Part shown: in pieces, positions 1 to 64,000 of the stretch
Position numbering within the stretch: position 1 is the first letter of the stretch
Layout of the letters: the number at the start of each line of letters is the position of its first letter
Source: Raillietiella orientalis
Lineage: Eukaryota
Assembly (NCBI GenBank): GCA_036172245.1
Contig: JAYWIR010000044.1
Coordinates: forward strand, 1,612,001 to 1,676,000
Reading direction: 5' to 3'
Length of the DNA stretch: 64,000 bases
The notes under the pieces: generated by a model
What the model saw: the letters and a program-made list of their open reading frames with translations, nothing else
What the model was told of the DNA's origin: nothing
Databases searched by the model: none
Program-made: the position numbers and the translations under genes

Positions 1-2117
1 TCGCAGTCGATCTCCAGAAGGCGTTCGACTGTGTAGACCAGGAACTCCTCTTGGAGCTCCTGGGTTGCATGGGCTTCCCACCCTCCTTGATATCCTACCT
101 GCGCTCGTCCTGGCGGAATGCGATGATTACCGTCTCTTTCAGCGGCCACAAGGTGTATGGCGTGCCGGTGCGGCAGGGCATAAGGCAGGGAGAAAGCCTC
201 AGCCCCCTGCTCTTTAGCACCTACTTTGAGTTGGTGCTGAGAGCGTACAGGGTGACTTTGGTTCCCTTGCCGAGCTCGTGCCCCGGAACGCAGGCCGTAG
301 CGGCGTATGCCGACGATCTTCTGCTCCTCTTACCTATGTCCACCCCTGCGAAGGCGGTCGGAGACTTCTTCGACCTGCTCAATTGCGGTACCGGACTGCA
401 GGTTAACAGGGCGAAGACGTCCGTAATGCCAGTCGGAGCGGCGTGGGCAGGGCAGCAGGACTGGGTCCGTTTGGGGATCCCCACGGTGAGGTACTTCAAG
501 TACCTTGGTGTGCCGTTGGGGGACTACTCCCCTGCGGAAGCGTGGTCCGGCTGCCTTCAGAAGGCTCAGGCGGCGATCGGCCCGTTCCAGGACGCCAGGT
601 TCTACCTGCAGGAACGGGCCGCGGCGTGGAACGCGTTTGCGGCCCCCCTCCTTCGCCCCTTGCTTTTTGTTTGCCCCCCTCAGCGGAGTCAAAGAAGAGG
701 GCGAAGGACCTCCTGAGGATCGCCCTTTGGGGCAGAGGGAGGCCCCGAGTCCGTCTTTCGGATTTGTGCGCTCCTCGTCGGGATGGTGGTCTGAACCTCT
801 TGACGTTGGAGAGGCTGGAGCTACAGCTCCAGTTCCGAGTTGTTGCCTTTATGGCTGAAAATTGGTGGTCTCCTTGGTGCCTCCCTGCACGTCTTCTCGT
901 CGAGCGGGCCACCGGCAATGCGGAACTCTTGTCCTACTTTGCACTCCGAAGCCCGATCTGCCACTGCGGACTTCAACTTCGGAGGGCGGCCAATCTCGTG
1001 AAGAACAACTCGGCGCGGATCCTCGTACGCCCCGCGAACGCTCCTGCCTGGCTGCAGGAAACCGTCCGCACGTGGGCGATGATTCAGGAGCAGAGCCCGC
1101 AACACGAACGAATAGCTCTGTTCGGGCCGCATGCCCACCGCACGCTCCGAGAAATCATCGAGAATCCCCGAAGGAGAGCGTGGGCACAAAGAACCTCCCT
1201 TGCTGCGGTACTGCTTACCCTACGGGAACATCTGGGCAGCGATGTCGCGGCACAATGGGAGGTTACTGTCAAGATCGCCAGCAGGGCAAAGAAGATCGGG
1301 GATTGGAGAACGGGTCAGCTCACAAACGCTGCGATCCCGAGGACCACCCCAAATGGACTGTTGCGCCGGGGAGAGCTACTGGATGTTCCAGAGGAACATC
1401 TCGAGTGGACCCCGGTGCTCATGGACTCGCGCACCCTCCCCATGAAGTGGCAACAGTCGGCACTGCTGGTGTTGCATTGGGGGCTTCCTTGCAACGCCCA
1501 CCGACACCACTGGACGCGGGGGGGTGTCAACCCTAATTGTGTCAGGTGCGGGGAGAGGGAATACCTCCCCCACCTGTTAGTGGATTGTGTTGCCCTCCGT
1601 CCCTTGTGGGAACGCTTTGCCGCAGCCCTGGGGATCCCCGGAGGCAACCCCAGAGACGCTTCGCGCCCCCTCTTCGTCCGTGACGCCCTGCCTCCAGCGG
1701 CATCGCTTGCAGCCCTGTGCTGCCTACGCGGGATCGTCGTGGCATGGAGCAAAGCGACGGAAGGATCCAGCGACAAGGATGCCAACGTGTATGCCGCCCG
1801 TTTCCTCAGGATGGCGACGCGATAACCCCATCTGGAACCACACACGCAGAAACAGCTTGCCGGCATCCTCCAGAGGATGACGGACCTTCCCAGCAGACTG
1901 TGATCCCTTCCCGCTCCCTCCCTGATTTTTGTTTATTTTTTGTTTTCTTTTTGTTTCGTTCCTCCTCCCCTCTGCTGCCGAGGTCGACCGCGCCGGGCTG
2001 CGCATCGGTAGCCCGGGAAGCTATATCTTTCCAGGGCGTGGCTGGACTACTGGTCCAGTCGCAGATTGTATAGGTTTATTCGTGAGAATAAACGTCCCGG
2101 CGCACCCGGGTTTCAAT
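1..2117 (+). mobile_element. L1/Tx1-like LINE, 3' part (RT, C-terminal CCHC, 3'UTR); continues left of the window
   Basis: ORF 51-716 has GIRQGESLSPLLF, YADD and KYLG. After a frameshift, ORF 443-1825 has RRDGGL and NCVRCGEREYLPHLLVDC. Ends in AATAAACGTCCCGGCGCACCCGGGT (2087-2111). Confidence 0.93.
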
Positions 2118-5100
2118 CGAGGTTGCGCAGGATGACGCCTCTCAGGAACTGACGGATATGTTCCGCCGCACCGTAGATGCGCGTCCAGTTTCCTGGCATA
2201 CGCCTCGCCTTGGATGGTGGTCCTTTTGTCGCGTGGCATAATCTCGATTATCAACCGGAAGTGGCTTAATAGCGTCAACGGAAGTTTCCGTCGTCTGCCG
2301 ACCCGTGGGCACAGGTCGGTGTCAAGGAAGACGTGGTCTACGCTTTGGGCCATTTCCGGTTGTTCCCACAGCGAGTTGCAGGTACGCATAGCGGCGCACA
2401 ACTCGTTGGTTGCGTCTTTTTGCCTGCAAGGCACACCTGAGAGCAGGCGGATGTTGAAATCCCCACTGATCAGATGTGCCTTGCGTACGTTTGTATCCAC
2501 CAGCCAGTCGCGCTTCAGGGTTTCGAGGAACCGGGAACGTTTCCCGTACCCGCGTCCTCCGCTCGGAGCGTACACATTAGTCACGACAAGGTCGATCGAG
2601 TTGGACCAATTAAGGATAAGCTGGCCAACCCGACTGTCCTTGTCAAATCGTACGTCCGTGACGAAGGAAGCGACTGCTGGCTTCATAAAAAACGCGACGC
2701 CACAGGTGTTGCGAGCGCCGCATTGCCAAAATAGACGACCCCCGGGTCGTCCGAGAAAAAAAAAAAAAAAAAAAAAAAAAACAGCCCGCTTTGGAGGCTT
2801 TGTGGTTAAGGCTTCCGCGCATGTCACCATGCGTCGCGCGTTCGAATACTTGGGCAGATAACTTGACGCCATTGCGTCGTTTGGGTTCCGAGTTTCTCCT
2901 GCAGCGGCCGTTGGCTGGCCGAGACATTCGGGCGTGGCCCCGGCGGTAGATAATGCCGGCGGCCTCCCGATGAAGGCGGGAACAATGGATGTCGACCTTC
3001 GGGTCCTCCCAGGAATAAAGGAGTGGGGAGTTCCCCCTCCTGTGTGCAAAGGAGAGTGGACCCCCGTCACCGGGGGGACCGCCTCCGGTTTCAAGATGGA
3101 GCAGGAGCCCTCAGGGGCACTTCTCCAGTCGTTCAAAGGAACGGACCCCCCTGTTGGGGGGTCCCTCCGAGTCGTCGCCTCTTCACAGAGTGTGTACAAA
3201 GGAAAGAAGCTAAGCGAGAGCGATTCCCTGCGGGAAGCTGCAGCGCCCCTTCTGAGTTTCGGAAGCACCCCTGTGGGGGTTGTCTTCAGAGGAGTGAATA
3301 AAGGAGCGGTTCCCTTGCGGGTTCCCTTCGGAGAAGTTGAAATGGAGAGTACCACCACCCCGCAAGGGGGTGTGTGTCCCTCCGGAGAGAATGAGGAAGG
3401 AGAGTTCCCTTCGGGGTTCCCCTTCGGAGACAACCAGAGTCGTAGGTGAGATCTCCCCCGTCCGGGGGGATCCCTCCCCAAGCGTGAGAGGAACGGACTC
3501 CGAGCCCTTCCTGGATTCAATAGGGCGGACCCCATCCCGGGGTGCCCCCTATCCTGAAGAATATTACACTGAAGAATTACACGCCCCCCCCTGCGGGTTG
3601 CCGCGGACAGGCATGGAAACAAAACAGTGTGTTAATGTTTAAAAAGAGCCACGCGCGCCGCGAGGCACGCGACCGGCTCTCAGGTACTTAGCGAACCAAC
3701 AAAAAGAAAACTCTTTAAAACAAAAAAGGTGGAAGGAAAACAGCGAAGACAGAAGAAAAAGAAGAACCCAAGGATCATCATCGTCCTAGGCCAATAGTAA
3801 CGATCTCCTCGTGGGATCGCTACTGGCCTTAAGAAAAAAAAAAAAAAAAAATAGACGACCCCCTGCGATCCTTTCGATCTCCTGGGCGTTCTCGACGGTG
3901 ATCACGTGGATCTCTTGCAGGAGTGCCAGGTCGAAGTCACGCAGGGTGTCGGCCGTGTCCCGCCTGTTGCCGTCATCGCGTAGCCCGTTGACGTTCCAGC
4001 AGGCTACGCGGATCCGACGGCGACAGGCGAGCCCAGGTGTTATTCCTGGGAAAGTGGCAATGGGGCTCCCGCCACCTTGTCGGGCGGGACGCTAGGAGGA
4101 GGGGGTGCGTCGCGCACCGCTTCTCCCTCCTCCATGGAGGACGATTCGACGTCGGGGCCTTGCAGAGGAAGTAGGGGTTCACCCACCTGCACATCCTTCT
4201 CCATGGGGGTCGCTAGCTGCACGGTGTCGGGGAATGAGATATTCCCACCCTTGCCTCCCACGCTGCCGGCTCCCCCCTCGGGGGTCGATTCATTCGCCTC
4301 CTTATTGATCCGGATGCGCCTCCTGGGATTCTGAGACTTCCGTCCCGTCTACTTTCGTGGCGCCTCCGCTGAAGAGGACGCAATTTCGACGTCCGGATCG
4401 GCCTCACCTGCCTCCGGAGCCTTCCTCGCAGCCGGCCTTTGCAAGGCTTTTCGCGAGTTCTTTTCACGGCCTTGCAATTCAGCCGTGAGTTCTATCACCG
4501 GCTGCTGGAAGGCGGCCTCCTCGATCGCGTCGAGCGCGGCGCGCGGTTACCCTTCTGTTTCGCCAGAGAGTTCACCATCGACCGTCGCAACTTCGGCGGA
4601 CGCGAGGGTGGGGATTGCTCCCCCGGTGGCGGCATCGGGTGCCTCCACATGTTCTAATTTTACCGAACATGCGCGGAGCTTTTCGCGGCACGGTTTTTCG
4701 CGCTGCGTTTTTGTTTTCACCTCGTTTCGTTCGCAACTCCCGGGTTTTCTTCGTGGCTGTACCGTCTGCCAGCCTTCGCCGTCTCCTGCGTCGTCGGGAG
4801 TGTTCTCAACCGACGTTTTCTGTGAAAGCTTAGGGACTGGCATCTGGGTGTTTACAGCCTGTTTCTGTTTATGCGTCTCTTTCGTGCGTTTCCCCTTTGC
4901 CTTTTTTGCAGCGGATGGGGGTGGGATTTCTCTTCTTGGGCACACCTTACGGATGTGGCCCTTATTTCAACATAAGTGGCATTGGATGTTACGGCACCGC
5001 TTTTTTAGATGCTCTGGGGCATCGCAATGGCCACAATACTTGGGCTTACCCACGTACCAAACATCGACTTTTTCTTCGCCGATATTCAGTTTGTGGGGAA

Positions 5101-5851
5101 GCCCACCATTCTCTGGTAGGGTGACGCGGGCTGCGGCCATCCCACTGAATAGCCTTCCGTACGTTCGGAAGAATTTGGGTTTGGCCCAACACGCGTGCAC
5201 ATTACCATGTTTCGCCAACTCCTCCTGGACACCGGTTTTGCCCTTCCGTAGTGTCACGCCTGTGAGGTGGACCACGACGGAGCGGTCCTCCGTCACAGAG
5301 AAGATCCTGCGGCCGTCACTGTAATAGGGGTGTTCAGCGGGCGTTGCGCCAGACTTGCATCTCTGCAGGTCAGCTCGACTCGCTGTCCCGCACTGAGGAC
5401 GGAGAGGCCCTCAACGTTTTCCTCCCTCACATTAAGCCGTTGCAGCTCTATTTCGAAGGAGTGTGCAATCTTTTCGTCAAATACACTGCCTACCTTATAG
5501 ATCAGCGACGGTTTGTAGCCGCTGTTTTTGTAGGCATTCTGCTCCGCAACTGCAGCCGGGGATGGTGCAACAACGACGTTACTCCAACTCCTCGCCAATG
5601 GCTAAGATGGTCGCGAAGGGGCGGTTGCCAACGATTCCGAAGGGGCAAGTGCCCCGGATTCCGTGGGGACGGATGCTCCCACTTTCATTGGTGGAGGAGA
5701 GCATGTCGTTTCTCCTCCTTCAACTTCCATCGCAGTGTGCTCAGGCATTTCTGCCATGGGACACCGGTACTCCCACACATCAGACAACCAACGAAAAGCT
5801 TCCCACTAACCAATCCGTGGAGCGATGCCAAACCACGTCCGCTCCCTAGAA
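2118..5851 (-). mobile_element. Family F LINE, 5' half (5'UTR, broken ORF1 5757-4040, APE), interrupted by the 2744-3851 insert and cut off at 2118
   Basis: ORF1 knuckle CGHCDAPEHLKKRC; APE motifs WNVNGL, LQEIH, CGVAFF, NVYAP, GDFN, SVDHVF. Close copy at 22004-23939 (+). Confidence 0.9.
2744..3851 (+). mobile_element. Poly(A)-tailed retroposed insert of unknown family (SINE-like, or the 3' end of another non-LTR element)
   Basis: 16-bp TSD AAAATAGACGACCCCC at 2728-2743 and 3848-3863; A18 tail at 3834-3851; stem-loop at ~3788-3829 before the tail; the host APE sequence rejoins across it. Confidence 0.85.
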
Positions 5852-6463
5852 CGACACGGGGAAGTGTTAACGCAAACTGTGTTCGGTGTGGAGAGCGGGA
5901 AACCCTCCCGCACCTTTTTGTTGAGTGTTCTGCCCTCCAGCCCCTGTGGGAACGTTTCGGTTCCACCTAAGAAATCCTGGAATGTAGGCTTGCCAGAGAC
6001 ATTTTTCGGCTCCTCTTCGTGCGGGACGTCCTGCAGTCAGCCGCTGTAATAGCAACTCTCTGCTGCGTACGCGGTATTGTGGCAGCTTGCAGTGGATACG
6101 ACAAAGCAGAGGATGTTAGCAGAAGGAATGTCATGAAGTATGCAGCTCGGTTTCTGCGAATAGCATCCCAATGGCACCACCTGGGAAATCTGCAAAAGGA
6201 CCTCGTCGTCATCCTGCAATGGATGGAAGCTCCTTAAAACAAAAAGTGATCCCTTCCCGTCCCTCCCAATGACCAGTGTTTCTACTTTTTATTTTTTTTC
6301 ATTATTTTTATTGTTTCCCTAACCCCATCCGTTGACGTGAAGTGTTTTGTCGGTCTGTGCACTGATCACCAGACAGCTCCATAGAACTAATGGTCTTAGA
6401 GGGGCCTTGTACCGCAAATACTGTTAGTTTTTAAAAAAACGCCCCGGCTTGACCGGGTGAAAA
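5852..6463 (+). mobile_element. LINE 3' fragment (CCHC finger and 3'UTR)
   Basis: TRGSVNANCVRCGERETLPHLFVEC; TGATCCCTTCCC at 6247; terminal hairpin CCCGGCTTGACCGGGT at 6443-6458. Confidence 0.88.
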
Positions 6464-8107
6464 CGTCTATACAAACGCTCCGCACCGCCCCCGCCACCCT
6501 GCCCCGGACAAGGAATGCCACTCCGCAGGTATTCTGGGAGCCTGACCTTTAATAGAGCGTCTTGCCTGCGCGAACTTGCAGATTGGCCGCTTGCTGCTTG
6601 GAGAGTACGTGAATCTCTTGCAGCAGGGCCAGATCGAAGTCGCGCAGGACGTTGGCAACCAATCGCCTCTTCTCGTTGTCCTGCAGCCCGTTGGCGTTCC
6701 AACAAACCACTTGCACGCGACGGGAAGAAGCGAGACCGCGCATTGCTGCTACGGACATGGAGGTGCGTTCCTCGTTTCGTCCGGCAAGGCATCAGCCGGT
6801 AGCACGGCGGGTGGTAAAACGCAAGCGCTTCCTGTCCCCACCGCGCCGCTCGCGGCTGGCTCGGTGGAGTCGAGGACAATTGCTTCGAGCTCCGAGGAGC
6901 ATCGAAAACCGTTCCCGGCATCAGGCTCTTGCCTGGCAAGTTTCGGCTTGAGCGCAGCCGTGGCCTTGACCGGGGCTTGGCGAGCCTTTGCGCTGCATTC
7001 GGACTCCACCTCGAAGTCCGAATTCCGCGCGAGCGGCGAGCGTTTTGCCTGCCTCTTCTTCTGCTGGCAGCTCGGAGCTTATCCAGCATTCTGGGAAGGC
7101 GCCTTCGGCGCCGTTCCCCCTTTCAAAATCGCGGCGTAGGCAGATCCTTTTTCGCCGCGGGTGTTTGCGACGGTGCGCGCGGCGGCAGCAGAGTCTTTTT
7201 CTTGCGCCTTTCTTGGCGCGCGGGGCTGCCTTTTAATCCCGCCTACCCTTTTAATGGAGGAGTGGGAAGGATAGAGCGGTTTGCGCTTTTTCTTCCTTCT
7301 CCCAACGAAGGTCCAGCCAACCTCGTCGCTCTCAGTTTTACCTTGATTGAGGGCGAAAGCATCCAGGGTCCTTTGCATCCTTTCCAAGGCCTGCGATGCG
7401 AAGATAACTGCCAGTGTCGACTTCGCCACGTCTTCCTTTTGCACCTTCTTGCAGGAAGGTGCGGGCAGAATGGTGGGATCCTTTAAGATCGCGCGATGGT
7501 TTTCACCCTTTGTCAGCTTTCGGCTCGCCGTGGCCGGCTTGCTTTTCGCAAACAAAGGGACGCGCGACCCCTTTTTCGACGCTCCGGTGGACTTTTCGGG
7601 AGTGCCGCGGTATTTCTCTCCAAAGCGAGAGAGAACGTTAGCGGCGGTTTTGCAGTCTGGCCGATGTTTTTTTTAGACTGCTTCGCTCGGGGCTTGTTTG
7701 TAGCTGCTTGGAGAAGCTTTTAGTCCTTTTGCGCGGGCTTTTAAGGAGCTTTGCTCCCAGACACGCCCGCCTAATCGGATTTTGTTCTTGTGCGCTGCGG
7801 AACCTCGTTTGCGCCGGATTTCTTTCCTGACGACGGAGCGGATGGAGTCGGCGCGAAAGGCGATGTTGAGCAGAGGTTTCTCGCCCTCCTCTTACGTTTT
7901 AGCTGGGCGCACTCGTAAATCGAGTGGCCGAGCAGTTTGCAGTATCGGCAACTGTGTGTCGGGCACTTCCGCTAGCGATGGCCTCTTTTTTCGCAGTTGC
8001 CGCCAGCTGGGGTTTGCCCGGCAAACCGTAGATACACGGCGACGTCACCTAGAAGGATCTGCGAAGGCATGAGCCTCCGGTCGTCCATAGTGACACCCGC
8101 AGTGGCG
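6464..8107 (-). mobile_element. B-related LINE fragment (end of ORF1 and APE N-terminus)
   Basis: ORF 6549-6758 reads VCWNANGLQDNEKRRLVANVLRDFDLALLQEIH, followed by NTCGVAFLVRG; Lys/Arg-rich ORF1-like sequence upstream. Confidence 0.82.
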
Positions 8108-10220
8108 ATTCACACTTGGATGTGCCGGGATATTCATTTCAGTAAAATAACAATTCAACTAATTGTCGCGTGGAGAACCCGAAAGTCCACCACTTCAATA
8201 CTGCTTGCAGGTTGCCGATGCTGTGCCGGCATGTTCCTTCCGATGCGCGGGATGGCGGAAAGAAAAGCAAAAACCAAACAAAAAGTTTAAATGAGGGAAG
8301 GAAGATAAGATTCAGTAATAGGAGGGCAGGAATGAGAACACGGTGCGCGTGTAGACGTCCTCTAGTTCCTCTTCAGGATCCGCACAAGCTGAGTCTTTTC
8401 TGCGCCAAAGTGGCGCCACTTGCAGACACCGCGCGAGAAAAGGCGAGTTTAGTGTAAGGCGTTGACGGTTGGCTGACGCCTTCTTCTGGTGCCGTTCCAA
8501 GCCGCCACTATTCCTCGGATGCATCAGAGGACTGCTACACTAGCGGGCGGGGACAATACGTCACTATAGAAGAAACGCCTCAAAACGTCCTTCGATCCGC
8601 ATCCGCGCAAGTCCAGGATCGCCGCGAGACGATCCCGCAAAGGGCGGAGGGCGCTGCACTCAAGAAGAAGGTGGGGGAATGCTTCTTTTTCCCCACACCG
8701 GTCACAATTAAAATCCACAGCCCTCCAGGTGGTGTGGTGCAGGCGTGCTTTAAATGGTAATCCCCAGAGTACCACAAGCAACGCCACATCATGCCATTTC
8801 AGGGGGAGAAATGCACTGTTCCAGGACGCTGGGGGCCACTCCATCTCCTCCGGAGATAGTCCGAGTAGCTCACCCCAGCGTAGAATTCCATTAAGCGGGA
8901 CACTCGGCGTCGCAGCGTCAGGTAGCTGCCGAGATGTCCACGCCTTTATCGATTGTGTCCTGCCGCCTATGGTGCAGGACACGGTCCATTTCCCCTGCTC
9001 GCTACTGTCCCTGGCATTTTCAACAAAGGGCAGCACTGGGGCGAAGGGGGTTATCAGAGCTCACAGAAGCTGGTCGTGGGACTGCACGATCTCCTGCAGC
9101 GTCCAGCGGAAGCGCCTTTTCAGGCAAGTTTTCCTTGTGTCCTCCGGACGTGGATCTTTTCCCAGGTGGAGACTGACTCGTGCAACCAGGCAGAGTAGTT
9201 CCCTGAGGGGCAGGAGATCCAAGCGATCTCCCGAATTGCAAGGGCCATGCGTCGCAGGTGAGAGCCACAATGTGCTCTTCTGCCGACGCGCACAGACAGA
9301 AACGACAAAAGTCCGCCGGATCCGCTAGCTCGTTGGGCCAGGAGGCGTGCTGAGATGCACCAGGGCGTGTCCCACAGTTCTGCCGCGAGGGCAAGAGTCC
9401 TAAACTGGAGTTGCACTTCCATACGCTTCAGCGTAAGAACGCCAAGTGCACCGTATTTACGTGGAGCGCACAATTCTTTGAGGCTTACACGGGACCTCCC
9501 TTTGCCATAAAGGACGGTCCTCAGGAGGCCCGCTACTCTTTTATGGACAAAAAAGGAAGCGGGGCACACAAACAGTAGGAAGCGGAGAAAGCAGGCCGCA
9601 AACGCGTCCCACATTGCAATTCGTTCCTGCAAGTAGAACTTGCCGTCCCCGAACGGACCGATCGCCAACGCTGCCTTCTGGAGACGGTCCGACCAGTCTT
9701 CTGCTGCGCAGAGGTCCCCTAACGGGACGCCGAGCTCGTTGAAGCACCTGCCCATGGGGATCTCCATGGGATCCAGTCCGACCATCTATTCCACGCCGAT
9801 CTGGATAAAATCATAAAAGGCATTGCTTTCCTCACCTCCAGGCCCGGCCTGCGGCGCAGCAACTCGAAGAAGTCCTAGCGCGCACTCGCAGGGGTGTACC
9901 CAGGAAGCAGCAGCAGAAGATCGTTTGCTTAGGCCGACCCGGCTGTCGTGCAGGCACACAAGCTCTGCAAGGTTGCCAGAGTTACCCTGTATGCCATCAG
10001 CGCCAATTCGAAGTAGATGCTCAAGAGCAAGGGGCTCAGGCTTTCACCCTGCCTGATGCCGCGGTGCATTGGCACGCCGTACACCTGCCGGCCGCTGAAA
10101 CCAATATTAATATAAGAATTGCGCCAGCTGGAGCGCAGGTAGAACTGGAGCACGGCCAAGAAACCCGTGCGTTCCAGGAGCTCCAAAACAGGTTCCTGGT
10201 CGACGCAGTTGAACGCCTGC
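8108..10220 (-). mobile_element. Family E LINE, decayed, RT to 3' end
   Basis: GIRQGESLSPLL (9929-10186), FNCDRCGEKEAFPHLLLEC (8524-9036), degenerate terminal hairpin at ~8108-8140. Confidence 0.85.
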
Positions 10221-10225
10221 GCTCT

Positions 10226-11413
10226 AGGGCGGACGTGTTTTCTCGGTGCTCCTTATGCCAGGAAGTCACACCCAGTGCAAGCGTCGTGTGGTTCGGTGGT
10301 CGATCAGGCAGCGATGCCTGACGCGACCACCAGGGATGTCCAGGGGGCAGCGGTAACGCCGCCCCCAAACGCGATTGAGAGCCAGGGGGCGGCGGCAACG
10401 TCGCCCCTAGAGCAGATGGAGGTGGGGCATCCGCCCCCACAGAATCGGTCCCCGCTGCAGCGCGGGCGTGGAGCGCCGTTGTGTTGGCGCCATCGCCTGC
10501 AGCCGAGGCGGAACTGTCGGCCTATGTGGAGGAGGGGTATAACCCCTCATTGTTCTACAAGGAAAGCAATCTCTATTTTTTAGAGAGCACGCGCGCCTTA
10601 TCGAAGGGCATGCGCGCTGTCCATGTGAAAAAGGAGGAGATCAGCGCTATGACCATCCGCAGCGGAGGTCAGTACGCTGAGGTTATCTGCAAACAAGCAG
10701 AGCTGGCACAACGACTGCTTAAAACCCCCGTGGTGATGGGGACGCGCAGGCTTCTCCCTATTACGGCGGACCGCAGCATGGTGATTTTCCTGTTAGGTGT
10801 TACCGCGCGGATGCGCAAGGAACAGCTTAGCGGCGCGTTGGAGGAATACGGAACGGTCCACGCGCAGTGGTCGAAGGTTAGTCCTTTTGAGAACTACACG
10901 GAACTGCAGCACGGCCTCAAGACTGCGCGCGTGACCGTTCGGGAGGGATGCACCCTTCCTCACAAACTGGTGGTCGAAGGCGAAACCGTGGAACTCTGGT
11001 ATGTGGGAAGCCGAAATACTGCGGCTTCTGCAATACGTCGGGCCACCTCAAAAAGAGATGTCCCAACGTGCAGTGCCAAGTATGCGGCACAATGAGTAAC
11101 ACGAGACAGCTGTGTTCAAAAGCAGCAGTGCGGATGGTTTCCAAGAGAAACCTTAAAAAACGCGCTCGGCTGCTGCAGAAAAGGCTGGCGGCGAAAGCTG
11201 CCGCGGAGGCTGTGCCACCCGCGCCCAAGGCCCAGGTTGCACCCGAGAACCCGGCGACCAGAGCCGAAAAAGTTGAGGGGGCCGGCCAAGAGACTGAGTG
11301 GCAAGTGGCAACGACCAAAACAAGAAAAAAGAAGAGGAGATTGGAGAAACAGCTCGTGTACCGCCAGAAAAAACAGCAGGCAAACAAGGAGATTAAAGAA
11401 TGGAGCGTTATCG
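10226..11413 (+). mobile_element. Family D LINE, 5'UTR and broken ORF1
   Basis: Starts AGGGCGGACGTGTTTTCTCGGTGCTCC; ORF 10481-11095 is RRM-like; knuckle CGFCNTSGHLKKRC in 10948-11562. Confidence 0.87.
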
Positions 11414-12300
11414 TTTATTACCCGGTTGCGCCGGGACGTTTATTCATAATATCAACTGGGAACCGTGTTCCCAGGCAAAGAGAACAGAAAATGGGGAGTA
11501 GATATCCTGGAACGCAGGCCTGGCACAGTGAGAGATCGGAACTGGAGGGGGCTGGACAATGAATAAATAAATTGGGTGGGATGGCGGAGACAGAGATATG
11601 CAGTCTAACCGTTCCTAGTCTCAGAACAGGCGTTGGATGCCGCAGATCTCAGTCTTCACTACTGCTCCCAGGTGTGGCTACCCGGCAGCCATTTGCAGGT
11701 TGCAGACTGCGGTGTCGGGGACCGATGTAGGGACTGCTCGCATCTGCAATACGTGGCGGGCTCTGACAATGGGCAAATGCAGCAGATGATTGCAACAACC
11801 GCTCCAAGAGAACAACCGGCACGCGTGTAGAAGCGGCGCAACCAATCCAGTACGGTGTGTTCAGGGTGCAGGAGCGCTGAACACAGCCGCCGCCACAGCT
11901 CCTGGAGGGCACCGCACTTAAACAGCAAATGCTGAAGCGATTCCACCGCTCCGCATTTGGCACTGTTCCGAGACGCAACTCCCCCGGAAATCAGGTGCAC
12001 CCGCTGGTTGCAGTACAAACCCCAATGCACCAGCAGAAAAGCGTCCTGTTTTCACCGAAGGGGGAAGAGAGTGGTGTTTGAACACGCAGGAGGGACCACA
12101 AGTTCATCGGTGGGCACCCCGGGGAGCTCACTCAACCGGAGAAGTCCCTTGGCACGGAGGCGAGGTGTGGCAGCGTCTGCCACTTTGCAAGTGCGCCAGC
12201 CGCCCAGCAGTCGGGTTTCGCCTGCGATTTCGCAAGCGATCTCCTACCTCGCCGGCAGGTCACTGTCGTCTCGCACCATCAGTGCACACAGTGCTTCGGC
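11414..12300 (-). mobile_element. 5'-truncated B-related LINE 3' fragment
   Basis: HWGLYCNQR...KCGAVESLQHLLFKC (11659-12030); AATAAACGTCCCGGCGCAACCGGGT on the minus strand at 11444-11420. Confidence 0.85.
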
Positions 12301-12304
12301 GAGG

Positions 12305-14533
12305 TACACCTGCAGAGAAGAGATAAGAAAGGGAGTAGGAAAATTGGCAACCGCACATTGGGGCCGCCAGCCCTGCTGGGAAGGGACCCCCGGGCGGGGA
12401 AGGGTACCCTAGCGCTCGCAGTCGATCTTCATGAGGCGTTCGACTGTGTGGAAAAGAAACTCCTCTTGTAGCTCCTGCGAAGCATGGGCTTCCCATCCTA
12501 ATTCATTTCCTACCGGCGCTCTTGCTGACGGAACGCGATTATCTCAATCTGTTTCAGCAGTCAGAAGTTTTATGGCGTGCCGTTGCGGCGAATAAGGCAG
12601 GGTGATAGTCTCAGTTCCCAGCTTTTCAGCACCTACTTTGAGTTCGTGCTGAGAGCATATAGGGTGACTTTGGCACCCTTGCCTAGCTCGTGCCCCAGCA
12701 CGCTCTCATTTGCAGCGTATACCGACGATCTTTTGCTCTTGTTGCCGATTTCCACCCTGGAAAAGGCGTTCAGCAATTTCTTTGATCTTTTTAGCCGCGG
12801 GTCCGGACTACAGGTCAACAGGAGAAGTCGTCCGTGGTGCCAAGAGGTACAGCGTGGGCAAAACTGAAGGACTGGGTTCGTTTGGGTATCCCCATGGTTA
12901 AGTGCTTGGAGTACCTTGGTTTGCCATTGTGGGATTTTTCTGCGGCGGAAGCGTGGTCCAGCTGCCGCCGCAAAGTCGAGACGGTGGTCGGCCCGTTCCT
13001 GGAAGGCAAGTTTTACTTGCCGGAACTGGCCGTGATTTGGAACGCTTTCGCGGCCCCCATCCTTCGCCCCTTGCTTTTTGTTTGCACCGCCCACGTGGAA
13101 TGCCAGAAGCGGACAAACGACCTCCTTTGCATAGCCCTTTGGGCAAGGGGTGGCCCGAGCCCCATTGAAGAATTTGTGCGCTCCGCGTCGGGATGGCGGT
13201 GTCAGCCTTCTGACGCTGGAGCGCGTGGAGAATCAGCTGCGATGGCGCATCCTCGCCATCGCAGCGAAGCTATGGAGCACTTCTTGGTGCATTCCGGCCC
13301 GCCTCCTTACCAGCTGTGCGTCCCGGTGCGAGGGACTCGCGTCTATTCATCCGTGCTCCGGCGGGAAGATCCGAAGATGCGGCCTACTGCTCGGGCGCAT
13401 GGCCACCCTGGCAATGATGAACCGCTGGATGGTTTGCAGCCCTGACAACTCGTCCTCCTGGTTGGAGGAGAACATCGGCACCTGGGCTGTGATAAACAGG
13501 AGAAGCAACAAAACGTAGAATCGTCTCCGATTCGGCCCCTACGCCCGCTGCACGCCGCGGGATCTCCTGGAGAGTGCCGCTACAAGCACGTGAGCCGAAA
13601 CAACCTGCCTTGCTACGACGATGCCCTTCGTAAGGAGGGCGCTTCACAACAGCTGGACGCCAAGGAGGCAAGTCTCCTGCTGCATCGAGGGACGGGAGAA
13701 GAAAATGAGCGGGTGGACCAGGGGTCGACTGGCAGACGCCACCACCCCGAGCTTCCAGCCGCGTAAAATCTCTAGATGGGGCAAGCTGCTTGCCATCCCC
13801 AGGGTTGAGCTGAAGTGGCCCTCCGTAATGAAGGAGTCCAGGATCTTGCCCCTTAAGTGGCAAGAGTCGACATTGCTCCTGTTGCATTGGGGTCTACTTT
13901 GCAACGCGCGCCGCTTCCACTGGACGAGGGGAGCTGTGGATCCTGCGTGTGCCAGGTGCATGGAGCGGGAATAGCTCTCCCACCTTCTATTAAAATGGGA
14001 TGCCCTCCGACCACTTTGGGAACGGTTCGGGACGTCCCTCGGGCTCCCTGCGGGCAGTGCACCCAGAGACGTTTTCCACCTCCTCTTCGTGCGGGACTCC
14101 CTGCAGCCAGAAGCAGCTCTCGCAGCCCTGTGCTGCGTTCGAGGCATCGTCGCGGCTTGGAGCGATGCCAGCAGCGAAGATGAGGATTGGAACAAGAGCG
14201 ACGTCATCCAGGACGTTGTCAGCTTTTGCGGAGAGCTGCTCGAAGGCCCCATCTGGGAAGTATGCGGACAGAACTCGAGGGCTTCCTTCGACGGATGGGC
14301 CCTCCTCACAGCGTCCGGTGATGCTGAGCCTGCCCTCCAAACTCTTTTTGTTTGTTTATCTCTTTTATATTTCTTTTTATATTTCCCCTATCCCCTTTCG
14401 CTGTTGGAGAGTGCCACGCCGGTCCGCGTCCCGGTGTCCAGACAGCTCGCGTGTCTAAGACCGCAGTAGGGCCTTATACCAAGGATTATAAAGAGTTTTT
14501 TGAATAAACGAGCCGGGAGAACCCGGGTGGCAA
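12305..14533 (+). mobile_element. Family A LINE, 5'-truncated (RT to 3' end), decayed
   Basis: Matches 48808-51037; RQGDSLS, YTDD, EYLG, HWGLLCNARRFHWTRGAVDPACARC; ends ACCCGGGTGGCAA. Confidence 0.9.
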
Positions 14534-17147
14534 CGCCAACCTCGGCAGGAAGGTGGTTCATAGGGAACTCGTCGCAAAACTCCCAGAACTTGCGCTTGAA
14601 ATGGTCCCAGTCCTAAAGCGTCTGCAAGATGAAACCTCTAAAGAACCCGAAGAGATGCTCCGCGGCTTCCGGAAGTTCCATTTGGTTCCCCGGTAAGCGA
14701 CACGCAGATGACGGCGGACCCCTATCGCGTGGGCGCACCTCGAGTACGATCCGGTCGTGGTCCGACAGTTCCGACATTAAATTGCCGCGCCTGCCTACGC
14801 GTAAGCATAGGTGCTGGTCAAGAAACACGTCATCTATGCTGTCGGCCATTTCCGTATCTCCCGCGAACAATTTGCGCGTGTGCATCTCTGAGCACAGCTC
14901 GTTCACGCTGCCCCGAAGTGTGTCGGACGCACCTGACAGCAGGCGCAGGTTAAAGTCACCTGCGATTAGGTGCGCTTTGCGCACTCCCGCTTCATCCAGA
15001 TATTCGCGCCTAAGAGTAAGGAAGAAATCGCTCCTTGCCTTTGCCTTTAGCGCGTCGCTGCCGCTTGGGGCGAACACGTTGGTAATGGCAGATCGATGGA
15101 GTTCGACCACCTGATGGTCAACTGACCGACGCGACCGGCACTATCGAACCGTACGCCCTTTGCCGCGACCTCGACAGCTGGCCGAAGCAGAAACGCGACA
15201 CCGCAAGACTCAACGGTGCCGCAACGTTACATCAGCCGTCCACCCGATATACGCTCGATCTCCGTTGCTTGGTCTGCGGAGATCACGTGGATCTCTTGCA
15301 GAAGCACCAGGTCGAAAGATGCCAGGGTGGTGGCCACGTCTGGTCTCTTGCCGTAATCGCTTAGCCCGCTGACGTTACAACAGGCAATTCGCAGACGGCG
15401 GCAAGAGGCGATTCCCGACATTAACGCTGAGAACCTGGCGTTGCTGCACCTGTCAACGGACAGGTGGGAGGGACGAGTAACGGGACCGCGACCATCTCAG
15501 ACACTTGAATCACTTGGGCCACAGACTCTACCCTTTCCCTCCCTCCGGAGTCGCAGCGTGGGGTTACCTCTCGAGGAGAGTCCCCGGAGTTTCCCACTTT
15601 CTTCGCACGCTCGCTTCCCTCAATTATTTCTCCCATTTCCACGGACGGGATAATTTTGCGGGTAGCCATCTTCGTACGATTGGCCTTCGGGAGGGAGGCC
15701 GCGATGCCGCAGGCTGTGTATTCCGCCTCTGCGTCAGAGTTCTTAATCTCCGACTTCTTGATCGAGGTCGTACGCCTTGATGCCTTTTTCGCGTATTTGA
15801 GGGGACGCTGAAAGGACGCAGCGAGTTCCTCCGCCGCTCGCTCAAATGCGACGTCCTCGAGCATGCGTTCGACGACGGACGCCACCGCGGTGGCGATATC
15901 CTCCGGCATTAATTTGTCAAAGGGCAGAGAGTCGGCAGCGAAGAGTGCAATTTTGCCGCTCTGTTCGACAGAAGGAGTGCGCTTGATGACGACGTGGCAT
16001 TGTTTAATTTTTTCGCGACACGGCAAATTCTTGCTGCCTTTTGCGACGTTCTTTTGGTTTTAAACCTTGAGGTTTTTCTGCTTCTTCGATTGTACTACCT
16101 GCCATCCAGTTTCCTCGCCGTTTCCTAGACCTTGTCCGCATTTTCCGGGATCTCAAAGCTGGCCTTCACCTGGTGCACAATGGCTTCTTTTTAGCAACGT
16201 CTCGCTCGCGCACTGCCACAACTCTTTTTTTTTTGGCCGCTCGCTTCTTCGCATTCCGTGCGTACGCGAAGCGGACTACATTTTGCGGGCACACCGGAAG
16301 ACTGCGCCCGGGATGCTTGCATTGCTTGCACTGCAAGTAGGGGCACCTTTTTTTCAGGTGACCTGAAGTGCTGCTATGCCCGCAGAAATGCGGCTCACCG
16401 ACAAACCAGATGTCAACGGGTTCGCCGTTGACCTCCAGCTTGTTTGGTAGGGAGCAACCCTCGCGGACCGTGATGTGCGCGGAAGCCATACCGCAATTCA
16501 GGAGATCGTACTCCCAAAACGGAGTCGGCCTTTTCCACAACGCGTGGACAGTTCGAAATTTAAATAGTTCCTTTCGGACAGCCTCTTCGGCCATCCGGAA
16601 GGTGATTCCGAGGAGGTGGATCACGATAGATCTATCCTCCGTGATGAGAAGGAGCCGACGATCCCCTAAAGTTACAGGTGTACGGAGGAGACGCTGGGCA
16701 AGACTTACTTCTTTGCAAATCACCTTAACATACTGTCCACCACTTCTGATGGTCATCGCCTAGAGCTCCTCCTGGGGTACTTTGAGGGAGTGCATCGCTT
16801 TCGAGAAAGCGCGTGCACTCTGAAAGGAGTAAAGGTCGCCTACATTGTAGAGTAGAGGGGGATTGTACCCCTCCTCCAGGTAGGCTTTGAACTCAGCCGC
16901 AGCCGCATGGGTTGGCGCCGCAGCCACGGAACTCCAGCTTCTTCCTTGCGAGGGAGTCGCTTCTGTGGTAGCGGTTGCCCTCACATCCTTTAATTCAGAC
17001 GGCGACATAGACGTCGTTCTCTCCTTAACATTTTTGGTGGTCTCAGGCGTTGCTACCTAACCACCAACGAATCCACTGGCACACCAAAAAATAAAGAAAA
17101 AAATAAAACCACAAACGCTCAAGAGCGAAACAAAAACCCGTCCGCTC
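14534..17147 (-). mobile_element. Family I LINE, 5' half (5'UTR, ORF1 17008-15421, APE 15421-14534)
   Basis: 5' motif GAGCGGACGGGTTTTTGTTTCGCTC; CGHSSTSGHLKKRC; TAATG stop/start at 15421; LQEIH, GDFN, SDH. Confidence 0.88.
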
Positions 17148-17154
17148 TTGCTCG

Positions 17155-20100
17155 TTTTTCACCCGATTGCGCTAGGGCGTTTATTCTTTGGAATAAAATG
17201 AACGTTGGTGGCCGACCAGGTGGTCCGGCCACGCACTGGTATACAAAATTAAGCCTGCCAAGTCACTGGTTCGTATTGCGGCACGGTCCACCACGACAGA
17301 TGAAAGGCCAAGGACAAAACAAAAAATAAAACAAAAAAAACAAATGTATAAAATCAAAATCTGAAGGACACGGGAAGGGATCACAGTCTGCTGTAAGGCC
17401 GTTACATCCTTTGCAGGATACCGGCAAGCTGTTTTTGGATGTTTGAATCAAGATGGATCCATCCTGTCGCCGTCCGCATAAATTCGGCTGCGCACTGGAC
17501 GGCACCCTTATCGCGAGGTACTACCGTTGCTTTCCTCCATGCTGCGACGATCCCGGGAAAGCAGCACAGAGCTGCTAACGAGGCCGAAGGCCGAAGGGAG
17601 TCGCCAACGAAGAGGGATCCAATTGCGTCTCTCGGGTTGCCACAGGGGTTAACGATTGCCGCGGCAAAACGGTACCAGAGGGGCCAAAGAGCCACACAAT
17701 CCAAAAAGAGGTGAGTGAGCGACTCCCGCTTTCTACACCTCGCACAATTAGGGCTCACCATTCCCCTGGTCCAATGGTGTCGGCGGGCGCTGCAGGGGAG
17801 TCCCCAATGCAGCAGCAATAGCGCCGACTCCTGCCATTTTTAGGGGAGGGTAAAGGTGTTCATGAGCACCGGAAGCAACTTTAATTGTTCCCGCGGAACA
17901 TTTAGCAGATCGCCCCAGCGCAAAAGTTTAAAAGGGTTGGTAATCCGAACCGCAGTATCGCAGAGAATTCACGTTTTCCATTTCCCGATGTTTTTCTCCG
18001 TATCGGAGATTTTTACTTAGACATCCTATTTCGCAGCAGTGTTTCCGTTTGAATGTTCCGCGAGCGGAAACAGCATTGCAGCGAGAAGAGTTTTTCTTGC
18101 CCACTCTCGTTTTTGGGTGTTCTCTAGGACCTCCCGGAGCGTCAGGCAGTCATAACGGCCGAAGAATTGTCTCTGCCCTTCTTGGGTGCGTTGCTGCTTG
18201 CTCCTTGGCCACTTCTGAACCGTTTCCTGCAGCCATGCAGGTCCGTTTACGGGACGACAGCAGAGCCATCCTGCGTTCTTCCACATCAGGTCAGCGACTC
18301 TTCGTAGGTGCAACCCGCAGTGACCGACTTGGCGGCGTTGACGGAGGGCAAGGAAGGATGACAGTCCCACCTTGCCTGTAGCCTGTTCGACGAGGAGACG
18401 TGCGGGCTCGCAGCAACTGCTACTCCAATATTTCGCCACTAGGGCGAGTAACCGAAACTAGAGCTAAAGCTCAAGCCGCTCTAGCGTCAGGAATCCGAGA
18501 CCGCCGTCCCGCCGCGGAGCGCTCAAGTCCTCAAGCCGGAATCGGGCCTTCCCATTACGCCACAGGGCAATCCTTAGGTGGTCCTTCGTCCGCTTTTTAG
18601 TCTCTGTGGTAAGGGGACAAACAAAAAGCAGGGAACCGAGGAGGGGCGCCGCAAATGCGTTCCACACCGCGGCCCGTTCCGGCAGGAAAAACCTGCGGCC
18701 TTCGAACGGGCCGATCGCCGTCTCTACCTTTTGAAGGCAGCTGGACCACGCATCCACAAGGAGATAATCACCCATCGGTACACCGAGGTACTTGAAGTAC
18801 CGTACCGTGGGGATCCCCAAACGGTCCTAGTCCGGCTGCCCGGCGCACGCTGCATTCATTGGCATGACGGAAGACTTCGACCTGTTCACCTCAAGCTCGG
18901 TTCCCCGACTTAGCAGGTCGAAGAACAACTCGACCGCCGATTCCGGGGTGGACATAGGGAGCAGCAGCAGTAGGTCCTGCGCATATGCTGATACCGTGGG
19001 CGTACCGGGATAGTCGCGCGGCAGATGCGCTAGAGTTTCCCTGTACGCTCGCAGTACCAACTCGAGGTAGGCACTGAAGAGCAAGGGACTCATGCTGTCT
19101 CCCTGCCTTATGCCGCGTCGCACAGATACGCCGTGCATGGTGTGTCTAGTAAAAATGATCTGAATGAGCGCGTCGCGCCAGCAGGATGTCAGGTAGGTCA
19201 GCAAAGAGACCGGGAAGCCCAAGCGTTCCAGGAGCCCCAGTAGGAGCCTCTGGTCGACACAGTCGAATGCTTTATGCAAATCCACTGCGACTACGAGGGC
19301 TCCCTTCCCTTCCCAACCATCTTGTTTCCTAGTGGTGGACCTTCCGGAAGTCCGGTTGCCCATCCTAACCCTTTCCTGTTGGAGCGCGAGAAAGGTGCTG
19401 GCGAGGAACAGCTTGGCATTCATGCTCCTCACGGGAACAGCATATATCTGCTCCGGGCTAATGAAACTTTCTGCAAACCGCCCCAGGCGTTTAGCCTACA
19501 ATTTCGCCAGAAAGTTGGCGTTTGCGTTTATCACGGTAATCGGCCGCCAGTTTGTCATACTCCGAAGGTTTCCTCCCTTAGGGAGGAGACGCACCATTGC
19601 CGAACGAAACGAGGCAAGGACGTAGCCCGTTTCGCGGATCACCAAGGTGAGTTTCTTCACCAGAGGAGTGAGCTCTGCCGAAAAACATTGAAAAAATTAC
19701 GCTGGCAGGCCTTCCTTTCCTGGAGCCTTCCGCCTCTGCAGCTTTCCGATGTACGAGATGATTTCGCCCATCGTGAAAGGCTCGTCGAGGGTCTTTCTAT
19801 CTTCCTCTCCGATCGCCCGAGCGCCTTCCGGAAGAAGAAGTCGCGAGGCATCCCGTTTCGCTGGTGAGCGCCCGTACAGGGAGGCGTAGAATTTTTTCAA
19901 TAAGCCTTTCACCTGGGCGGGGGCCGAGTTCTCCGAGCCCTGGTCGTGCAGTAAGCTGGCCAACTAGGATTGCCACGCCTGCCTCTCGGCTCCTGCACGG
20001 TATTCGGCTAGCCTGCGTACTTCTGGTGTTCCCGCGTAACATAGAGCTTGTAAATACCATCTCTCGTTACGCACGCTTTCAACAAACCCGGCAGGCAGGA

Positions 20101-20690
20101 GGTTCATAGGGAACTCGTCGCAAAAATCCTGCACCGAGCGCTCGAAGCAGTGCCAGTCCTGAAGCGTCTGCAAGCTAAAACATCGTATGAATCCGCGGAG
20201 ATGCTCTGCGGCTTCCGGCAATTTGAGCCAATCCCCCGGTAAGCGCCACGCAGATGATGGGGGAATCCTATCGCGTAGGCGCACCTCGAGTACGATCTGC
20301 TCATGGTCCGTCAGTTCCGACAGTAACTTGCCGCGCCTGCCCACGCGTAAGCATAGGTGCTGGTCAAGAAACACGTGATCTATGCTGTCGGCCATTTCCG
20401 GATCTCACGCGAACAAGTTGCGCGTGTGCATCTCAGCGCACAGCTCGTTAACGCGGTCCCGAAGTGTGTCGGACGCACCTGACAGCAGGCTCAGGTTAAA
20501 GTCACCTGCGATTACGTGCGCTTTGCGCACCCCCGTTCCGTCCAGATATTCGCGCCTCAGGGTAACGAAGTAATGTCTCCTTGCCTTTGCCCTTGGCGCG
20601 TCGCTGCCGCTTGTGGCGTACACGTTGGTAATGTCAACAACGATGGAGTCGGACCGCCTGATAATCAACTACCCGACGCGACCGGGAGGG
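17155..20690 (-). mobile_element. LINE (C/I-like), mid-APE to 3' end, decayed
   Basis: GDFN and SIDHVF (19964-20668), KAPG, DLHKAFD, RQGDSMSP, KYLG, NCARCRKRESLTHLFLDC; terminal motif at 17185-17155. Confidence 0.9.
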
Positions 20691-20699
20691 AAACAAACG

Positions 20700-21404
20700 A
20701 AAAAAGGCTGTCAGAGGAGGGGAGATATTGAAGAATTCTTGATTGATCAAGGCCCAATCCAGCAAGTAGCACTTGCCTTTGATTTTCTAAGGCATTCGGA
20801 CATGCTTCAGCAGTACAAAAGTCACCCGCTGGTACGCCAAGGTACTTAAAGTATCAGCCCGTGGGAAACCTCAAGCAGATCCAGTCCACTTGCTATTCCA
20901 AGGACGCTCCAACCGGCACGACCGTGGACTTCGTCCTGCTGACGTCCAAGCCTGCTTTCCGGAGTATGAGCTCAAAGAATTCATCGATCTCCACCACCGG
21001 GGTGCATCTGGGCAATAGGAGAAGCAGGTCATCTGCGTAGACCGTCCCGCCGTCGTACATGGGCAGGACGTCAGGAAGTCTTAGAAGTAATGACAGGCAG
21101 AACAACTTGGTTCAGTCTGCCTTGAAACACATGCCACTGCCGGCCTGCAGGCCGGTGAGGCCCTCTTTGTAGTCGATGGTGAAGAGAAAACCACAAACAA
21201 AAAAACCACAAAATATACAAAAACAACAGGCGAGGAAAATGTTTTTCGGGGACGGGAAATAAGGAAAGGGATCTCTGTTCTCTCCGAGTAGTCCTCTGCA
21301 TCCCGTCAAGGATGCGGACGAGTGCTGGTCGTAAAGACCCTAGCCAGCGCCATCGAGAGGCCTTCTCCATGGAGATGGCCGACCAGTGAATGGCATTCCG
21401 GCCG
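20700..21404 (-). mobile_element. Two short decayed LINE fragments (RT YADD region ~20700-21060; ORF2 end and partial 3'UTR ~21080-21404)
   Basis: YADDLLLLLP...YFKYLGVP; SRWRWLGSLRPALVRILDGM followed by a T-rich tract. Confidence 0.7.
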
Positions 21405-22003
21405 TTTCCCACCCGGGTGCGCTGGGGCGTTTATTTCTAAACCATACGGGAACAGGGTTCGTCACGGACAAAGGACACAAGAAAAAGAATTGAGGGATTC
21501 TTGACACGCAGGTCGGTAAACCGAAAGTCTAAAACGGGAGAGAGGGGACCACAAACACACATGCAAAATACATAAATAAAGATATGGGAAGGGTAGGGGA
21601 CAGGGGTCTTTGGTTCCGGCCGTTCCTTTCCTTCAGAACCGGCGGTGGATGCCCGAGATCTCGCTCCTCACGTCTTTCCGAAGATGGGCCCAATCGGCAG
21701 CCGACATCATGTTCTCGTCGGCTATTCCGGTGGCCTGACGTCCAATGGCCTGCTTCTTCAGCTCTGGGTGGAATTTGTTAATGGCGCGCCTCCTACAGAC
21801 CGTTGCAATAAAAGCACCTGAGAACAGGCCTGCTAATGTGAAGAAGCGCCTCATCAAGTCCCTTGCGATACCCCCTGAAAGCAGGAGAGCTGATGCCAGG
21901 CTCCGCCACACTCCTTGAAGGACAATGCAGTCCAAGAGCAGGTGTGGGAGCGTCTCCACTTCCCCGCACCGTTTACAGTTCGGAGACACAACTCCCCGCG
22001 TCC
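21405..22003 (-). mobile_element. LINE 3' fragment (CCHC finger and 3'UTR)
   Basis: TRGVVSPNCKRCGEVETLPHLLLDC; AATAAACGCCCCAGCGCACCCGGGTG at 21435-21410. Confidence 0.88.
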
Positions 22004-23939
22004 TTCTAGGGAGCGGACGTGGTTTGGCATCGCTCCGCGTACTGGTTGGTGGGAAACTTTTTGTTGGTTTTGTCTGGTGTGTGGGAGCTCCGGTGTCCAA
22101 TGGCAGAAATGTCTGAGGACACCGCGATGGAAATTGGGGGGAGAGAGACGACTTGCTCTTCTCCACCCATGGAAGTGGGGGCACCCGCCCCCACAGAATC
22201 CGAAGCACTTACCACATCGAAATCTGGGACAACCGCCCCTTCGCGACCCTCTTCGCCAGTGGCGAAGAGTTGGAGTGCTGTCGTTGCTGCACCATCCCCG
22301 GCTGCAGTTGCGGAGCAGAATGCCTACAAAAACAGCGGCTACAAACCGTCGCTGATCTATAAGGTAGGCAGTGTATTTGACGAAAAGATTGCACACTCCT
22401 TCGAAATAGAGCTGCAACGGCTGAATGTGAGGGAGGAAAACGTTGAGGGCCTCTCCGTCCTCAGTGCGGGACAGCGAGTCGAGCTGACCTGCAGAGATGC
22501 AAGTCTGGCGCAACGCCCGCTGAACACCCCTATTACGGTGACGGCCGCAGGATCTTCTCTGTGACGGAGGACCGCTCCGTCGTGGTCCACCTCACAGGCG
22601 TGACACTACGGAAGGGCAAAACCGGTGTCCATGAGGAGTTGGCGAAACATGGTAATGTGCACGCGTATTGGGCCAAACCCAAAGTCTTCCGAGCGTACGG
22701 AAGGCTATTCAGTGGGATGGCCGCAGCCCGCGTCACCCTACCAGAGAATGGTGGGCTTCCCCACAAACTGAATATCGGCGAAGAAAAAGTCGATGTTTGG
22801 TACCTGGGTAAGCCCAAGTATTGTAGCCATTGCGATGCTACAGGGCATCTAAAAAAGCGGTGCCGTAACATCCAGTGCCACTTAGGTGGAAATAAGGACC
22901 ACATCCGTAAGGTGTGCCCAAGAAGAGAAATCCCGCCCCCATCCGCTGCAAAAAAGGCAAAGGGGAAACGCACGGGAGAGACGCATAAACAGAAACGGGC
23001 TGTAAACACCCAGATGCCAGTCCCTAAGCCCTCACAGCAAACATCGGTTGAGAACACTCCCGACGACGCTGGTGACGGCGAAGGCTGGCAGACGGTACAG
23101 CCACGAAGAAAACCCGGGAGTCCCGAACGAAACGCGGTGAAAACAAAAACGCAGCGCGAAAAACCGTGCCGCGAAAAGCTCCGCGCATGTTCGGTAAAAT
23201 TAGAACGTGTGGAGGCACCCGATGCCGCCACCGGGGGAGCAATCCCCCCCTCGCGTCCGCCGAAGTTGCGACAGTCGATGGTGAACCCTCTGGCGAAACA
23301 GAGGGGCAAACGCGCGCCGCGCTCGACGCGATCGAGGAGGCCGCCTTCAGGCAGCCGGTGATAGAACTCACGGCTGAATTGCAAGGCCGTGAAAAGAACT
23401 CGCGAAAAGCCTTGCGAAGGCCGGCCGCGAGGAAGGCTCCGGAGGCAGGTGAGGCCGATCAGGACGTCGAAAGTGTGTCCTCTTCAGCGGAGGAGCCACC
23501 AAAGAAGACGGGACGGAAGTCTCAGAATCCCAGGAGGCGCATCCGGATCAATGAGGAGGCGGATGAATCGGCCCCCGAGGGGGAAGCCGGCAGCGTGGGA
23601 GGCGACGGTGGGAATCTCTCATTCCCCGACACCGTGCCGCTGGCGACCCCCATGTAGGAAGAAGTGCAGGTGAATGAACCCCCCCTTCCTCTGCACGGCA
23701 CTGCCGACGATTTGGCCCTCATGGAGGAGGAAGAAGCGGTGCGCGACGCACCCCCTCCGCCTAGCGTTCAGCTCGACCAGGTGGTGGGAGCCCCATTGAC
23801 AGTTTCCCAGGGTTAGCACCTGGGTTCGCCTGTCGCCGTCGGATCCGCGTAGCCTGCTGGAACGTCAACGTGCTGCGCGACGACGGCAACAGGCGGGATT
23901 CGGCCGACACCCTGCGTGACTTCGAATTGGTGCTCCCAG
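22004..23939 (+). mobile_element. Family F LINE, 5'UTR, ORF1 (22100-23816, broken) and start of APE
   Basis: Close copy of 3930-5851 (-); CSHCDATGHLKKRC; RRRIRVACWNVN. Confidence 0.9.
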
Positions 23940-24612
23940 TTTGTGGGGAATCCCAATGTCCTTGGCTACCGTGATGCGCGCCGCGGCGAGTCCGCTTAGA
24001 AGTCCGTGGTAGGTACGGAATCTGTTGGGCTTCACCCACATTGCATGCACGGTGCCGAATTTATTCAGTTTAGCCCTGACGGCGCTCGGCGGCATCCTCA
24101 GGGTGATTCCGCTAAGGCGGACAACTATCCAGTTGTCCACTGGAACGGGGAAGAGCTAGCGGCCCTCGATCCTGACGGGGTTCGCAGCAGTGTTTGCGCC
24201 AACCCTGCTTCTTTGCAGGTCAGCTCGACATGCTGCCCCCGCTGCGGATGGATAGTCCCAACAGATCCACCTTGTTCACATTCATTCGGTGGAGATCCTG
24301 CTCGAAGGAGCGCGCCACACGGTCATCAAACAAATGGCCTACCTTGTACAGCATGCTGGGATTGTAATTGTAGGCCTGAGCCTCGGCCATGGAGCGACGA
24401 CCACGGCGCTGTAGTCCCTCGCTAGCGCGGGGGACGATGCTTCGGGGTTGATACCACCAACTCCATGGGGACGAGGGACGTTCGACCGTCGACTCCTCCA
24501 CATTTTCTAGTGGCGGGATCAGGTATTTCTGCCTTCCTTCGACCACTAAAACACCGCACTACACCAAGAAAAACGAGCGAGTCAGGAGCGCGCAAAAAAA
24601 CCGTCCGACCAT
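23940..24612 (-). mobile_element. Family G LINE, 5'UTR and start of ORF1
   Basis: 5' motif GGTCGGACGGTTTTTTTGCGCGCTCC; YNPSMLYKVG; IVVRLSGITLRM...KFGTVHAMW. Confidence 0.8.
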
Positions 24613-24617
24613 CGGCA

Positions 24618-26740
24618 CTTTTATAACACCCGGGTGCTCCTGGGCGTTTATTTTTATAATAAAAAATAAACAAGCGTGTGCAGGGCTATTGTCCCTACAG
24701 CGTCCGATCTTGGTTCTTATAAAAATGCTGAACTTGTCGAGTAGCCAGCACGCAAGCCGGCGAGTTCGACTAGACAGCGGAGGGAGAAAGGACAAATAAA
24801 AACAAAAAAAAGAAAACACTATTTACAAAAGTAGGGAGGGTTTGGGGAAGGAATCACGTTCCGCTGGGGTCGTCCTCTACATTCTTTTCAGGATGCCGGC
24901 AATTTCAGTCTGCATATGTTCCAGATGGGACCATCCGGCTGCCGTCCTCAGCAGGCGCAGGGAGGAGCAGATGATGTCCCTATCGTGCGCTCCACCAGTG
25001 GGGGTGCTCCAGGCCGCAACAATCCCTCGTTGGCAGCAGAGGGCAGCAAGGGCTGCGGCAGGCTAAAGGGCGTCGCGCACGAAGAGGCGCTTTAACACGT
25101 CTCTGGGATTGTTCTTGGCTGCTCCTAGGGCCGTTGCGAAAAAAAAACCACAGGGACCGGAGGGCAACACAGTCAAGAAGCAGGTGCAGGAGGGTTTCTC
25201 GTTCCCCGCACCTGGTACAATTTGAGTCCACAGGCCCCCTCGTCCAGTAAGAACGGCGGGCGTTGTTGGGGAGTCCCCAGTGCAACACCAAGAACGCCTA
25301 CTCCTGCCACTTCAGGGGGAGGGCCAGGGTATTCTTCAGCAACGGGGGCCACTCGAGTACATCCAGCGGGATGCTCAGCAGATCGCCCCAGCGCAATAGT
25401 CTCTTCGGTGGGGCACTTGGAGTCCCAGCGTCAGTCAACTGGCCCGTGGTCCAACCACCATGTTTCTTCTCTCTTCTAGAGATGCTACAACGAACCTTCC
25501 ACTTGGCCGATTGGCTACTGCACAGGTGCTCCTCGAGGTGGGACAGAGCCTTGGAAAAAGAGGTCTTCTCAGCTCACGCACTCAAGGCGGGCAGCACGAT
25601 GATGTCCTGCAGGGAGCGGCTCTTGTAAAAGGAGTGCAGAAGTCGCTGCCGCAACTCCGGGCTCGCATCCGCAATCTGGGACCACGTGCAAAGGCTCTCC
25701 TGCAACCAGGAAGTGCCGTTCGCGGGCCGGCAGGAGATCCAGGTGTTAGTCTTGGTCAGCGTGACCACTCGCCGAAGTGCCAGTCCGCAGTGGAAAAGGT
25801 ACTGGCGTTTGCCGCGTGCTAGGAAGGTAGACAGTCCCGCGCAGCCGCTGGATCTCTGAACCAGGTATCGTGCAGGCTCGCACCAGCTGGTGCTCCATAA
25901 CTTCGCCACTAGGGCTAACGTCATGAACTGCAGCTGCAGTTCCAGCCGCTCCAGCGTGTGGCGACCGAGGCGTCGATCGCGATGAGGAGCACACAAGTCT
26001 TTCAACGGGACTCGGGGCTTCCCTCTGCCCCAAATGGCAATCCTCAGAAGGTCCTTTGTCCATTTCTTCACACCGCAGAGTAAGGGGCAAAAAAAAGCAA
26101 GTGGCGAAAAAGGAGGGCCACGAACGTGTTACACACCATGTCCCGTTCCGGCAAGAAAAACTTGCCATCCAGGAACGGGTCGATCCCCTTCTAGGACTTT
26201 TGGAGGCAGCAAGACTACGCTTTCGCAAAGGAATACTTCGTTAACGGCACACCGAGGTACGTGAAGTACCGCACCGTGAGGATTCCCAAGGGGGATCAGT
26301 CTTGCTGCCCTGTACACGATGAAGCAACTGCAACCACGCACGATTTCGATCCGTTCACCTCCAGTCCTGTCCCTCGACTCAGCAGTTCGAAAAAGTTTTC
26401 GACCGCCGATGCTGGGGTAGAAATGGAAACAGCAGCAGAAGATCGCCCGCATACGACACCACGGACGGTGTACCTGGGCACATGCGCGACAGGCGACCAA
26501 GAGTCTCCCTGTACGCCCTGAGCACTACTCGAAGTTGGTGCTGAAGAGCAAGGGGCTTAAGCTATCACCCTGCCGTATCCTGCGGCTCACCGGCACACCA
26601 AACACGTTTCTTCCTCTGAAAGAGACATTGGTCTGCGCGTCGCGCCAGCAAGAGCGCAGACAGGCCATCAAAGAGGACGGGAAGCCCATGCGTTCCAGAA
26701 GATCCAGCAGGAGCTCCTGGTCGACGCAGTCAAATGCTTT
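24618..26740 (-). mobile_element. LINE (C-like), RT to 3' end, decayed
   Basis: KAFDCVDQ, RQGDSLSPLLF, NCTRCGERETLLHLLLDC; terminal motif AATAAACGCCCAGGAGCACCCGGGTG. Confidence 0.88.
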
Positions 26741-26748
26741 TCGAGCGC

Positions 26749-27263
26749 AGGGCGGACGTGTTTTCTCGGTGCTCCTCGGCGGCAATAACGCTCTCTAGGA
26801 GCAAGCGTTCTGTGGTTCAGTGGTTGATCAGGCAGCGAGGCCTGACACGACCACCAGTGAGTGCCAGAAGGCGGCGGCAACGTCGAGCCCAGAGGCGATG
26901 GAGGTGGGGGTATCCGCCCCCACAGAATCGGTCCCCGCTGCAGAGCGGGCGTGGAGCGCCGTCGTGGCGACACCATCGCCTGCAGCTGCAGCGGAATTAT
27001 CTACCTGTGTGGAGGATAGGTATAACCCCTCACTACTCTACAAGGTAGGAGATTTGTACTCTTCTGAGAGCGCGCGCGAATTCTCGAAAGGGATGCGCGC
27101 TCTCAATGATAAAGTGAAGGAGCACAGCGCGATGACCATTCGCAGCGGGGGTAGTACGTGGAGGTGATCTGCCAACAGGCAGATCTGGCCCAGCGTCTGC
27201 TCAAAACCACCGTGGTGATGGAGACACGCAGGCTCCTTCCCATTACGGTGGACCGCAGTATGG
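26749..27263 (+). mobile_element. Family D LINE, 5'UTR and start of ORF1
   Basis: Same 27-nt 5' end as the copy at 10226; YNPSLLYKVG...MTIRSGG. Confidence 0.85.
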
Positions 27264-27290
27264 TGTTCCATACTGCGGTCCACCGTAATG
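27241..27290. repeat. Perfect 23-bp inverted repeat with 4-nt loop at an element junction
   Basis: CATTACGGTGGACCGCAGTATGG-TGTT-CCATACTGCGGTCCACCGTAATG. Confidence 0.95.
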
Positions 27291-27318
27291 CCGGTGTAGT
27301 GTGGGTCCTCGGTGTCCG

Positions 27319-28855
27319 ATGGCAGCGTTGCCAAAGGACACCGCGATGGAGGTAGTCGTGAAGGAGGCGAGTCCTCCCACACCACCTACAGATGTGGGGG
27401 CAACAGCCCCAGGACCGTCTTTGCAGCCTGCAAAGAGTTGGAACTCCAAGGTCGCCGTCCCCAGTGCGAAGGCTTTGGCCGAGGAACCTGCCTATTGGGC
27501 CAGTGGATACAAGCCATCGCTTGTGTACAAGGTAGGCCCTTTGTTTGAAGGCAATACGGCGCGCTCTTTCAGCAGAGCGCTGCAAAATACAAATGTGCGT
27601 AAGGAAGATTCGGAAGGTCTGTCCGTGTTCAGCGGGGTGCTGCGCGTTGAGCTGGTGTGTAAGAGCATCAGCCTGGCCGATCGCCTTATTAATACCTCGA
27701 TGAATATGGACGGCCGTAAGATCTTCCCGGTATCAATGGACCACTCGGTAGTGCTCCACCTGACAGGAATATCTAAGCGCATGACGCGCAGTTTCGTCAA
27801 AGAAGAACTAAGTAAATACGGGGACGTACACGCGCTGGACACGGGAGAAGGGACACGTCCGTCGCGTGTGCCCTAAACGCCCCACCCCGATTCCCTCGGC
27901 CGCCAAACAGGCGCAAGGAAAACGCGCGGGGAAAGAAAAATTGGAGAACCGTAAAACTGGCCGAGAAAAGCTGCCAATAACCCAAGCTCCCAGCGCGGCA
28001 TCGGAGAAAAATCTTCCCGAGACCGCAGAGGGAGATCAGGGCTGGCAGCTAGCCAAAGCCAAAAAAGAGAATAAGGACAAGCAAGTCCCGAAGAAAGGAG
28101 AGAAGGCGGCGGCCGGAACAAAAGCTAAATCCGTGTCGCGCGTAAAAACTCTACGAGAATTCACGGTTACGCTGGAGCGCATTGACGTTCCCGCCGACAC
28201 CACCGCAGGCGATACGGCTTCGATCGATTTTCCCGCCGCGACGATTGCGCGCGAAAACCCACCCCTTGCTTGCGAAGAGGCTCAGCGGGACGACAAAATC
28301 GCCGAAACGGAGGACGCAGCCTTCGAGAAGGCCGCGGAGGAGCTCGCGGCAACGCTTGCCGAACGCGAGAACCCTTCGCGAAAGAAGTTGCGTAGGCCGG
28401 CAGCGGCTAAAATGGCCCCCGCAGGTGAGTCGGACCGGGAGGCCGGAAGTGCATCCTCCTCTGCGGAAGCACCACCAAGGAAAGCGGGGCGAAAATCCCA
28501 GAAACCCCGAATGTGCATTCCGCCTCCGCGCGAGGGGGATCCAATGGAGGAGGAACCAGTGGATGACAGCGTGGGAGCCCAAGTCGGGCATTACCCACGC
28601 GCGGAAGCCGACGAGAAGGCGACTCCAATGGAGGAGGGTAACCAGGGGTCAGCAATGCCCTCTGAAACCGCCGAACCTCAACCACCCGCACCAATGGATG
28701 TGGGCCAACAGGTACGAACAACACCACCTTCGCACGGGCAGCCGGAGACGTCGGCACGTAAGAAGGATGGGGAGTTGGTGGGCAAGACGCCAACCCCGTC
28801 CAGCGACCCGCCCCAAAAGGTGGCGGGAGCACCACCGCCAGGTTCCCAGGAATAA
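27319..28855 (+). pseudogene. LINE ORF1 (RRM-like/Zn-knuckle nucleic-acid-binding protein) with a frameshifting internal deletion near 27840
   Basis: ORFs 27301-27876 and 27866-28855; the knuckle region present in 40068-40500 is missing here. Confidence 0.85.
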
Positions 28856-31800
28856 CACCTGGACTCGCCTGTCGCCGTCGGATCCGCGCGGCCAGTTGGA
28901 ATGTTAACGGGCTGCGCGACGACGGAAACAGACGAGATACAGCCGCCACCTTGCGAGATTTCGACCTGGTGCTTTTGCAGGAGATCCACGTGATCACCGC
29001 AAAAGACGCTCAGGAGATCGAAACGATCGCGGGAGGGCGGTTGTACTGGCGATGCGGCGCCCGCAACACTGGTGGGGTCGCGTTCTTCCTAAAGCCAGCC
29101 ATTAACGCGGCCATGAAGGACGTGCGCTTTGGAGACGACGGACGGATCGGCCAACTGATTCTCAGATGGTCCGATTCGATCGACCTCATCGTCACCAATG
29201 TGTACGCTCCTAGCGGTAAACAGGGATACCAGCAGCGCAACGCGTTACTGGAAACCTTGAAGCGTGAATGGCTGGTGGACGCGGACGTGCGAAAGGCGCA
29301 TCTGATAGCAGGGGATTTCAACGTCCGTCTGCTCTCAGATCAGCCCGGAGCACAGGGGAACGCGATCAACGAGTTGTGCGCCGCCATGCGCGCGCGCAAC
29401 TTGTTGACAGGAATAAGCGGGATGGTCAACAGCGTGGACCACGTCTTCCTCGACGAAGGCCTGTGCACACGGGTCGGAAAACGAGGGACACTTGGATCGA
29501 CGCTTTCGGACCATTCCCGGTTATTATTCGAGATGCGCCCGCGCGACAAGGGACCGCCATCTAGGGATTGGCGCATGCCAGGGGACTGGACGCGCCTGTC
29601 AGGAGCGAAAGAACATCTTCGCGAATTCCTGCGAGGCGTCACCCTCCAGAGTCTCGCGGATTGGGACCTATTTAAGGACTCGGTGAGGGAGTTCTGCGAA
29701 CAGTTTCCAGTGCAACGTCTGCCCCGGGGATTCGGCGAAGAGGCTCGCAACGAACGCGCGTATTTGCACGCGCGTCGTCACGAGAGGAACCCCAATGTCC
29801 GTCGCCTGGCCGAATACCGCGCTAAAGCCGAGCGACAAGCCTGGCAATCCGGGTCAGCCAGCATGCTGGATGACCTGGGCCGGGAACGTTGGTCCCCGTT
29901 TGCGGTACGGAATCTCGTGCGGTGTTTTTATTCCTCCCTTTACGCCAAAACTCCACCCGAACAAGACGCCTCGCGGCGATTGCTCATGAGTGGTTCCGTG
30001 GCGATAGGGGAGGAGGAGAGAGAAAGCCTCGATGAGCCTTTCACGACCGGTGAAATTCTCGCCGGTATCAAAAGGCTCAAGAGGCGTAAGGCGCCAGGGG
30101 AGGACGGCTTGCCCGCGGAGTTCTTTCAGAGTTTCGCGGAAGAGCTGGCCCCCCTGGTGCTCGAGTTGACAAGGCGAATCCGAGACGAAGGCGATGTTCC
30201 CGCCTCGTTTCGGTCAGCCAGGGTGAGGCTCCTCCCGAAGGGAGGAGACCTCAGGAAACTTTGCAACTGGCGTCCGATCACGATTGTGAACACGGACGCC
30301 AAGTTGATTGTCGGGATGTGGGCGTCGCGATTGGGGCAGGTGTCCAATTCCATAATTAGCCCGGAGCAGACATACGCTGTTTCCGGGCGAAGTATGGAGG
30401 ACAACCTCTTCTTCGCGAGCACATGGATGCACGCGCAGCGGAGTAATAAAGAAGGGAAAGGGAAAATTTGTAACCCTACTTTGGGGCCGCCAGTGGGACA
30501 GGGTAGGGACCCTCATGCGGGAAAGGGGGCCTTAGCGATCGCAGTCGACCTCCATAAGGCATTCGACTGTGTTGACCAGGAACTCCTCTTGGAGCTCCTG
30601 GGTCGCATGGGCTTCCCACCCTCCTTGATTTCTTACCTGCGCTCTTGCTGGCGGAACGCAATAATCTCCATTACTTTCAGTGGAAAAAACGTGTATGGCG
30701 TGCCGGTGCGGCGGAGCATAAGGCAGGGCGACAGACTCAGCCCCCTGCTTTTTAGCACCTACGCTGAGTTGGTGCTGAGAGCGTACAGGGTGACTTTGGC
30801 CCCCTTGCCGAGCTCGTGCCCCGGCACGTCAGCCGTAGCGGCGTATGCGGACGATCTTCTGCTCCTCTTACCTATGTCCACCCCGGCGAAGGCGGTCGGA
30901 GATTTCTTCGACCTGCTTAGCCGTGGGGCCGGATTACAGGTTAACAGGGCGAAGTCGTCAGTGTTGCCAGTTGGAGCGACGTGGGCAGGGCAGCAGGACT
31001 GGGTCCTTCTGGGGATCCCCACGGTGAGGTGCATCAAGTACCTCGGTGTGCCGTTGGGGGACTTCTCCCCTGCGGAAGCGTGGTCCAGCTGCCTCCAAAA
31101 AGTCGAGACGCCGATCGGCCCGTTCCTGGAAGGCAAGTTTCACTTGTCGGAACGGGCCGCGGTTTCGAACGCCTTCGCGGCCCCCATACTCCGCCCCTTG
31201 CTTTTTGTTTGCCCCGCCCCCGTGGAATCTAAAAAGCGGACGAAGGACCTCCTCCGTATAGCTCTTTGGGGCAAGGGGAGGCGCCGAGTCCCTTTGAAGG
31301 ACTTGTGCGCTCCGCGTCGGGACGGCGGTCTCAGTATCCTGACGCTGGAGCGCGTAGAAATCCAGCTGCGATGGCGGACCCTCGCCATCGCAGCGAAGAT
31401 GTGGAGCACCGCTTGGTGCATTCCGGCCCGTCTCCTGGCCAGGCGTGTGTCCCGCTGCGAAGGACTCGCATCGTTTCTTCTGTGCCCTGGCCGGAAGATT
31501 CGAAGATGAGGTCTACTGCTCGGCCGCATGGCAACCCTGGCAAAGGAGAACGACTGGATGGTTTGTGGCCCTGCCAACTCCTAAGCTTGGCTGGAAGAGA
31601 CTGCTGGCACCTGGTCCAAGCTGAACCAGAGGTGCCAAGACCAGATGAACTGCCTGCGAGTCGGCTTTTACGCCCGCCGCACTCTCCGTAAAATACTTGA
31701 ATTTCCACCGAGTTGCACGTGGGCGGAAGGCACACCCCTTGTTACGGCGATGCCCTTCCTCCAAAGGGCGCTTCACGAAAGCCGGAAGCCAAGGTGGCAA

Positions 31801-32445
31801 GTCTGCTGCCGTATCGCAGGCAGAGAGAAGACGATGAGCGGCTGGACCATGGGAGAGTTGACAGATGCAACGACCCCTAGTATCCAGCCGCGTGGATTAA
31901 GAAGATGGGGCGAGCTGCTCGGCATTCGATTGGATGACCTGAAGTGGCCCCCGGTTCTACTTGGATCCAGGATTCTTCCCCTGAAGTGGCAAGAATCGGC
32001 GCTTCTGTGGCTGCATTGGGGTCTACCCTGCAACGCGCGCCGCTTCCACTGGACGCGGGGAAGAGTGAATCCTGCGTGTGCTAGGTGTGGGGAGCGGGAG
32101 TCGCTCCCCCACCTCTTAGTTGAATGCCCTGCCGTCCGGATTCTTTGGGAACGTCTTCAAACGGCACTTGGGATACCGGATGCTGTCAACGGTGGATGTA
32201 TTTTCAGTCTTGTCTTCGTGCGGGACGCCCTCAGTCCAGCTGCAGCCCTGGCAGCACTTTGCTGCATTCGTGGTATAGTGGCGGCCTGGAGTGATGCCGA
32301 AGATGAAGACTGCATCGTGAGGGATGTCATCGAGTATGCTTCTCGCTTCCTGCAGAGAGCTACCCGATGGACCCATCTAGGAAGGATGAAAAAGGAACTA
32401 GAAGGCATCCTGCAAAGGATGGGCCCTTCCAGCAGTTTTCTGTGA
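28855..32445 (+). pseudogene. LINE ORF2 (APE endonuclease, reverse transcriptase, CCHC), single frame with two stops (31507-31509, 31582-31584)
   Basis: WNVNGL, LQEIH, NVYAP, GDFN, SDH, KAPGEDG, WRPIT, DLHKAFD, RQGD, YADD, KYLG, CARCGERESLPHLLVEC. Confidence 0.95.
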
Positions 32446-32670
32446 TCCCTTCCCGGCCCTCCAAACTTTTTTTTGTGGTTTGTTTTTCTCTTTAATTTCA
32501 TTTTTGTGTTCTCCCCCATCTCCCTCTACTGCTGAGGAGAGCCACACCGAGCTGCGTCCCGGTGTCCCGGCAGTTCCGGTATTGCGTGGCCGTCAGTAGG
32601 GCCTTGTACCTCGTTCTGTATTGATCGTTGAAATGTTTTTAATAAACGTCCCGGCGTATCCGGGTGGCAT

Positions 32671-35600
32671 CGCCCGCTCCCCGACGAATCAGGTCGAAGA
32701 AATCCTCGACACTGGACGCCGGGGTGGACATGGGGAGCAGAAGAAGCAGGTCATCAGCGTAGGCGGCCACGGCAGGCGTTCCCGGGAAGGAGCTTGGCAA
32801 GTGAGACAGCGTCAGCCTGTATGCACTTAGCACCAACTCAAAGAAGATGCTGAAGAGCAACGGGATTAAGCTGTCGCCCTGTCGGTTGCCCCTACGAACG
32901 AGAATACCATACACGCGGCAGCCCGTAAAAGTGATGCAGGTTAGCGCGTGGCGCCAGCACGCGCGCAAATACAGCAGGAGTTGCGCCGGGAACCCAAGGC
33001 GTTTCATAAGCTCCAAAAGCAGCTTCTGGTTTACGCAGTCGAACGCCTTGTGGAGATCGACCGCGACCGCCAAGGCACCTGGCGTTCCCTCCTGCCGTTG
33101 GCGCCTGTTCTTTTTGCCTGCGGCAGTGACTTTCGCAGCAGCCTGGCTTTGCTGCGCCACAACTTCCTGCAGCTGCATCCATGTACGAGCGAAAAGGATG
33201 TTCGCCTCCATGGATCGTCCCCGAACCGCGTCGGTTTGTTCCGGGCTCACCACAGATTCCGCGATACTTCCTAATTGCGCGACCCACAGCTTGAAAAACA
33301 ACTTGACGTCCGAGTTCACCAAGGTGATCGGACGCCAGTGGTTAAGTTGGCGCAAGTCTCCGCCTTTCGGCAGGAGACGCACCTCCGCTGAGCGGAAGGA
33401 ATCCGGGACATTCCCGGATTCACTCATCAGCGTCGCGAGTTTCAGCATCAAGGGAATGAGCTCCACTGCAAAGCACTGATAAAACTCTGCAGGGAGCCCA
33501 TCCTCGCCTGGCGTCTTTCGTCTCTTCAGCCCAGCGAAAGCGGACGAAAATTCATCCGCCGTGAAGGGCTCGTGGAGACGTTCGCGTTCCTCCTCGCCGA
33601 CAACACGAGCATCCTGAGACAGGAGTATCTCAGAAAGAATATCCTCCGTCTGGGATTCCGCGTAGAGCGAGGAGTAGTAGCGTCTCACAATGCGGCATAC
33701 TTCGGCTGGGGCCGAACATTCCTGGCCCTTGTCGTCCAACAGGCATGCTGCTTTGGACTGCCAGACCAGGCGCTCGGCCCTCGCCTTGTACTCTGCGAGA
33801 CGCTCGACATCCGCGCGTCTCGAAAACGTGCGGGCCTGCAGAAAGTCTCTACTGTTGGCCACGCCCTCTCCGAAACCGCATGGAAGCCGGTGCAAAGGGA
33901 ATTGGCAACAGAACTCGCGGACAGATCTTTTGAGATCGTCCCAGTCCGAAAGTTCTTGAATGGCAAAGCCTCGGAGGTATCCACGTAGATGCTCCGCAGC
34001 CTTCGGTTGGCTAAGCCAATCCGCCTGCATCCTCCAGCTTTGCAACGGAGGCCCCCTGCCTGGCGGAAGGATCTCAAACTCCAACCTGTTGTGGTCAGAA
34101 AGCTCAGTCAAAAATGTTCCTCTCCTACCCACACGCGAATGCAGGTTTTCATCGAGGAAAACGTAATCGAGCGATCTTTCCATTCCAGGTTCGCTGACCA
34201 TCAAGTTGGCGGCGTGCACGGACGCGCACATCTCGATGGGCAGCGCGCGCTCCCTCGGGCGGCTCCAATCGTCGGAGAGCAGGCGGACGTTGAAGTCCCC
34301 AGCAACGAGGTGCGCCACTTGGAAGCCGGAGTTGTTGAGCCAGTGGCTCTGCACCTCACCAAAGAAACCTACTCTTTCTTCGAGGTAGCGAGAACCACTC
34401 GGCGCGTAGACGTTCGTAACGACGAGATCGATGGACTCGGACCACTTGATGACAAGCTGGCCTATCCGACCGTGGTCATCGAAACGAACACTACGCACCG
34501 CTTCCGCCATTTTTCCTCTTACGAGGAACGCGACGCCGCACGTGTGTGCGCCGCCGCACCGCCAATGTAGCGTTCCGCCTGCGCGCTCCGCGATTTCGGC
34601 TGCCTGCTCGTCGGAGATTATGTGTATCTCCTGCAGGAGCGCGAGGTCGAAGGGGCGCAGGGCGTTGGCTACTAATCGCCTCTTCTCGTCGTTCTGCAGT
34701 CCGTTCACGTTCTAACACGTTACGGACAGACGACGAGAAGACGCGATTTCCCGCATTACTGCCGGGAAGCTGGCAGCTTTTTGCTTGCTTTATCCGGCGA
34801 GCAGACGGCGAGCCGCACGACTGGCTGGAGGGGACGGTCGCCACCGTCCTCCGTCGTGCTGCATGCATGTAATGCCTCCACGCCAGGCTTAACCTCGTCG
34901 GGTTTCGTGGCGACTCCGCGTTGCTTCGCGGCGAGCGTTGCCTGGCTGCCTACTTTCGATCGGCGCGCACACGCTTTTGAACGAGTTGTCCTCGTCTCGG
35001 TGATCGGAACGGCATCCATTTCGGAGTCCGACCGGCGCATGTTCGATCGGGTTTCGGCCTTCCGCGAAGCAGTGACAGGTTCCGCTGGATTGACAGCTGT
35101 CCTGTTGTCGTTTTCCGTCACCAGAGCATTGTTTTGGTGACGGCTGCTTTCCCGGCGCGCGCGTTTTCAGCGTGCTCACGCGCAGTTGCACGAGGGACCT
35201 TTGCTGAAGTCTTCTTCACTTCATTACGATTCCTCACTTCGCGTGGCGCCGTAAATGGAGATTGTGCTCCATTGCCATCTTTGAAGCTATCCGCGTCTTT
35301 GGACCGGAGCACTTTCGATGGCTCCGACACGGTCGTCATGGACGCTGCCTTCGGAAGGGCTTTTAATGCCTTCGTTGGCATGGTATCCGCGCCAGTCGAG
35401 AGCTTGCTCTTCGACTGCGACGGAGGGAGATTTTTCTCCGCTTTCGCGGTGTTGGATCGCGACGCGGATTTTTTTTTGCCGACTTCGAAGTCGACACGGC
35501 ACAACCCTTCTTACCCGATTTGGGCTTCTCAGCCACTGCAGTAGGTGAAGGAATGGATCTGACGGTACTGGAAGTGCCCTTATCGCCGTTGTCCATTGGC

Positions 35601-36755
35601 GTCTCCGCCGGTTGCTCGAACTCCGAGAGAGCCGGGCGTGCTTGGGAAGGACAGTTATTGCGCCTAGGGGGACTTATTATTGCCCCGGATTCCCCGCACC
35701 CTTTCTTTTGCGGCTTCCCTGCCGCGAGAGGGGGCGCGCAGGGCTTCGCGTGCGAGGTTCCCTGCTGCTTTGGGGCGACATTACGACTCGCGTTTTTACC
35801 GTATTTCTGCCATGAGGTCTCCATGTGTTTCGCAGATTTTTTGTTTTTATCCGCGCTTTGTTTTTTAGGATGGAACTCCGCAGCTGCCTTTTTTCGCAAA
35901 AGATCCGGGCAATTTTTCAATTGGTGCCCGGTAAGCTTGCAATAACGGCATTTTCCGGAGGGGCATTTATCCAAAAAATGCACCTCCTTCCCGCATTGCT
36001 CGCACGTTCTTACTTTGTCCACGAACCACAGGTGAACGACCGTGTCTTTCACCTGTAGTTTGGTGGGCAGCAGACGGCGGTCCGGCATTGTAAGCCGGAC
36101 TTCAGCGACTCCGCTGTGTATGGACGGGAAGTCCTTGAGGTTGCTACGCACCCTCCACAGCGCATGGACCGTGGCGAATTTCGCGAACGCGTTCCGAATA
36201 TCAGTATCGGAGATTTCCGACTCGATGTCGAAAATCTCCACCACAAATAAGTCGTCCATGGCGGCCGGGAAGACCTTCTGGCCACGGATCTACAACGGGG
36301 TGCGCAGCAAGCGTTGCACAAGTGCAGCGTCTTTGCAACGCACCTTGAAATAGCCCATGTCTTTTACGGGCATAATGGCGAGAAGGTCCTCCTCCCGCAC
36401 GCCAACACGGGTCAGCTCATCGTTGAACTGATTCCCGTCGCGCGCAGAAAGAAAACCACTCACCTTATATCGGAGAGCAGGTCTATAGCCTTCAGCTACG
36501 TATGCCCGAAACTCCGACTCGTCGAGTGGCTTCCCTTTGACGGCTGCTGTGGCAGCAACGTCAGCAAAACTCCTCTCCATTGGCTAGAAAGACGAAGTGG
36601 AGGCGGCCGACGGTTCCGCGATTGCAGATCCGGATGCTGTTCCTCCAACTTCAGTACCTTCAAGTTGGGTCGACATCGTCGTCAAAATGTACGACGCCAA
36701 GATGAAGCGGATGAAAGCACGGAGACGAGAGCGAAGAAAAACACGTCCGCACTCG
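32671..36755 (-). mobile_element. Family B LINE, intact 5' end to RT YADD region, cut off at 32671
   Basis: ORF1 36676-34756 (CEQCGKEVHFLDKC, CRYCKLTGHQLKNC); ORF 32639-34708 is APE plus RT; close copy of 41942-45870. Confidence 0.93.
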
Positions 36756-36763
36756 GTTGAAAT

Positions 36764-37908
36764 TTATCAGCCGGTCACGCCGGGGCGTTTATTAATACTG
36801 ATAAACTGGTCAGGGACAATGTCCTTAACCAACAGAACGACAGAGAACATAGAAAAATTACCGGCACGCAGGCCTGGTAAACAAACCGCTCGCAGCGTGG
36901 GAGGAATGAGGGGAAACAAACAAAAATCAAAAACTGGAGAGAAGGGTAACGGGTTTTTGGTTAGGCTCCGTACTCACGGGGATTTAAACGATGAGCACTT
37001 AAAATGTTCCGGAGCCTATGGGGACGCGGGTGTAACAAGAAAATACAAAAATAGTTTATGGAGGGTAGGGCAATGATCACCGGGTTGGCCGCTGCTGAGC
37101 GTGTGTAAACCGGCTGCGTATTGCGGCGAGATACCTCTTTGTCTCCTCTGTCAAATGAGGCCATCTAGCGGATGCTTCCATGGAGAAGGATGCTTTGTTG
37201 ATTACCTGTTGGTGCTGTCCGTTGATTACCAACGCCTGGCGGACGGAAACTATAGCGCGTATGCAACCGATGGTTGCAATCCTTGCGCTTAGTGAAAGCC
37301 CGCTCGGCGTGAAGAATCGTCGCAGCAAGTCTCTTGCGTTGTCCACGGGATGCAATAGTTCTGTTGCCAGCCTACGCCACAGTCCTTGTAGGACACCGCA
37401 GTCCAGAAGTAGGTGCGGAATCGACTCCGTCGATCCGCACCGAACGCAGTTCGCAGACGCAAGTCCCCCGGAGTCACGATGCCAACGCTCGTTGTACTGA
37501 AAGCCCCAGTGAACGAAAAGCAGCATGGCATGTTTCCAAGCAAGGGGGAGCAGGGAACTCTCCATACACTATGGAGGGACTACAAGCTCTTCGGGGGTGA
37601 CAGCAAGTTCTTCTGCCCACCGGAGGAGTCCCTTTGCAGTAACACGAGGAGTGGCGGCGTCCGCCAACTCACTTGTCTTATAGGTGCCAAGGAGTTTGGT
37701 TTTTCCCGCTATCGTGCAGGAAACCTCCCACCTCGCCGGTTGGTAACTGTCGTTTCTTGCCCTGAGGGCAGACAGCGCTGCGGCAAGAGGCGTGGCAGCC
37801 AGGGTAAAAAACTTCACCTCGTCCTGCAGTACTTCTTCCAAGGATCGTGGAAAAAATTGGCGCAGGGGGCGAACATCTTCAGGGCGTATTCCTTTTAACG
37901 CCGCCCTC
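36764..37908 (-). mobile_element. 5'-truncated family B LINE with 12-bp TSD
   Basis: Matches ~46550-47692; CTCGGTTGAAAT flanks it at 36752-36763 and 37909-37920. Confidence 0.93.
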
Positions 37909-37912
37909 CTCG

Positions 37913-39626
37913 GTTGAAATCTCCCGCTATCAGGTGAGCCTACCGCACGTTCGTGTCCGCCAGCCAGTCGCGCTTCAGGGATTCCAGCAGCCTGGTACGG
38001 TCGCTGTATCCCTGTTTACCGCTGGGGGCGTACACATTCGTGACGATCAGTTCGATCGAGTCGGAGCAGCTGAGAATCAGCTGACCCACCCGACCGTCGT
38101 CATCGAAGCGCACGCCCTTCACGGCAGCGTCGATGGCGGGCTTCACGAAGAACGCGACCCCGCAGGTGTTGCGGAGGCAGCACCGCCAATACAACCGACC
38201 CCCCGCGATCATCTCGATCTCCTGGGCGTCTGCCGCGGTGATCACGTGGATCTCCTGCAGCAGGGCCAGGTCGAGCTCACGCAGGGTGTCGGCCGTATCT
38301 CGCCTGTTACCGTCGTCGCGCAGGCCGTTGACGTTCGAACAGGCGGCGCGAATCCGACAGCGACTGGCGAGCCCAGGTGTTACTCCTGGGAAGATGGCGA
38401 TGCGGCGTTCGCCACCTGTTGGGCTGGGACGCTAGGTGGAGGAGGAAGGTCAGGCGCTGCGTGCACCTTGTCCCCCTCCTCCATGGGTAACGGCGCGTCG
38501 AGCGCGTCACCCTCAGGTGGGGTCGCGCCTACCTGTTGGCCCTCCTCCATGGGGGCGGGCTGTTCAGGCTCGGCGACTGCAGGGAGGACTTCGCCCCTCT
38601 GCTCACCCTCCTCCATGGGGGTGGCCGGCTCGACGGCTTCCGAGCGTGGGAGTTCCCCCTCCGGGATTCCCACGCTACCGCTAGCTTCCTGCTTCTCCTC
38701 CTCGCTGGACGAGGGGAGGCGCCTCCTGGGTTTTTGGGACTTGCGTCCCGACTTCCTGGGGGGTGCCTCCGAGGAGGAGGATGCACTTCCAGCTTCCAGG
38801 TCCGACTCACCTGTGGGGGCCTTTTTCGCGGGAGCCGGCCTTCGCACGGCCTTGCGTGAGGGGTTCTCACGCTCCGCCAGCGTGGCCGCGAGCTCCTCCG
38901 CCGCGTTTGCGAACGCGGCGTCCTCGGTGTCGACCGGCGCGTCTCGCGGCTCACCCTCTGTTTGCACAGAGGGTTCGCCGTCGCGAACTTCGGGAGCGAC
39001 GGAAACGGCGAGGGGAGGCTCTTCGCCCCGGGTGGCCTCTTCCGGAACGACGATACGTTCCAGTGCCACCGTGCACTCGTGCACGGTTTTCGAACGCGGC
39101 CCGGGTTTTTTTTCCTTACCGGCCGGCTTCTCTTTCTTCTCCTTTAAAGGAGCTTTTCTCTCTTTTCTGGCTGCTACAAGTTGCCAGCCCTCTTCACCTT
39201 CCGCCTCTTGGGAAGGTCTATCCTCCGTCTTTTCTTTTGGAGGTTGAGGATCTGGCAGCTTCAGCCGGCCAGCGTCCGCCTTAGGTCTTCTGACCTTTAG
39301 TGCGCGTTTCCCCTGCGCCTTTTTCGCGGCAGGAGGAACCGGAGTGGGGCGTTTTAGGCACACACGTCGAACGTGGCCCTTCTCCCCGCACATGTTGCAT
39401 TGGATGTTAGGACACTACTTGCGAAGGTGTCCTACGGTATCGCAGTAGCCGCAATACCGGGGCTTTCCCACGTACCAGAGGTCCACGCTCTCTTGCGCGA
39501 CCTCCAGCTTGTGGGAAAGCTCACAGTCCTTACTTACGGTTACCCGCGCTGCATCCTGGCCTCCTAAATGGCGATTGAAGCTTTCAAATATTGTTGGCTT
39601 AGGTCACAGCGCGTGCACCTCGCCGA
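37913..39626 (-). mobile_element. Family A LINE fragment (ORF1 and APE up to GDFN)
   Basis: ORF 38380-39393 is nearly identical to 40461-41474; APE breaks exactly at the GDFN codons. Confidence 0.92.
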
Positions 39627-41941
39627 CTCGCTTGGCGAGTGGAAGTGTGTTTCCTTCGCTCCCGAGTGAGTCGACAGGAAGCGGTTTTTTCTTGTGTTGT
39701 TTGGTGTGGAACATCGTTGGTGTCCGATGGCAGCGATGCCTAAGGACACCACGATGGAGGTAGGTGTGGGAAAGGCTTGACCACCTTCACAGCCTAGAGA
39801 ATCAGGGGCGTCCGCCCCGGAATAACCCTCGCCGCCCAAGGCGAGGAGCTGGAGCGCTATGGTGGCCGCGCCGAGCGCGGAAACCGTGGCCGAGATGGCG
39901 GCGTACCGGGCAGCTGGGTACAAGCCCAGCTTGGTGTACCAGGTAGGCCCCTTATTTGACGGAAAAACGGCACGCGCGTTTTCGAAAGCGCTGCAAAACG
40001 CCGGTGTCAGAAAACAAGATCTTGACGGTTTGTCCGTTCTCAGCGGAGGTCAGCGAGTCGAGGTGGTGTGCAAGGAGATCACCTTGGCTCAGACTCTGAT
40101 CACCAACCGTTGAACGTCGACGACCGCAAGATCTTGCCGGTGACGACGGACCGCTCCGTGGTGGTCCATCTCACTGGAATAACGAGCCGTATGACTCGCT
40201 CTGCAGTAGCACAAGAACTACAAAAGTTCGGCGAGGTGCACGCGCTGTGGCATAAGCCAACAATCTTTAAAGGCTTCAATAGCCATTTCGGAGGCCAGGC
40301 TGCAGCGCGGGTAACCGTAAGTAAGGACTGTGGGCTTCTTCACAAACTGGAGGTCGCGCAAGAGAGCGTGGACCTCTGGTACGTGGTAAAGCCCCGGTAT
40401 TGCAGCTACTGCGATACCGTAGGACACCTTCGCAAGTAGTGTCCTAACATCCAATGCCACATGTGCGGGGAGGAGGGCCACGTTCGACGTGTGTGCCCAA
40501 AACGCCCCACTCCGGTTCCTCCTGCCGCGAAAAAGGCGCAGGGGAAACGCGCACTAAAGGTCACAAGACCTACGGCGGACGCTAGCCGGCTGAAGCTGCC
40601 AGATCCTCAACCTCCAAAAGAAAAGACGGAGGATAAACCTTCCCAAGAGGCGGAAGGTGAAGAGCGCTGGCAACTTGTAGCAGCCAGAAAAGAGAGAAAA
40701 GCTCCTTTGAAGAAGAAGAAGGAGAAGCCGGCCGGTAAGGAAAAAAAACCCGGGCCGCGTTCGAAAACCGTACGCGAGTGCACGGTGGCACTGGAACGTA
40801 TCGTCGTTCCGAAAGAGGCCACCCGGGGCGACGAGCCTCCCCTCGCCGTTTCCGTCGCGCCCGAAGTTCGCGACGGCGAACCCTCTGTGCAAACAGAGGG
40901 TGAGCCGCGCGACGCGCCGGTCGACACCGAGGACGCCGCGTTCGCAAAGGCGGCGGAGGAGCTCGCGGCCACGCTGGCGGAGCGTGAGAACCCCTCACGC
41001 AAGGCCGTGCGAAGGCCGGCTCCCGCGAAAAAGGCCCCCACAGGTGAGTCGGACCTGGGGGCTGGAAGTGCATCCTCCTCCTCGGAGGCACCCCCCAGGA
41101 AGTCGGGACGCAAGTCCCAAAAACCCAGGAGGCGCCTCCCCTCCTCCAGCGAGGAGGAGAAGCAGGAAGGTAGCGGTAGCGTGGGAATCCCGGAGGGGGA
41201 ACTCCCACGCTCGGAAGCCGTCGAGCCGGCCACCCCCATGGAGGAGGGTGAGCAGGGGGGCGAAGTCCTCCCTGCAGTCGCCGAGCCTGAACAGCCCGCC
41301 CCCATGGAGGAGGGCCAACAGGTAGGCGCGACCCCACCTGAGGGTGACGCGCTCGACGCGCCGTTACCCATGGAGGAGGGGGACCAGGTGCACGCAGCGC
41401 CTGACCCTCCTCCTCCACCTAGCGTCCCGCCCCAACAGGTGGCGGACGCCGCGTCGCCATCTTCCCAGGAGTAACACCTGGGCTCTGCAGTCGCCGTCAG
41501 ATTCGCGCCACCTTTTGCAACGTCAACGGGCTGCGCGACGACGGTAACAGGCGAGATACGGCCGACACCCTGCGTGAGCTCGACCTGGCCCTGCTGCAGG
41601 AGATCCACGTGATCACCGCGGCAGACGCCCAGGAGATCGAGACGATCGCGGGGGGTCGGTTGTATTGGCGGTGCTGCCTCCGCAACACCTGCGGGGTCGC
41701 GTTCTTCGTGAAGCCCGCCATCGACGCTGCCGTGAAGGGCGTGCGCTTCGATGACGACGGTCGGGTCGGTCAGCTGATTCTCAGCTGGTCCGACTCGATC
41801 GAACTGATCGTCACGAATGTGTACGCCCCCAGCGGTAAACAGGGATACAGTGACCGTACCAGGCTCCTGGAATCCCCGAAGCGCGACTGGCTGGCGGACA
41901 CGAACGTGCGGAAGGCTCACCTGATAGCGGGGGATTTCAAT

Positions 41942-41968
41942 CGAGTGCGGACGTGTTTTTCTTCGCTC
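41942..41968 (+). promoter_or_regulatory. Shared LINE 5'-terminal motif GCGGACG(T/G)GTTTT..(C)GCTC, candidate internal promoter (representative copy)
   Basis: Variants at nine 5' ends: 5851-, 10226+, 17147-, 22004+, 24612-, 26749+, 36755-, 39635+, 41942+. The function is inferred. Confidence 0.55.
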
Positions 41969-44900
41969 TTGTCTCCGTGCTTACATCCGCTTCATCTTGG
42001 CGTCGTACATTTTGACGACGATGTCGACCCAACTTGAAAATACTGAAGTTGGAGGAACAGCATCCGGATCTGCAATCGCGGAACCGACGGCCGCCTCCAC
42101 TTCCTCTTTCTCGCCAAGGAAGAGGAGTTTTGCTGACGTTGCTGCCACAGCAGCCGTCAAAGGGAAGCCACTCTACGAGTCGGAGTTGCGGGCATACGTA
42201 GCCGAAGGCTATAGACCTGCTCTCTGATATAAGGTGAGTGGTTTTCTTTCTGCGCGCGACGGGAATCAGTTCAACGATAAACTGTCCCGTGTTGGCGTGC
42301 GGGAGGAGGACCTTCTCGCCATTATGCCCGTAAAAGACATTGGCTATTTCAAGGTGCGTTGCAAAGACGCTGCACTTGTGCAACGCTTGCTGCGCACCCC
42401 GTTGTCGATCCGTGGCCAGAAGATCTTCCCGGCCGCTATGGACGACTCATTTGTTGTGGAGATTTTCGACATCGAGTCGGAAATCTCCGATACTGATATT
42501 CGGAACGCGTTCGCGAAATTCGCCACGGTCCATGCGCTGTGGAGGGTGCGTAGCAACCTCAAGGACTTCCCGTCCATACACAGCGGAGTCGCTGGAGTCC
42601 GGCTTACAATGCCGGTCCGCCGTCTGCTGACCACCAAACTACAGGTGAAAGACACGGTCGTTCACCTGTGGTTCGTGGACAAAGTGAGAACGTACGAGCA
42701 ATGCGGGAAGGAGGGGCATTGTTTGGATAAATGCCCCTCCGGAAAATGCCGTTATTGCAAACTTACAGGGCACCAATTGAAAATTTGCCCGGATCTTTTG
42801 CGAAAAAAGGCAGCCGCGGAGCTCCATCTTAAAAAACAAAGCGCGGATAAAAAGAAAAAGTCTGCGAAAAACCTGGAGACCTAGGCGCAATAGCTGTCCT
42901 TCCCAAGCACGCCCGGCTCTCTCGGAGTTCGAGCAACCGGCGGAGACGCCAATGGACAACGGCGATAAGGGCACTTCCAGTACCGTCAGATCCATTCCTT
43001 CACCTACTGCAGTGGCTGAGAAGCCCAAATCGGGTAAGAAGGGTTGTGCCGTGTCGACTTCGAAAGTCGGCAAAAAAGTATCCGTGTCGCGATCCAACAC
43101 CGCGAAAGCGGAGAAAAATCTCACGCCGTCGCAGTCGGAGAGCAAGCTCTCGACTGGCGCGGATGCCATGCCAACGGAGGGATTAGAAACCATTCCGAAG
43201 GCAGCGTCCATGACGAGCGTGGCGGAGCTATCGAAAGTGCTCCCGTCCAAAGACGCGGATGGCTTCAAAGATGGCAATGGAGCACAATCTCCATTTACGG
43301 CGCAACGCGAAGTGAGGAACCGTAATGAAGTAAAGGAGACTTCCGCAAAAGTCCCTCGTGCAACTGCCCGTGAGCACTCTGAAAACAGGCGCGCCGGGAA
43401 AGCAGCCGTCACCAAAAGCGATGCTCTGGTGACGGAAAACGAAAACAGGACAGCTGTCGATCCAGCAGAAACTGTCACTGCTTCGCGGAAGGCCGAAACC
43501 CGATCGAACATGCGCCGGTCGGACTCCGAAATGGATGCCGTTCCGATCACCGAGACGAGGACAACTCGTTCAAAAGCGTGTGCGCGCCGAACAAAAGTAG
43601 GCAGCGAGGCAACGCTCGCCGCGAAGCAACGCGGAGTCTCCAGGAAACCCGACGGGGTTAAGCCTGACGTGGAGGCATTACATGCATGCAGCACGACGGA
43701 GGACGGTGGCGACCGTCCATTCCAGCCAGTCGTGCTGCTCGCCGTCTGCTCGCCGGATAAAGCGAGCAAAAAGCCGCCACCTTCCCAGCAGTAATGCGGG
43801 GAATCGCGTCTTCTCGTCGTCTGTCCGTAACGTGTTGGAACTTGAACGGACTACAGCACGACGAGAAGAGGCGATTAGTAGCCAACGCCCTGCGCCCCTT
43901 CGACCTCGCGCTCCTGCAGGAGATTCACGTAATCTCCGACGAGCAGGCAGCCGAAATCGCAGAGCGCGCAAGCGGAACGCTACATTGGCGGTGCGGCGGC
44001 GCACACACGTGCGGCGTCGCGTTCCTCGTAAGAGGAAAAATGGCGGAAGCGGTGCGTGGTGTTCGTTTCGATGACGACGGACGGATAGGCCAGCTTGTCA
44101 TCAAGTGGTCCGAGTCCATCGATCTCGTCGTCACGAACGTCTACGCGTCGAGTGGCTCTCGCTAACTCGAAGAAAGAGTAGCTTTCTTTGGTGAGGTGCA
44201 GAGCAACTGGCTCAACAACTCCGGCTTCCAAGTGACGCACCTCGTCCCTGGGGACTTCAATGTCCGCCTGCTCTCCGACGATTGGAGCCGCCCGAGGGAG
44301 CGCGCGCTGCACATCGAGATGTGCGCGTCCGTGCGCGCCGCCAACTTGATGGTCAGCGAACCTGGAATGGAAAGATCGCTCGATCACGTTTTCCTCGATG
44401 AAAACCTGCATTCGCGTGTGGGTAGGAGAGGAAGATTGTTGACTGAGCTTTCTGACCACTACAGGTTGGAGTTTGAGGTCCTTCCGCCAGGCAGGGGGCC
44501 TCCGTTGCAAAGGTGGAGGATGCAGGCGGATTGGCTTAGCCAACCGGAGGCTGCGGAGCATCTACGTGGATACCTCCGAGGCTTTGCCATTCAAGAACTT
44601 GCGGACTGGGACGATCTCAAAAGATCTGTCCGCGAGTTCTGTTGCCAATTACCCTTGCACCGGCTTCCACGCGGTTTCGGAGAGGGCGTGGCCAACAGTA
44701 GAGACTTTCTGCAGGCCCGCACGTTTTCGAGACGCGCGGATGTCGGGCGTCTCGCAGAGTACAAGGCGAGGGCCCAGCGCCAGGTCTGGCAGTCCGGAGC
44801 AGCATGCCTTTTGGACGACAAGGGCCAGGAATTTTCGGCCTCAGCCGAGGTACGCCGCATTGTGAGACGCTACTACTCCTCGCTCTACGCGGAATCCCCT

Positions 44901-47662
44901 ACTGAGGATATTCTTGCTTAGATCTCAGGATGCTCGTGTTGTCGGCGAGGAGGAACGCGAACGTCTCGACGAGCCCTTCACGGCGGATGAATTTTCGTCC
45001 GCCATCGCTGGGCTGAAGAGATGAAAGGCGCCCGGCGAGAATGGGCTCCCTGCAGTGTTTCATCAGTGCTTTCCAGTGGAGCTCATTCCCTTGATGCTAA
45101 AACTCGCGACGCTGATGAGGGAATCCGGGAATGTCCCAGATTCCTTCCGCTCAGCGACGGTGCGTCTCCTGCCGAAAGGCGGAGACTTGCGCCAACTTAA
45201 CCACTGGCGTCCGATCACCTTGGTGAACTCGGACGTCAAGTTGTTTTCCAAGCTGTGGGTCGCGCGGTTAGGAAGAATCGCGGAATCTGTGGTGAGCCCG
45301 GAACAAACCTACGCGGTTCCGGGACGATCCATGGAGGCGAACATCCATTTCGCGCGTACATGCATGCAGCTCCAGGAAGTTGTGGCACAGCAAAGCCAGG
45401 CTGCTGCGAAAGTCACTGCCGCAGGCAAAAAGAACAGGCGCCGACGGCAGGAGGGAACGCCAGGTGCCTTGGCGGTCGCGGTCGATCTCCACAAGGCGTT
45501 CGACTGCGTAAACCAGAAGCTGCTTTTGGAGCTTATGGAACGCCTTGGGTTCCCGGCGCAACTCCTGCTGTATTTGCGCGCGTGCTGACGCCACGCGCTA
45601 ACCTGCATCACTTTTAGAGGCTGCCGCGTGTATGGTATTCCCGTACGTAGGGGTATCCGACAGGGCGACAGCTTAAGCCCGTTGCTCTTCAGCATCTTCT
45701 TTGAGTTGGTGCTAAGAGCATACAGGCTGACGCTGTCTCACTTGCCAAGCTCCTGCCCGGGAACGCCTGCTGTGGCCGCCTACGCTGATGACCTGCTTCT
45801 TCTGCTCCCCATGTCCACCCCGGCGTCCAGTGTCGAGGATTTCTTCGAGCTGATTCGTCGGGGAGCGGGCGTGAGCGTGAACAGAGAGCAGAGCGTGGTG
45901 GTTCCTGTGGGTACGTCGTGGGAGGGGCACTCCGACTGGATCCGCCTGGGGATATCCACGGGCAGGTACTTTAAGTACCTTGGCGTTCCGTTGGGCGCTT
46001 TCGGCGCAACCGAAGCGTGGGCGGACTGTCTTCAGAAAGCAGAGTTTGCCATGAGCCCGTTCTAAAACGGCAAGTTTACCTTGCAGGAACGGGCGACTGT
46101 TTCGAACACCTTTGTGGCCCCCCTCCTCCGTCCCCTGTTTTTTGTTTTGAACCCCCCCTATGCGGCGAAACAGCGGGCTAAGCGCATGCTCAGGAACGCT
46201 CTCTGGGGTCCGGCGAGATCCAGGATCCGCCTTAAAGAATTGTCAGCTCCGCGTCGGGATGCTGGTTTGGGTATCCTGACAATGGAGCGAATCGGACTGC
46301 AGGTGCAGTTCCGACTGCTTGCACTGTGTGCCCAGCTATGGACATCCCCCCTGTGTGTGCCAGCTCGCATTCTCTTGCGGAGATGCGCCGGCAGCGGAGG
46401 ATTTCTCTCGCTTTTGCCGGGCACTCAATACAGGAAGCGGGGTTTCGGGTTTCCATTGCGGCAGTTGACCGCACTTCTGGAAGCACACTCGTGGATCTCC
46501 TGCCGCCCAATGAACTTTGAAGCTTGGCGGCAGGAGTCTGTTGAATCCTGGGCGGCGTTCCAAGGAATACGCCCTGAAGATCTTCGCCCCCTGCGCCAAT
46601 TTTTTCCACGATCCTTGGAAGAAGTACTGCAGGACGAGGTGAAGTTTTCTACCCTGGCGGTCACGCCTCTTGCCGCAGCGCTGTCTGCCCTCAGGGCAAG
46701 AAAGGACAGTTACCAACCGGCGAGGTGGGAGGTTTCCTGCACGATAGCGGGAAAAACCAAACTCCTTGGCACCTGGAAGACAAGTGAGTTGGCGGACGCC
46801 GCCACTCCTCGTGTTACTGCAAATAGACTCCTCCGGTGGGCAGAAGAACTTGCTGTCACCCCCGAAGAACTAGTAGTCCCTCCACAGTGTATGGACAGTT
46901 CGCTGCTCCCCCTTGCTTGGAAACAAGCCGTGCTGCTTTTCGTTCACTGGGGTTTTCAGTGCAACGAGCGTTGGCATCGTGACTCCGGGGGACTTGCGTC
47001 TGCGAACTGCGTTCGGTGCGGATCGACGGAGTCGATTCCGCACCTACTTCTAAACTGCGGTGTCCTACAAGGACTGTGGCGTAGGCTGGCAACAGCACTA
47101 TTGCATCCCGTGGACACCGCAATTGACTTGCTGCGACGATTCTTCACGCCGAGCGGGCTTTCACTAAGCGCAAGGATTGCAACCATCGGTTGCATACGCG
47201 CGATAGTTTCCGTCCGCCAGGCGATGGTAATCAACGGACAGCACCAAGAGGTAATCAGCAAAGCATCCTTCTACATGGGAGCATCCGCTAGATGGCCTCA
47301 TTTGACAGAGGAGACAAAGAGGAATCTCGCCGCAAAACACCGCCGGTTTACACACGCTCAGCAGCGGCCAACGCGGTGATCATTGCCCTACCCTCGATAA
47401 ACTATTTTTGTATTTTCTTTTAACACCCCCGTCCCCATAGGCTCCGGAACATTTCAGGTGCTCATCGTTTAAATCCCCGTGAGTACGGAGCCTAACAAAA
47501 AACCCGTAACCCTTCCCTCCAGTTTTTGATTTTTGTTTGTTTCCCCTCATTCCTCCCACGCTGCGTGCGGTTTGTTTACCAGGCCTTCGTGCCGGTAATT
47601 TTTCTATGTTCTCTGTCGTTCTGTTGGTTAAGGACATTGTCCCTGACCAGTTTATTATTATT

Positions 47663-47692
47663 AATAAACGCCACGGCGTGACCGGGTGATAA
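47663..47692 (+). other. Shared LINE 3'-terminal signal AATAAACG + CCCGG-loop-CCGGGT hairpin (representative copy)
   Basis: Fourteen copies (three lacking a clean AATAAAC), each at an element 3' end. Confidence 0.85.
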
Positions 47693-50600
47693 ATTTCAAT
47701 TTCCGCCTGCTAACAGGTGAGCCGGAAACACAAGTGAACGCGATGAACGAGTTGTGCGCCGCTATGCGTGCGCGCAACTTGTTCGCGGGTGAGAAAGGAA
47801 TGGTCCGCAGCATCGACCACGTCTTCCTGGACGCTGACCTGTGTTCACGCGTCGGCAAACGGGGGAGGGTTGTGTCGACGTTGTCGGACCATTCCCGGCT
47901 AATTTTCGAGATGCGGCCTCGCGACAAAGGACCGCCATCCAGGGATTGGCGTCTGCCGGGGGACTTGACGCTACTCTCAGGTGCGAAGGAACACCTTCGC
48001 GAATACCTGAGTGGCGTCACGCGCAGGAATCTCCAGGACTGGGACCTTTTTCAGGAATCGGTCCGCGAGTTCTGTGAGCAGTTTCCCCTGGATCGCCTGC
48101 CCCCCGGATTCGGCGAGGGTGCTCGCAACCATCGGGCCTGATTACAGGCTCGTAGGTACGAGAGAACCCTTAATGTCCGTCGCCTGGCTGAGTACCGCGC
48201 CGGGGCCGAACGCCAAGCCTGGCAATCCGGGTCGGCCAGCTTCCTGGACGACCAGGGCCGGGAATGTTCGTTCCCGGCGTCGGTACGCCATCTCGTGCGG
48301 AGTTTTTATTCCTCCCTTTACGCAAGGGAGCCCCCGGATCGAAACGCTTCTCGGCGCTTGCTTCCGGATGGCACCCCGGCAATAGGGGAGGAGGAAATGG
48401 AAAGCCTCGACGAGCCTTTTACCACCGGCGAAATTCTCGCCGGTATCAAAAGGCTCAAGAGGCGTAAAGCTCCAGGGGAAGACTGCTTGCCCGCGGAGTT
48501 CTTTCAGAGCTTCGCGGAAAAGCTGGCGCCCCTGCTGCTTAAGCTGATCAGGCTGATTCGAGACGAAGGCGATGTTCCCGCCTCGTTTCGGTCAGCCAGA
48601 GTGAGGCTCCTTCCGAAAGGGGGAGACCTCAGGAATTTAAAGAACTGGCGTCCGATCACGATCGTGAATACGGACGCCAAGTTGATAGCAGGGCTATGGG
48701 CTTCGCGTCTGGGGCAGGTGGCAGAATCCGTAATTAGTCCGGAGCAGACTTATGCTGTTCCCGGTCGAAGTATGGATGCCAACCTCTTCTTCGCAAGCAC
48801 ATGGGTGCATCTGCAGAGAAGAGAAAAGAAAGGGATAGGGAAAGTCGGCAACCCCACATTGGGGCCGCCAGCCGGGTTGGGAAGGGACCCCCGGGCAGGG
48901 AAGGGGGCCCTAGCGCTCGCAGTCGATCTCCACAAGGCGTTCGACTGTGTAGACCAGGAACTCCTCTTGGAGCTCCTGGGTCGCATGGGCTTCCCACCCT
49001 CCCTGATTTTCTACCTGCGCTCTTGCTGGCGGAATGCGATGATTACCGTCTGTTTCAGTGGACAAAAGGTGTATGGCGTGCCGGTGCGGCGGGGCATAAG
49101 GCAGGGCGATAGCCTAAGCCCCCTGATCTTCAGCACCTACTTTGAGTTGGTGCTGAGAGCGTACAAGGTGACTTTGGCCCCTTTGCCGAGCTCGTGCCCC
49201 GGCACGCCCGCCGTAGCAGCGTACGCCGACGATCTTCTTCTCTTGTTGCCAATGTCCACCCCGGCAAAGGCGGTCGGAGACTTCTTCGATCTGCTCAGCC
49301 GCGGGACCGGACTGCAGGTTAACAGGGCGAAGTCGTCGGTTGTGCCAATAGGTGCGGCGTGGGCAGGGCAGCAGGACTGGGTCCGTCTGGGGATCCCCAC
49401 GGCGAGGTGCTTCAAGTACCTTGGTGGGCCGTTGGGGGACTACTCCCCTGCGGAAGCGTGGTCCAGCTGCCTCCAAAAAGTCGAGACGGTGATCGGCCCG
49501 TTCCTGGAAGGCAAGTTTCACTTGCCGGAACGGGCCGCGGTTTGGAACGCCTTTGCGGCCCCCATCCTCCGCCCCTTGCTTTTTGTTTGCCCTCCCACCG
49601 TGGAATCCAAGAAAAGGACGAAGGACCTCCTCCGTATCGCCCTTTGGGGCAAGGGGAGGCCCCGAGTCCCACTGAAGGACTTGTGCGCTCCGCGTCGGGA
49701 CGGCGGTCTTGGCCTCCTGACGCTGGAGCGACTGGAGAAGCAGCTGCGGTGGCGAACCCTCGCCATCGCAGCGAAGATGTGGTGCACCTCTTGGTGCACT
49801 CCGGCCCGCCTCCTGGCCAGCCGTGTGTCCCGGTGCGATGGACTCGCGTCTTTTCTTCTCAGGCGTGGCCGGAAGATGCGAAGATGCGGCCTACTGCTCG
49901 GGCGCATGGCAAGATTGGCCAAGGAGAACAGCTGGATGGTTTGCTGCCCCGCCAACTTCCCCGCCTGACTTGAGGAGAATATTGGAACGTGGGCAGTGGT
50001 TCACCAGAGAAGCCACGAGACGTGGAATCGTCTCCGATGCAGCCCCTACGCCCGCTGCACGCTGCGGAATCTCCTGGAGAGTCCAGCAAGATGCAGCTGG
50101 GCAGAGACGACCTGCTTAGCTACGGAGCTGCCCTTCCTGAGGAGGGCACTTCACAGCAGCCGGACGCCAAGGTGGCAAGTCTCCTGCTGCATCGAGGGAC
50201 GCGAGAAGTTGATCAGCGGCTGGACAACAGGAGAACTGGCAGACGCCACGACCTTGAGCGTCCAGCCGCGAGGACTAAGAAGATGTGGCGAGCTGCTGGC
50301 CATCCCTATGGATGTGCTGAAGTGGCCCCTGCTTCTTCAGGAATCCAGGGTCCTGCCCCTTGAGTGGAAAGAGACGGCGTTGCTGTTGTTTCATTGGGGT
50401 TTACCCTGCAACGCACGCCGCTCTCACTGGACAAGAGGAGTTGTGGATCCTGCGTGTGTCAGGTGCGGAGAGCGGGAATCGCTCTCCCACCTTATTGTGG
50501 ACTGTGCTGCCCTTCGTTTCCTTTGGGAACGGTTTGGGACGATCCTCGGTCTCCCAACGGGCAGTTCCCCTAGAGACGTTCTTCGGCCCCTCTTCGTGAA

Positions 50601-51037
50601 GGACGCCCTGCAGCCAGCCGCAGCCCTTGCAGCCTTGTGCTGCGTCCGAGGCATCGTGGCGGCATAGAGCGACACCAACAAGGAAAAAGTGGGTCAACAC
50701 GCGAGGGATGTCATCCCATATGCCCAACGCTTCTTGCGAAGAGCTGCTGGATGGCCCCAACTGAGGAATATACGGATGGACCTCGAGGGCTTCCTTCAAC
50801 GGATGGGTCCTCCTCTCAGCGAACAGTGATCCCTTCCCTGCCCCCCAACCTCACTTGTTTGTTTGCCTTTTTGTTTTTATTTTTGTTTTTCCCCATCCCC
50901 TTTCGCTGCCGGGGAGTGCCACGCCTGGCTGCGTCCCGGCGTCCCGGTAGGTCCCGTGCATAAGGCCGTGAGCGGGGCCTGGAACCGCAATTGTAGAGTT
51001 TTTATGAATAAACGCTCCGGGCGTACCCGGGTGGCAA

Positions 51038-51450
51038 CGCCGAATCCCCGGGGCAGACGTTGCACAGGGAACTCTTTGCAGAACTCCCGGACCGAGTCCT
51101 TAAATAGGTCCCAATCCGCGAGACTCTGGATGCTGACGCCTTGCAGGAATTCGCGAAGATGTTCTTTCGCTCCTGACAGGCGCATCCAGTCCTCTGGGAT
51201 ACGTTAATCCCTGGATGGTTTCGGCGATGCTCCCCGGATACGCCAAGACGTTTATTAAAAACATTTCGACAGTCAATACAGATCGTGGTACAAGGTCCCA
51301 CTGACGGCCACGTAATGCCGGACCTTCCGCTTCACCGGGACGCAGCCCGGTGTGGCTCTTCTCGGCAGTGAGAGGGGATGGGGGAAAAAACAAAAAGAAA
51401 AATAAACCAGAAAACAACAACAAAAAAAAAAATTGGTGCACAAATTATTC
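51038..51450 (-). mobile_element. A-related APE-RT linker fragment (51038-51226) plus an A-related 3'UTR (51227-~51450)
   Basis: Matches 29556-29737 and 32470-32670 respectively. Confidence 0.85.
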
Positions 51451-51459
51451 ATGCTGATC

Positions 51460-54029
51460 CGTGAACGTGGGATGAACTCAACTCATTCCTGTCAGCTTGA
51501 GTAGATCTCCTTTCTAAGGGAGGAGACTTGCGCAACGTTAGCAACTGGCGTCCCATCACTGTAGTGAATGTGGACGGAAAGTTGCTCGCCACACTCTGGG
51601 CTGAGCGGATGGGACGAGTAGCGGAATCCGTGGTCAGTCCGGAGCAGACATACGCTGTTCCCGGACGAACCATTGAGGCCAACCTGTTCCTCGCCAGCGC
51701 CTTTGGGCAGTTGCAACAACGCGAAGCGCAGCTAGTTCGGGAGAGTCTTGGACTCTCTACTGAGCGGGAAGAAGGAAGCCGGGGGGGAGATGCAGCGTCT
51801 GGAACCCTTGTTGTCGCAATCGATTTGCGTAAAGCTTTCGATCGCGCCGACCAGAAGCTCCTTCTGGACCTCCTGGAACGCATGAAATTTCCGGCCGTCT
51901 TCCTGGCCTACCTGCACTCCTTTTGGCGCTTTGCGTCAAGTAGCATTAATTTGAGCGTCCGGCACGTGTACGGCGTGCCGGTTCGTCGTGGCATACGGCA
52001 GGGTGACAACCTGAGCCGTCTGCTCTTCAGCATCTACTTCGAGTTGTTGTTGAGAGCATACAGGGAGACCTTGGCAACCCTGTTGAGCTGGTGTCCCGGC
52101 ACGCCTGTCGTGTCGGCCTATGCAGACGACCTTCTTCTACTGCATACCGGATCCACCCCGGCGTCGGCGCTCGAGGATTTCTTCGAGTTGCTGCACCGTG
52201 GGATGGGCCTCCAAGTAGACAGGACGGAGTCGGCGTTACTATTCACGGAATCGACGCGGGCCGGAAGGTCGGACTCAATTCGCCTGGGGATCCCTACGGG
52301 CAGGTACATTGAGTGGCTTGGCGTTTTGTTGGGGGACTTCTGCGCTGCAGAATCTCTGTCCAACCGTCTCCAAAAAGTGGAGTTGGCGATCGGCCCGTTC
52401 CGGGACGGCAAGTTTTACTTGTAGGAGCGGGCAGCGGTGTGGAAAGCTTTCGCAACCCCTCTCCTTCGCCCCCTACTTTAAGTGTGCTCCATCCCACCAC
52501 AAATAAGGACACGGACAAGGGACCTCCTACAGAAAGCCCTTTGGGGCAATCGGAATCCCCGCGTCCGGCTCGAAGACTTGTGCAGTCCACGCAGGGACGG
52601 TGGAATTGGTTTCCTAACGCTGGAGCGCATGGAGCCACAGCTCCAATTCAAGAAACTTGCCCTTGTGGGAAGGTTTTGGACAGCACCCTGGTGTGCTCTA
52701 TGGAAACTCCTCGGCCACAGGGCAACCGGCTGCCACGGATTGACCTCAATCCTGGTAGCCAACTATTGTAGCCTAAACCATTGTGGGTTTCTGCTTCAGA
52801 ATCTGGTTGCTACTGTGAAGGAGAATCCGTGGATCTCCTGCATCCCAGCTGTCTGGAATATCTGGCTCCAGTTGTCCGTTTCCGCATGGTCGAAGGTCAA
52901 CGGCTCCAGCGATGAGGACTTCCGCCTCCGTACCTGCAGGTACGCTTGTCAGCCACTGCAGGAGATCGTGTCCAACCCACGAAAACTTCCTTGGCATTCT
53001 TTCACTCCCCTTGCCCCCGTGCTGCTTTCCCTCCGGGAAGTCAGGGACAGCCAACAGGAGGCATCGTGAAAAGTGTCCTGCCTCATTGGAGGCAGGAAAA
53101 AAGTATTGAAGGCGTAAACGTCCCGGGAATTAGCGGACGCTAGTACCCCGAGTGTCCCGCCGAATGGACTTTTACGCTGGAACGCGCTCTGGACGTACCT
53201 CCGGAGGAGGTGAAGTGGCCTTCGGCGTCTTGGCACAACGGCACCCTTCCCCTGCAGTGGCAGGAGACGGTGTTGCTTCTGCTCCACTGGGGACTTTTAA
53301 GCAGAGCACGCCTGTCTCGCTGGACATCGGGGAGTGTGGCTGCTAATTGCACAGACTGCGGGGATAGAGAAACCTGTCCTTACTTCATCCTAGAGTGCGT
53401 TGCCCTTCGCGATATGTGGGACCGACTCTCGTCGATCTTGAACATTCCGCGGGGCGACCCGAAGAACATCTTTCGACTCCTGATGCGGGACTCCTTGCCA
53501 GCTTCCAGGTGTGTAGCAGTGCTCTGTTGCATACGCAGTATTCCGCGTATGCAACAGAGCACTGCTGCATACGCGGAATACTGCACAAGTGGACCGCGTC
53601 AAGTAGAGGCCATACCAGTTGTAATGCCCTCCACTGAGCAGCTATCCCCTTAGAGAAGGCCTGCCGTTAAGCCGACTTCGAAAACATTTACAGGCTTTCG
53701 TCCGTATCCGTGAACGGAAGCAGGGGCCTCATCGCGACGTACCGTGATCCCTTCCCTTCCCCCCTCTCCAAAAGAACATTACCCCCCAGGCGTTGTCTGT
53801 TTTTTTTTTCTTTTATTTTTGTTTTCCCGCCCCTGAGCCACTGTGGAGGACCTTATCGATCTGCGGTTCGGTGAGGACAAGACCCTTAAGACAGTCGTTT
53901 CATGTGTTCCGACTGGAAAACAAGCAGAACAACGAAAACTTGACTACTTAAAAATGAAGACTTTATTATGGAATTTTTTGTATTGTAAAAATTTTAATAA
54001 TAAGAGCCCTGGCTCACCCGTGTGAAAAA
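51460..54029 (+). mobile_element. Family E LINE RT to CCHC (to ~53540), then a further 3' fragment/3'UTR (~53585-54029)
   Basis: WRPIT, DLRKAFD, RQGD, YADD, NCTDCGDRETCPYFILEC; TGATCCCTTCCC at 53745; degenerate terminal motif at ~53996-54029. Confidence 0.87.
53515..53584. repeat. Double fold-back (two overlapping inverted repeats)
   Basis: 53515-53536 pairs with 53545-53566; 53535-53553 pairs with 53566-53584. Confidence 0.92.
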
Positions 54030-55860
54030 CTACCAATAGGAAATTAGCTTATGAGCTCCTCGTCCCTTTGACTAAGATCAGTACACGTTAATTTTAACCA
54101 GGAACGAATTTCAATAATGCATTGTTCCTATCGTTATGGAAGTGACCGCGGAATGTTTAAATTCAACTTTGCTTGACATCCAACTGCCCATGTGCTAAGA
54201 AATTCACGAAGTCTCCTGAAGTAATGAATACATGATTCTCTAGAGGAAGGATTTCCATGATGAATTTTCACTTTTATTTACTGAGAAAGCCGATAGATCC
54301 AGTGATGAAGAACAAAGCACATTCCAGTAAAGCTAATCAAGAAGACAAAATTCCATGTGCTTTGAATCAACATGATTTTAAACTATCTTTCATCACGGAA
54401 ATAGAATCTGCTTCTGAAGAAGCTTTTGCAAATTTCATTTAATGATATGAATTCTTCATTCAAACTTTATTCAGAAACAAAAACTTGAGAATCTGAAACC
54501 AAACAATTCATAAAATGCAGACATTGGTATTTTTAAAGCTGCAAAGGGAAATTGGTTTCTAAAACATGCTGTGTGTTTGAAGATCCTTACTCCATAAAGA
54601 ATATTCTATAATTTGAAATGAATGCTTAGACGGACCAACAATTTCTATGAGCAGCAAATAAGAAACATTCGGTTGATTTCTTATGTGCATCTTTTGGAGA
54701 AAAGTAACGAACTCTCCTCCTTGTATTCTCAGAAGAACACGCTGCTGCAGAAGGCAGACTGGTATGAGTTTACCTCCATTCCTGTGTATAGAGTCCTTCA
54801 ATGTATCCACGAGTTTTCATTTAACTGCAATTTAATGAGCTTCAATTTGCGAAACAAACTTCACAAGAGAACTAGGAAACTTTATTCTCAGCAATTCAAG
54901 GTCTGCCATGACCCTCCGAATCATATGCTTCTTACGTCAACTAAAACTGATGGTTGTCGAACAGGGTCGCAGTGCAAAGTGCAAGGCACTGATCCAACAT
55001 TCTCTCCTGGGTAGAGCCTAAAATGCAACAGACGGTAAACAAGAAAATGGCGGCAAAAATAATCCACGAAAAGATAAGCAACGAAAAATCAAAGCCTACT
55101 CTTTCGAGGTAGATATTACCCTATGTTGTTTCAAATTTAGAAAAAGCAGGGATGACAATCCACAACGCAATTACTGTTCGGTGTTTACAGATCGTCCCTC
55201 GATAAAACAAATTGGCCGAAGGATTGAGAACCCTACAGTTTTTCAAATTCCTCAGAACATATTCATGCAAAAGCATGCATTCATCATATTTCGCATATCA
55301 GCATAACACTCTCAGAAATTCAAGAAGAACAAAATCCATTCCCAAGAAGAAAACCGACGTTTAGCATCCAAACACTCAAAACTAAAAACCACAAGAGAGA
55401 AAGACATACCACTGCGTGCTAGCCGAATAACGGAGGTAGCAACTATTCGACAATCCATGGAGAAAGAAAATGACGTTCTCTCTTGAAAGAGGACCCGTTA
55501 CCTGAAATACCTTAAACGTATGATAACATGGAGAACATTACTCACAAAAATACCAATCTCACAAATACTAGACAGTTGACCAACGGAACCATAAGACATT
55601 TGGCAATGTCCGGTCGTCTTGTCGAAGAACAAATCACAAGGTCCCCGAAACTGACGAAAATCAAGTAAATCGGTTAATGATCTTTCTAACGTAGAAGTGA
55701 AGTTGCCTGCAGCAACATCTGCGAAAATTGTTGCAAAACGGAGAACAACGAAAGCAGTAATCTAGAAAAACCAAAATTAAAAAAAACAAACGCAGCCAAC
55801 ATAAGAAAAGAGTATAAAAACCAAACGAGTGACAAAGAACAAATCAGAGAAACAGACTTC

Positions 55861-58800
55861 CGAAAAAATAGAAAACTCTTTCCAGACACAGAACACGTTA
55901 GTTTCAAGTGCAAGTCTTCCATCTCATTCCACATCAAGATCAACGGGTGCAGAACCGCAGACAATAATCCAATGAAACCAAAACTTAACCAGATGTATCC
56001 AGAACAGCAGAGGAAAGAACAAGAGCAGCATATCCTTCATAACAAATAAAATAGATCAAGAAAAGAAGTTACCAACCACAAGATGATACACTTGTTGGAA
56101 ATTCTCGAAGCGGAAATTCAGAAACCGGCAATGCAACGGAAGAAACGAATCATGGGAAAAATTCGAAGTACCACGAAGTCATTGACGTGCGAATACAAGC
56201 AGCAGCTAAATCACTGAGAAAGCCTCCAAGCGAACAGGCGAACGATTCGTACCACAACGCTCTGTTAACCCGTAAATAAAGGATTCAGTAGACAATGTCC
56301 AGAAATCGTCTTGCATGCGAAACAAGAACTGAAATCCTACAAGAAACATGCATTGAAAAACCAACTACTGCTTACGATGTTGAATTGAAGTGACAGCATC
56401 CTTTCTCTCGAAATATGAGCTAAAACAGACGCAGAATGCTGCAACAGATTGAGAAAAGCACAACGCTCCGCTGGGTTTTATACAGATTTACTCGCGGTTT
56501 CCTCCAGCACATGGAATTTCCTCCCCCCTCCTTCTCCTACGCGGTCCTTGCAACAAGTGCTGGCATCTCTCTCGTCTTGCCGCGGAAACCAACGGATAAT
56601 TTACTTTCCCACATCGGAGGACGTTCTCGGCAGAACGCAGGCGGAGAAATTATTCGCATTCGTGGAAAAACTCGCCCACAACATGGTAAACGGAATGCTC
56701 TCGAAGTGAGAAAGAAACCTCAAAGAGTTTGCAACATAACATGCAATACGAGAAAACGGAGAGCTGACTGGAGGTGACGAACCATGACAGCTTTCAAGTC
56801 TGATTGGGAAAAAGCATTGAACAAGATAGGAGACGTCCATAAGAAGATTGCGACGGGAGACAAGCAGCAGCAGGCGAGAAATAAATTTTCCGACACCGAA
56901 GGTTGCGAAAAGGGTTCCCTTTAACACGTGAACATCCCGCTGGAGCATGTCGAATAACGGCAGATTTGAGAATAACGTGTGCAAGCGCAACAAGGCAGGA
57001 GTATACCACCTGTACCGTCGCAGCGAACGCACCACTGGCAAAAGCAGGCAACTGCGAACAGGGAAGAGCCTATCGTGGGGCGAAGAAATGAGCACGGGAA
57101 CCAGGTGCGAAGGAACAAAGGCTGGAAGTGCAATTTGCTTTCGCAAGCTCACACCACTCCTTGCATGCGGAAGCTACTTGTACATTCGGCACGTACGGAA
57201 AAGTTAAGGGGTTCGATGCGTGGCCCACTCACCTCCAGAAAACAATGAAAATGAGGTATCTCCATAGAAAACTGCAATCCACCGCCGACGGCATTTTCAT
57301 TTCCAGCTACGGAAAAGAATACGAAAAAAAATCCTTCAAAAGCTATCGTACACAATAATTCGTATTTTATTAGAGGGTGTTTTCGTTCTTCTGTGATGAC
57401 AGTATCAAGCTCTTCGCGACTTTTCTGAGGAACAGTTTGCTCCAAACAAGTTGCCGGAAGAGGTTCGTGCAAGGATATTGAAGCCTTGAGGAACAAACAC
57501 AGAAGAAATAAAATCATCATGAGTGGAGAGGAAATCGCAGCTTGTCCGCTACTGTCCTTATTATCCCCTCAATGATGCTGTCAAATTCGTGCTCGTTCCG
57601 TACTATGCGCGTGCGTCTCACCACGGTTGTTTTGATACCATATCCTTCGACAATCCGAAGGACATAGCTTCTTTATATTTCCTACTTCTTTCGTCACTGC
57701 TCCTAGCGGTCACGGTTTCGCAAACAGGGCACAATACTGAGATCGCTCAGGCAAGCAACATTTGTTCGCTCGCGCAGAGAAATCAAATGCCCTCTGGAGG
57801 CCTTTCGGAAGTTCTGGAACGTAGTGAAACGTCCACACGCCGGTAAGGAGCAAACTCAATAAGCAGGAGTGCCAAGTTTCCATTTTGCCTCTTCTTTTTC
57901 ATTCTGGTGCCAGACCATTTCTCATCAACTGATGAGATTCGCTTTCCATGAGTAGACTGAGTGTAACAGTCGCGAAGCAGTGTTCCCCTCACAGAAGAAG
58001 CATCAATTCGTCGCTAAACGGCGTGGAGATCTTTGATGCTTGCAACGGGATCTCGATGGATCCGCTTGACGGTGAATTCTTTTCACATGAAAGCAAAGCA
58101 AGGTGAATGTTTTAGCTCTGAACGCACCGCCCAGTATTTCAACATCAGCATGTTTAATGCAGCCTAGCAGTGTATCTTCTATGCTGCGGTGTGCAAGCTG
58201 TCTGGGTTCCTGTGTAGCCATGATAGAGTTATACCAAAAATACTTGTCTGTGCTCAAAGAGTGTTTCTGGGGTAGTCCATCTGATCCTTCAGTAAGCAAC
58301 GAGATCAGAATTTCCTCTTTCCAGCTCCTCAGCGTGCAGAGCATCTAAGGGTCATCTTGAACAGAGGTCATCGTCTGCGGATGCTGGTTGCCAAACAGCG
58401 GTCACCAGCTTTGGCACATTGGAAGAACCATAGTTAATTAGTCTCCGCAGCATGAAAAACAAATGATTACGAGCAATAAGTAGGCATTACGAAGAATGCT
58501 GTTCCCAAGTATCAAAAAACAGCTTCAGCAGCATTAAGAGCACACACTTTGGACTCACTTTTACAATGGGGAGTTGCGCTGCACATTCAAATTGTCATTT
58601 GTCAAAATTCTATCCGGGATGAGTACGGAAAAACCCAGTCCACGTGAACGCAACACGGGAAGCACGGCGGAAGCATGTGTTAGAAAAGTGCAAAATACAT
58701 TTGCAAGAACCATTTGCTTTGTTGAATTCTTGTTTTTCCTGATCCATGCACTGAGATAAAATGAATGTAGGGGAGTCTAAAGGATGAGCAGTCGCATTCC

Positions 58801-61800
58801 TGAAAATGAAGAAGAAGAAGAACTGGCACAACTCTCGGCATGATTCTGGAGACCGCAGCACACGCGTGTGTTTCAGCGGTTGTGCCCACAATGCCAGACA
58901 TCTCCAAGCTCCATCACAGGAAAGGCGACAGACTTCACGTTGCTGCTGTTTCAAACGCCAGTATAATGATTCCATTTATTTCCATACTAAGTGGAATCCG
59001 ATTGTCTCGTATCCTGAATGGAAGCAGCGGAGATCGTGGCGAGATGCATCGAGAAAACGCAAAATGTTATTGAGGAACGCTCGTTTCTTAGCCACGATAC
59101 CACTGTCTGTTCGCATGTTCCTGCAGATTTGCTTGCATGCAGTGAGAGACTCGTCCATCAGACATAACGGCCGCAGTTCGATTCTCTTTGAGCGAACGAA
59201 ATGCTCTCTCTGACACCCTGCGATTGGAACAGATTTGCTTCTTCAGTGTTATTTCTGATGCACTCTGCTTACGGTGTTGACCACATTAGTAGACTGTATT
59301 TTAGTTTCCAGCTGAAAGAACACTTGCGGATGCATTGTGGAGGGCGCCAGAGATCTTTTTGCGCATGCATTCAGGAAAATATTAGATCTGCCAGAATGTT
59401 CGAGGACACCGCTGAAGATGTCCGCAAACAGATTTGAAGGGTTTGCAGAAAGCAAGCCTTCTGCTTTAAAAAAGAAAGTTGATTATAGCAGGAGGTGAAT
59501 AGTATGGCATGTTGTTTTATTCATAAATTTGCATATAAATAAAACGTGGGTTCGTTTGTGATGTGGCGCTTTCATCTTCAGGTGCAGTTTCTTCCAAAAA
59601 ACCTCTGTTTATTTTGCTGACTGGAAACTATTAGATCTGCCAGAATATTCGAGAACACCGCTAAAGTTGTCCGCAATAGATTTAAAGGGTTTCCAGAATG
59701 CAAGCAGTCAGCGTTGAAAAAGAAAGTTGATTATAGCAGAAGGTGAATACTATGCCATTTCCTTTTAATCATAAATTTGCATATAAATAAAACCTAGGTT
59801 CGGTTGTGATGTGGCGCTTTCATCTTCAGGTGCAGTTTCTTCCACAAAACCTCTGTTTATTTTGCTGACTGTTTGCACGAAAAGGCCGCTGACGCCCTCC
59901 ACAATGCATCCGCAAGTGTTCTCTCAACTGGAAACTAAAATACAGTCTACTAATGTGGTCAACACCGTAAGCAGAGTGCATCAGAAATAACACTGAAGAA
60001 GCAAATCTGTTCCAATCGCAGGGTGTCAGAGAGAGCATTTCGTTCGCTCAAAGAGAATCGAACTGCGGCCGTTATGTCTGATGGACGAGTCTCTCACTGC
60101 ATGCAAGCAAATCTGCAGGAACATGCGAACAGACAGTGGTATCGTGGCTAAGAAACGAGCGTTCCACAATAACATTTTGCGTTTTCTCGATGCATCTCGC
60201 CACGATCTCCACTGCTTCCATTTCGGACACGAGACAATCGGATTCCACTTAGTATGGAAATAAATGGAATCATTATACTCGCGTTTGAAACAGCAGCAAC
60301 GTGAACTCTGTCGCCTTTCCTGTGATGAAGCTTGTAGATGTCTGCCATTGTGGGCACAACCGCTAAAACACACGCGTGTGCTCCGGTCTCCAGAATCATG
60401 CCGAGAGTTGTGCCAGTTCTTCTTCTTCTTCATCTTCAGAAATGCGACTGCTCATCTTTTGGACTCCCCTACTTCATCTCAGTGCATGCATCAGGAAAAA
60501 CAAGAATTTAGCAAAGCAAATGGTTCATGCAAATGTATTTTGCACTTTTCTCACACATGCTTCCGTCGTGCTTCCCGTGTTGGGTTCAGGTGGACTGGGC
60601 TTTTCCGTACTCATCCCGGATAGAATCTTGACAAATAACAATTGGAATGTGCAGCGCAACTCGCCATTGTCAAAGTGAGTCCAAAATGTGAGCGCTTAAT
60701 AATGCTTAAGCTATTTTTTTATACTTGGGAACAGCATTATTCGTAGTGCTTACTCATTGCTCGTAATCATCTGTTTTTCATGCTACGGTGACTAATTGAC
60801 AATGGTTCTTTCAATGTGCGAAAGCTGGTAACCGCTGTTTGGCATCCAGCTTCCGGAGACGATGACTTCTGTTCAAGATGACGCTTAAATGCTCTGCACG
60901 CAAAGGAGGTGAAAGATGGAAATTCAGATCTGGTTGCTTAATTAAGGATCAAACGGTTCCCCCAAGAACACTGCTTGAGCACAGACAAGTGTTGTTGGTG
61001 TACCTCTATCATGGCTACGTAGGAACCCAGACACCTTGCACACTGCAGCATAGAAGATACACTGCTAGGCTGCATTAAACATGCTGATGTTGAAATACTG
61101 GGCGGTGCGTTCAGAGCTAAAACATTCACCTTGCTTTGCTTTCATGTGAAAAGAATTCACCGTCAAGCGGATCCATCGAGATCCCGTTGCAAGCATCAAA
61201 GATCTCCACGCCGTTTAGCGACGAATTGATGCTTCTTCTGTGAGGGGAACACTGCTTCGCGACTGTTACACTCAGTCTACTCATGGAAAGCGAATCTCAT
61301 CAGTTGATGAGAAATGGTCTGGCACCAGAATGAAAAAGAAGAGGCAAAATGGAAACTTGGCACTCCTGCTTATTGAGTTTGCTCCTTACCGGCGTGTGGA
61401 CGTTTCACTACGTTCCAGAACTTCCGAAAGGCCTCCAGAGGGCATTTGATTTCTCTGCGCGAGCGAACAAATGTTGCTTGCCTGAGCGATCTCAGTATTG
61501 TGCCCTGTTTGCGAAACCGTGACCGCTAGGAGCAGTGACGAAAGAAGTAGGAAATATAAAGAAGCTATGTCCTTCGGATTGTCGAAGGATATGGTATCAA
61601 AACAACCGTGGTGAGACGCACGCGCATAGTACGGAACGAGCACGAATTTGACAGCATCATTGAGGGGATAATAAGGACAGTAGCGGACAAGCTGCGATTT
61701 CCTCTCCACTCATGATGATTTTATTTCTTCTGTGTTTGTTCCTCAAGGCTTCAATATCCTTGCACGAACCTCTTCCGGCAACTTGTTTGGAGCAAACTGT

Positions 61801-63371
61801 TCCTCAGAAAAGTCGCGAAGAGCTTGATACTGTCATCACAGAAGAACGAAAACACCCTCTAATAAAATACGAATTATTGTGTACGATAGCTTTTGAAGGA
61901 TTTTTTTTCGTATTCTTTTCCGTAGCTGGAAATGAAAATGCCGTCGGCGGTGGATTGCAGTTTTCTATGGAGATACCTCATTTTCATTGTTTTCTGGAGG
62001 TGAGTGGGCCACGCATCGAACCCCTTAACTTTTCCGTACGTGCCGAATGTACAAGTAGCTTCCGCATGCAAGGAGTGGTGTGAGCTTGCGAAAGCAAATT
62101 GCACTTCCAGCCTTTGTTCCTTCGCACCTGGTTCCCGTGCTCATTTCTTCGCCCCACGATAGGCTCTTCCCTGTTCGCAGTTGCCTGCTTTTGCCAGTGG
62201 TGCGTTCGCTGCGACGGTACAGGTGGTATACTCCTGCCTTGTTGCGCTTGCACACGTTATTCTCAAATCTGCCGTTATTCGACATGCTCCAGCGGGATGT
62301 TCACGTGTTAAAGGGAACCCTTTTCGCAACCTTCGGTGTCGGAAAATTCATTTCTCGCCTGCTGCTGCTTGTCTTTCGTCGCAATCTTCTTATGGACGTC
62401 TCCTATCTTGTTCAATGCTTTTTCCCAATCAGACTTGAAAGCTGTCATGGTTCGTCACCTCCAGTCAGCTCTCCGTTTTCTCGTATTGCATGTTATGTTG
62501 CAAACTCTTTGAGGTTTCTTTCTCACTTCGAGAGCATTCCGTTTACCATGTTGTGGGCGAGTTTTCTCACGAATGCGAATAATTTCTCCGCCTGCGTTCT
62601 GCCGAGAACGTCCTCCGATGTGGGAAAGTAAATTATCCGTTGGTTTCCGCGGCAAGACGAGAGAGATGCCAGCACTTGTTGCAAGGACCGCGTAGGAGAA
62701 GGAGGGGGGAGGAAATTCCATGTGCTGGAGGAAACCGCGAGTAAATCTGTATAAAACCCAGCGGAGCGTTGTGCTTTTCTCAATCTGTTGCAGCATTCTG
62801 CGTCTGTTTTAGCTCATATTTCGAGAGAAAGGATGCTGTCACTTCAATTCAACATCGTAAGCAGTAGTTAGTTTTTCAATGCATGTTTCGTGTAGGATTT
62901 CAGTTCTTGTTTCGCATGCAAGACGATTTCTGGACATTGTCTACTGAATCCTTTATTTACGGGTTAACAGAGCGTTGTGGTACGAATCGTTCGCCTGTTC
63001 GCTTGGAGGCTTTCTCAGTGATTTAGCTGCTGCTTGTATTCGCACGTCAATGACTTCGTGGTACTTTGAATTTTTCCCATGATTCGTTTCTTCCGTTGCA
63101 TTGCCGGTTTCTGAATTTCCGCTTCGAGAATTTCCAACAAGTGTATCATCTTGTGGTTGGTAACTTCTTTTCTTGATCTATTTTATTTGTTATGAAGGAT
63201 ATGCTGCTCTTGTTCTTTCCTCTGCTGTTCTGGATACATCTGGTTAAGTTTTGGTTTCATTGGATTATTGTCTGCGGTTCTGCACTCGTTGATCTTGATG
63301 TGGAATGAGATGGAAGACTTGCACTTGAAACTAACGTGTTCTGTGTCTGGAAAGAGTTTTCTATTTTTTCG
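55861..63371. repeat. Large inverted repeat, arms 55861-~59360 and ~59880-63371
   Basis: Mirror ORFs with constant coordinate sum 119232 (56436/62796, 57523/61709, 57149/62083); direct reading confirms reverse complementarity. Confidence 0.97.
59380..59871. repeat. Imperfect tandem duplication, period 249 bp, in the palindrome spacer
   Basis: TATTAGATCTGCCAGAAT...TTTTGCTGACTG at 59380-59623 and 59629-59871. Confidence 0.9.
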
Positions 63372-64000
63372 ATGGCTGGTACAGGAGTCATGCGCCTGTC
63401 AGTCGGTAATGCAGGTAGTTCTGTCGTTTGTGGTTTTTTTCTTCGCTCCCTATGGCTGGTGTGCTTGTATTACCAGATAGTGACTTTTGTGAAATTCTTA
63501 CATGTTGTTGGAGACTACTATTCATTTGCTTAATTGTTTGCAAATGTTCACTGCAGTTGTTTCCTTTTTATGTCGCTACTGTACTCATGTTTGGTAATGC
63601 AATGAGCACTCCGGAAGACATTACTTCTGTGGGGTTGAAAGTTTTCCCACACGTCATTGGTCTGCGTGCCCCTGTTGGTGGATGCCAATATACCTTCGAC
63701 AATAGGCATGCCACATGTGAATTGTCTATCAACAGTCGTTCGAATGATCTACGTGAAGGTCAGTGCTCTGCACAACTATATGTAAGTGTGTGTTTTCTTC
63801 GTTCGAAAATCATTGATAATTTTAGGTAAAAGGAAGTAGTCAACCCATGGGGGTTACTTTTTATTTGAACCCATTCAATGGTCAGTGCGACCTCGTTTAC
63901 CCTGGTTGGAAACAGAGGTATGACGTTCCAAATATTTATTTCACTGTAAATTTTGTTGTCTTTGATTAGCATCATGCAAAGCATGTTTTAATTGTGTTGT

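Follow-up and report, generated by a model that had tools for sequence, protein, structure and literature searches.

How do LINE retrotransposons come to lie repeatedly at homologous positions of other LINEs? The 64,000-nucleotide stretch of the Raillietiella orientalis genome analysed here (the window) raises this question, a first-pass annotation having described four families, A, B, D and F, each recurring at its own site in host LINEs, and having proposed a network in which conserved coding motifs act as landing pads. The recurrence at homologous LINE positions is real for F, D and, at ORF2 aa 329, A, whereas B represents a single event. The reading that we prefer, and to which we give about even credence, is a Zepp-like, LINE-only cluster that would have been built by short-sequence-guided, target-primed insertion of several related L1/Tx1-like lineages and later scrambled.

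Composition and layout of the island

The GC-rich island occupies positions 1-54030 of the window and comprises L1/Tx1-like LINE fragments only (APE + RT + C-terminal CCHC), with a GC content of 52-62% compared to 38-46% outside, and tblastn with one 915-aa ORF2 as query yields 28 HSPs across 1-54030. This ORF2 comprises (i) an N-terminal APE endonuclease (Exo_endo_phos, 1.1e-12), (ii) a reverse transcriptase (RVT_1, 4.3e-22), and (iii) a C-terminal CCHC zinc finger after the RT, the C-x2-C..H..C motif of which is present in 9 copies; a zf-RVT match is weak, at 21 bits under the Pfam cut-off of 27.5. The best solved relative is human L1 ORF2p (E 6e-43), with R2 behind at 1e-11 to 1e-14. By their ORF2 domains and best solved relative, the elements are APE-type non-LTR retrotransposons, L1/Tx1-like. 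A protein search with ORF2 returned 9 matches, a single one of them close (68%), and metagenome contigs contain 66 loci with distant relatives (21-43%; one 28-residue match at 61%), not exceeding 36% identity over long matches and too remote to inform on the junctions. The 3' hairpin pattern, when sought in metagenomes, gave 0 matches, and a peptide spanning the F/TRG junction, used as a search query, gave 14 candidates, none of which scored.

A 3' hairpin, AATAAACG-CCGG-N5-CCGGG, is common to all lineages and precedes a tail that differs from lineage to lineage, as observed at 14 ends. The 5' ends carry a conserved leader (..GCGGACGTG..) with two hairpins, a structure common to nine leaders, and at all nine the full-length element meets its partner exactly at its own 5' start. 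A 5' self-cleaving ribozyme is unsupported despite the two conserved leader hairpins, the Rfam search at gathering thresholds having returned 0 matches. The 8-mer AACGCTCC follows the tails of both e6 and e11, accounting for two of its four occurrences in the nest (estimated P ~0.03-0.05); this common 8-mer is suggestive only, and it also resembles the 3' hairpin motif.

The layout, LINE-only with nested or tandem, mostly 5'-truncated copies and a GC content distinct from the flanks, is that of a Zepp-like cluster (Table 1). It is not a clean nest, because nearly all elements have flanks that are contiguous in no LINE, and simple insertion for this reason fails to rebuild it. The flanks of H1 and H2 are likewise non-contiguous, so that neither shows both junctions in one target; B alone does, with TTTCAAT at both ends. 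Divergent (5'-to-5') and convergent (3'-end-to-internal) joins alternate along the island. In addition, three full-length 5' ends lie directly after the 3' tail of another element (36756/36755, 17153/17154 and ~24610), and fold-back inverted duplications occur at three 5' junctions (27242-27289, 2736-2751 and 39627-39641).

Table 1. Elements mapped in the island, in window coordinates
Element	Position	Strand	Description
e1	1..2117	+	LINE 3' part, ORF2 aa 594 to 3' hairpin 2087-2110, then TTTCAAT; 3' end adjoins F1 antisense at aa ~298
F1	2119..5853	-	full-length 5' end (leader 5853->5836), ORF1, APE to aa ~298
poly(A) retroposon	2744-3851		interrupts F1; 12-bp target-site duplication
e6, host of F1	5854..6465	+	LINE 3' part from TRG before CCHC finger; 3' hairpin 6434-6457; tail TGAAAACG
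e9, host of D1	8104..10219	-	LINE 3' part from Q/K of KAFD, ending at 8104 in a degenerate 3' end
D1	10220..11409	+	full-length LINE 5' end with leader, 5' UTR (two hairpins) and ORF1 (CCHC knuckle); e11 3' end cuts into it
e12	12303..14537	+	A-family 3' part; tail GGTGGCAACGCC; adjoins e15 antisense at ORF2 aa ~329
e15	14538..17154	-	e18 family; full-length 5' end to aa 329; leader directly after e18 3' tail (head-to-tail)
e18	17153..20685	-	LINE aa ~120 to 3' end; tail TGAAAAACG; uninterrupted GDFN, aa-329, KAFD and TRG sites
e21, host of F2	21412..22001	-	B-like LINE 3' part beginning at TRG
F2	22002..23936	+	full-length 5' end to APE aa 71
S18	24610->23937		5' end of another LINE, head-to-tail after e24 tail
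e24, host of D2	24629..26743	-	(R)KAFD to 3' hairpin
D2	26741..27265	+	full-length LINE 5' end, 520 nt; then 22-nt fold-back (27242-27289)
H1	27290..32674	+	near full-length A-family: ORF1, 915-aa ORF2, CCHC C-terminus; tail GGTGGCATCGCC adjoins B' antisense at aa 724
inverted copy, left arm	32675..39626	-	B' 36755->32675; B 3' fragment 37906->36756; host' 39626->37913, ending at GDFN
H2	39636..51041	+	full-length A-like, carries B; H2a 39636-41941, H2b 47701-51041; 3' tail adjoins antisense H-family fragment at aa ~329
B	41942..47700	+	full-length LINE, sense insertion at GDFN; TTTCAAT at both junctions
Hfrag	51042..51222	-	181-bp H-family piece, aa 262-329, 91% to H1; A-type 3' end on each side
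small A copy	51223..51429	-	5'-truncated; tail GAGCATCGCC; sense to Hfrag
e51/e53	51430..54030	+	LINE aa ~482 to 3' end; tail TGAAAAAC; island right edge against low-GC DNA

Junctions at homologous LINE positions

B sits in sense orientation at GGGGATTTCAAT, which encodes GDFN, with junctions at 41941/41942, 47700/47701 and 37913/37912. The first two bound a single insertion, and the third belongs to a 95-96% identical inverted copy of host plus B (host/host' 96.4%; B/B' 95.1-95.8%), which is not a read artefact because its arms are 95-96% and not 100% identical. B at GDFN is one independent event, later copied: the positions and the sense orientation in the first-pass annotation are correct, but its three junctions are not three events. 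TTTCAAT, corresponding to GAT TTC AAT of GDFN, occurs at each junction, at 41935 and 47694, in the manner of a 7-bp duplication; three of its seven occurrences on both strands of the nest are at junctions, and six of the eight GDFN sites are intact. The GDFN of B itself reads GACTTCAA(T/C), not GATTTCAAT. TTTCAAT is also carried by e1, yet this element sits at aa ~298 of F1 and not at GDFN.

The two F junctions lie at W/TRG (the slash marks the junction), antisense to hosts of different lineages, as had been reported: the F1 leader (5853->5836, minus strand) adjoins e6, whose start at 5854 reads ACA CGG GGA (TRG), and the F2 leader (22002, plus strand) adjoins e21, in which ACG CGG GGA lies at the 22001 end. 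F1 and F2 are about 90-92% identical (88/98), whereas their hosts are 62-65% alike (60/96 and 38/58) right up to the junction, where identity steps sharply; a duplicated chimera as the origin of these junctions was rejected on this difference. The recurrence concerns both F copies (2/2) and the 5' junction only, and 10/12 TRG sites in the window are intact and 2/12 broken. The 3' parts of F are missing, with neither a 3' junction nor a target-site duplication, and a host half ending in ..HW occurs nowhere in the window; an apparent one behind the e21 3' end proved to come from the very C-terminus of a different truncated copy. The APE proteins of F and of the low-specificity A family are 65-75% identical; it is therefore not obvious that F would cut with an entirely different specificity.

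Both D junctions at KAFD, in different hosts and antisense, also stand. The D1 leader (10220) adjoins e9 at CAG GCG TTC AAC, and the D2 leader (26741) adjoins e24 at (CGA) AAA GCA TTT GAC, again in 2/2 copies and at the 5' junction only, the sites themselves differing (e24 AAATGCTTT vs e9 GAACGCCTG). D1 and D2 are 75-80% alike (79/99). The hosts are 63% identical overall and 66-74% near the junction, with identities of 0.76, 0.61 and 0.53 at codon positions 2, 1 and 3, respectively, a bias that has the appearance of purifying selection; the hosts belong to different lineages, and each is closer to other lineages than to the other D host. A duplicated chimera is rejected here as well, on the different host lineages and this codon-position pattern. 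An identical 16-nt run, 10-26 nt from the junction, is present in both D-occupied hosts and in none of the other copies, and 8/10 KAFD sites in the window are intact and 2/10 broken. A host half ending in ..DLH occurs nowhere in the window, and D, its 3' parts missing, shows no 3' junction or target-site duplication. The junctions are real, but the standing of D as a sibling family is doubtful: it is a LINE 5' end (leader, 5' UTR and ORF1 start) and may not be a separate family. Within F and within D, the two junctions coincide to 3 nt at one codon boundary. For both, insertion into the host is deduced from one side only, the window offering neither a 3' end nor a target-site duplication nor the other half of the host; on reading the junctions, no convincing microhomology of either leader with the host beyond the junction was seen.

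Five CGCC junctions had been attributed to A. Four clear A 3' ends with the tail GGCA(A/T)CGCC, ending at 14537, 32674, 51041 and 51223 (minus strand), are recognized, three antisense and one sense to the host, and the degenerate 3' end of e9 at 8104 (GTGAATCGCC), sense to its flank, is a possible fifth. A search for the tail pattern allowing up to three mismatches gave 146 matches, among which the four A ends are three exact matches and one with two mismatches. Only two of the four sites are homologous (ORF2 aa ~329, in different host families); the remaining two have CGCC alone in common. Uninterrupted paralogues at two A sites read ..TCGCC/GAATCC (H1/H2) and ..CACGCC/CGCTCC (B), and the A 'target' is a 4-nt overlap (CGCC) of tail and target. 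Both strands counted, the nest contains CGCC 767 times, and in a crude alignment the aa-329 site falls in a poorly conserved stretch (10th-16th percentile), so that conserved motifs as landing pads for A are not upheld. Nucleotide conservation at the other junction sites is unremarkable in this crude alignment (percentiles 0.57-0.90), and junction sites do not appear there as conservation peaks.

For 20, 25 and 30 random breakpoints, the probability of at least three coincident pairs within 3 nt is 0.0023, 0.0079 and 0.017, respectively, before any demand for the same partner family and orientation. F, D and A (aa 329) provide n=2 each, three coincident pairs in all and above the chance expectation; with two cases each the evidence for deliberate targeting, family by family, is thin. 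A public sequencing run of a relative contains 0.15 of the sampled words; mapped on 7301-27300 at 85% likeness, it yielded 284 short contigs, 182 of them less than 90% alike. The 12 listed joints checked in this run connect homologous positions of different LINE copies (e.g., 12303/19395, both aa 556), a result of cross-family mapping that gives no verdict on the junctions.

How the shared junctions may have arisen

In the reading that we prefer, several related LINE lineages would use target-primed reverse transcription to enter older LINE copies, the site being chosen by short sequence, through endonuclease preference together with pairing of the RNA tail with nicked DNA. Such pairing is suggested by the last bases of the tail, which are also found in the target where an uninterrupted paralogue is readable (CGCC of A at two sites; TTTCAAT of B). 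Within the cluster, LINE coding sequence would be the only DNA available and short sequences would fall at homologous codons; therefore, the same codon would be struck again and again across different host lineages. At F and D, the junctions may represent family-specific upstream (second-strand) attachment sites. The nest would later have been scrambled by deletions, by fold-backs at 5' junctions and by a single inverted duplication of 7 kb.

That chance, duplicated ancestral chimeras, gene conversion or misassembly lies behind all shared junctions is very improbable. The B junctions are duplicates, and the identities of D1/D2 and of their hosts near the junction are not far apart; against this stand the sharp identity step at F, the purifying-selection pattern and different nearest relatives of the D hosts, the different families of the A hosts at aa 329, the coincidence probability of 0.002-0.017, and inverted arms too divergent for a read artefact. 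Duplicated chimeras, raised in the first-pass annotation as an alternative, hold for B, through the inverted copy, and fail for F, D and A, where hosts of different lineages or families carry close partners. A further reading, which we consider unlikely, is that sibling families evolved distinct, strict endonuclease specificities for the codons of rivals' catalytic motifs (B for GDFN, D for KAFD, F for W/TRG), partitioning unchangeable landing pads and disabling competitors. The precise, family-specific F and D junctions in hosts of different lineages, the invariance of GDFN and KAFD at the protein level, the deviating GDFN codons of B itself and the private 16-mer beside the site in D-occupied hosts agree with it. 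However, A lies off conserved motifs and requires CGCC only, e1 carries TTTCAAT at F1 aa ~298, and nothing in the window bears on fitness, competitor inactivation or evolved partitioning. From the proposed motif-targeting network, the F, D and A recurrence survives, whereas B being one event, most motif sites being empty and the lack of visible D or F 3' junctions in the window tell against both it and strict specificity.

We also view as doubtful a guild of sibling LINE lineages using each other's ORF2 codons (APE GDFN, RT H/KAFD, W/TRG before the CCHC finger) as family- and orientation-specific landing sites, which would form a self-feeding, gene-free, perhaps centromeric, island. Nor does it seem probable that the F and D junctions arise at the completion of insertion and not through target choice, with two LINE RNAs reverse-transcribed from both ends of one break, or a template jump by the reverse transcriptase on reaching the 5' end of a full-length RNA, the two cDNAs then being joined head-to-head. 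The product would be a truncated antisense LINE followed by a full-length LINE, the fixed points being pause sites or joining preferences. The alternation of divergent and convergent joins, the exact 5' starts at all 9 leaders, the resemblance of the three head-to-tail joins to end-to-end template jumps, the fold-backs at three 5' junctions and the rarity of contiguous flanks all fit this scheme, but it leaves unexplained the same family-codon pairing seen twice in different host lineages, microhomology between leader and host beyond the junction is not convincing, and nucleotide-exact pause sites across 63%-identical lineages are unlikely.

Relation to known systems

In R1Bm, a read-through 3' tail pairs with the target, and template jumping and twin priming occur in R2 and human L1, the latter with 5' inversions. 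The island resembles these processes in its head-to-tail joins at exact RNA ends and its inverted segments at 5' junctions; in twin priming, however, the inverted part derives from the same RNA, whereas the island has a fixed breakpoint and an inverted partner of another lineage. A search of the full-text literature, with subscription journals outside its coverage, found no description of LINE families targeting fixed codons of other LINEs.

Compared to the sequence-specific LINEs of the Tx1 and R1 clades (Tx1L, Keno, R1, TRAS/SART), the island elements likewise encode an APE and show precise junctions at what may be fixed sites in repeated sequences, but their targets would be the coding codons of other LINEs in fixed orientation, with specificity judged from one or two events per family. 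According to PMC4640811, target-specific LINE families are concentrated in the early-branched, Tx1 and R1 groups. Should insertion be directed by short matches of tail and target, or by family-specific cleavage at conserved codons of LINEs, 'another LINE's coding motif' would join the target list of sequence-specific LINEs and, under the guild reading, LINEs would parasitise LINEs.

Self-feeding LINE clusters are already known from Zepp and ZeppL of the green algae Coccomyxa and Chlamydomonas, although the accessible text on them does not work out how new copies locate old ones; tail/target matching or codon cleavage would supply a concrete growth mechanism for LINE-only islands, such as centromeres based on transposable elements. 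Zepp clusters consist of nested Zepp with 61% GC against 53% for the genome (PMC3446292). Like them, the island is LINE-only, gene-free and higher in GC than its flanks, would have grown by insertion into existing copies, and contains many 5'-truncated copies and tandem 3' ends. The likeness is one of layout and GC: Zepp clusters comprise one family, whereas the island mixes several lineages (63-90% identical), its elements end in a hairpin and a lineage-specific tail in place of a poly(A) tail, and its junctions recur at the same codon.

Composition and anatomy of the LINE island

The LINE-only island at positions 1-54030 has a GC content of 52-62%, compared with 38-46% for the remainder of the window. 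A 915-aa ORF carries Exo_endo_phos and RVT_1 domains and finds its top solved relative in human L1 ORF2p (6e-43), far above R2 proteins, near relatives of ORF2 being almost lacking in the public protein and metagenome collections searched. This ORF yields 28 tblastn HSPs, on both strands and spread over the entire island, nearly all of which is covered once ORF1 and C-terminal queries are added. The C-terminal domain displays ..HW-TRG.. followed by a CCHC finger, with a zf-RVT score under cut-off, and the RT-core identity among lineages of island copies is 61-90%.

All lineages share a 3' terminus in which the hairpin AATAAACG-NCCGG-N5-CCGGG is conserved and the tail behind it is specific to the lineage (Table). 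In full-length copies the conserved leader at the start reads CGAG.. or CGYTCTAGG.. and then GCGGACGTG; two conserved hairpins lie downstream of it, and ORF1 starts ~130 nt in. Nine such 5' starts were found (B, its copy B', D1, D2, F1, F2, e15, S18 and H2a). The hairpin pair of the short 5' UTR, with stems of GAGCG..CGCTC and GGCAG..CTGCC type, is kept across lineages, with no Rfam match. D, described as a family in the first-pass annotation, is a LINE 5' end of this kind, in which leader and 5' UTR precede an ORF1 bearing a CCHC knuckle, and may not be a separate family.

The LINE fragment e1 is 85-88% identical to the A-family/A-like elements H1 and H2 over 1-828 and only about 68% over 829-2016, a step near 828 that, at the sequence level, suggests modular recombination between lineages. 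In low-GC DNA just beyond the island, a 3.5-kb inverted repeat shows 96.9% identical arms and a partly palindromic spacer of ~480 bp; no convincing coding ORF was seen within this region.

Table. Positions and tails of the features discussed.
Feature	Position	Detail
915-aa ORF	28762-31509	
H1	27290-32674	A-family/A-like
H2a, H2b	39636-41941, 47701-51041	A-family/A-like
B	41942-47700	inside H2
F1 leader	5853->5836	minus strand
F2 leader	22002	plus strand
D1, D2 leaders	10220, 26741	
S18 5' end	24610->23937	
A 3' ends	14537, 51041	aa ~329
A 3' end	32674	aa 724 of B'
A 3' end	51223	aa 262
Third B junction	37913	host'
Short 5' UTRs (~130 nt)	10220-10360, 26744-26885, 41942-42080	and six others
Head-to-tail joins	36756/36755, 17153/17154, ~24610	
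Fold-back, 22 nt	27242-27289	H1
Fold-back, 8 nt	2736-2751	poly(A) retroposon
Fold-back, 6 nt	39627-39641	H2a
Poly(A) retroposon, 1.1 kb	2744-3851	in F1
Its target-site duplication, 12 bp	2732-2743, 3852-3863	TAGACGACCCCC
7-kb inverted duplication	32675-39626, 40228-47700	95-96% identical
3.5-kb inverted repeat	55861-59381, 59858-63371	
A-family tail		TGGCA(A/T)CGCC (H1, H2, e12, one small copy)
B tail		TGATAAATTTCAAT
e1 tail		TTTCAAT
e6, e18, e53 tail		TGAAAA(A)CG

Junctions at homologous ORF2 positions

Junctions do recur for F, for D and, at aa 329, for A. The F1 and F2 leaders adjoin antisense hosts, e6 beginning ACA CGG GGA and e21 beginning ACG CGG GGA, both at the T of TRG within 0-2 nt. 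Identity falls across the junction from 88/98 between the F copies to 60/96 and 38/58 between the hosts, which also differ in type (e6 A/e1-like, e21 B-like), so that the claimed recurrence at W↓TRG in different host families reflects two independent events. The D1 and D2 leaders (79/99 identical) adjoin antisense hosts that start, to within 0-3 nt, at the Q/K of KAFD. Between these hosts, e9 and e24, identity is 63% (0.76, 0.61 and 0.53 at codon positions 2, 1 and 3), and each lies closer to other lineages than to its counterpart, e24 to H1, H2 and e1 (73%) and e9 to e51 and e1 (69%), which makes them independent and bears out the claim for D. Both occupied hosts contain a stretch of 16 identical nt, located 10-26 nt away from the junction and missing from other copies; this is no more than suggestive, since other distant pairs also have stretches of 13-17 nt in common.

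The recurrence first described for B, and for A in general, is overstated. Two of the four clear A-family 3' ends adjoin antisense hosts of different families at one alignment position (..F/V↓G.., aa ~329), where uninterrupted H1 and H2 read ..TCGCC↓GAATCC, and here the claim stands. The third adjoins B' where uninterrupted B reads ..CACGCC↓CGCTCC, and the fourth is in sense orientation. Comparison with uninterrupted targets leaves a CGCC overlap of tail and target as the only common feature. CGCC occurs 767 times in the nest on both strands, and with ~80 sites per element the coincidence of two ends in four is just mildly unlikely.

B does lie in sense at GDFN of H2, at GGGGATTTCAAT, with TTTCAAT on both junctions; of the three junctions claimed, however, the third falls within an inverted copy. 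Identities of 96.4% between host' and H2a and of 95.1, 95.8 and 95.5% for three B'/B segments show that host and B were copied as a unit, whether through inverted duplication of the DNA, with its centre near 39630, or through the retro-copying of a composite element; at most two B events took place, at a single site. The left arm has an additional 1150-bp B 3' fragment, head-to-tail with B'. The inner junction of the duplication is the exact 5' start of full-length H2a. TTTCAAT occurs seven times in the nest, three of them at junctions; e1 has this motif, yet lies at aa ~298 of F1, where other lineages read ..CCCAATCC...

Origin of the junctions

Short sequences directing target-primed insertion, through endonuclease preference and pairing of the RNA tail with nicked DNA, is the best-supported mechanism, to which we give roughly an even chance. 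Tail and target match at two of the A sites and at the B insertion. An old tail re-creating the target might produce head-to-tail arrays, and three joins run from a 3' tail straight into another copy's exact 5' leader; in two of them both sides belong to one lineage. LINE coding sequence, as the sole DNA on offer in the cluster, could give recurrence at homologous codons, and the F and D junctions, seen from their 5' junctions alone, may represent family-specific upstream attachment sites.

Joining of two cDNAs head-to-head, or template jumps, at completion of integration would explain both why orientations alternate and how the fold-backs arose, yet leaves the family-specific breakpoints unaccounted for, and we regard it as unlikely. 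Fold-back inverted duplications lie exactly at three 5' junctions and suggest a hairpin step during 5'-end attachment. These fold-backs and the head-to-tail joins are at odds with simple nesting, and so are other features of the island: the D and F copies, four in number, each break off before the 3' end, the two sides flanking H1, H2, e12 and others are contiguous in no LINE, some joins connect two internal points or come without the terminal hairpin, and no fragment ending at ..DLH or ..HW was found in the window. One fold-back belongs to a poly(A)-tailed retroposon, unrelated in sequence to the hairpin-tailed LINEs, with A18 at its 3' end and a further A26 inside it, close to the 5' end; its fold-back derives from the target.

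The first-pass annotation had read the recurrence as a strict evolved partitioning of catalytic motifs among families, a hyperparasitic reading that we consider improbable. Most motif sites are intact, in 8/10 (KAFD), 10/12 (TRG) and 6/8 (GDFN) cases, and in a crude alignment the junction sites were not seen as peaks of nucleotide conservation. Chance, duplication or misassembly behind all of the shared junctions is very improbable. For internal breakpoints placed on a 5.7-kb element, the probability of at least three pairs within 3 nt is 0.0023, 0.0079 and 0.017 for 20, 25 and 30 breakpoints, and chance becomes far less likely still because the three independent pairs are also alike in partner family, partner end and orientation.

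Relation to known LINE clusters

No description of LINE families at fixed codons of other LINEs was found in the openly accessible full-text literature searched. Passages of one report describe sequence-specific APE LINEs in the Tx1 and R1 groups (PMC4640811), and passages on Zepp and ZeppL describe LINE clusters targeting themselves (PMC3446292, PMC8226300); in likeness to the latter, we read the island as a putative self-targeting, sequence-directed LINE cluster.

Follow-up and report, generated by a model that had tools for sequence, protein, structure and literature searches.

Family-A L1-like retrotransposons repeatedly land before CGCC(GAA), often in the endonuclease gene of their relatives

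A family of L1-like elements, referred to here as family A, has landed repeatedly before the word CGCC(GAA), often in the endonuclease gene of its relatives. The evidence consists of four 3' junctions, all located within a single window (the whole stretch of DNA analysed, 64,000 nucleotides). The best reading of these junctions is that the target preference is real and that the break occurs 5' of CGCC(GAA).

The nest and the classification of family A

L1-like non-LTR retrotransposons that carry an endonuclease and a reverse-transcriptase (RT) domain form a nest over the first 54 kb of the window; at least 20 LINE fragments are nested in it, and its edge, at 54029, is sharp. All four family-A 3' junctions and both sites of a second family, B, lie in other LINEs of the group, as do the identifiable hosts of two further elements, E1 and E3. 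The tblastn map shows 5' truncation in several copies (A1, A4, X', E3 and Z'). The features relevant to this analysis are as follows:

8101-8138, minus strand: E5, tail of a different family in degenerate form, ...TGTGAAT|CGCCACT
12295-12301, plus strand: TTCGGCG word belonging to host E6 (CGCCGAA on the opposite strand); it stops 1 nt short of the 5' junction of A1
12303-14533, plus strand: A1, 5'-truncated family-A copy (ORF2 from aa ~493 to its end, and 3' UTR; tblastn and blastn), tail ...AATAAACG-hairpin-TGGCAA
14534-14537, plus strand: CGCC after A1, start of host H1, a minus-strand LINE with endonuclease codons ...L-P-A-E-V-G| at the junction
27291-32670, plus strand: A2, near full-length family-A copy (ORF1, 27866-28855; ORF2, 28951-32445, interrupted by a single in-frame stop), tail TGGCAT
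29728-29743, plus strand: unoccupied target in the A2 endonuclease gene, GGATTCGGCG^AAGAGG (G260-F-G-E-E)
32671-32674, plus strand: CGCC after A2, start of an interrupted minus-strand B' copy (32671-36763)
37909-39626, minus strand: X' (A5), A-type copy with a truncated 5' end that matches 40228-41945 at 96% identity; its 5'-terminal TCGGCG... sits on the TTCGGCG word common to the endonuclease-site host
39621-39626, plus strand: CGCCGA, left target-site duplication copy of A-full (right copy, 51038-51043)
39627-41941, plus strand: A-full, 5' part (ORF1 and ORF2 aa 1-124), starting with nine extra nt, CTCGCTTGG, before a 5' end, CGAGTGGAAG..., that resembles the B 5' end
41934-41941 and 47693-47700: 8-bp duplication around B, ATTTCAAT
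41942-47692, plus strand: family-B element inside the G-D-F-N codons of A-full (empty site in A2, 29314-29322)
45860-45880, minus strand: intact B copy, empty at the position that corresponds to 32671, TCACGCTCA|CGCCCGCTCCCC
47693-51037, plus strand: A-full, 3' part (A3 of the first-pass annotation; ORF2 from aa 122 to its end, 3' UTR), tail TGGCAA
48106-48121, plus strand: unoccupied target in the A3 endonuclease gene, GGATTCGGCG^AGGGTG
51038-51226, minus strand: H3, A2-like endonuclease-gene fragment of 189 bp (ORF2 aa ~202-262)
51227-51437, minus strand: A4, ~210 bp of A2-like 3' UTR only, 84.6% identical to the A2 tail, tail GAGCAT

A-full is thus a full-length copy spanning 39627-51037, nested family-B element included.

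Judged by its domains, family A is an AP-endonuclease-type, L1-like non-LTR retrotransposon (LINE). The Pfam domains Exo_endo_phos (5.4e-7; 30 bits, cut-off 24.5) and RVT_1 (3.5e-22) were found in A2 (28951-31509), and the same pair occurs in the B' ORF at 32639-34708. In a PDB sequence search, the closest solved protein to A2 ORF2 was human LINE-1 ORF2p (5.3e-41, residues 304-702); R2-type entries scored 6e-14 or weaker. For a putative C-terminal, cysteine-rich zinc-binding domain, a zf-RVT match (6.4e-4) stays, at 20.8 bits, under the 27.5-bit cut-off, and an alignment of four copies has invariant C/H columns. The 5' truncation and the short duplications, CGCCGA around A-full and the 8-bp repeat around B, are signatures of LINE insertion.

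Junctions of family A before CGCC

CGCC directly follows each family-A 3' end in the window (4/4, by blastn with the A 3' UTR, with which a regular expression for the tail agrees), and the longer CGCCGAA follows two of them, at 51038 and 51226. The junctions read GGCAA|CGCCAAC for A1 (end 14533, flank from 14534), GGCAT|CGCCCGC for A2 (end 32670, flank from 32671), GGCAA|CGCCGAA for A3 (end 51037, flank from 51038) and, on the minus strand, AGCAT|CGCCGAA for A4 (end 51227, flank from 51226 downward). These four junctions, like the CGCCGA at 39621-39626, had been quoted in the first-pass annotation as lying immediately before CGCC(GAA), and re-reading them bore this out. At 14534 and 32671 the flanks part ways straight after CGCC, continuing with AAC and CGC, respectively.

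Against the background of the nest (positions 1-54000, both strands), in which the frequency of CGCC is 0.0071, the probability of CGCC at four of four junctions is 2.5e-9. That of any one 4-mer being common to four junctions is 1.35e-7 (2.4e-5 for three), and that of at least two of four flanks starting with CGCCGAA is 1.3e-7. The nest contains 746 CGCC words and 16 CGCCGAA words. Several of the latter are empty, among them both sites in A-type endonuclease genes (29731 and 48109), so that presence of the word does not suffice for insertion.

Host origin of CGCC

The CGCC that follows family-A 3' ends is target DNA and not a part of the element, because uninterrupted host copies, 91-95% identical, carry it at the breakpoints. 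The CGCCCGCTCCCC of B' at 32671 recurs at 45860-45871 in an intact B copy (...GCTCA|CGCCCGCTCCCC, 45860-45880, minus strand), which is 95% identical to the interrupted one and has its CGCC at 45868-45871. The host fragment at 51038 is 91% identical to A2 over a 181-bp comparison, and the homologous CGCC is present in unbroken A2 (29734-29737) and A3 (48112-48115). For the 39621 site, the intact relative reads CACCT|CGCCGAAC on the reverse strand (40227-40241), with CGCC at 40230-40233. The earlier proposal that unbroken host copies account for CGCC at these three sites is thus confirmed. The flank at 51226 reads CGCCGAAACC; its intact relatives have GGAC|CGCC|ATC, so that CGCC is present there as well, and the GAAACC that follows it is an in-frame difference of 6 nt with no match in them. 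H3, which ends there, has CGCCGAA at both ends in inverted orientation, each end adjoining an A-type 3' end.

The four junctions occupy three host positions: one lies in the RT region of B, one at aa 202 of the endonuclease, and two at aa 262 of the endonuclease, in different families. As had been suggested, 14534 and 51038 are one homologous position in two host families, namely the same codon in E-F-P-x-x-x-L-P-x-x-x-G| (G262/E263 in A2 ORF2 numbering), within the G-F-G|E codons of the endonuclease. The two hosts are 60.7% identical to each other (76.8% and 91.1% to other families) and the inserted tails 78%, which indicates independent events rather than one duplicated insertion.

Target-site duplications and 5' junctions

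A target-site duplication surrounds A-full, with CGCCGA on the left (39621-39626) and CGCCGAA on the right (51038-51044). Among the long family-A copies, it alone has matching flanks; those of A1 and A2 are not contiguous, which calls for the assumption that these copies were inserted with a deletion or were rearranged later. That short duplications are normal for the group is suggested by the 8-bp duplication made by B in the same nest.

The word TTCGGCG adjoins the 5' ends of A1 (12295-12301) and X' (39621-39627), and the A2 5' flank is without a GGCG word. The probability of at least two of three 5' ends lying at TTCGGCG is ~2e-5; this is a post hoc value, as is the recognition of the word near A1, whose 5' boundary is fixed only to 12302-12310. 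There the word belongs to E6 itself, the B homologue having TGCCGCA. Downstream of the inferred nick, all five intact-copy sites are purine-rich (^AAGAG, ^AGGGT, ^AGGTG, ^AGGTA and ^TGAGC).

The 3' tail module in family A and its relatives

The 3' end is built alike in all families of the nest: AATAAACG is followed by a 5-bp hairpin and then by a short tail rich in A. This 3'-terminal sequence with its stem-loop is kept across copies and families: 11 tails have AATAAACG unchanged and another 3 have a degenerate form of it, and the CCCGG...CCGGG arms align in 14. In single-sequence folding the hairpin is weakly supported (z from -3.6 to +1.0). None of the 14 tails has a poly(A); they stop 4-9 nt past the hairpin and contain no more than five A's, and the elements carry AATAAA.

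The claim that family A "and relatives" insert before CGCC holds for family A itself and for E5 (GTGAAT|CGCC), which alone among the non-A tails has CGCC behind it and is more distant from A than E1 is. E1, whose RT segment is 86-88% identical to A2/A3, has a different tail that is not followed by CGCC (GGGTTTCAATCGAGG). What the families have in common at this place is just a CG that follows the tail, at 9 or 10 of 13 junctions. The CGCC preference does not, then, extend to every relative of family A.

Proposed mechanism and alternative explanations

We propose, with a probability of about 0.5, that family A integrates through target-primed reverse transcription at breaks 5' of CGCC, and that the preference comes mainly from nicking by the element's own AP-type endonuclease. 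Family-A RNA would be recognised, putatively by the RT, through its conserved 3' module (AAUAAACG, the 5-bp hairpin and UGGCA[A/U]). The extended target preference may be approximately CGCCGAAWCC, with a primer strand 5'-(TTC)GGCG^A(R)G-3'; the candidate nick lies at 5'-(TTC)GGCG^A, either strand would be cuttable at the word, and GGATTCGGCGAAGAGG is a candidate substrate of the A endonuclease domain. A top-strand cut 6-7 nt away would give the CGCCGA duplication, or, alternatively, a cut at a second TTCGGCG further off would leave flanks that are no longer contiguous. We infer that the endonuclease, and not RNA pairing, is the source of the preference, since the presumed second-strand cut at TTCGGCG does not involve the RNA 3' end. 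As the target word lies in conserved endonuclease codons (G-F-G|E), and A-type elements also have it in their 5' region, family A may home into its own relatives and thereby build the nest.

The same four junctions would also fit priming by microhomology, in which read-through family-A RNA, ...GGCA(A/U)CGCC(GAA), pairs with a nicked strand ending ...GGCG-3'. The site would then be set by RNA-DNA pairing, perpetuating itself from donor to copy, and the endonuclease might be rather unspecific. We regard this as possible, though not as the probable course of events. Passages in PMC7265360 citing Anzai 2005 provide a precedent in R1Bm and SART1Bm, and template switching that began at an RNA 3' end could have produced the very short A4 (~210 bp) beside the 189-bp scrap of host. 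The flank at 51226, six bases off its intact relatives, could be a donor flank; if its GAAACC was carried by the RNA, it favours this explanation. However, pairing of the RNA 3' end leaves TTCGGCG at two 5' junctions unexplained, and at most 4 nt could pair at 14534 and 32671, where the flanks diverge after CGCC.

The remaining alternatives deny that insertion selected the word. It is improbable that the junctions arose later, through ectopic recombination, microhomology-mediated joining or an assembly error resolving at common CGCC(GAA) words. Two of the three long A copies do have non-contiguous flanks, the blocks 32671-39626 and 40228-47699 are a rearranged inverted duplication (95-96% identity), and contigs of run X1 show different joints at 39620 and 32666. 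Yet all four breaks coincide with the exact 3' end of the A tail, which is not expected of rearrangement, the duplications at A-full and, in the same region, at B (8 bp) are clean, and one codon was hit in two host families. Still less probable is that CGCC simply forms the last four bases of the element, with no site preference, as its alignment in the four A copies and E5, and A(A/T)CG at an equal distance from the hairpin in most families, could be read. This candidate, which the first-pass annotation had itself named as fatal to its claim, is largely refuted by the intact host copies that carry CGCC; moreover, the CG after the E3 tail corresponds to host Asp-Asp codons shared with B, and the left CGCCGA of A-full lies in host X', far from A 3' ends. 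Chance or shared ancestry, by which a handful of junctions, some of them duplicates of others, would happen to share a common GC-rich 4-mer, is hardly credible. Although CGCC is the 8th commonest 4-mer in the nest and there are only four junctions, the probabilities calculated above (~1e-7, and 2.4e-5 for three junctions) and the differing hosts (the two families hit at aa 262 being 61% identical) argue against it.

Comparison with known systems

Target-selective LINEs and Zepp-like self-nesting are already known, and family A is a further example. Human LINE-1, the nearest solved homologue of A2 ORF2, resembles it in domain order, 5' truncation and short duplications, and human LINE-1 insertions are also found with target deletions. 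Human LINE-1 nicks the T-rich TTTT/AA and primes on poly(A) (the 'relaxed' type), whereas family A lands at a GC-rich word. Its 3' hairpin is conserved and a poly(A) is absent, and family A thereby fits the 'stringent' type as defined in passages of PMC3747384.

R1Bm has an AP-type endonuclease that, according to PMC1919474, cuts both target strands sequence-specifically. In passages of PMC7265360, accurate initiation by R1Bm is said to depend on its RNA carrying downstream target sequence, and SART1Bm is said to pair short target-like words. Both-strand cutting and RNA-assisted initiation match the two readings considered for family A. On the other hand, R1Bm belongs to the R1 clade and has one fixed host-gene site (28S rDNA of the silkworm) with a long recognition sequence, whereas family A is L1-like, uses a short degenerate word and has other LINEs as hosts.

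The frog element Tx1L occupies a single sequence within another transposon. Family A, in contrast, uses a short word (CGCC, at best CGCCGAAWCC) at several places and not one host-repeat site, and its targets are partly coding codons of related LINEs, hit in either orientation. The Tx group falls within the L1 clade and inserts target-specifically, as stated in passages of PMC3747384. Family A is likened by description to the Tx1 group of target-specific LINEs with an AP-endonuclease, an RT and a C-terminal zinc finger; the link is otherwise the automatic name 'Transposon TX1' of one database match to A2 ORF2 that is 26% identical.

Zepp has a poly(A) tail, unlike the elements described here, which lack one and carry AATAAA. 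The nest is, however, equally nested and 5'-truncated, and is set by description beside the centromeric clusters of Zepp/ZeppL in green algae, elements which passages of PMC8226300 describe as L1-clade LINEs nested into existing copies, mostly as 3' parts resulting from 5' truncation; no defined target word is stated for Zepp in those passages.

A more speculative reading, which we consider doubtful, is that the nest is built by a self-renewing guild of LINE families, each landing on its own block of endonuclease codons. The landing pad of family A would be the G-F-G|E codons (TTCGGCG^A, antisense), where its endonuclease might cut both strands at one 7-nt word, and that of family B the catalytic G-D-F-N codons (ATTTCAAY, sense). 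As selection on the endonuclease would keep these codons, each new copy would renew the targets. If true, such self-homing could explain sharp-edged, Zepp-like and possibly centromeric LINE islands.

Composition of the LINE nest

Nested pieces of one non-LTR retrotransposon group make up almost everything in bases 1-54029, where the G+C content is 52-62%; from 54 kb onward it is 38-46%. Comparison of the ORFs of A2, a near full-length copy of family A, with the window (tblastn) revealed about 20 fragments on both strands. The ORF at 28951-31509 encodes an AP-type endonuclease (Exo_endo_phos, 5.4e-7) and a reverse transcriptase (RT; RVT_1, 3.5e-22), and the same pair of domains is found in the minus-strand ORF 32639-34708, while a zf-RVT match was sub-threshold only. 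The nearest solved protein is human LINE-1 ORF2p (5.3e-41), R2-type proteins giving 6e-14 or weaker, and a protein atlas returned generic LINE clusters only. A search of 5.8 billion proteins yielded just 13 with E <= 1e-3, one of them close (68% identity, encoded on a JGI contig of 2870 bp) and the next at 28%. No Rfam family was found across the entire window.

Bases following the family-A 3' ends

Only four copies of the family-A 3' UTR were identified in the window by blastn.

Table. Family-A 3' ends (a slash marks the junction)
A1, last base 14533: ...GGCAA/CGCCAAC
A2, last base 32670: ...GGCAT/CGCCCGC
A3, last base 51037: ...GGCAA/CGCCGAA
A4, last base 51227, minus strand: ...AGCAT/CGCCGAA

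The first-pass annotation had proposed that family A and its relatives insert immediately before CGCC(GAA). For the family-A 3' ends this placement is real, as CGCC directly follows all four and CGCCGAA two of them. The frequency of CGCC in the nest is 0.0071; the probability that four junctions have any one 4-mer in common is 1.35e-7, and that at least two of four begin with CGCCGAA is 1.3e-7. These values describe four 3' junctions which, with a few 5' junctions, form the whole evidence base, all within one window. The exact ends of family-A elements can now be used by annotators.

Host origin of CGCC

CGCC might have been borne by the element whatever its host, but intact copies of the hosts contain it. 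The host at 32671 is a minus-strand copy of the other LINE family, B, and its uninterrupted, 95%-identical twin reads TCACGCTCA/CGCCCGCTCCCC (45860-45880). At 51038 the host is reduced to 189 bp, a scrap of an endonuclease gene with 91.1% identity to A2; the homologous site reads GGATTCGGCG/AAGAGG in A2 and GGATTCGGCG/AGGGTG in A3. At the other end of the scrap, the site at 51226 corresponds to GGAC/CGCC/ATC in A2 and A3 and to GGTC/CGCC/GTC in H1, the host of A1. The six bases after CGCC at 51226, GAAACC, have no counterpart in these intact relatives; they could have come with the RNA or could represent an in-frame insertion of Pro-Lys into a variable linker. The nearest intact relative of H1 (77-86% identical) has CAAC at the junction position, so the site at 14534 is only compatible with host-derived CGCC. 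CGCC is thus target DNA beyond reasonable doubt at two junctions, and plausibly so at the other two.

The break codon is the same in both endonuclease hosts: E-F-P-M-N-H-L-P-A-E-V-G/ in H1 (14534) and E-F-P-V-Q-R-L-P-R-G-F-G/ at 51038. These hosts share 60.7% identity with each other and 76.8% and 91.1%, respectively, with other families; they are therefore not mutual nearest relatives, as a single duplicated old insertion would require, and the codon must have been hit twice. Identity between the tails of A1 and A3 is 78%. The claim that 14534 and 51038 represent one homologous position in two host families is upheld, the two hits being independent. Altogether, the four junctions occupy three host positions, namely endonuclease aa 262 (twice), endonuclease aa 202 and the RT region of B.

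5' junctions of family A

The left flank of the full-length family-A copy at 39627-51037, whose 3' part is A3, ends with CGCCGA (39621-39626) and the right flank begins with CGCCGAA, which constitutes a 6-7-bp target-site duplication. On the left lies a 5'-truncated A-type copy (X', 37909-39626, minus strand) and on the right the endonuclease scrap. The word is native to both hosts, which read CACCT/CGCCGAAC (X site) and CTCTT/CGCCGAAT (endonuclease site); this implies that the two were already joined via TTCGGCG before the element arrived. Alternatively, two A insertions occurred at the two words and later recombined. Under either history, two more host sequences are broken exactly 5' of CGCCGAA.

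X' itself begins at the TCGGCG word within its own 5' region. Upstream of A1 lies an antisense LINE fragment, E6, ending ...GTGCTTCGGCG-A (12295-12302); the word is E6's own, the homologous B sequence being TGCCGCA, and the 5' boundary of A1 is resolved to 12302-12310 only. Sixteen copies of the 7-mer are present in 54 kb, and two of three 5' junctions lie within 8 nt of one (P ~2e-5, post hoc). The 5' flank of A2 contains no TTCGGCG-type word; right before A2, the last 23 nt of its host E12 recur as a perfect inverted repeat with a 4-nt loop (27241-27290), a fold-back signature. Deletion within a single host by A1, with E6 and H1 as the two halves left over, was also considered and rejected, E6 being B-like (66%) and H1 E8-like (86%).

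At its start (39627), the full-length copy has nine extra bases followed by the 5' end CGAGTGGAAGTGTGTTTCCTTCGCTC, close to the 5' end of B, CGAGTGCGGACGTGTTTTTCTTCGCTC. Within 39626-39640, the extra bases show ACTCGC/GCGAGT inverted against the first bases of the element, again a fold-back signature. Formation of the head-to-head pair of X' and this copy by twin priming or as a fold-back palindrome was rejected, because identity between the arms is 96%, not 100%, and the 601-nt spacer consists of the 5' end of the element itself.

Proposed mechanism of site choice

The primer-strand nicks deduced from the 3' junctions are GGATTCGGCG^AAGAG, GGAGCGGGCG^TGAGC, GAGGTTGGCG^ and GGTTTCGGCG^, and those from the 5' junctions are TTCGGCG^AGGTG and TTCGGCG^AGGTA. 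We propose that the family-A endonuclease would prefer (TTC)GGCG^A(R)G and that reverse transcription would begin at the end of a recognised 3' module. A second cut 6-7 nt away would give the duplication, or else it would fall at another copy of the word with loss of the intervening DNA, which would explain the non-contiguous flanks of A1. Specific cleavage of both strands by an AP-type LINE endonuclease has a precedent in R1Bm (PMC1919474). On the other hand, a read-through RNA bearing CGCC(GAA) may pair with the nicked strand; such priming has precedents in R1Bm and SART1Bm (PMC7265360), and the six odd bases at 51226 speak in its favour. The initial interpretation was largely right, while the mechanism behind site choice stays two-sided, endonuclease versus read-through RNA.

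A 3' end shared between families

Eleven element tails contain AATAAACG, with 12 occurrences in all because E6 has two; a CCCGG...CCGGG hairpin and then a short tail follow each time. In E6 the motif flanks the hairpin on either side (11412-11444, minus strand). Degenerate tails were found in three LINE fragments:

E3, 6440-6463
E5, 8108-8138, minus strand
E22, 53993-54029

A poly(A) run is absent from all 14 tails. AATAAA, which resembles the canonical polyadenylation signal, is located 22-27 nt upstream of every element end (e.g. 14503-14533, 47663-47692). As an isolated fold the hairpin is weak (z from -3.6 to +1.0), so the case for a 'stringent-type' 3' end, as that term is used in PMC3747384, is better made from the hairpin's conservation across families.

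With B entered once, the tail is followed by CG at 9 of 13 distinct 3' junctions (A1-A4, E3, E5, E6, E8 and E10). The E1 junction is ambiguous, reading GGGT/TTCAATCGAGG or GGGTTTCAAT/CGAGG; at f(CG)=0.082, P for the enrichment is 9e-8 with nine CG junctions and 3e-9 with ten. At E3, CG lies within host Asp-Asp codons shared with B, and CG is absent from the start of the B, E12 and E22 junctions. An 'ACG' terminus of the element after the hairpin was dropped, since CG is host-encoded where the hosts are readable (A2, A3, E3 and probably E1). CC after CG is confined to the A copies and E5, i.e. 5 of 9-10 CG junctions (P 4e-4 to 8e-4 given CG).

E1 shares 86-88% identity with A2/A3 in its RT segment and only ~68% in its C-terminal part and 3' UTR, and no CGCC follows its tail. 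The extension of the preference to relatives of family A thus holds for the A 3' module but not for every element related by RT. E1 (1-2115) is a mosaic with its own tail GGGTTTCAAT, which, from sequence comparison, points to module exchange between families. The TTCAAT in its tail or flank resembles the B target.

Family B and possible duplication of the composite

The segments 40228-41941 (ORF1 and ORF2 aa 1-124) and 47701-51037 (ORF2 aa 122-end) form one A element, interrupted by a family-B element at 41942-47692. Within A-type endonuclease genes, family B occupies codons G121-D-F-N124 in sense orientation, here bounded by the 8-bp duplication ATTTCAAT (41934-47700). In A2 these G-D-F-N codons form an empty site, GGGGATTTCAAC, within 29311-29322. 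The inverted copy (36756-37917, minus strand) carries two B elements in tandem at the same ATTTCAAC word, one full-length and one 5'-truncated (1.15 kb); the B site has therefore been used at least twice.

Two 7-kb blocks, 32671-39626 and 40228-47699, lie in inverted orientation; their A 5' parts, B 5' parts, B bodies and B 3' parts all match at 95-96% identity, with the B 3' part placed differently. As the A and B parts are equally diverged, the alignment suggests that the A-with-B composite was duplicated as one unit.

Comparison with known elements

Family A behaves like the Tx group of target-selective L1-clade elements (PMC3747384), and the nested self-insertion resembles that of Zepp/ZeppL (PMC8226300), both likenesses being of behaviour; the Zepp/ZeppL accounts consulted give no target word. 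Both target-selective LINEs and LINE islands that grow by self-nesting, Zepp/ZeppL among them, are known already; the landing of a LINE in its own relatives has rarely been traced to a defined sequence word. A specific short GC-rich word placed in conserved endonuclease codons of related LINEs may be new, and family B does likewise at the G-D-F-N codons. If the preference for CGCC(GAA) in these codons holds genome-wide, it would offer a simple mechanism for both the growth and the confinement of LINE nests. It would also represent a GC-rich short-word specificity of an AP-endonuclease, comparable with the T-rich L1 sites and the long R1 and Tx1 sites.

Searches for further copies and the edge of the nest

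The A-tail pattern had no matches in metagenome or genome contigs. A looser pattern gave none in viral contigs and 11 in genome contigs, all of them chance hits in bacterial coding or terminator-like sequence lacking any LINE context, a number close to a hand estimate for 19 fixed bases in 596 Gb. When a C-terminal ORF2 alignment was used to search for related loci, 261 pattern stretches matched and none was confirmed. DNA contigs of one sequencing run (6% of sampled words) compared with 32000-51999 at 80% likeness contain related copies, e.g. a 3755-nt contig ~97% identical over 33032-36751; among the matches listed, there were no loose ends at A junctions. Joints at 32666 and 39620 in this comparison have a side of 32-40 nt and were not counted as further junctions.

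In the minus-strand fragment E2 (2021-3944), ~1.1 kb separates the parts matching ORF2 aa 1-31 and aa 28-235; this extra stretch is mostly spanned by a single 533-aa ORF (2021-3622), for which a Pfam search found no family. The edge of the nest is sharp and coincides with the E22 tail (GAAAAA/CTACC, 54029). Seven ORFs in 54029-64000 have no Pfam match, the region as a whole gives no Rfam match, and the 38-46% G+C DNA past the edge harbours a 3.5-kb inverted repeat (55861-59381 and 59858-63371) with 97% identity.

Follow-up and report, generated by a model that had tools for sequence, protein, structure and literature searches.

Recurrent integration of one LINE family at the catalytic endonuclease codons of a related LINE

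How did one retrotransposon come to interrupt the endonuclease gene of a relative at its catalytic codons, and did this happen more than once? In the window, that is, the whole stretch of 64,000 nucleotides analysed, decayed L1-like LINEs of a eukaryote lie nested in one another; they encode an APE endonuclease (EN) and a reverse transcriptase (RT). In the first 53.8 kb, 38,575 of 53,800 bases (72%) match the two families considered here, A and B; nested junctions are numerous and insertion into existing copies, as in Zepp elements, is found. The EN domain was recognized on 41423-41941 by Pfam PF03372 (Exo_endo_phos, E 9.1e-07) and the RT domain by PF00078 (E 2.3e-22). As a likeness to human LINE-1, the best match of ORF2 among solved structures was human L1 ORF2p (E 4.7e-43), ahead of R2 (6.9e-14), which uses a restriction-like EN; this is a ranking among structures and not a phylogeny. 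Motifs of the type CX2CX4HX4C were seen by eye in the ORF1 translations of A and B, and Pfam zf-CCHC gave no hit at E <= 0.01. Among database proteins the closest, with identities of at most 31%, are unnamed or labelled "hypothetical", and a protein atlas search returned generic APE+RT clusters only. Other LINE hallmarks are present: target site duplications (TSDs) of 8 bp and 12 bp, a copy 5'-truncated at B position 4609, and the lack of LTRs. The 12 aligned 3' ends in the window all lack the A run that is typical of L1, though not of every LINE, and share a 30-nt tail with AATAAACG...CCGGGTG; its RNA folded into five weak pairs with covariation absent, so no structure is claimed for it.

On the plus strand, the 5' part of a family A copy (39641..41941) begins with CGAGTGGAAG... 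and contains ORF1, with apparent CCHC knuckles, and EN as far as the residues GDFN (its first two thirds). The host flank at 41930-41941 reads GGGGATTTCAAT, family B interrupting the EN gene directly after GGGG, and the upstream 8-bp TSD ATTTCAAT (41934..41941) lies within the codons GAT TTC AAT of GDFN. The inserted B is full length (5,751 bp, 41942..47692), starts with CGAGTGCGGACG..., ends with ...GACCGGGTGATAA, and carries ORF1, EN, RT and a C-terminal zinc finger but no poly(A); its ORF2 is in five pieces owing to four stops and one frameshift. After the second copy of ATTTCAAT (47693..47700, plus strand) the EN frame of A (FRLLTGE...) picks up again, and the 3' part of A (47701..51036) holds the EN remainder, an RT with a 608-codon open frame (48142-49968) and the 3' end ...CCCGGGTGGCA. 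An A-like element, A2 (27311..32670, plus strand, 80% identical to A, its ORF2 open over 915 codons), served as the empty-site control: its homologous site runs through as GCAGGGGATTTCAACGTCCGT (29309-29329), with GGGGATTTCAAC uninterrupted at 29311-29322. Given the perfect repeat, the resumption of the A frame and the uninterrupted site of A2, B is an insertion with an 8-bp TSD, in agreement with the initial annotation, which had placed a full-length B in the GGG GAT TTC AAT of A. The same annotation had taken GDFN for catalytic APE residues, and indeed it aligns with the catalytic GDLN/GDFN of ExoIII and the L1 EN, where it corresponds to D145/N147; a D145A/N147A double mutant of L1 abolished retrotransposition, according to the excerpt of PMC1950540.

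We then asked whether the minus strand repeats this arrangement. There, a second copy of A (37913..39629, A positions 588-2300, 96.4% identical to the plus copy) ends in GGGAGATTTCAAC and runs into a 12-bp repeat, ATTTCAACCGAG (37909..37920, read 37920->37909), made of 8 bp of A followed by CGAG. Two filler bases, GA (37908-37907), separate it from a 5'-truncated B (36764..37906, B positions 4609-5751, 95.5% identical to the plus-strand B), after which the 12-bp repeat returns as a perfect match (36752..36763, minus strand). The last four bases of this downstream copy, CGAG, are at once the first four of another, 5'-complete B (32671..36755, minus strand, B positions 1-3930, 95.1-95.9% identical to the plus-strand B), whose ORF2 is open for 690 codons. 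This B has 149 bp more than the plus-strand copy, an indel for which flanking direct repeats were looked for and none found. The earlier claim of a minus-strand B with an intact 5' end holds for that end; the element is cut at position 3930, at 32671, where the 3' end of A2 interrupts it, so that its downstream TSD and the 3' half of the minus-strand A fall outside the window. As A2 is joined into this B, A2 is the younger of the two. A fuzzy search of 5' ends showed that A, B and one further element all start with CGAG, which makes these bases of the 12-bp repeat genuine element sequence, and the repeat, judged from its composition, is most readily explained as the TSD left by a second integration. 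A 5' truncation accompanied by a TSD is a hallmark of target-primed reverse transcription. The proposal of a second, truncated B at the identical position, with a 12-bp TSD that includes the first four bases of the earlier one, thus stood, and there is good support for two or more separate integrations having used one phosphodiester bond.

We propose that B is probably a sequence-specific APE-type (L1-like) non-LTR retrotransposon that prefers GGGG|ATTTCAAY in the endonuclease gene of family A. The ORF2 protein of B would nick the bottom strand opposite the GGGG|ATTTCAAY bond, and the freed 3'-OH would prime reverse transcription at the 3' end of the B RNA (...GGGUGAUAA), which lies about 25 nt after AAUAAA and within the superfamily-wide 30-nt tail. 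The TSD would result from cleavage of the top strand 8 nt farther downstream (once, 12 nt) and would restore ATTTCAAY behind an unaltered upstream flank, leaving the upstream junction cleavable. The second, 5'-truncated B would have entered at that junction, the top strand being cut four bases inside the first B. We infer from the sequence that the specificity resides in the EN of B, and likewise the nick positions and the sequence in which the events took place; the two B copies have decayed or are truncated. By simple arithmetic, chance identity of the flanks would be expected about once in 65,536 for 8 bp and about once in 1.7e7 for 12 bp, and reuse of the same bond by an unspecific element about once in 128,000 for each event, counting this window alone.

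Contigs of X1, the one run of three listed that contains the stretch (0.35 of its words; X2 and X3 contributed no contigs), were searched for these junctions among a small listed subset of 71 loose ends and 171 contig pieces. One contig joins 41942 to 47702, omitting 5,759 bp, which corresponds to B and a single copy of the TSD; the contig represents an empty A site. The two junctions of B with A are covered by contigs, the first from 41913 onwards and the second by another contig that crosses the B 3' end into A (46672-47711). X1 may be the source sample of the window, in which case its support for the junctions is not independent. All X1 depth over the 5' two thirds of B comes from one contig (depth here is not copy number), and B is probably a very small, low-copy family. 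A metagenome search with the shared 3' tail pattern found three loci, all chance matches in unrelated GC-rich DNA lacking a LINE context, and the chimeric translation from A EN into the B ORF (41423-42037) had no match at E <= 1e-5 in a set of 5.8 billion proteins, which gave no further A::B junctions.

Is the arrangement what it seems? Repeats 95-96% identical are difficult to assemble, and the flanks of several A-type elements fail to continue across the insertion, yet misjoins do not make perfect 8-bp and 12-bp TSDs, and the X1 contigs, if possibly from the window's own source, span both B/A junctions, the truncated-B junctions not being among the listed pieces; we regard an assembly artefact of a repeat-rich region as extremely unlikely. 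A different account would have B integrate only once, the plus and minus composites both descending from one A::B ancestor through inverted duplication, gene conversion or retrotransposition of a composite RNA, and the minus-strand pair arising by unequal exchange between TSD copies and an internal deletion that kept the first four bases of B. The truncated and the 5'-complete minus-strand B do share no B coordinates, which fits this account. However, for a deletion within a 4.6-kb interval to begin in its first few bases is a coincidence of about 0.3% by arithmetic, exchange over 8 bp of homology is improbable, and a 5' truncation with TSD and two filler bases is a normal LINE signature. As for common descent of the two composites, divergence is equal in their A and B parts (A-A 3.6%; B-B 4.3%, or 4.7% by BLAST), derived changes are spread symmetrically over the two copies (B, 34 vs 36; A, 15 vs 23), and a second inverted duplication of similar age (96.9% identity, spacer of about 480 bp) lies in the window, so that the composites may be copies of one ancestor. 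On the other side, the AATAAA before the B 3' end should terminate a composite transcript, and the 5' boundary of the minus-strand A falls on TCGGCG, at one of just two TTCGGCG sites in A. A random breakpoint of an inverted duplication would not be expected to hit this A-type target motif, which favours, without deciding the matter, an independent plus-strand insertion. Our judgement leans slightly towards this third event, and a single integration of B for the whole locus appears very improbable. The initial annotation had argued for three events from the TSDs, which end in T on the plus strand and in C on the minus strand, but we dropped this argument because it does not discriminate: the second event copied a single target base to give the minus C/C pair, which counts once, and a one-base difference is about equally likely between duplicated composite copies (3.6-4.7% diverged) and between distinct A copies (3.6% diverged).

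A further question is whether the preference of B extends to the family. ATTTCAAY is found 12 times in the window, where 3.72 occurrences are expected; four are accounted for by the TSD copies and two by empty GDFN sites, and the remaining six are at other places without a B. A perfect GGGGATTTCAAC is left unoccupied in two related elements, namely A2, which is younger than the minus-strand B, and the A-like EN gene E2 (2453..2464, minus strand). Among the loose ends listed, the only B-like 3' end off the window is one at 47694, from one contig and 28 letters long, whose flank is an antisense A-like EN about 300 nt upstream of GDFN (21 of 28 identical to A2 28989-29016) and has just AT.TC in common with the target. 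Two of the three distinct B-like 3' junctions are thus at the ATTTCAAY of GDFN and one is elsewhere, and the expectation that ATTTCAAY follows B 3' ends outside the window failed at the one end examined (n=1). These data, together with the presence of both certain events in the same A copy and of head-to-tail pairs of other families in the same cluster (17157/17156 and near 24620), could mean that B prefers loosely an AT(Y)TC-like sequence or LINE-rich chromatin, the double insertion being a local quirk, produced, as in those pairs, by a new insertion beside a copy already present, with no GDFN rule at the family level. We consider this unlikely, since the second nick was at the exact bond and not merely near it, the plus copy reuses that bond in a second A copy, and a loose preference would spread insertions over tens of kilobases in a region so rich in LINEs. 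The claim that the B family targets GDFN is supported in part: B sits in GDFN and its bond was reused, whereas the generalization draws on two to three events and has one off-window end lacking ATTTCAAY against it.

The 3' flanks of the other elements offer a comparison for the site preferred by B. Ten of the 12 ends listed are not of B and have other flanks, eight of them with CG within three bases; four of the five A-type flanks start with WCGCC, and among the 12 ends compared ATTTCAAY follows the two B ends only. TTCGGCG or its complement CGCCGAA lies within 6 nt of three of seven A-type junctions, whereas 0.8% of positions would do so by chance. Two A-type 3' ends, at 14532 and 51036, are at the homologous antisense site of two hosts, and these insertions are independent, given that the hosts are identical at 115 of 194 positions and the inserts at 1767 of 2209. 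Segmental duplication was considered for the recurrent A-type and D-type junctions and rejected, the host pairs being 10-20 points more diverged than the insert pairs. From such flanks, sequence-specific cutting appears to be a trait of this superfamily.

Comparison with known systems suggests that the insertion of B into A resembles those of Tx1L and Zepp, and differs in that the target is the EN codons of a sister LINE. As excerpts of PMC1950540 and PMC6719617 describe, Tx1L of Xenopus laevis is an APE-type LINE whose EN nicks one defined sequence, the target being the DNA transposon Tx1D; B shares with it a multi-copy transposable element as target, a broadly L1-like nature and perhaps, to judge from the motifs seen by eye, an ORF1 with CCHC knuckles, but B lands in the catalytic codons of a related LINE and not in a DNA transposon, and its specificity is read from two to three events and from sequence. 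The L1-like Zepp/ZeppL elements of green algae, according to an excerpt of PMC8226300 that cites Higashiyama 1997, insert in nested fashion into existing copies and form LINE-only clusters with many 5'-truncated copies, much like the nested cluster described here; Zepp, however, targets copies of its own kind, a codon-level site not being given in the excerpts, while B hits one bond of a sister family and leaves a TSD, and the elements in the window differ further in having no poly(A) run. R1 and R2 reuse one exact site and leave full-length and 5'-truncated copies with the same 3' junction, the EN of R1 being APE-type and sequence-specific (excerpts of PMC1919474 and PMC4640811), but they target the host rRNA gene (28S) and not the EN gene of another LINE. 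In human LINE-1, for its part, the EN follows a consensus that is short and loose (TTTT/AA) and the element carries a poly(A) tail, whereas the site of B is long and exact and B itself lacks poly(A). A narrow keyword search of the literature found no paper on a LINE that targets the endonuclease codons of another.

If the proposed preference is true, one retrotransposon family would parasitise and inactivate another through the catalytic codon of a sister LINE, and the locus would offer a natural pair of related APE endonucleases with different long targets (ATTTCAAY vs TTCGGCG), useful for learning how such enzymes read DNA and relevant to targeted insertion. The growth of LINE-only islands, for example the centromeric clusters of the Zepp type, may become easier to explain as well. 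Should most B junctions lie elsewhere, what is left would be a nested LINE cluster of the ordinary kind in which one site was used again. The havens known for sequence-specific LINEs are rRNA genes, snRNA genes, microsatellites, telomeres and, for Tx1L, a DNA transposon. A more speculative idea, which we hold only tentatively, is that the island is a guild of sequence-specific sister families, for each of which defined sites within other members serve as landing pads, with B as a possible hyperparasite that would disable the endonuclease of a competitor at each landing. The landing sites in question are the sense strand of the catalytic GDFN codons of A for B, TTCGGCG for the A-type elements, twice in antisense of PGFGEG codons, and, for a further type, antisense KAFD codons of RT, where its 5' end lies. 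At the GDFN position, the own site of B reads GGGGACTTCAAY: its catalytic Asp codon is GAC in both B copies, as in two other EN genes outside the A lineage, and GAT in the target, a synonymous difference that alters the second base after the nick and by which B may protect its own copy.

Family B is inserted in the catalytic endonuclease (EN) codons of family A, both families being L1-like LINEs, on both strands of the window, and the coordinates and sequences initially annotated for these insertions proved right. On the plus strand, the 5' part of A(+) runs from 39641 (CGAGTGG...) to GGGGATTTCAAT at 41930-41941 and is followed by B(+), from 41942 (CGAGTGCGGACG...) to 47692 (...GACCGGGTGATAA), and by a repeated ATTTCAAT at 47693-47700, after which A(+) resumes in the EN frame and continues through the reverse transcriptase (RT) to its 3' end at 51036. 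In A2, an A-like plus-strand element 80% identical to A, the homologous site reads GCAGGGGATTTCAACGTCCGT uninterrupted; the repeat and this site identify B(+) as a simple insertion with an 8-bp target-site duplication (TSD). In alignments, the interrupted GDFN falls on GDLN/GDFN of exonuclease III and the L1 EN, and PMC1950540 reports zero retrotransposition for the L1 double mutant D145A/N147A.

The minus-strand arrangement is more complex. A(-), 96.4% identical to A(+), runs from 39629 to 37913 and terminates in GGGAGATTTCAAC; an upstream 12-mer, ATTTCAACCGAG, lies at 37920 to 37909 and is followed by two filler bases, by a 5'-truncated B (37906 to 36764, B positions 4609-5751) and by the downstream 12-mer (36763 to 36752), a perfect direct repeat of the first. 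The 5'-complete B(-) starts at 36755, such that it opens with the last four bases of the downstream 12-mer. It extends only to B position 3930 and is joined at 32671 to the 3' end of A2 on the opposite strand; the third TSD copy and the 3' half of A(-) lie outside the window.

The truncated B bears a LINE signature: it lacks its 5' part, is preceded by two filler bases and is flanked by a perfect 12-bp direct repeat, which consists of 8 bp of A plus CGAG, the true 5' start of B, A and one further element. The simplest reading is that a full-length B entered A(-) and that a second B RNA then integrated at the same bottom-strand bond, the top strand being cut four bases inside the first B; in the reversed order, CGAG would have to be a coincidence (1 in 256). 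We are confident that there were at least two integrations at one bond. An exchange between repeats followed by a deletion would yield the minus-strand pair with no second integration, but it needs an exchange across 8 bp and a deletion starting in the first bases of a 4.6-kb interval, and we consider it improbable.

Whether the plus-strand insertion was a third event is a closer question, on which we lean slightly towards three integrations. The initial annotation held that the T of one TSD pair and the C of the other favour three events; the difference is uninformative either way, because the second event copied a single base to give the C/C of the minus-strand pair, and because a duplicated composite and two A copies, both about 4% diverged, would show it about equally often. 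Both composites could instead descend from one A::B ancestor. The suggested comparison of copies turned out similar and symmetric, which fits one ancestor: A-A divergence is 62/1,714 (3.6%) and B-B divergence 88/2,033 (4.3%), derived changes number 15 vs 23 in A and 34 vs 36 in B, and the window holds a further inverted duplication, 96.9% identical (55861-59381 / 59858-63371). However, the junction motif points to independence, since the terminus of A(-) is non-random, at TCGGCG within one of the two TTCGGCG sites of A, and the 3' flank of A(+) itself begins with ACGCCGAA; TTCGGCG marks A-type integration junctions. From this motif, A(+) and A(-) look like separate integrations lying head to head and not like a fold-back copy. 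Transcription of an A::B composite would also have to read through the AATAAA in the B tail.

All families share a 30-nt 3' tail (e.g., 47663-47692 and 51007-51036; 12 elements) which opens with AATAAACG, a hexamer resembling a polyadenylation signal and lying about 25 nt ahead of the element end. The tail, mapped across the window as AATAAACG..CGGCG...CCGGGTG plus 4-6 family-specific bases, gave 10 core matches vs 1.69 expected, and 12 ends were aligned. The families differ in the last 4-6 bases only (GATAA, GGCA, GAAAA, AATAA ...), and no A run was found in the last 30 nt of the 12 elements. Among the 12 aligned ends, the ATTTCAAY flank occurs only at the two B ends, with tail GATAA; all 10 non-B ends have other flanks, with CG within three bases in 8, and A-type flanks (tails GGCA, AGCA, TTCA) start with WCGCC in 4 of 5. 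Of eight homologous GDFN sites that the window contains, those of the two A-family copies are occupied. The perfect GGGGATTTCAAC of A2 and of E2 (another A-like element, minus strand) is empty; A2 is younger than B(-), because it is inserted into it. Also empty are the GDFN sites of two H-type copies (GGTGACTTTAAC) and of B itself (two copies, GGGGACTTCAAY). As six further ATTTCAAY sites in the window are empty, the 8-mer alone is insufficient. That B is truly site-specific for this sequence is our favoured view, held with some reserve; the observation behind the initial annotation is confirmed and its interpretation supported in part.

Outside the window, Logan contigs of run X1 (0.35 of sampled window words; one of three runs listed, which may be the source sample) were aligned at 90% likeness; runs X2 and X3 yielded no contigs for the window. 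One X1 contig joins 41942 to 47702, skipping 5,759 bp, exactly B plus one TSD copy, so that it represents an empty A site, its shorter side having just 30 letters, at the tool's warned limit. Another (46672-47711) spans the B 3' end into A with 29 differences. A contig of 3,755 letters runs from 41913 into B at depth 15, the entire depth of the B bins, so the 5' two thirds of B has no second distinct contig; B is probably a very small family, depth not being equal to copy number. The expectation that B 3' ends elsewhere adjoin ATTTCAAY is countered by one of the six loose ends examined among 71: this contig matches up to 47694 and continues with 28 letters fitting nothing there. Their best window match is to antisense A-like EN genes (score 17 vs mean 5.8, sd 1.3), with 21/28 identical to A2 at 28989-29016, about 300 nt upstream of GDFN, where the site reads ATCTCTTG vs ATTTCAAY. 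This contig may derive from an off-target B, or from a relative with the same tail. At a loose end before 47663, an X1 contig matches only from the shared tail, with 255 unrelated T-rich letters in front, and may belong to another family sharing the tail. A metagenome scan with the shared tail pattern likewise yielded nothing.

We propose that the B EN nicks the bottom strand opposite the bond between GGGG and ATTTCAAY, that reverse transcription would be primed at the end of the B RNA, with no A run there, and that the top strand would be cut 8 or 12 nt downstream. Once B is in place, the full upstream flank and the 8 bp are kept at the upstream junction, GGGG is lost at the downstream junction, and the re-insertion took place at the former; this suggests that recognition requires the upstream flank and, past the nick, no more than 8 bp. 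The catalytic Asp codon in the EN of B and H type is GAC, not GAT, which alters the second base after the nick, and we speculate that it could shield B from self-insertion.

Related elements also recur at fixed sites. The A-type 3' ends at 14532 and 51036 lie against homologous positions in two different hosts, in each case the antisense strand of the PGFGEG codons directly after EN. In a duplicated composite, host and insert are expected to be equally decayed; here the hosts are 115/194 identical, and the inserts 146/192, 460/603 and 1767/2209 over the last 190, 600 and 2,200 bases, so a duplicated composite was rejected and the two are independent hits. TTCGGCG/CGCCGAA, with 16 occurrences in the window, lies at most 6 nt from 3 of 7 A-type junctions (a distance expected by chance for 0.8% of positions), and a fourth has TCGCCGA 9 nt away. 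Both of the only two TTCGGCG sites in A serve as junctions in family copies. Two further plus-strand elements have 5' ends (..AGGGCGGACGTGTTTTCTCGGTGCTCC) at 10220 and 26744 (10218-10232, 26740-26756) adjoining antisense KAFD/KAFN codons of two minus-strand RT genes, with hosts 395/616 (64%) and inserts 427/571 (75%) identical; on these alignments, KAFD/KAFN is probably a third recurrent landing site. From these recurrences, long and exact target choice seems a trait of the superfamily, within which B seems to have a target of its own.

A-type junctions lie at 14532/14533, 51036/51037, 51229, 32669-32671, 12295-12303 and 39622-39641 (tail ...GGTGGCA). Every A-type element examined has left and right flanks from different hosts (12303, 26740/26744, 39629/39641, 32670/32671, 51036/51037), with no TSD and no host continuity across the junctions, and at several of these junctions two 5' ends meet head to head; cDNA bridging two EN cuts, or priming from both break ends, is possible. 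Head-to-tail junctions of other families occur on the minus strand at 17140-17170 and 24590-24625, so tandem pairs are not peculiar to B; at both, a 3' tail runs within 0-2 nt into the 5' start of the next element (CGAGCAAGAGCGGACGG...), with 86% identity to it at the former.

According to PMC4640811, most sequence-specific APE-type LINEs fall in the Tx1 and R1 clades, and targets among them include rRNA and snRNA genes, microsatellites, telomeric repeats and transposons. Excerpts of PMC1950540 and PMC6719617 describe Tx1L as nicking one site in the DNA transposon Tx1D, and one of PMC8226300 describes Zepp-type L1 elements of green algae as forming clusters via nested insertion targeting existing copies. 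Like Tx1L, B uses a defined site within another transposon, and like Zepp it is a LINE inserting within a LINE, but the defined bond that it targets lies within the catalytic codons of a sister LINE family. Known from sequence and compared by feature, B combines Tx1L-type site choice with Zepp-type nesting; narrow keyword searches of the literature found no LINE targeting another LINE's endonuclease codons.

The first 53.8 kb of the window is a decayed non-LTR retrotransposon nest (56-62% GC), with DNA-level matches to family A or B over 38,575 of 53,800 bases; the final 10 kb, richer in AT, matches neither. ORF1 has CX2CX4HX4C knuckles (read by eye), and ORF2 an APE-type endonuclease (PF03372), a reverse transcriptase (PF00078) and a C-terminal zinc finger. 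Ranked among solved structures, the nearest to ORF2 is human L1 ORF2p (E 4.7e-43, vs 6.9e-14 for R2). A large protein set gave 24 hits, a single close relative (69% identity, metagenome contig) and the rest at 31% identity or less, so the host is poorly sampled; the A::B junction ORF had no hits in the large protein set at E <= 1e-5. ORF2 is open for 690 codons in B(-) up to the A2 cut (32639-34711, minus strand) and for 915 codons in A2 (28762-31509, plus strand), and therefore some copies of these families, judged by their reading frames, may have been active not long ago; that of B(+) is broken into five pieces.

A stretch of 149 bp at the ORF1 end of B(-) (35669-35814) is missing from B(+) at 42882/42883, with CCT on both sides of the gap, and 8 bp carried by an X1 contig at 44922 are also missing from B(+). 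The inverted duplication in the AT-richer DNA (55861-63371, 38-46% GC) has arms of 3.5 kb and a spacer of about 480 bp, and no LINE match or convincing ORF was found in it. LINE 5' parts form another inverted pair (3931-5862 / 21993-23925), 92.9% identical over 1.9 kb. The EN gene of E2 is interrupted at 2744-3855 by a block of about 1.1 kb that ends in an A run of 16-17 nt; host coordinates on its two sides overlap by about 8 bp, and the block resembles a poly(A)-tailed element of another kind with a TSD of its own.
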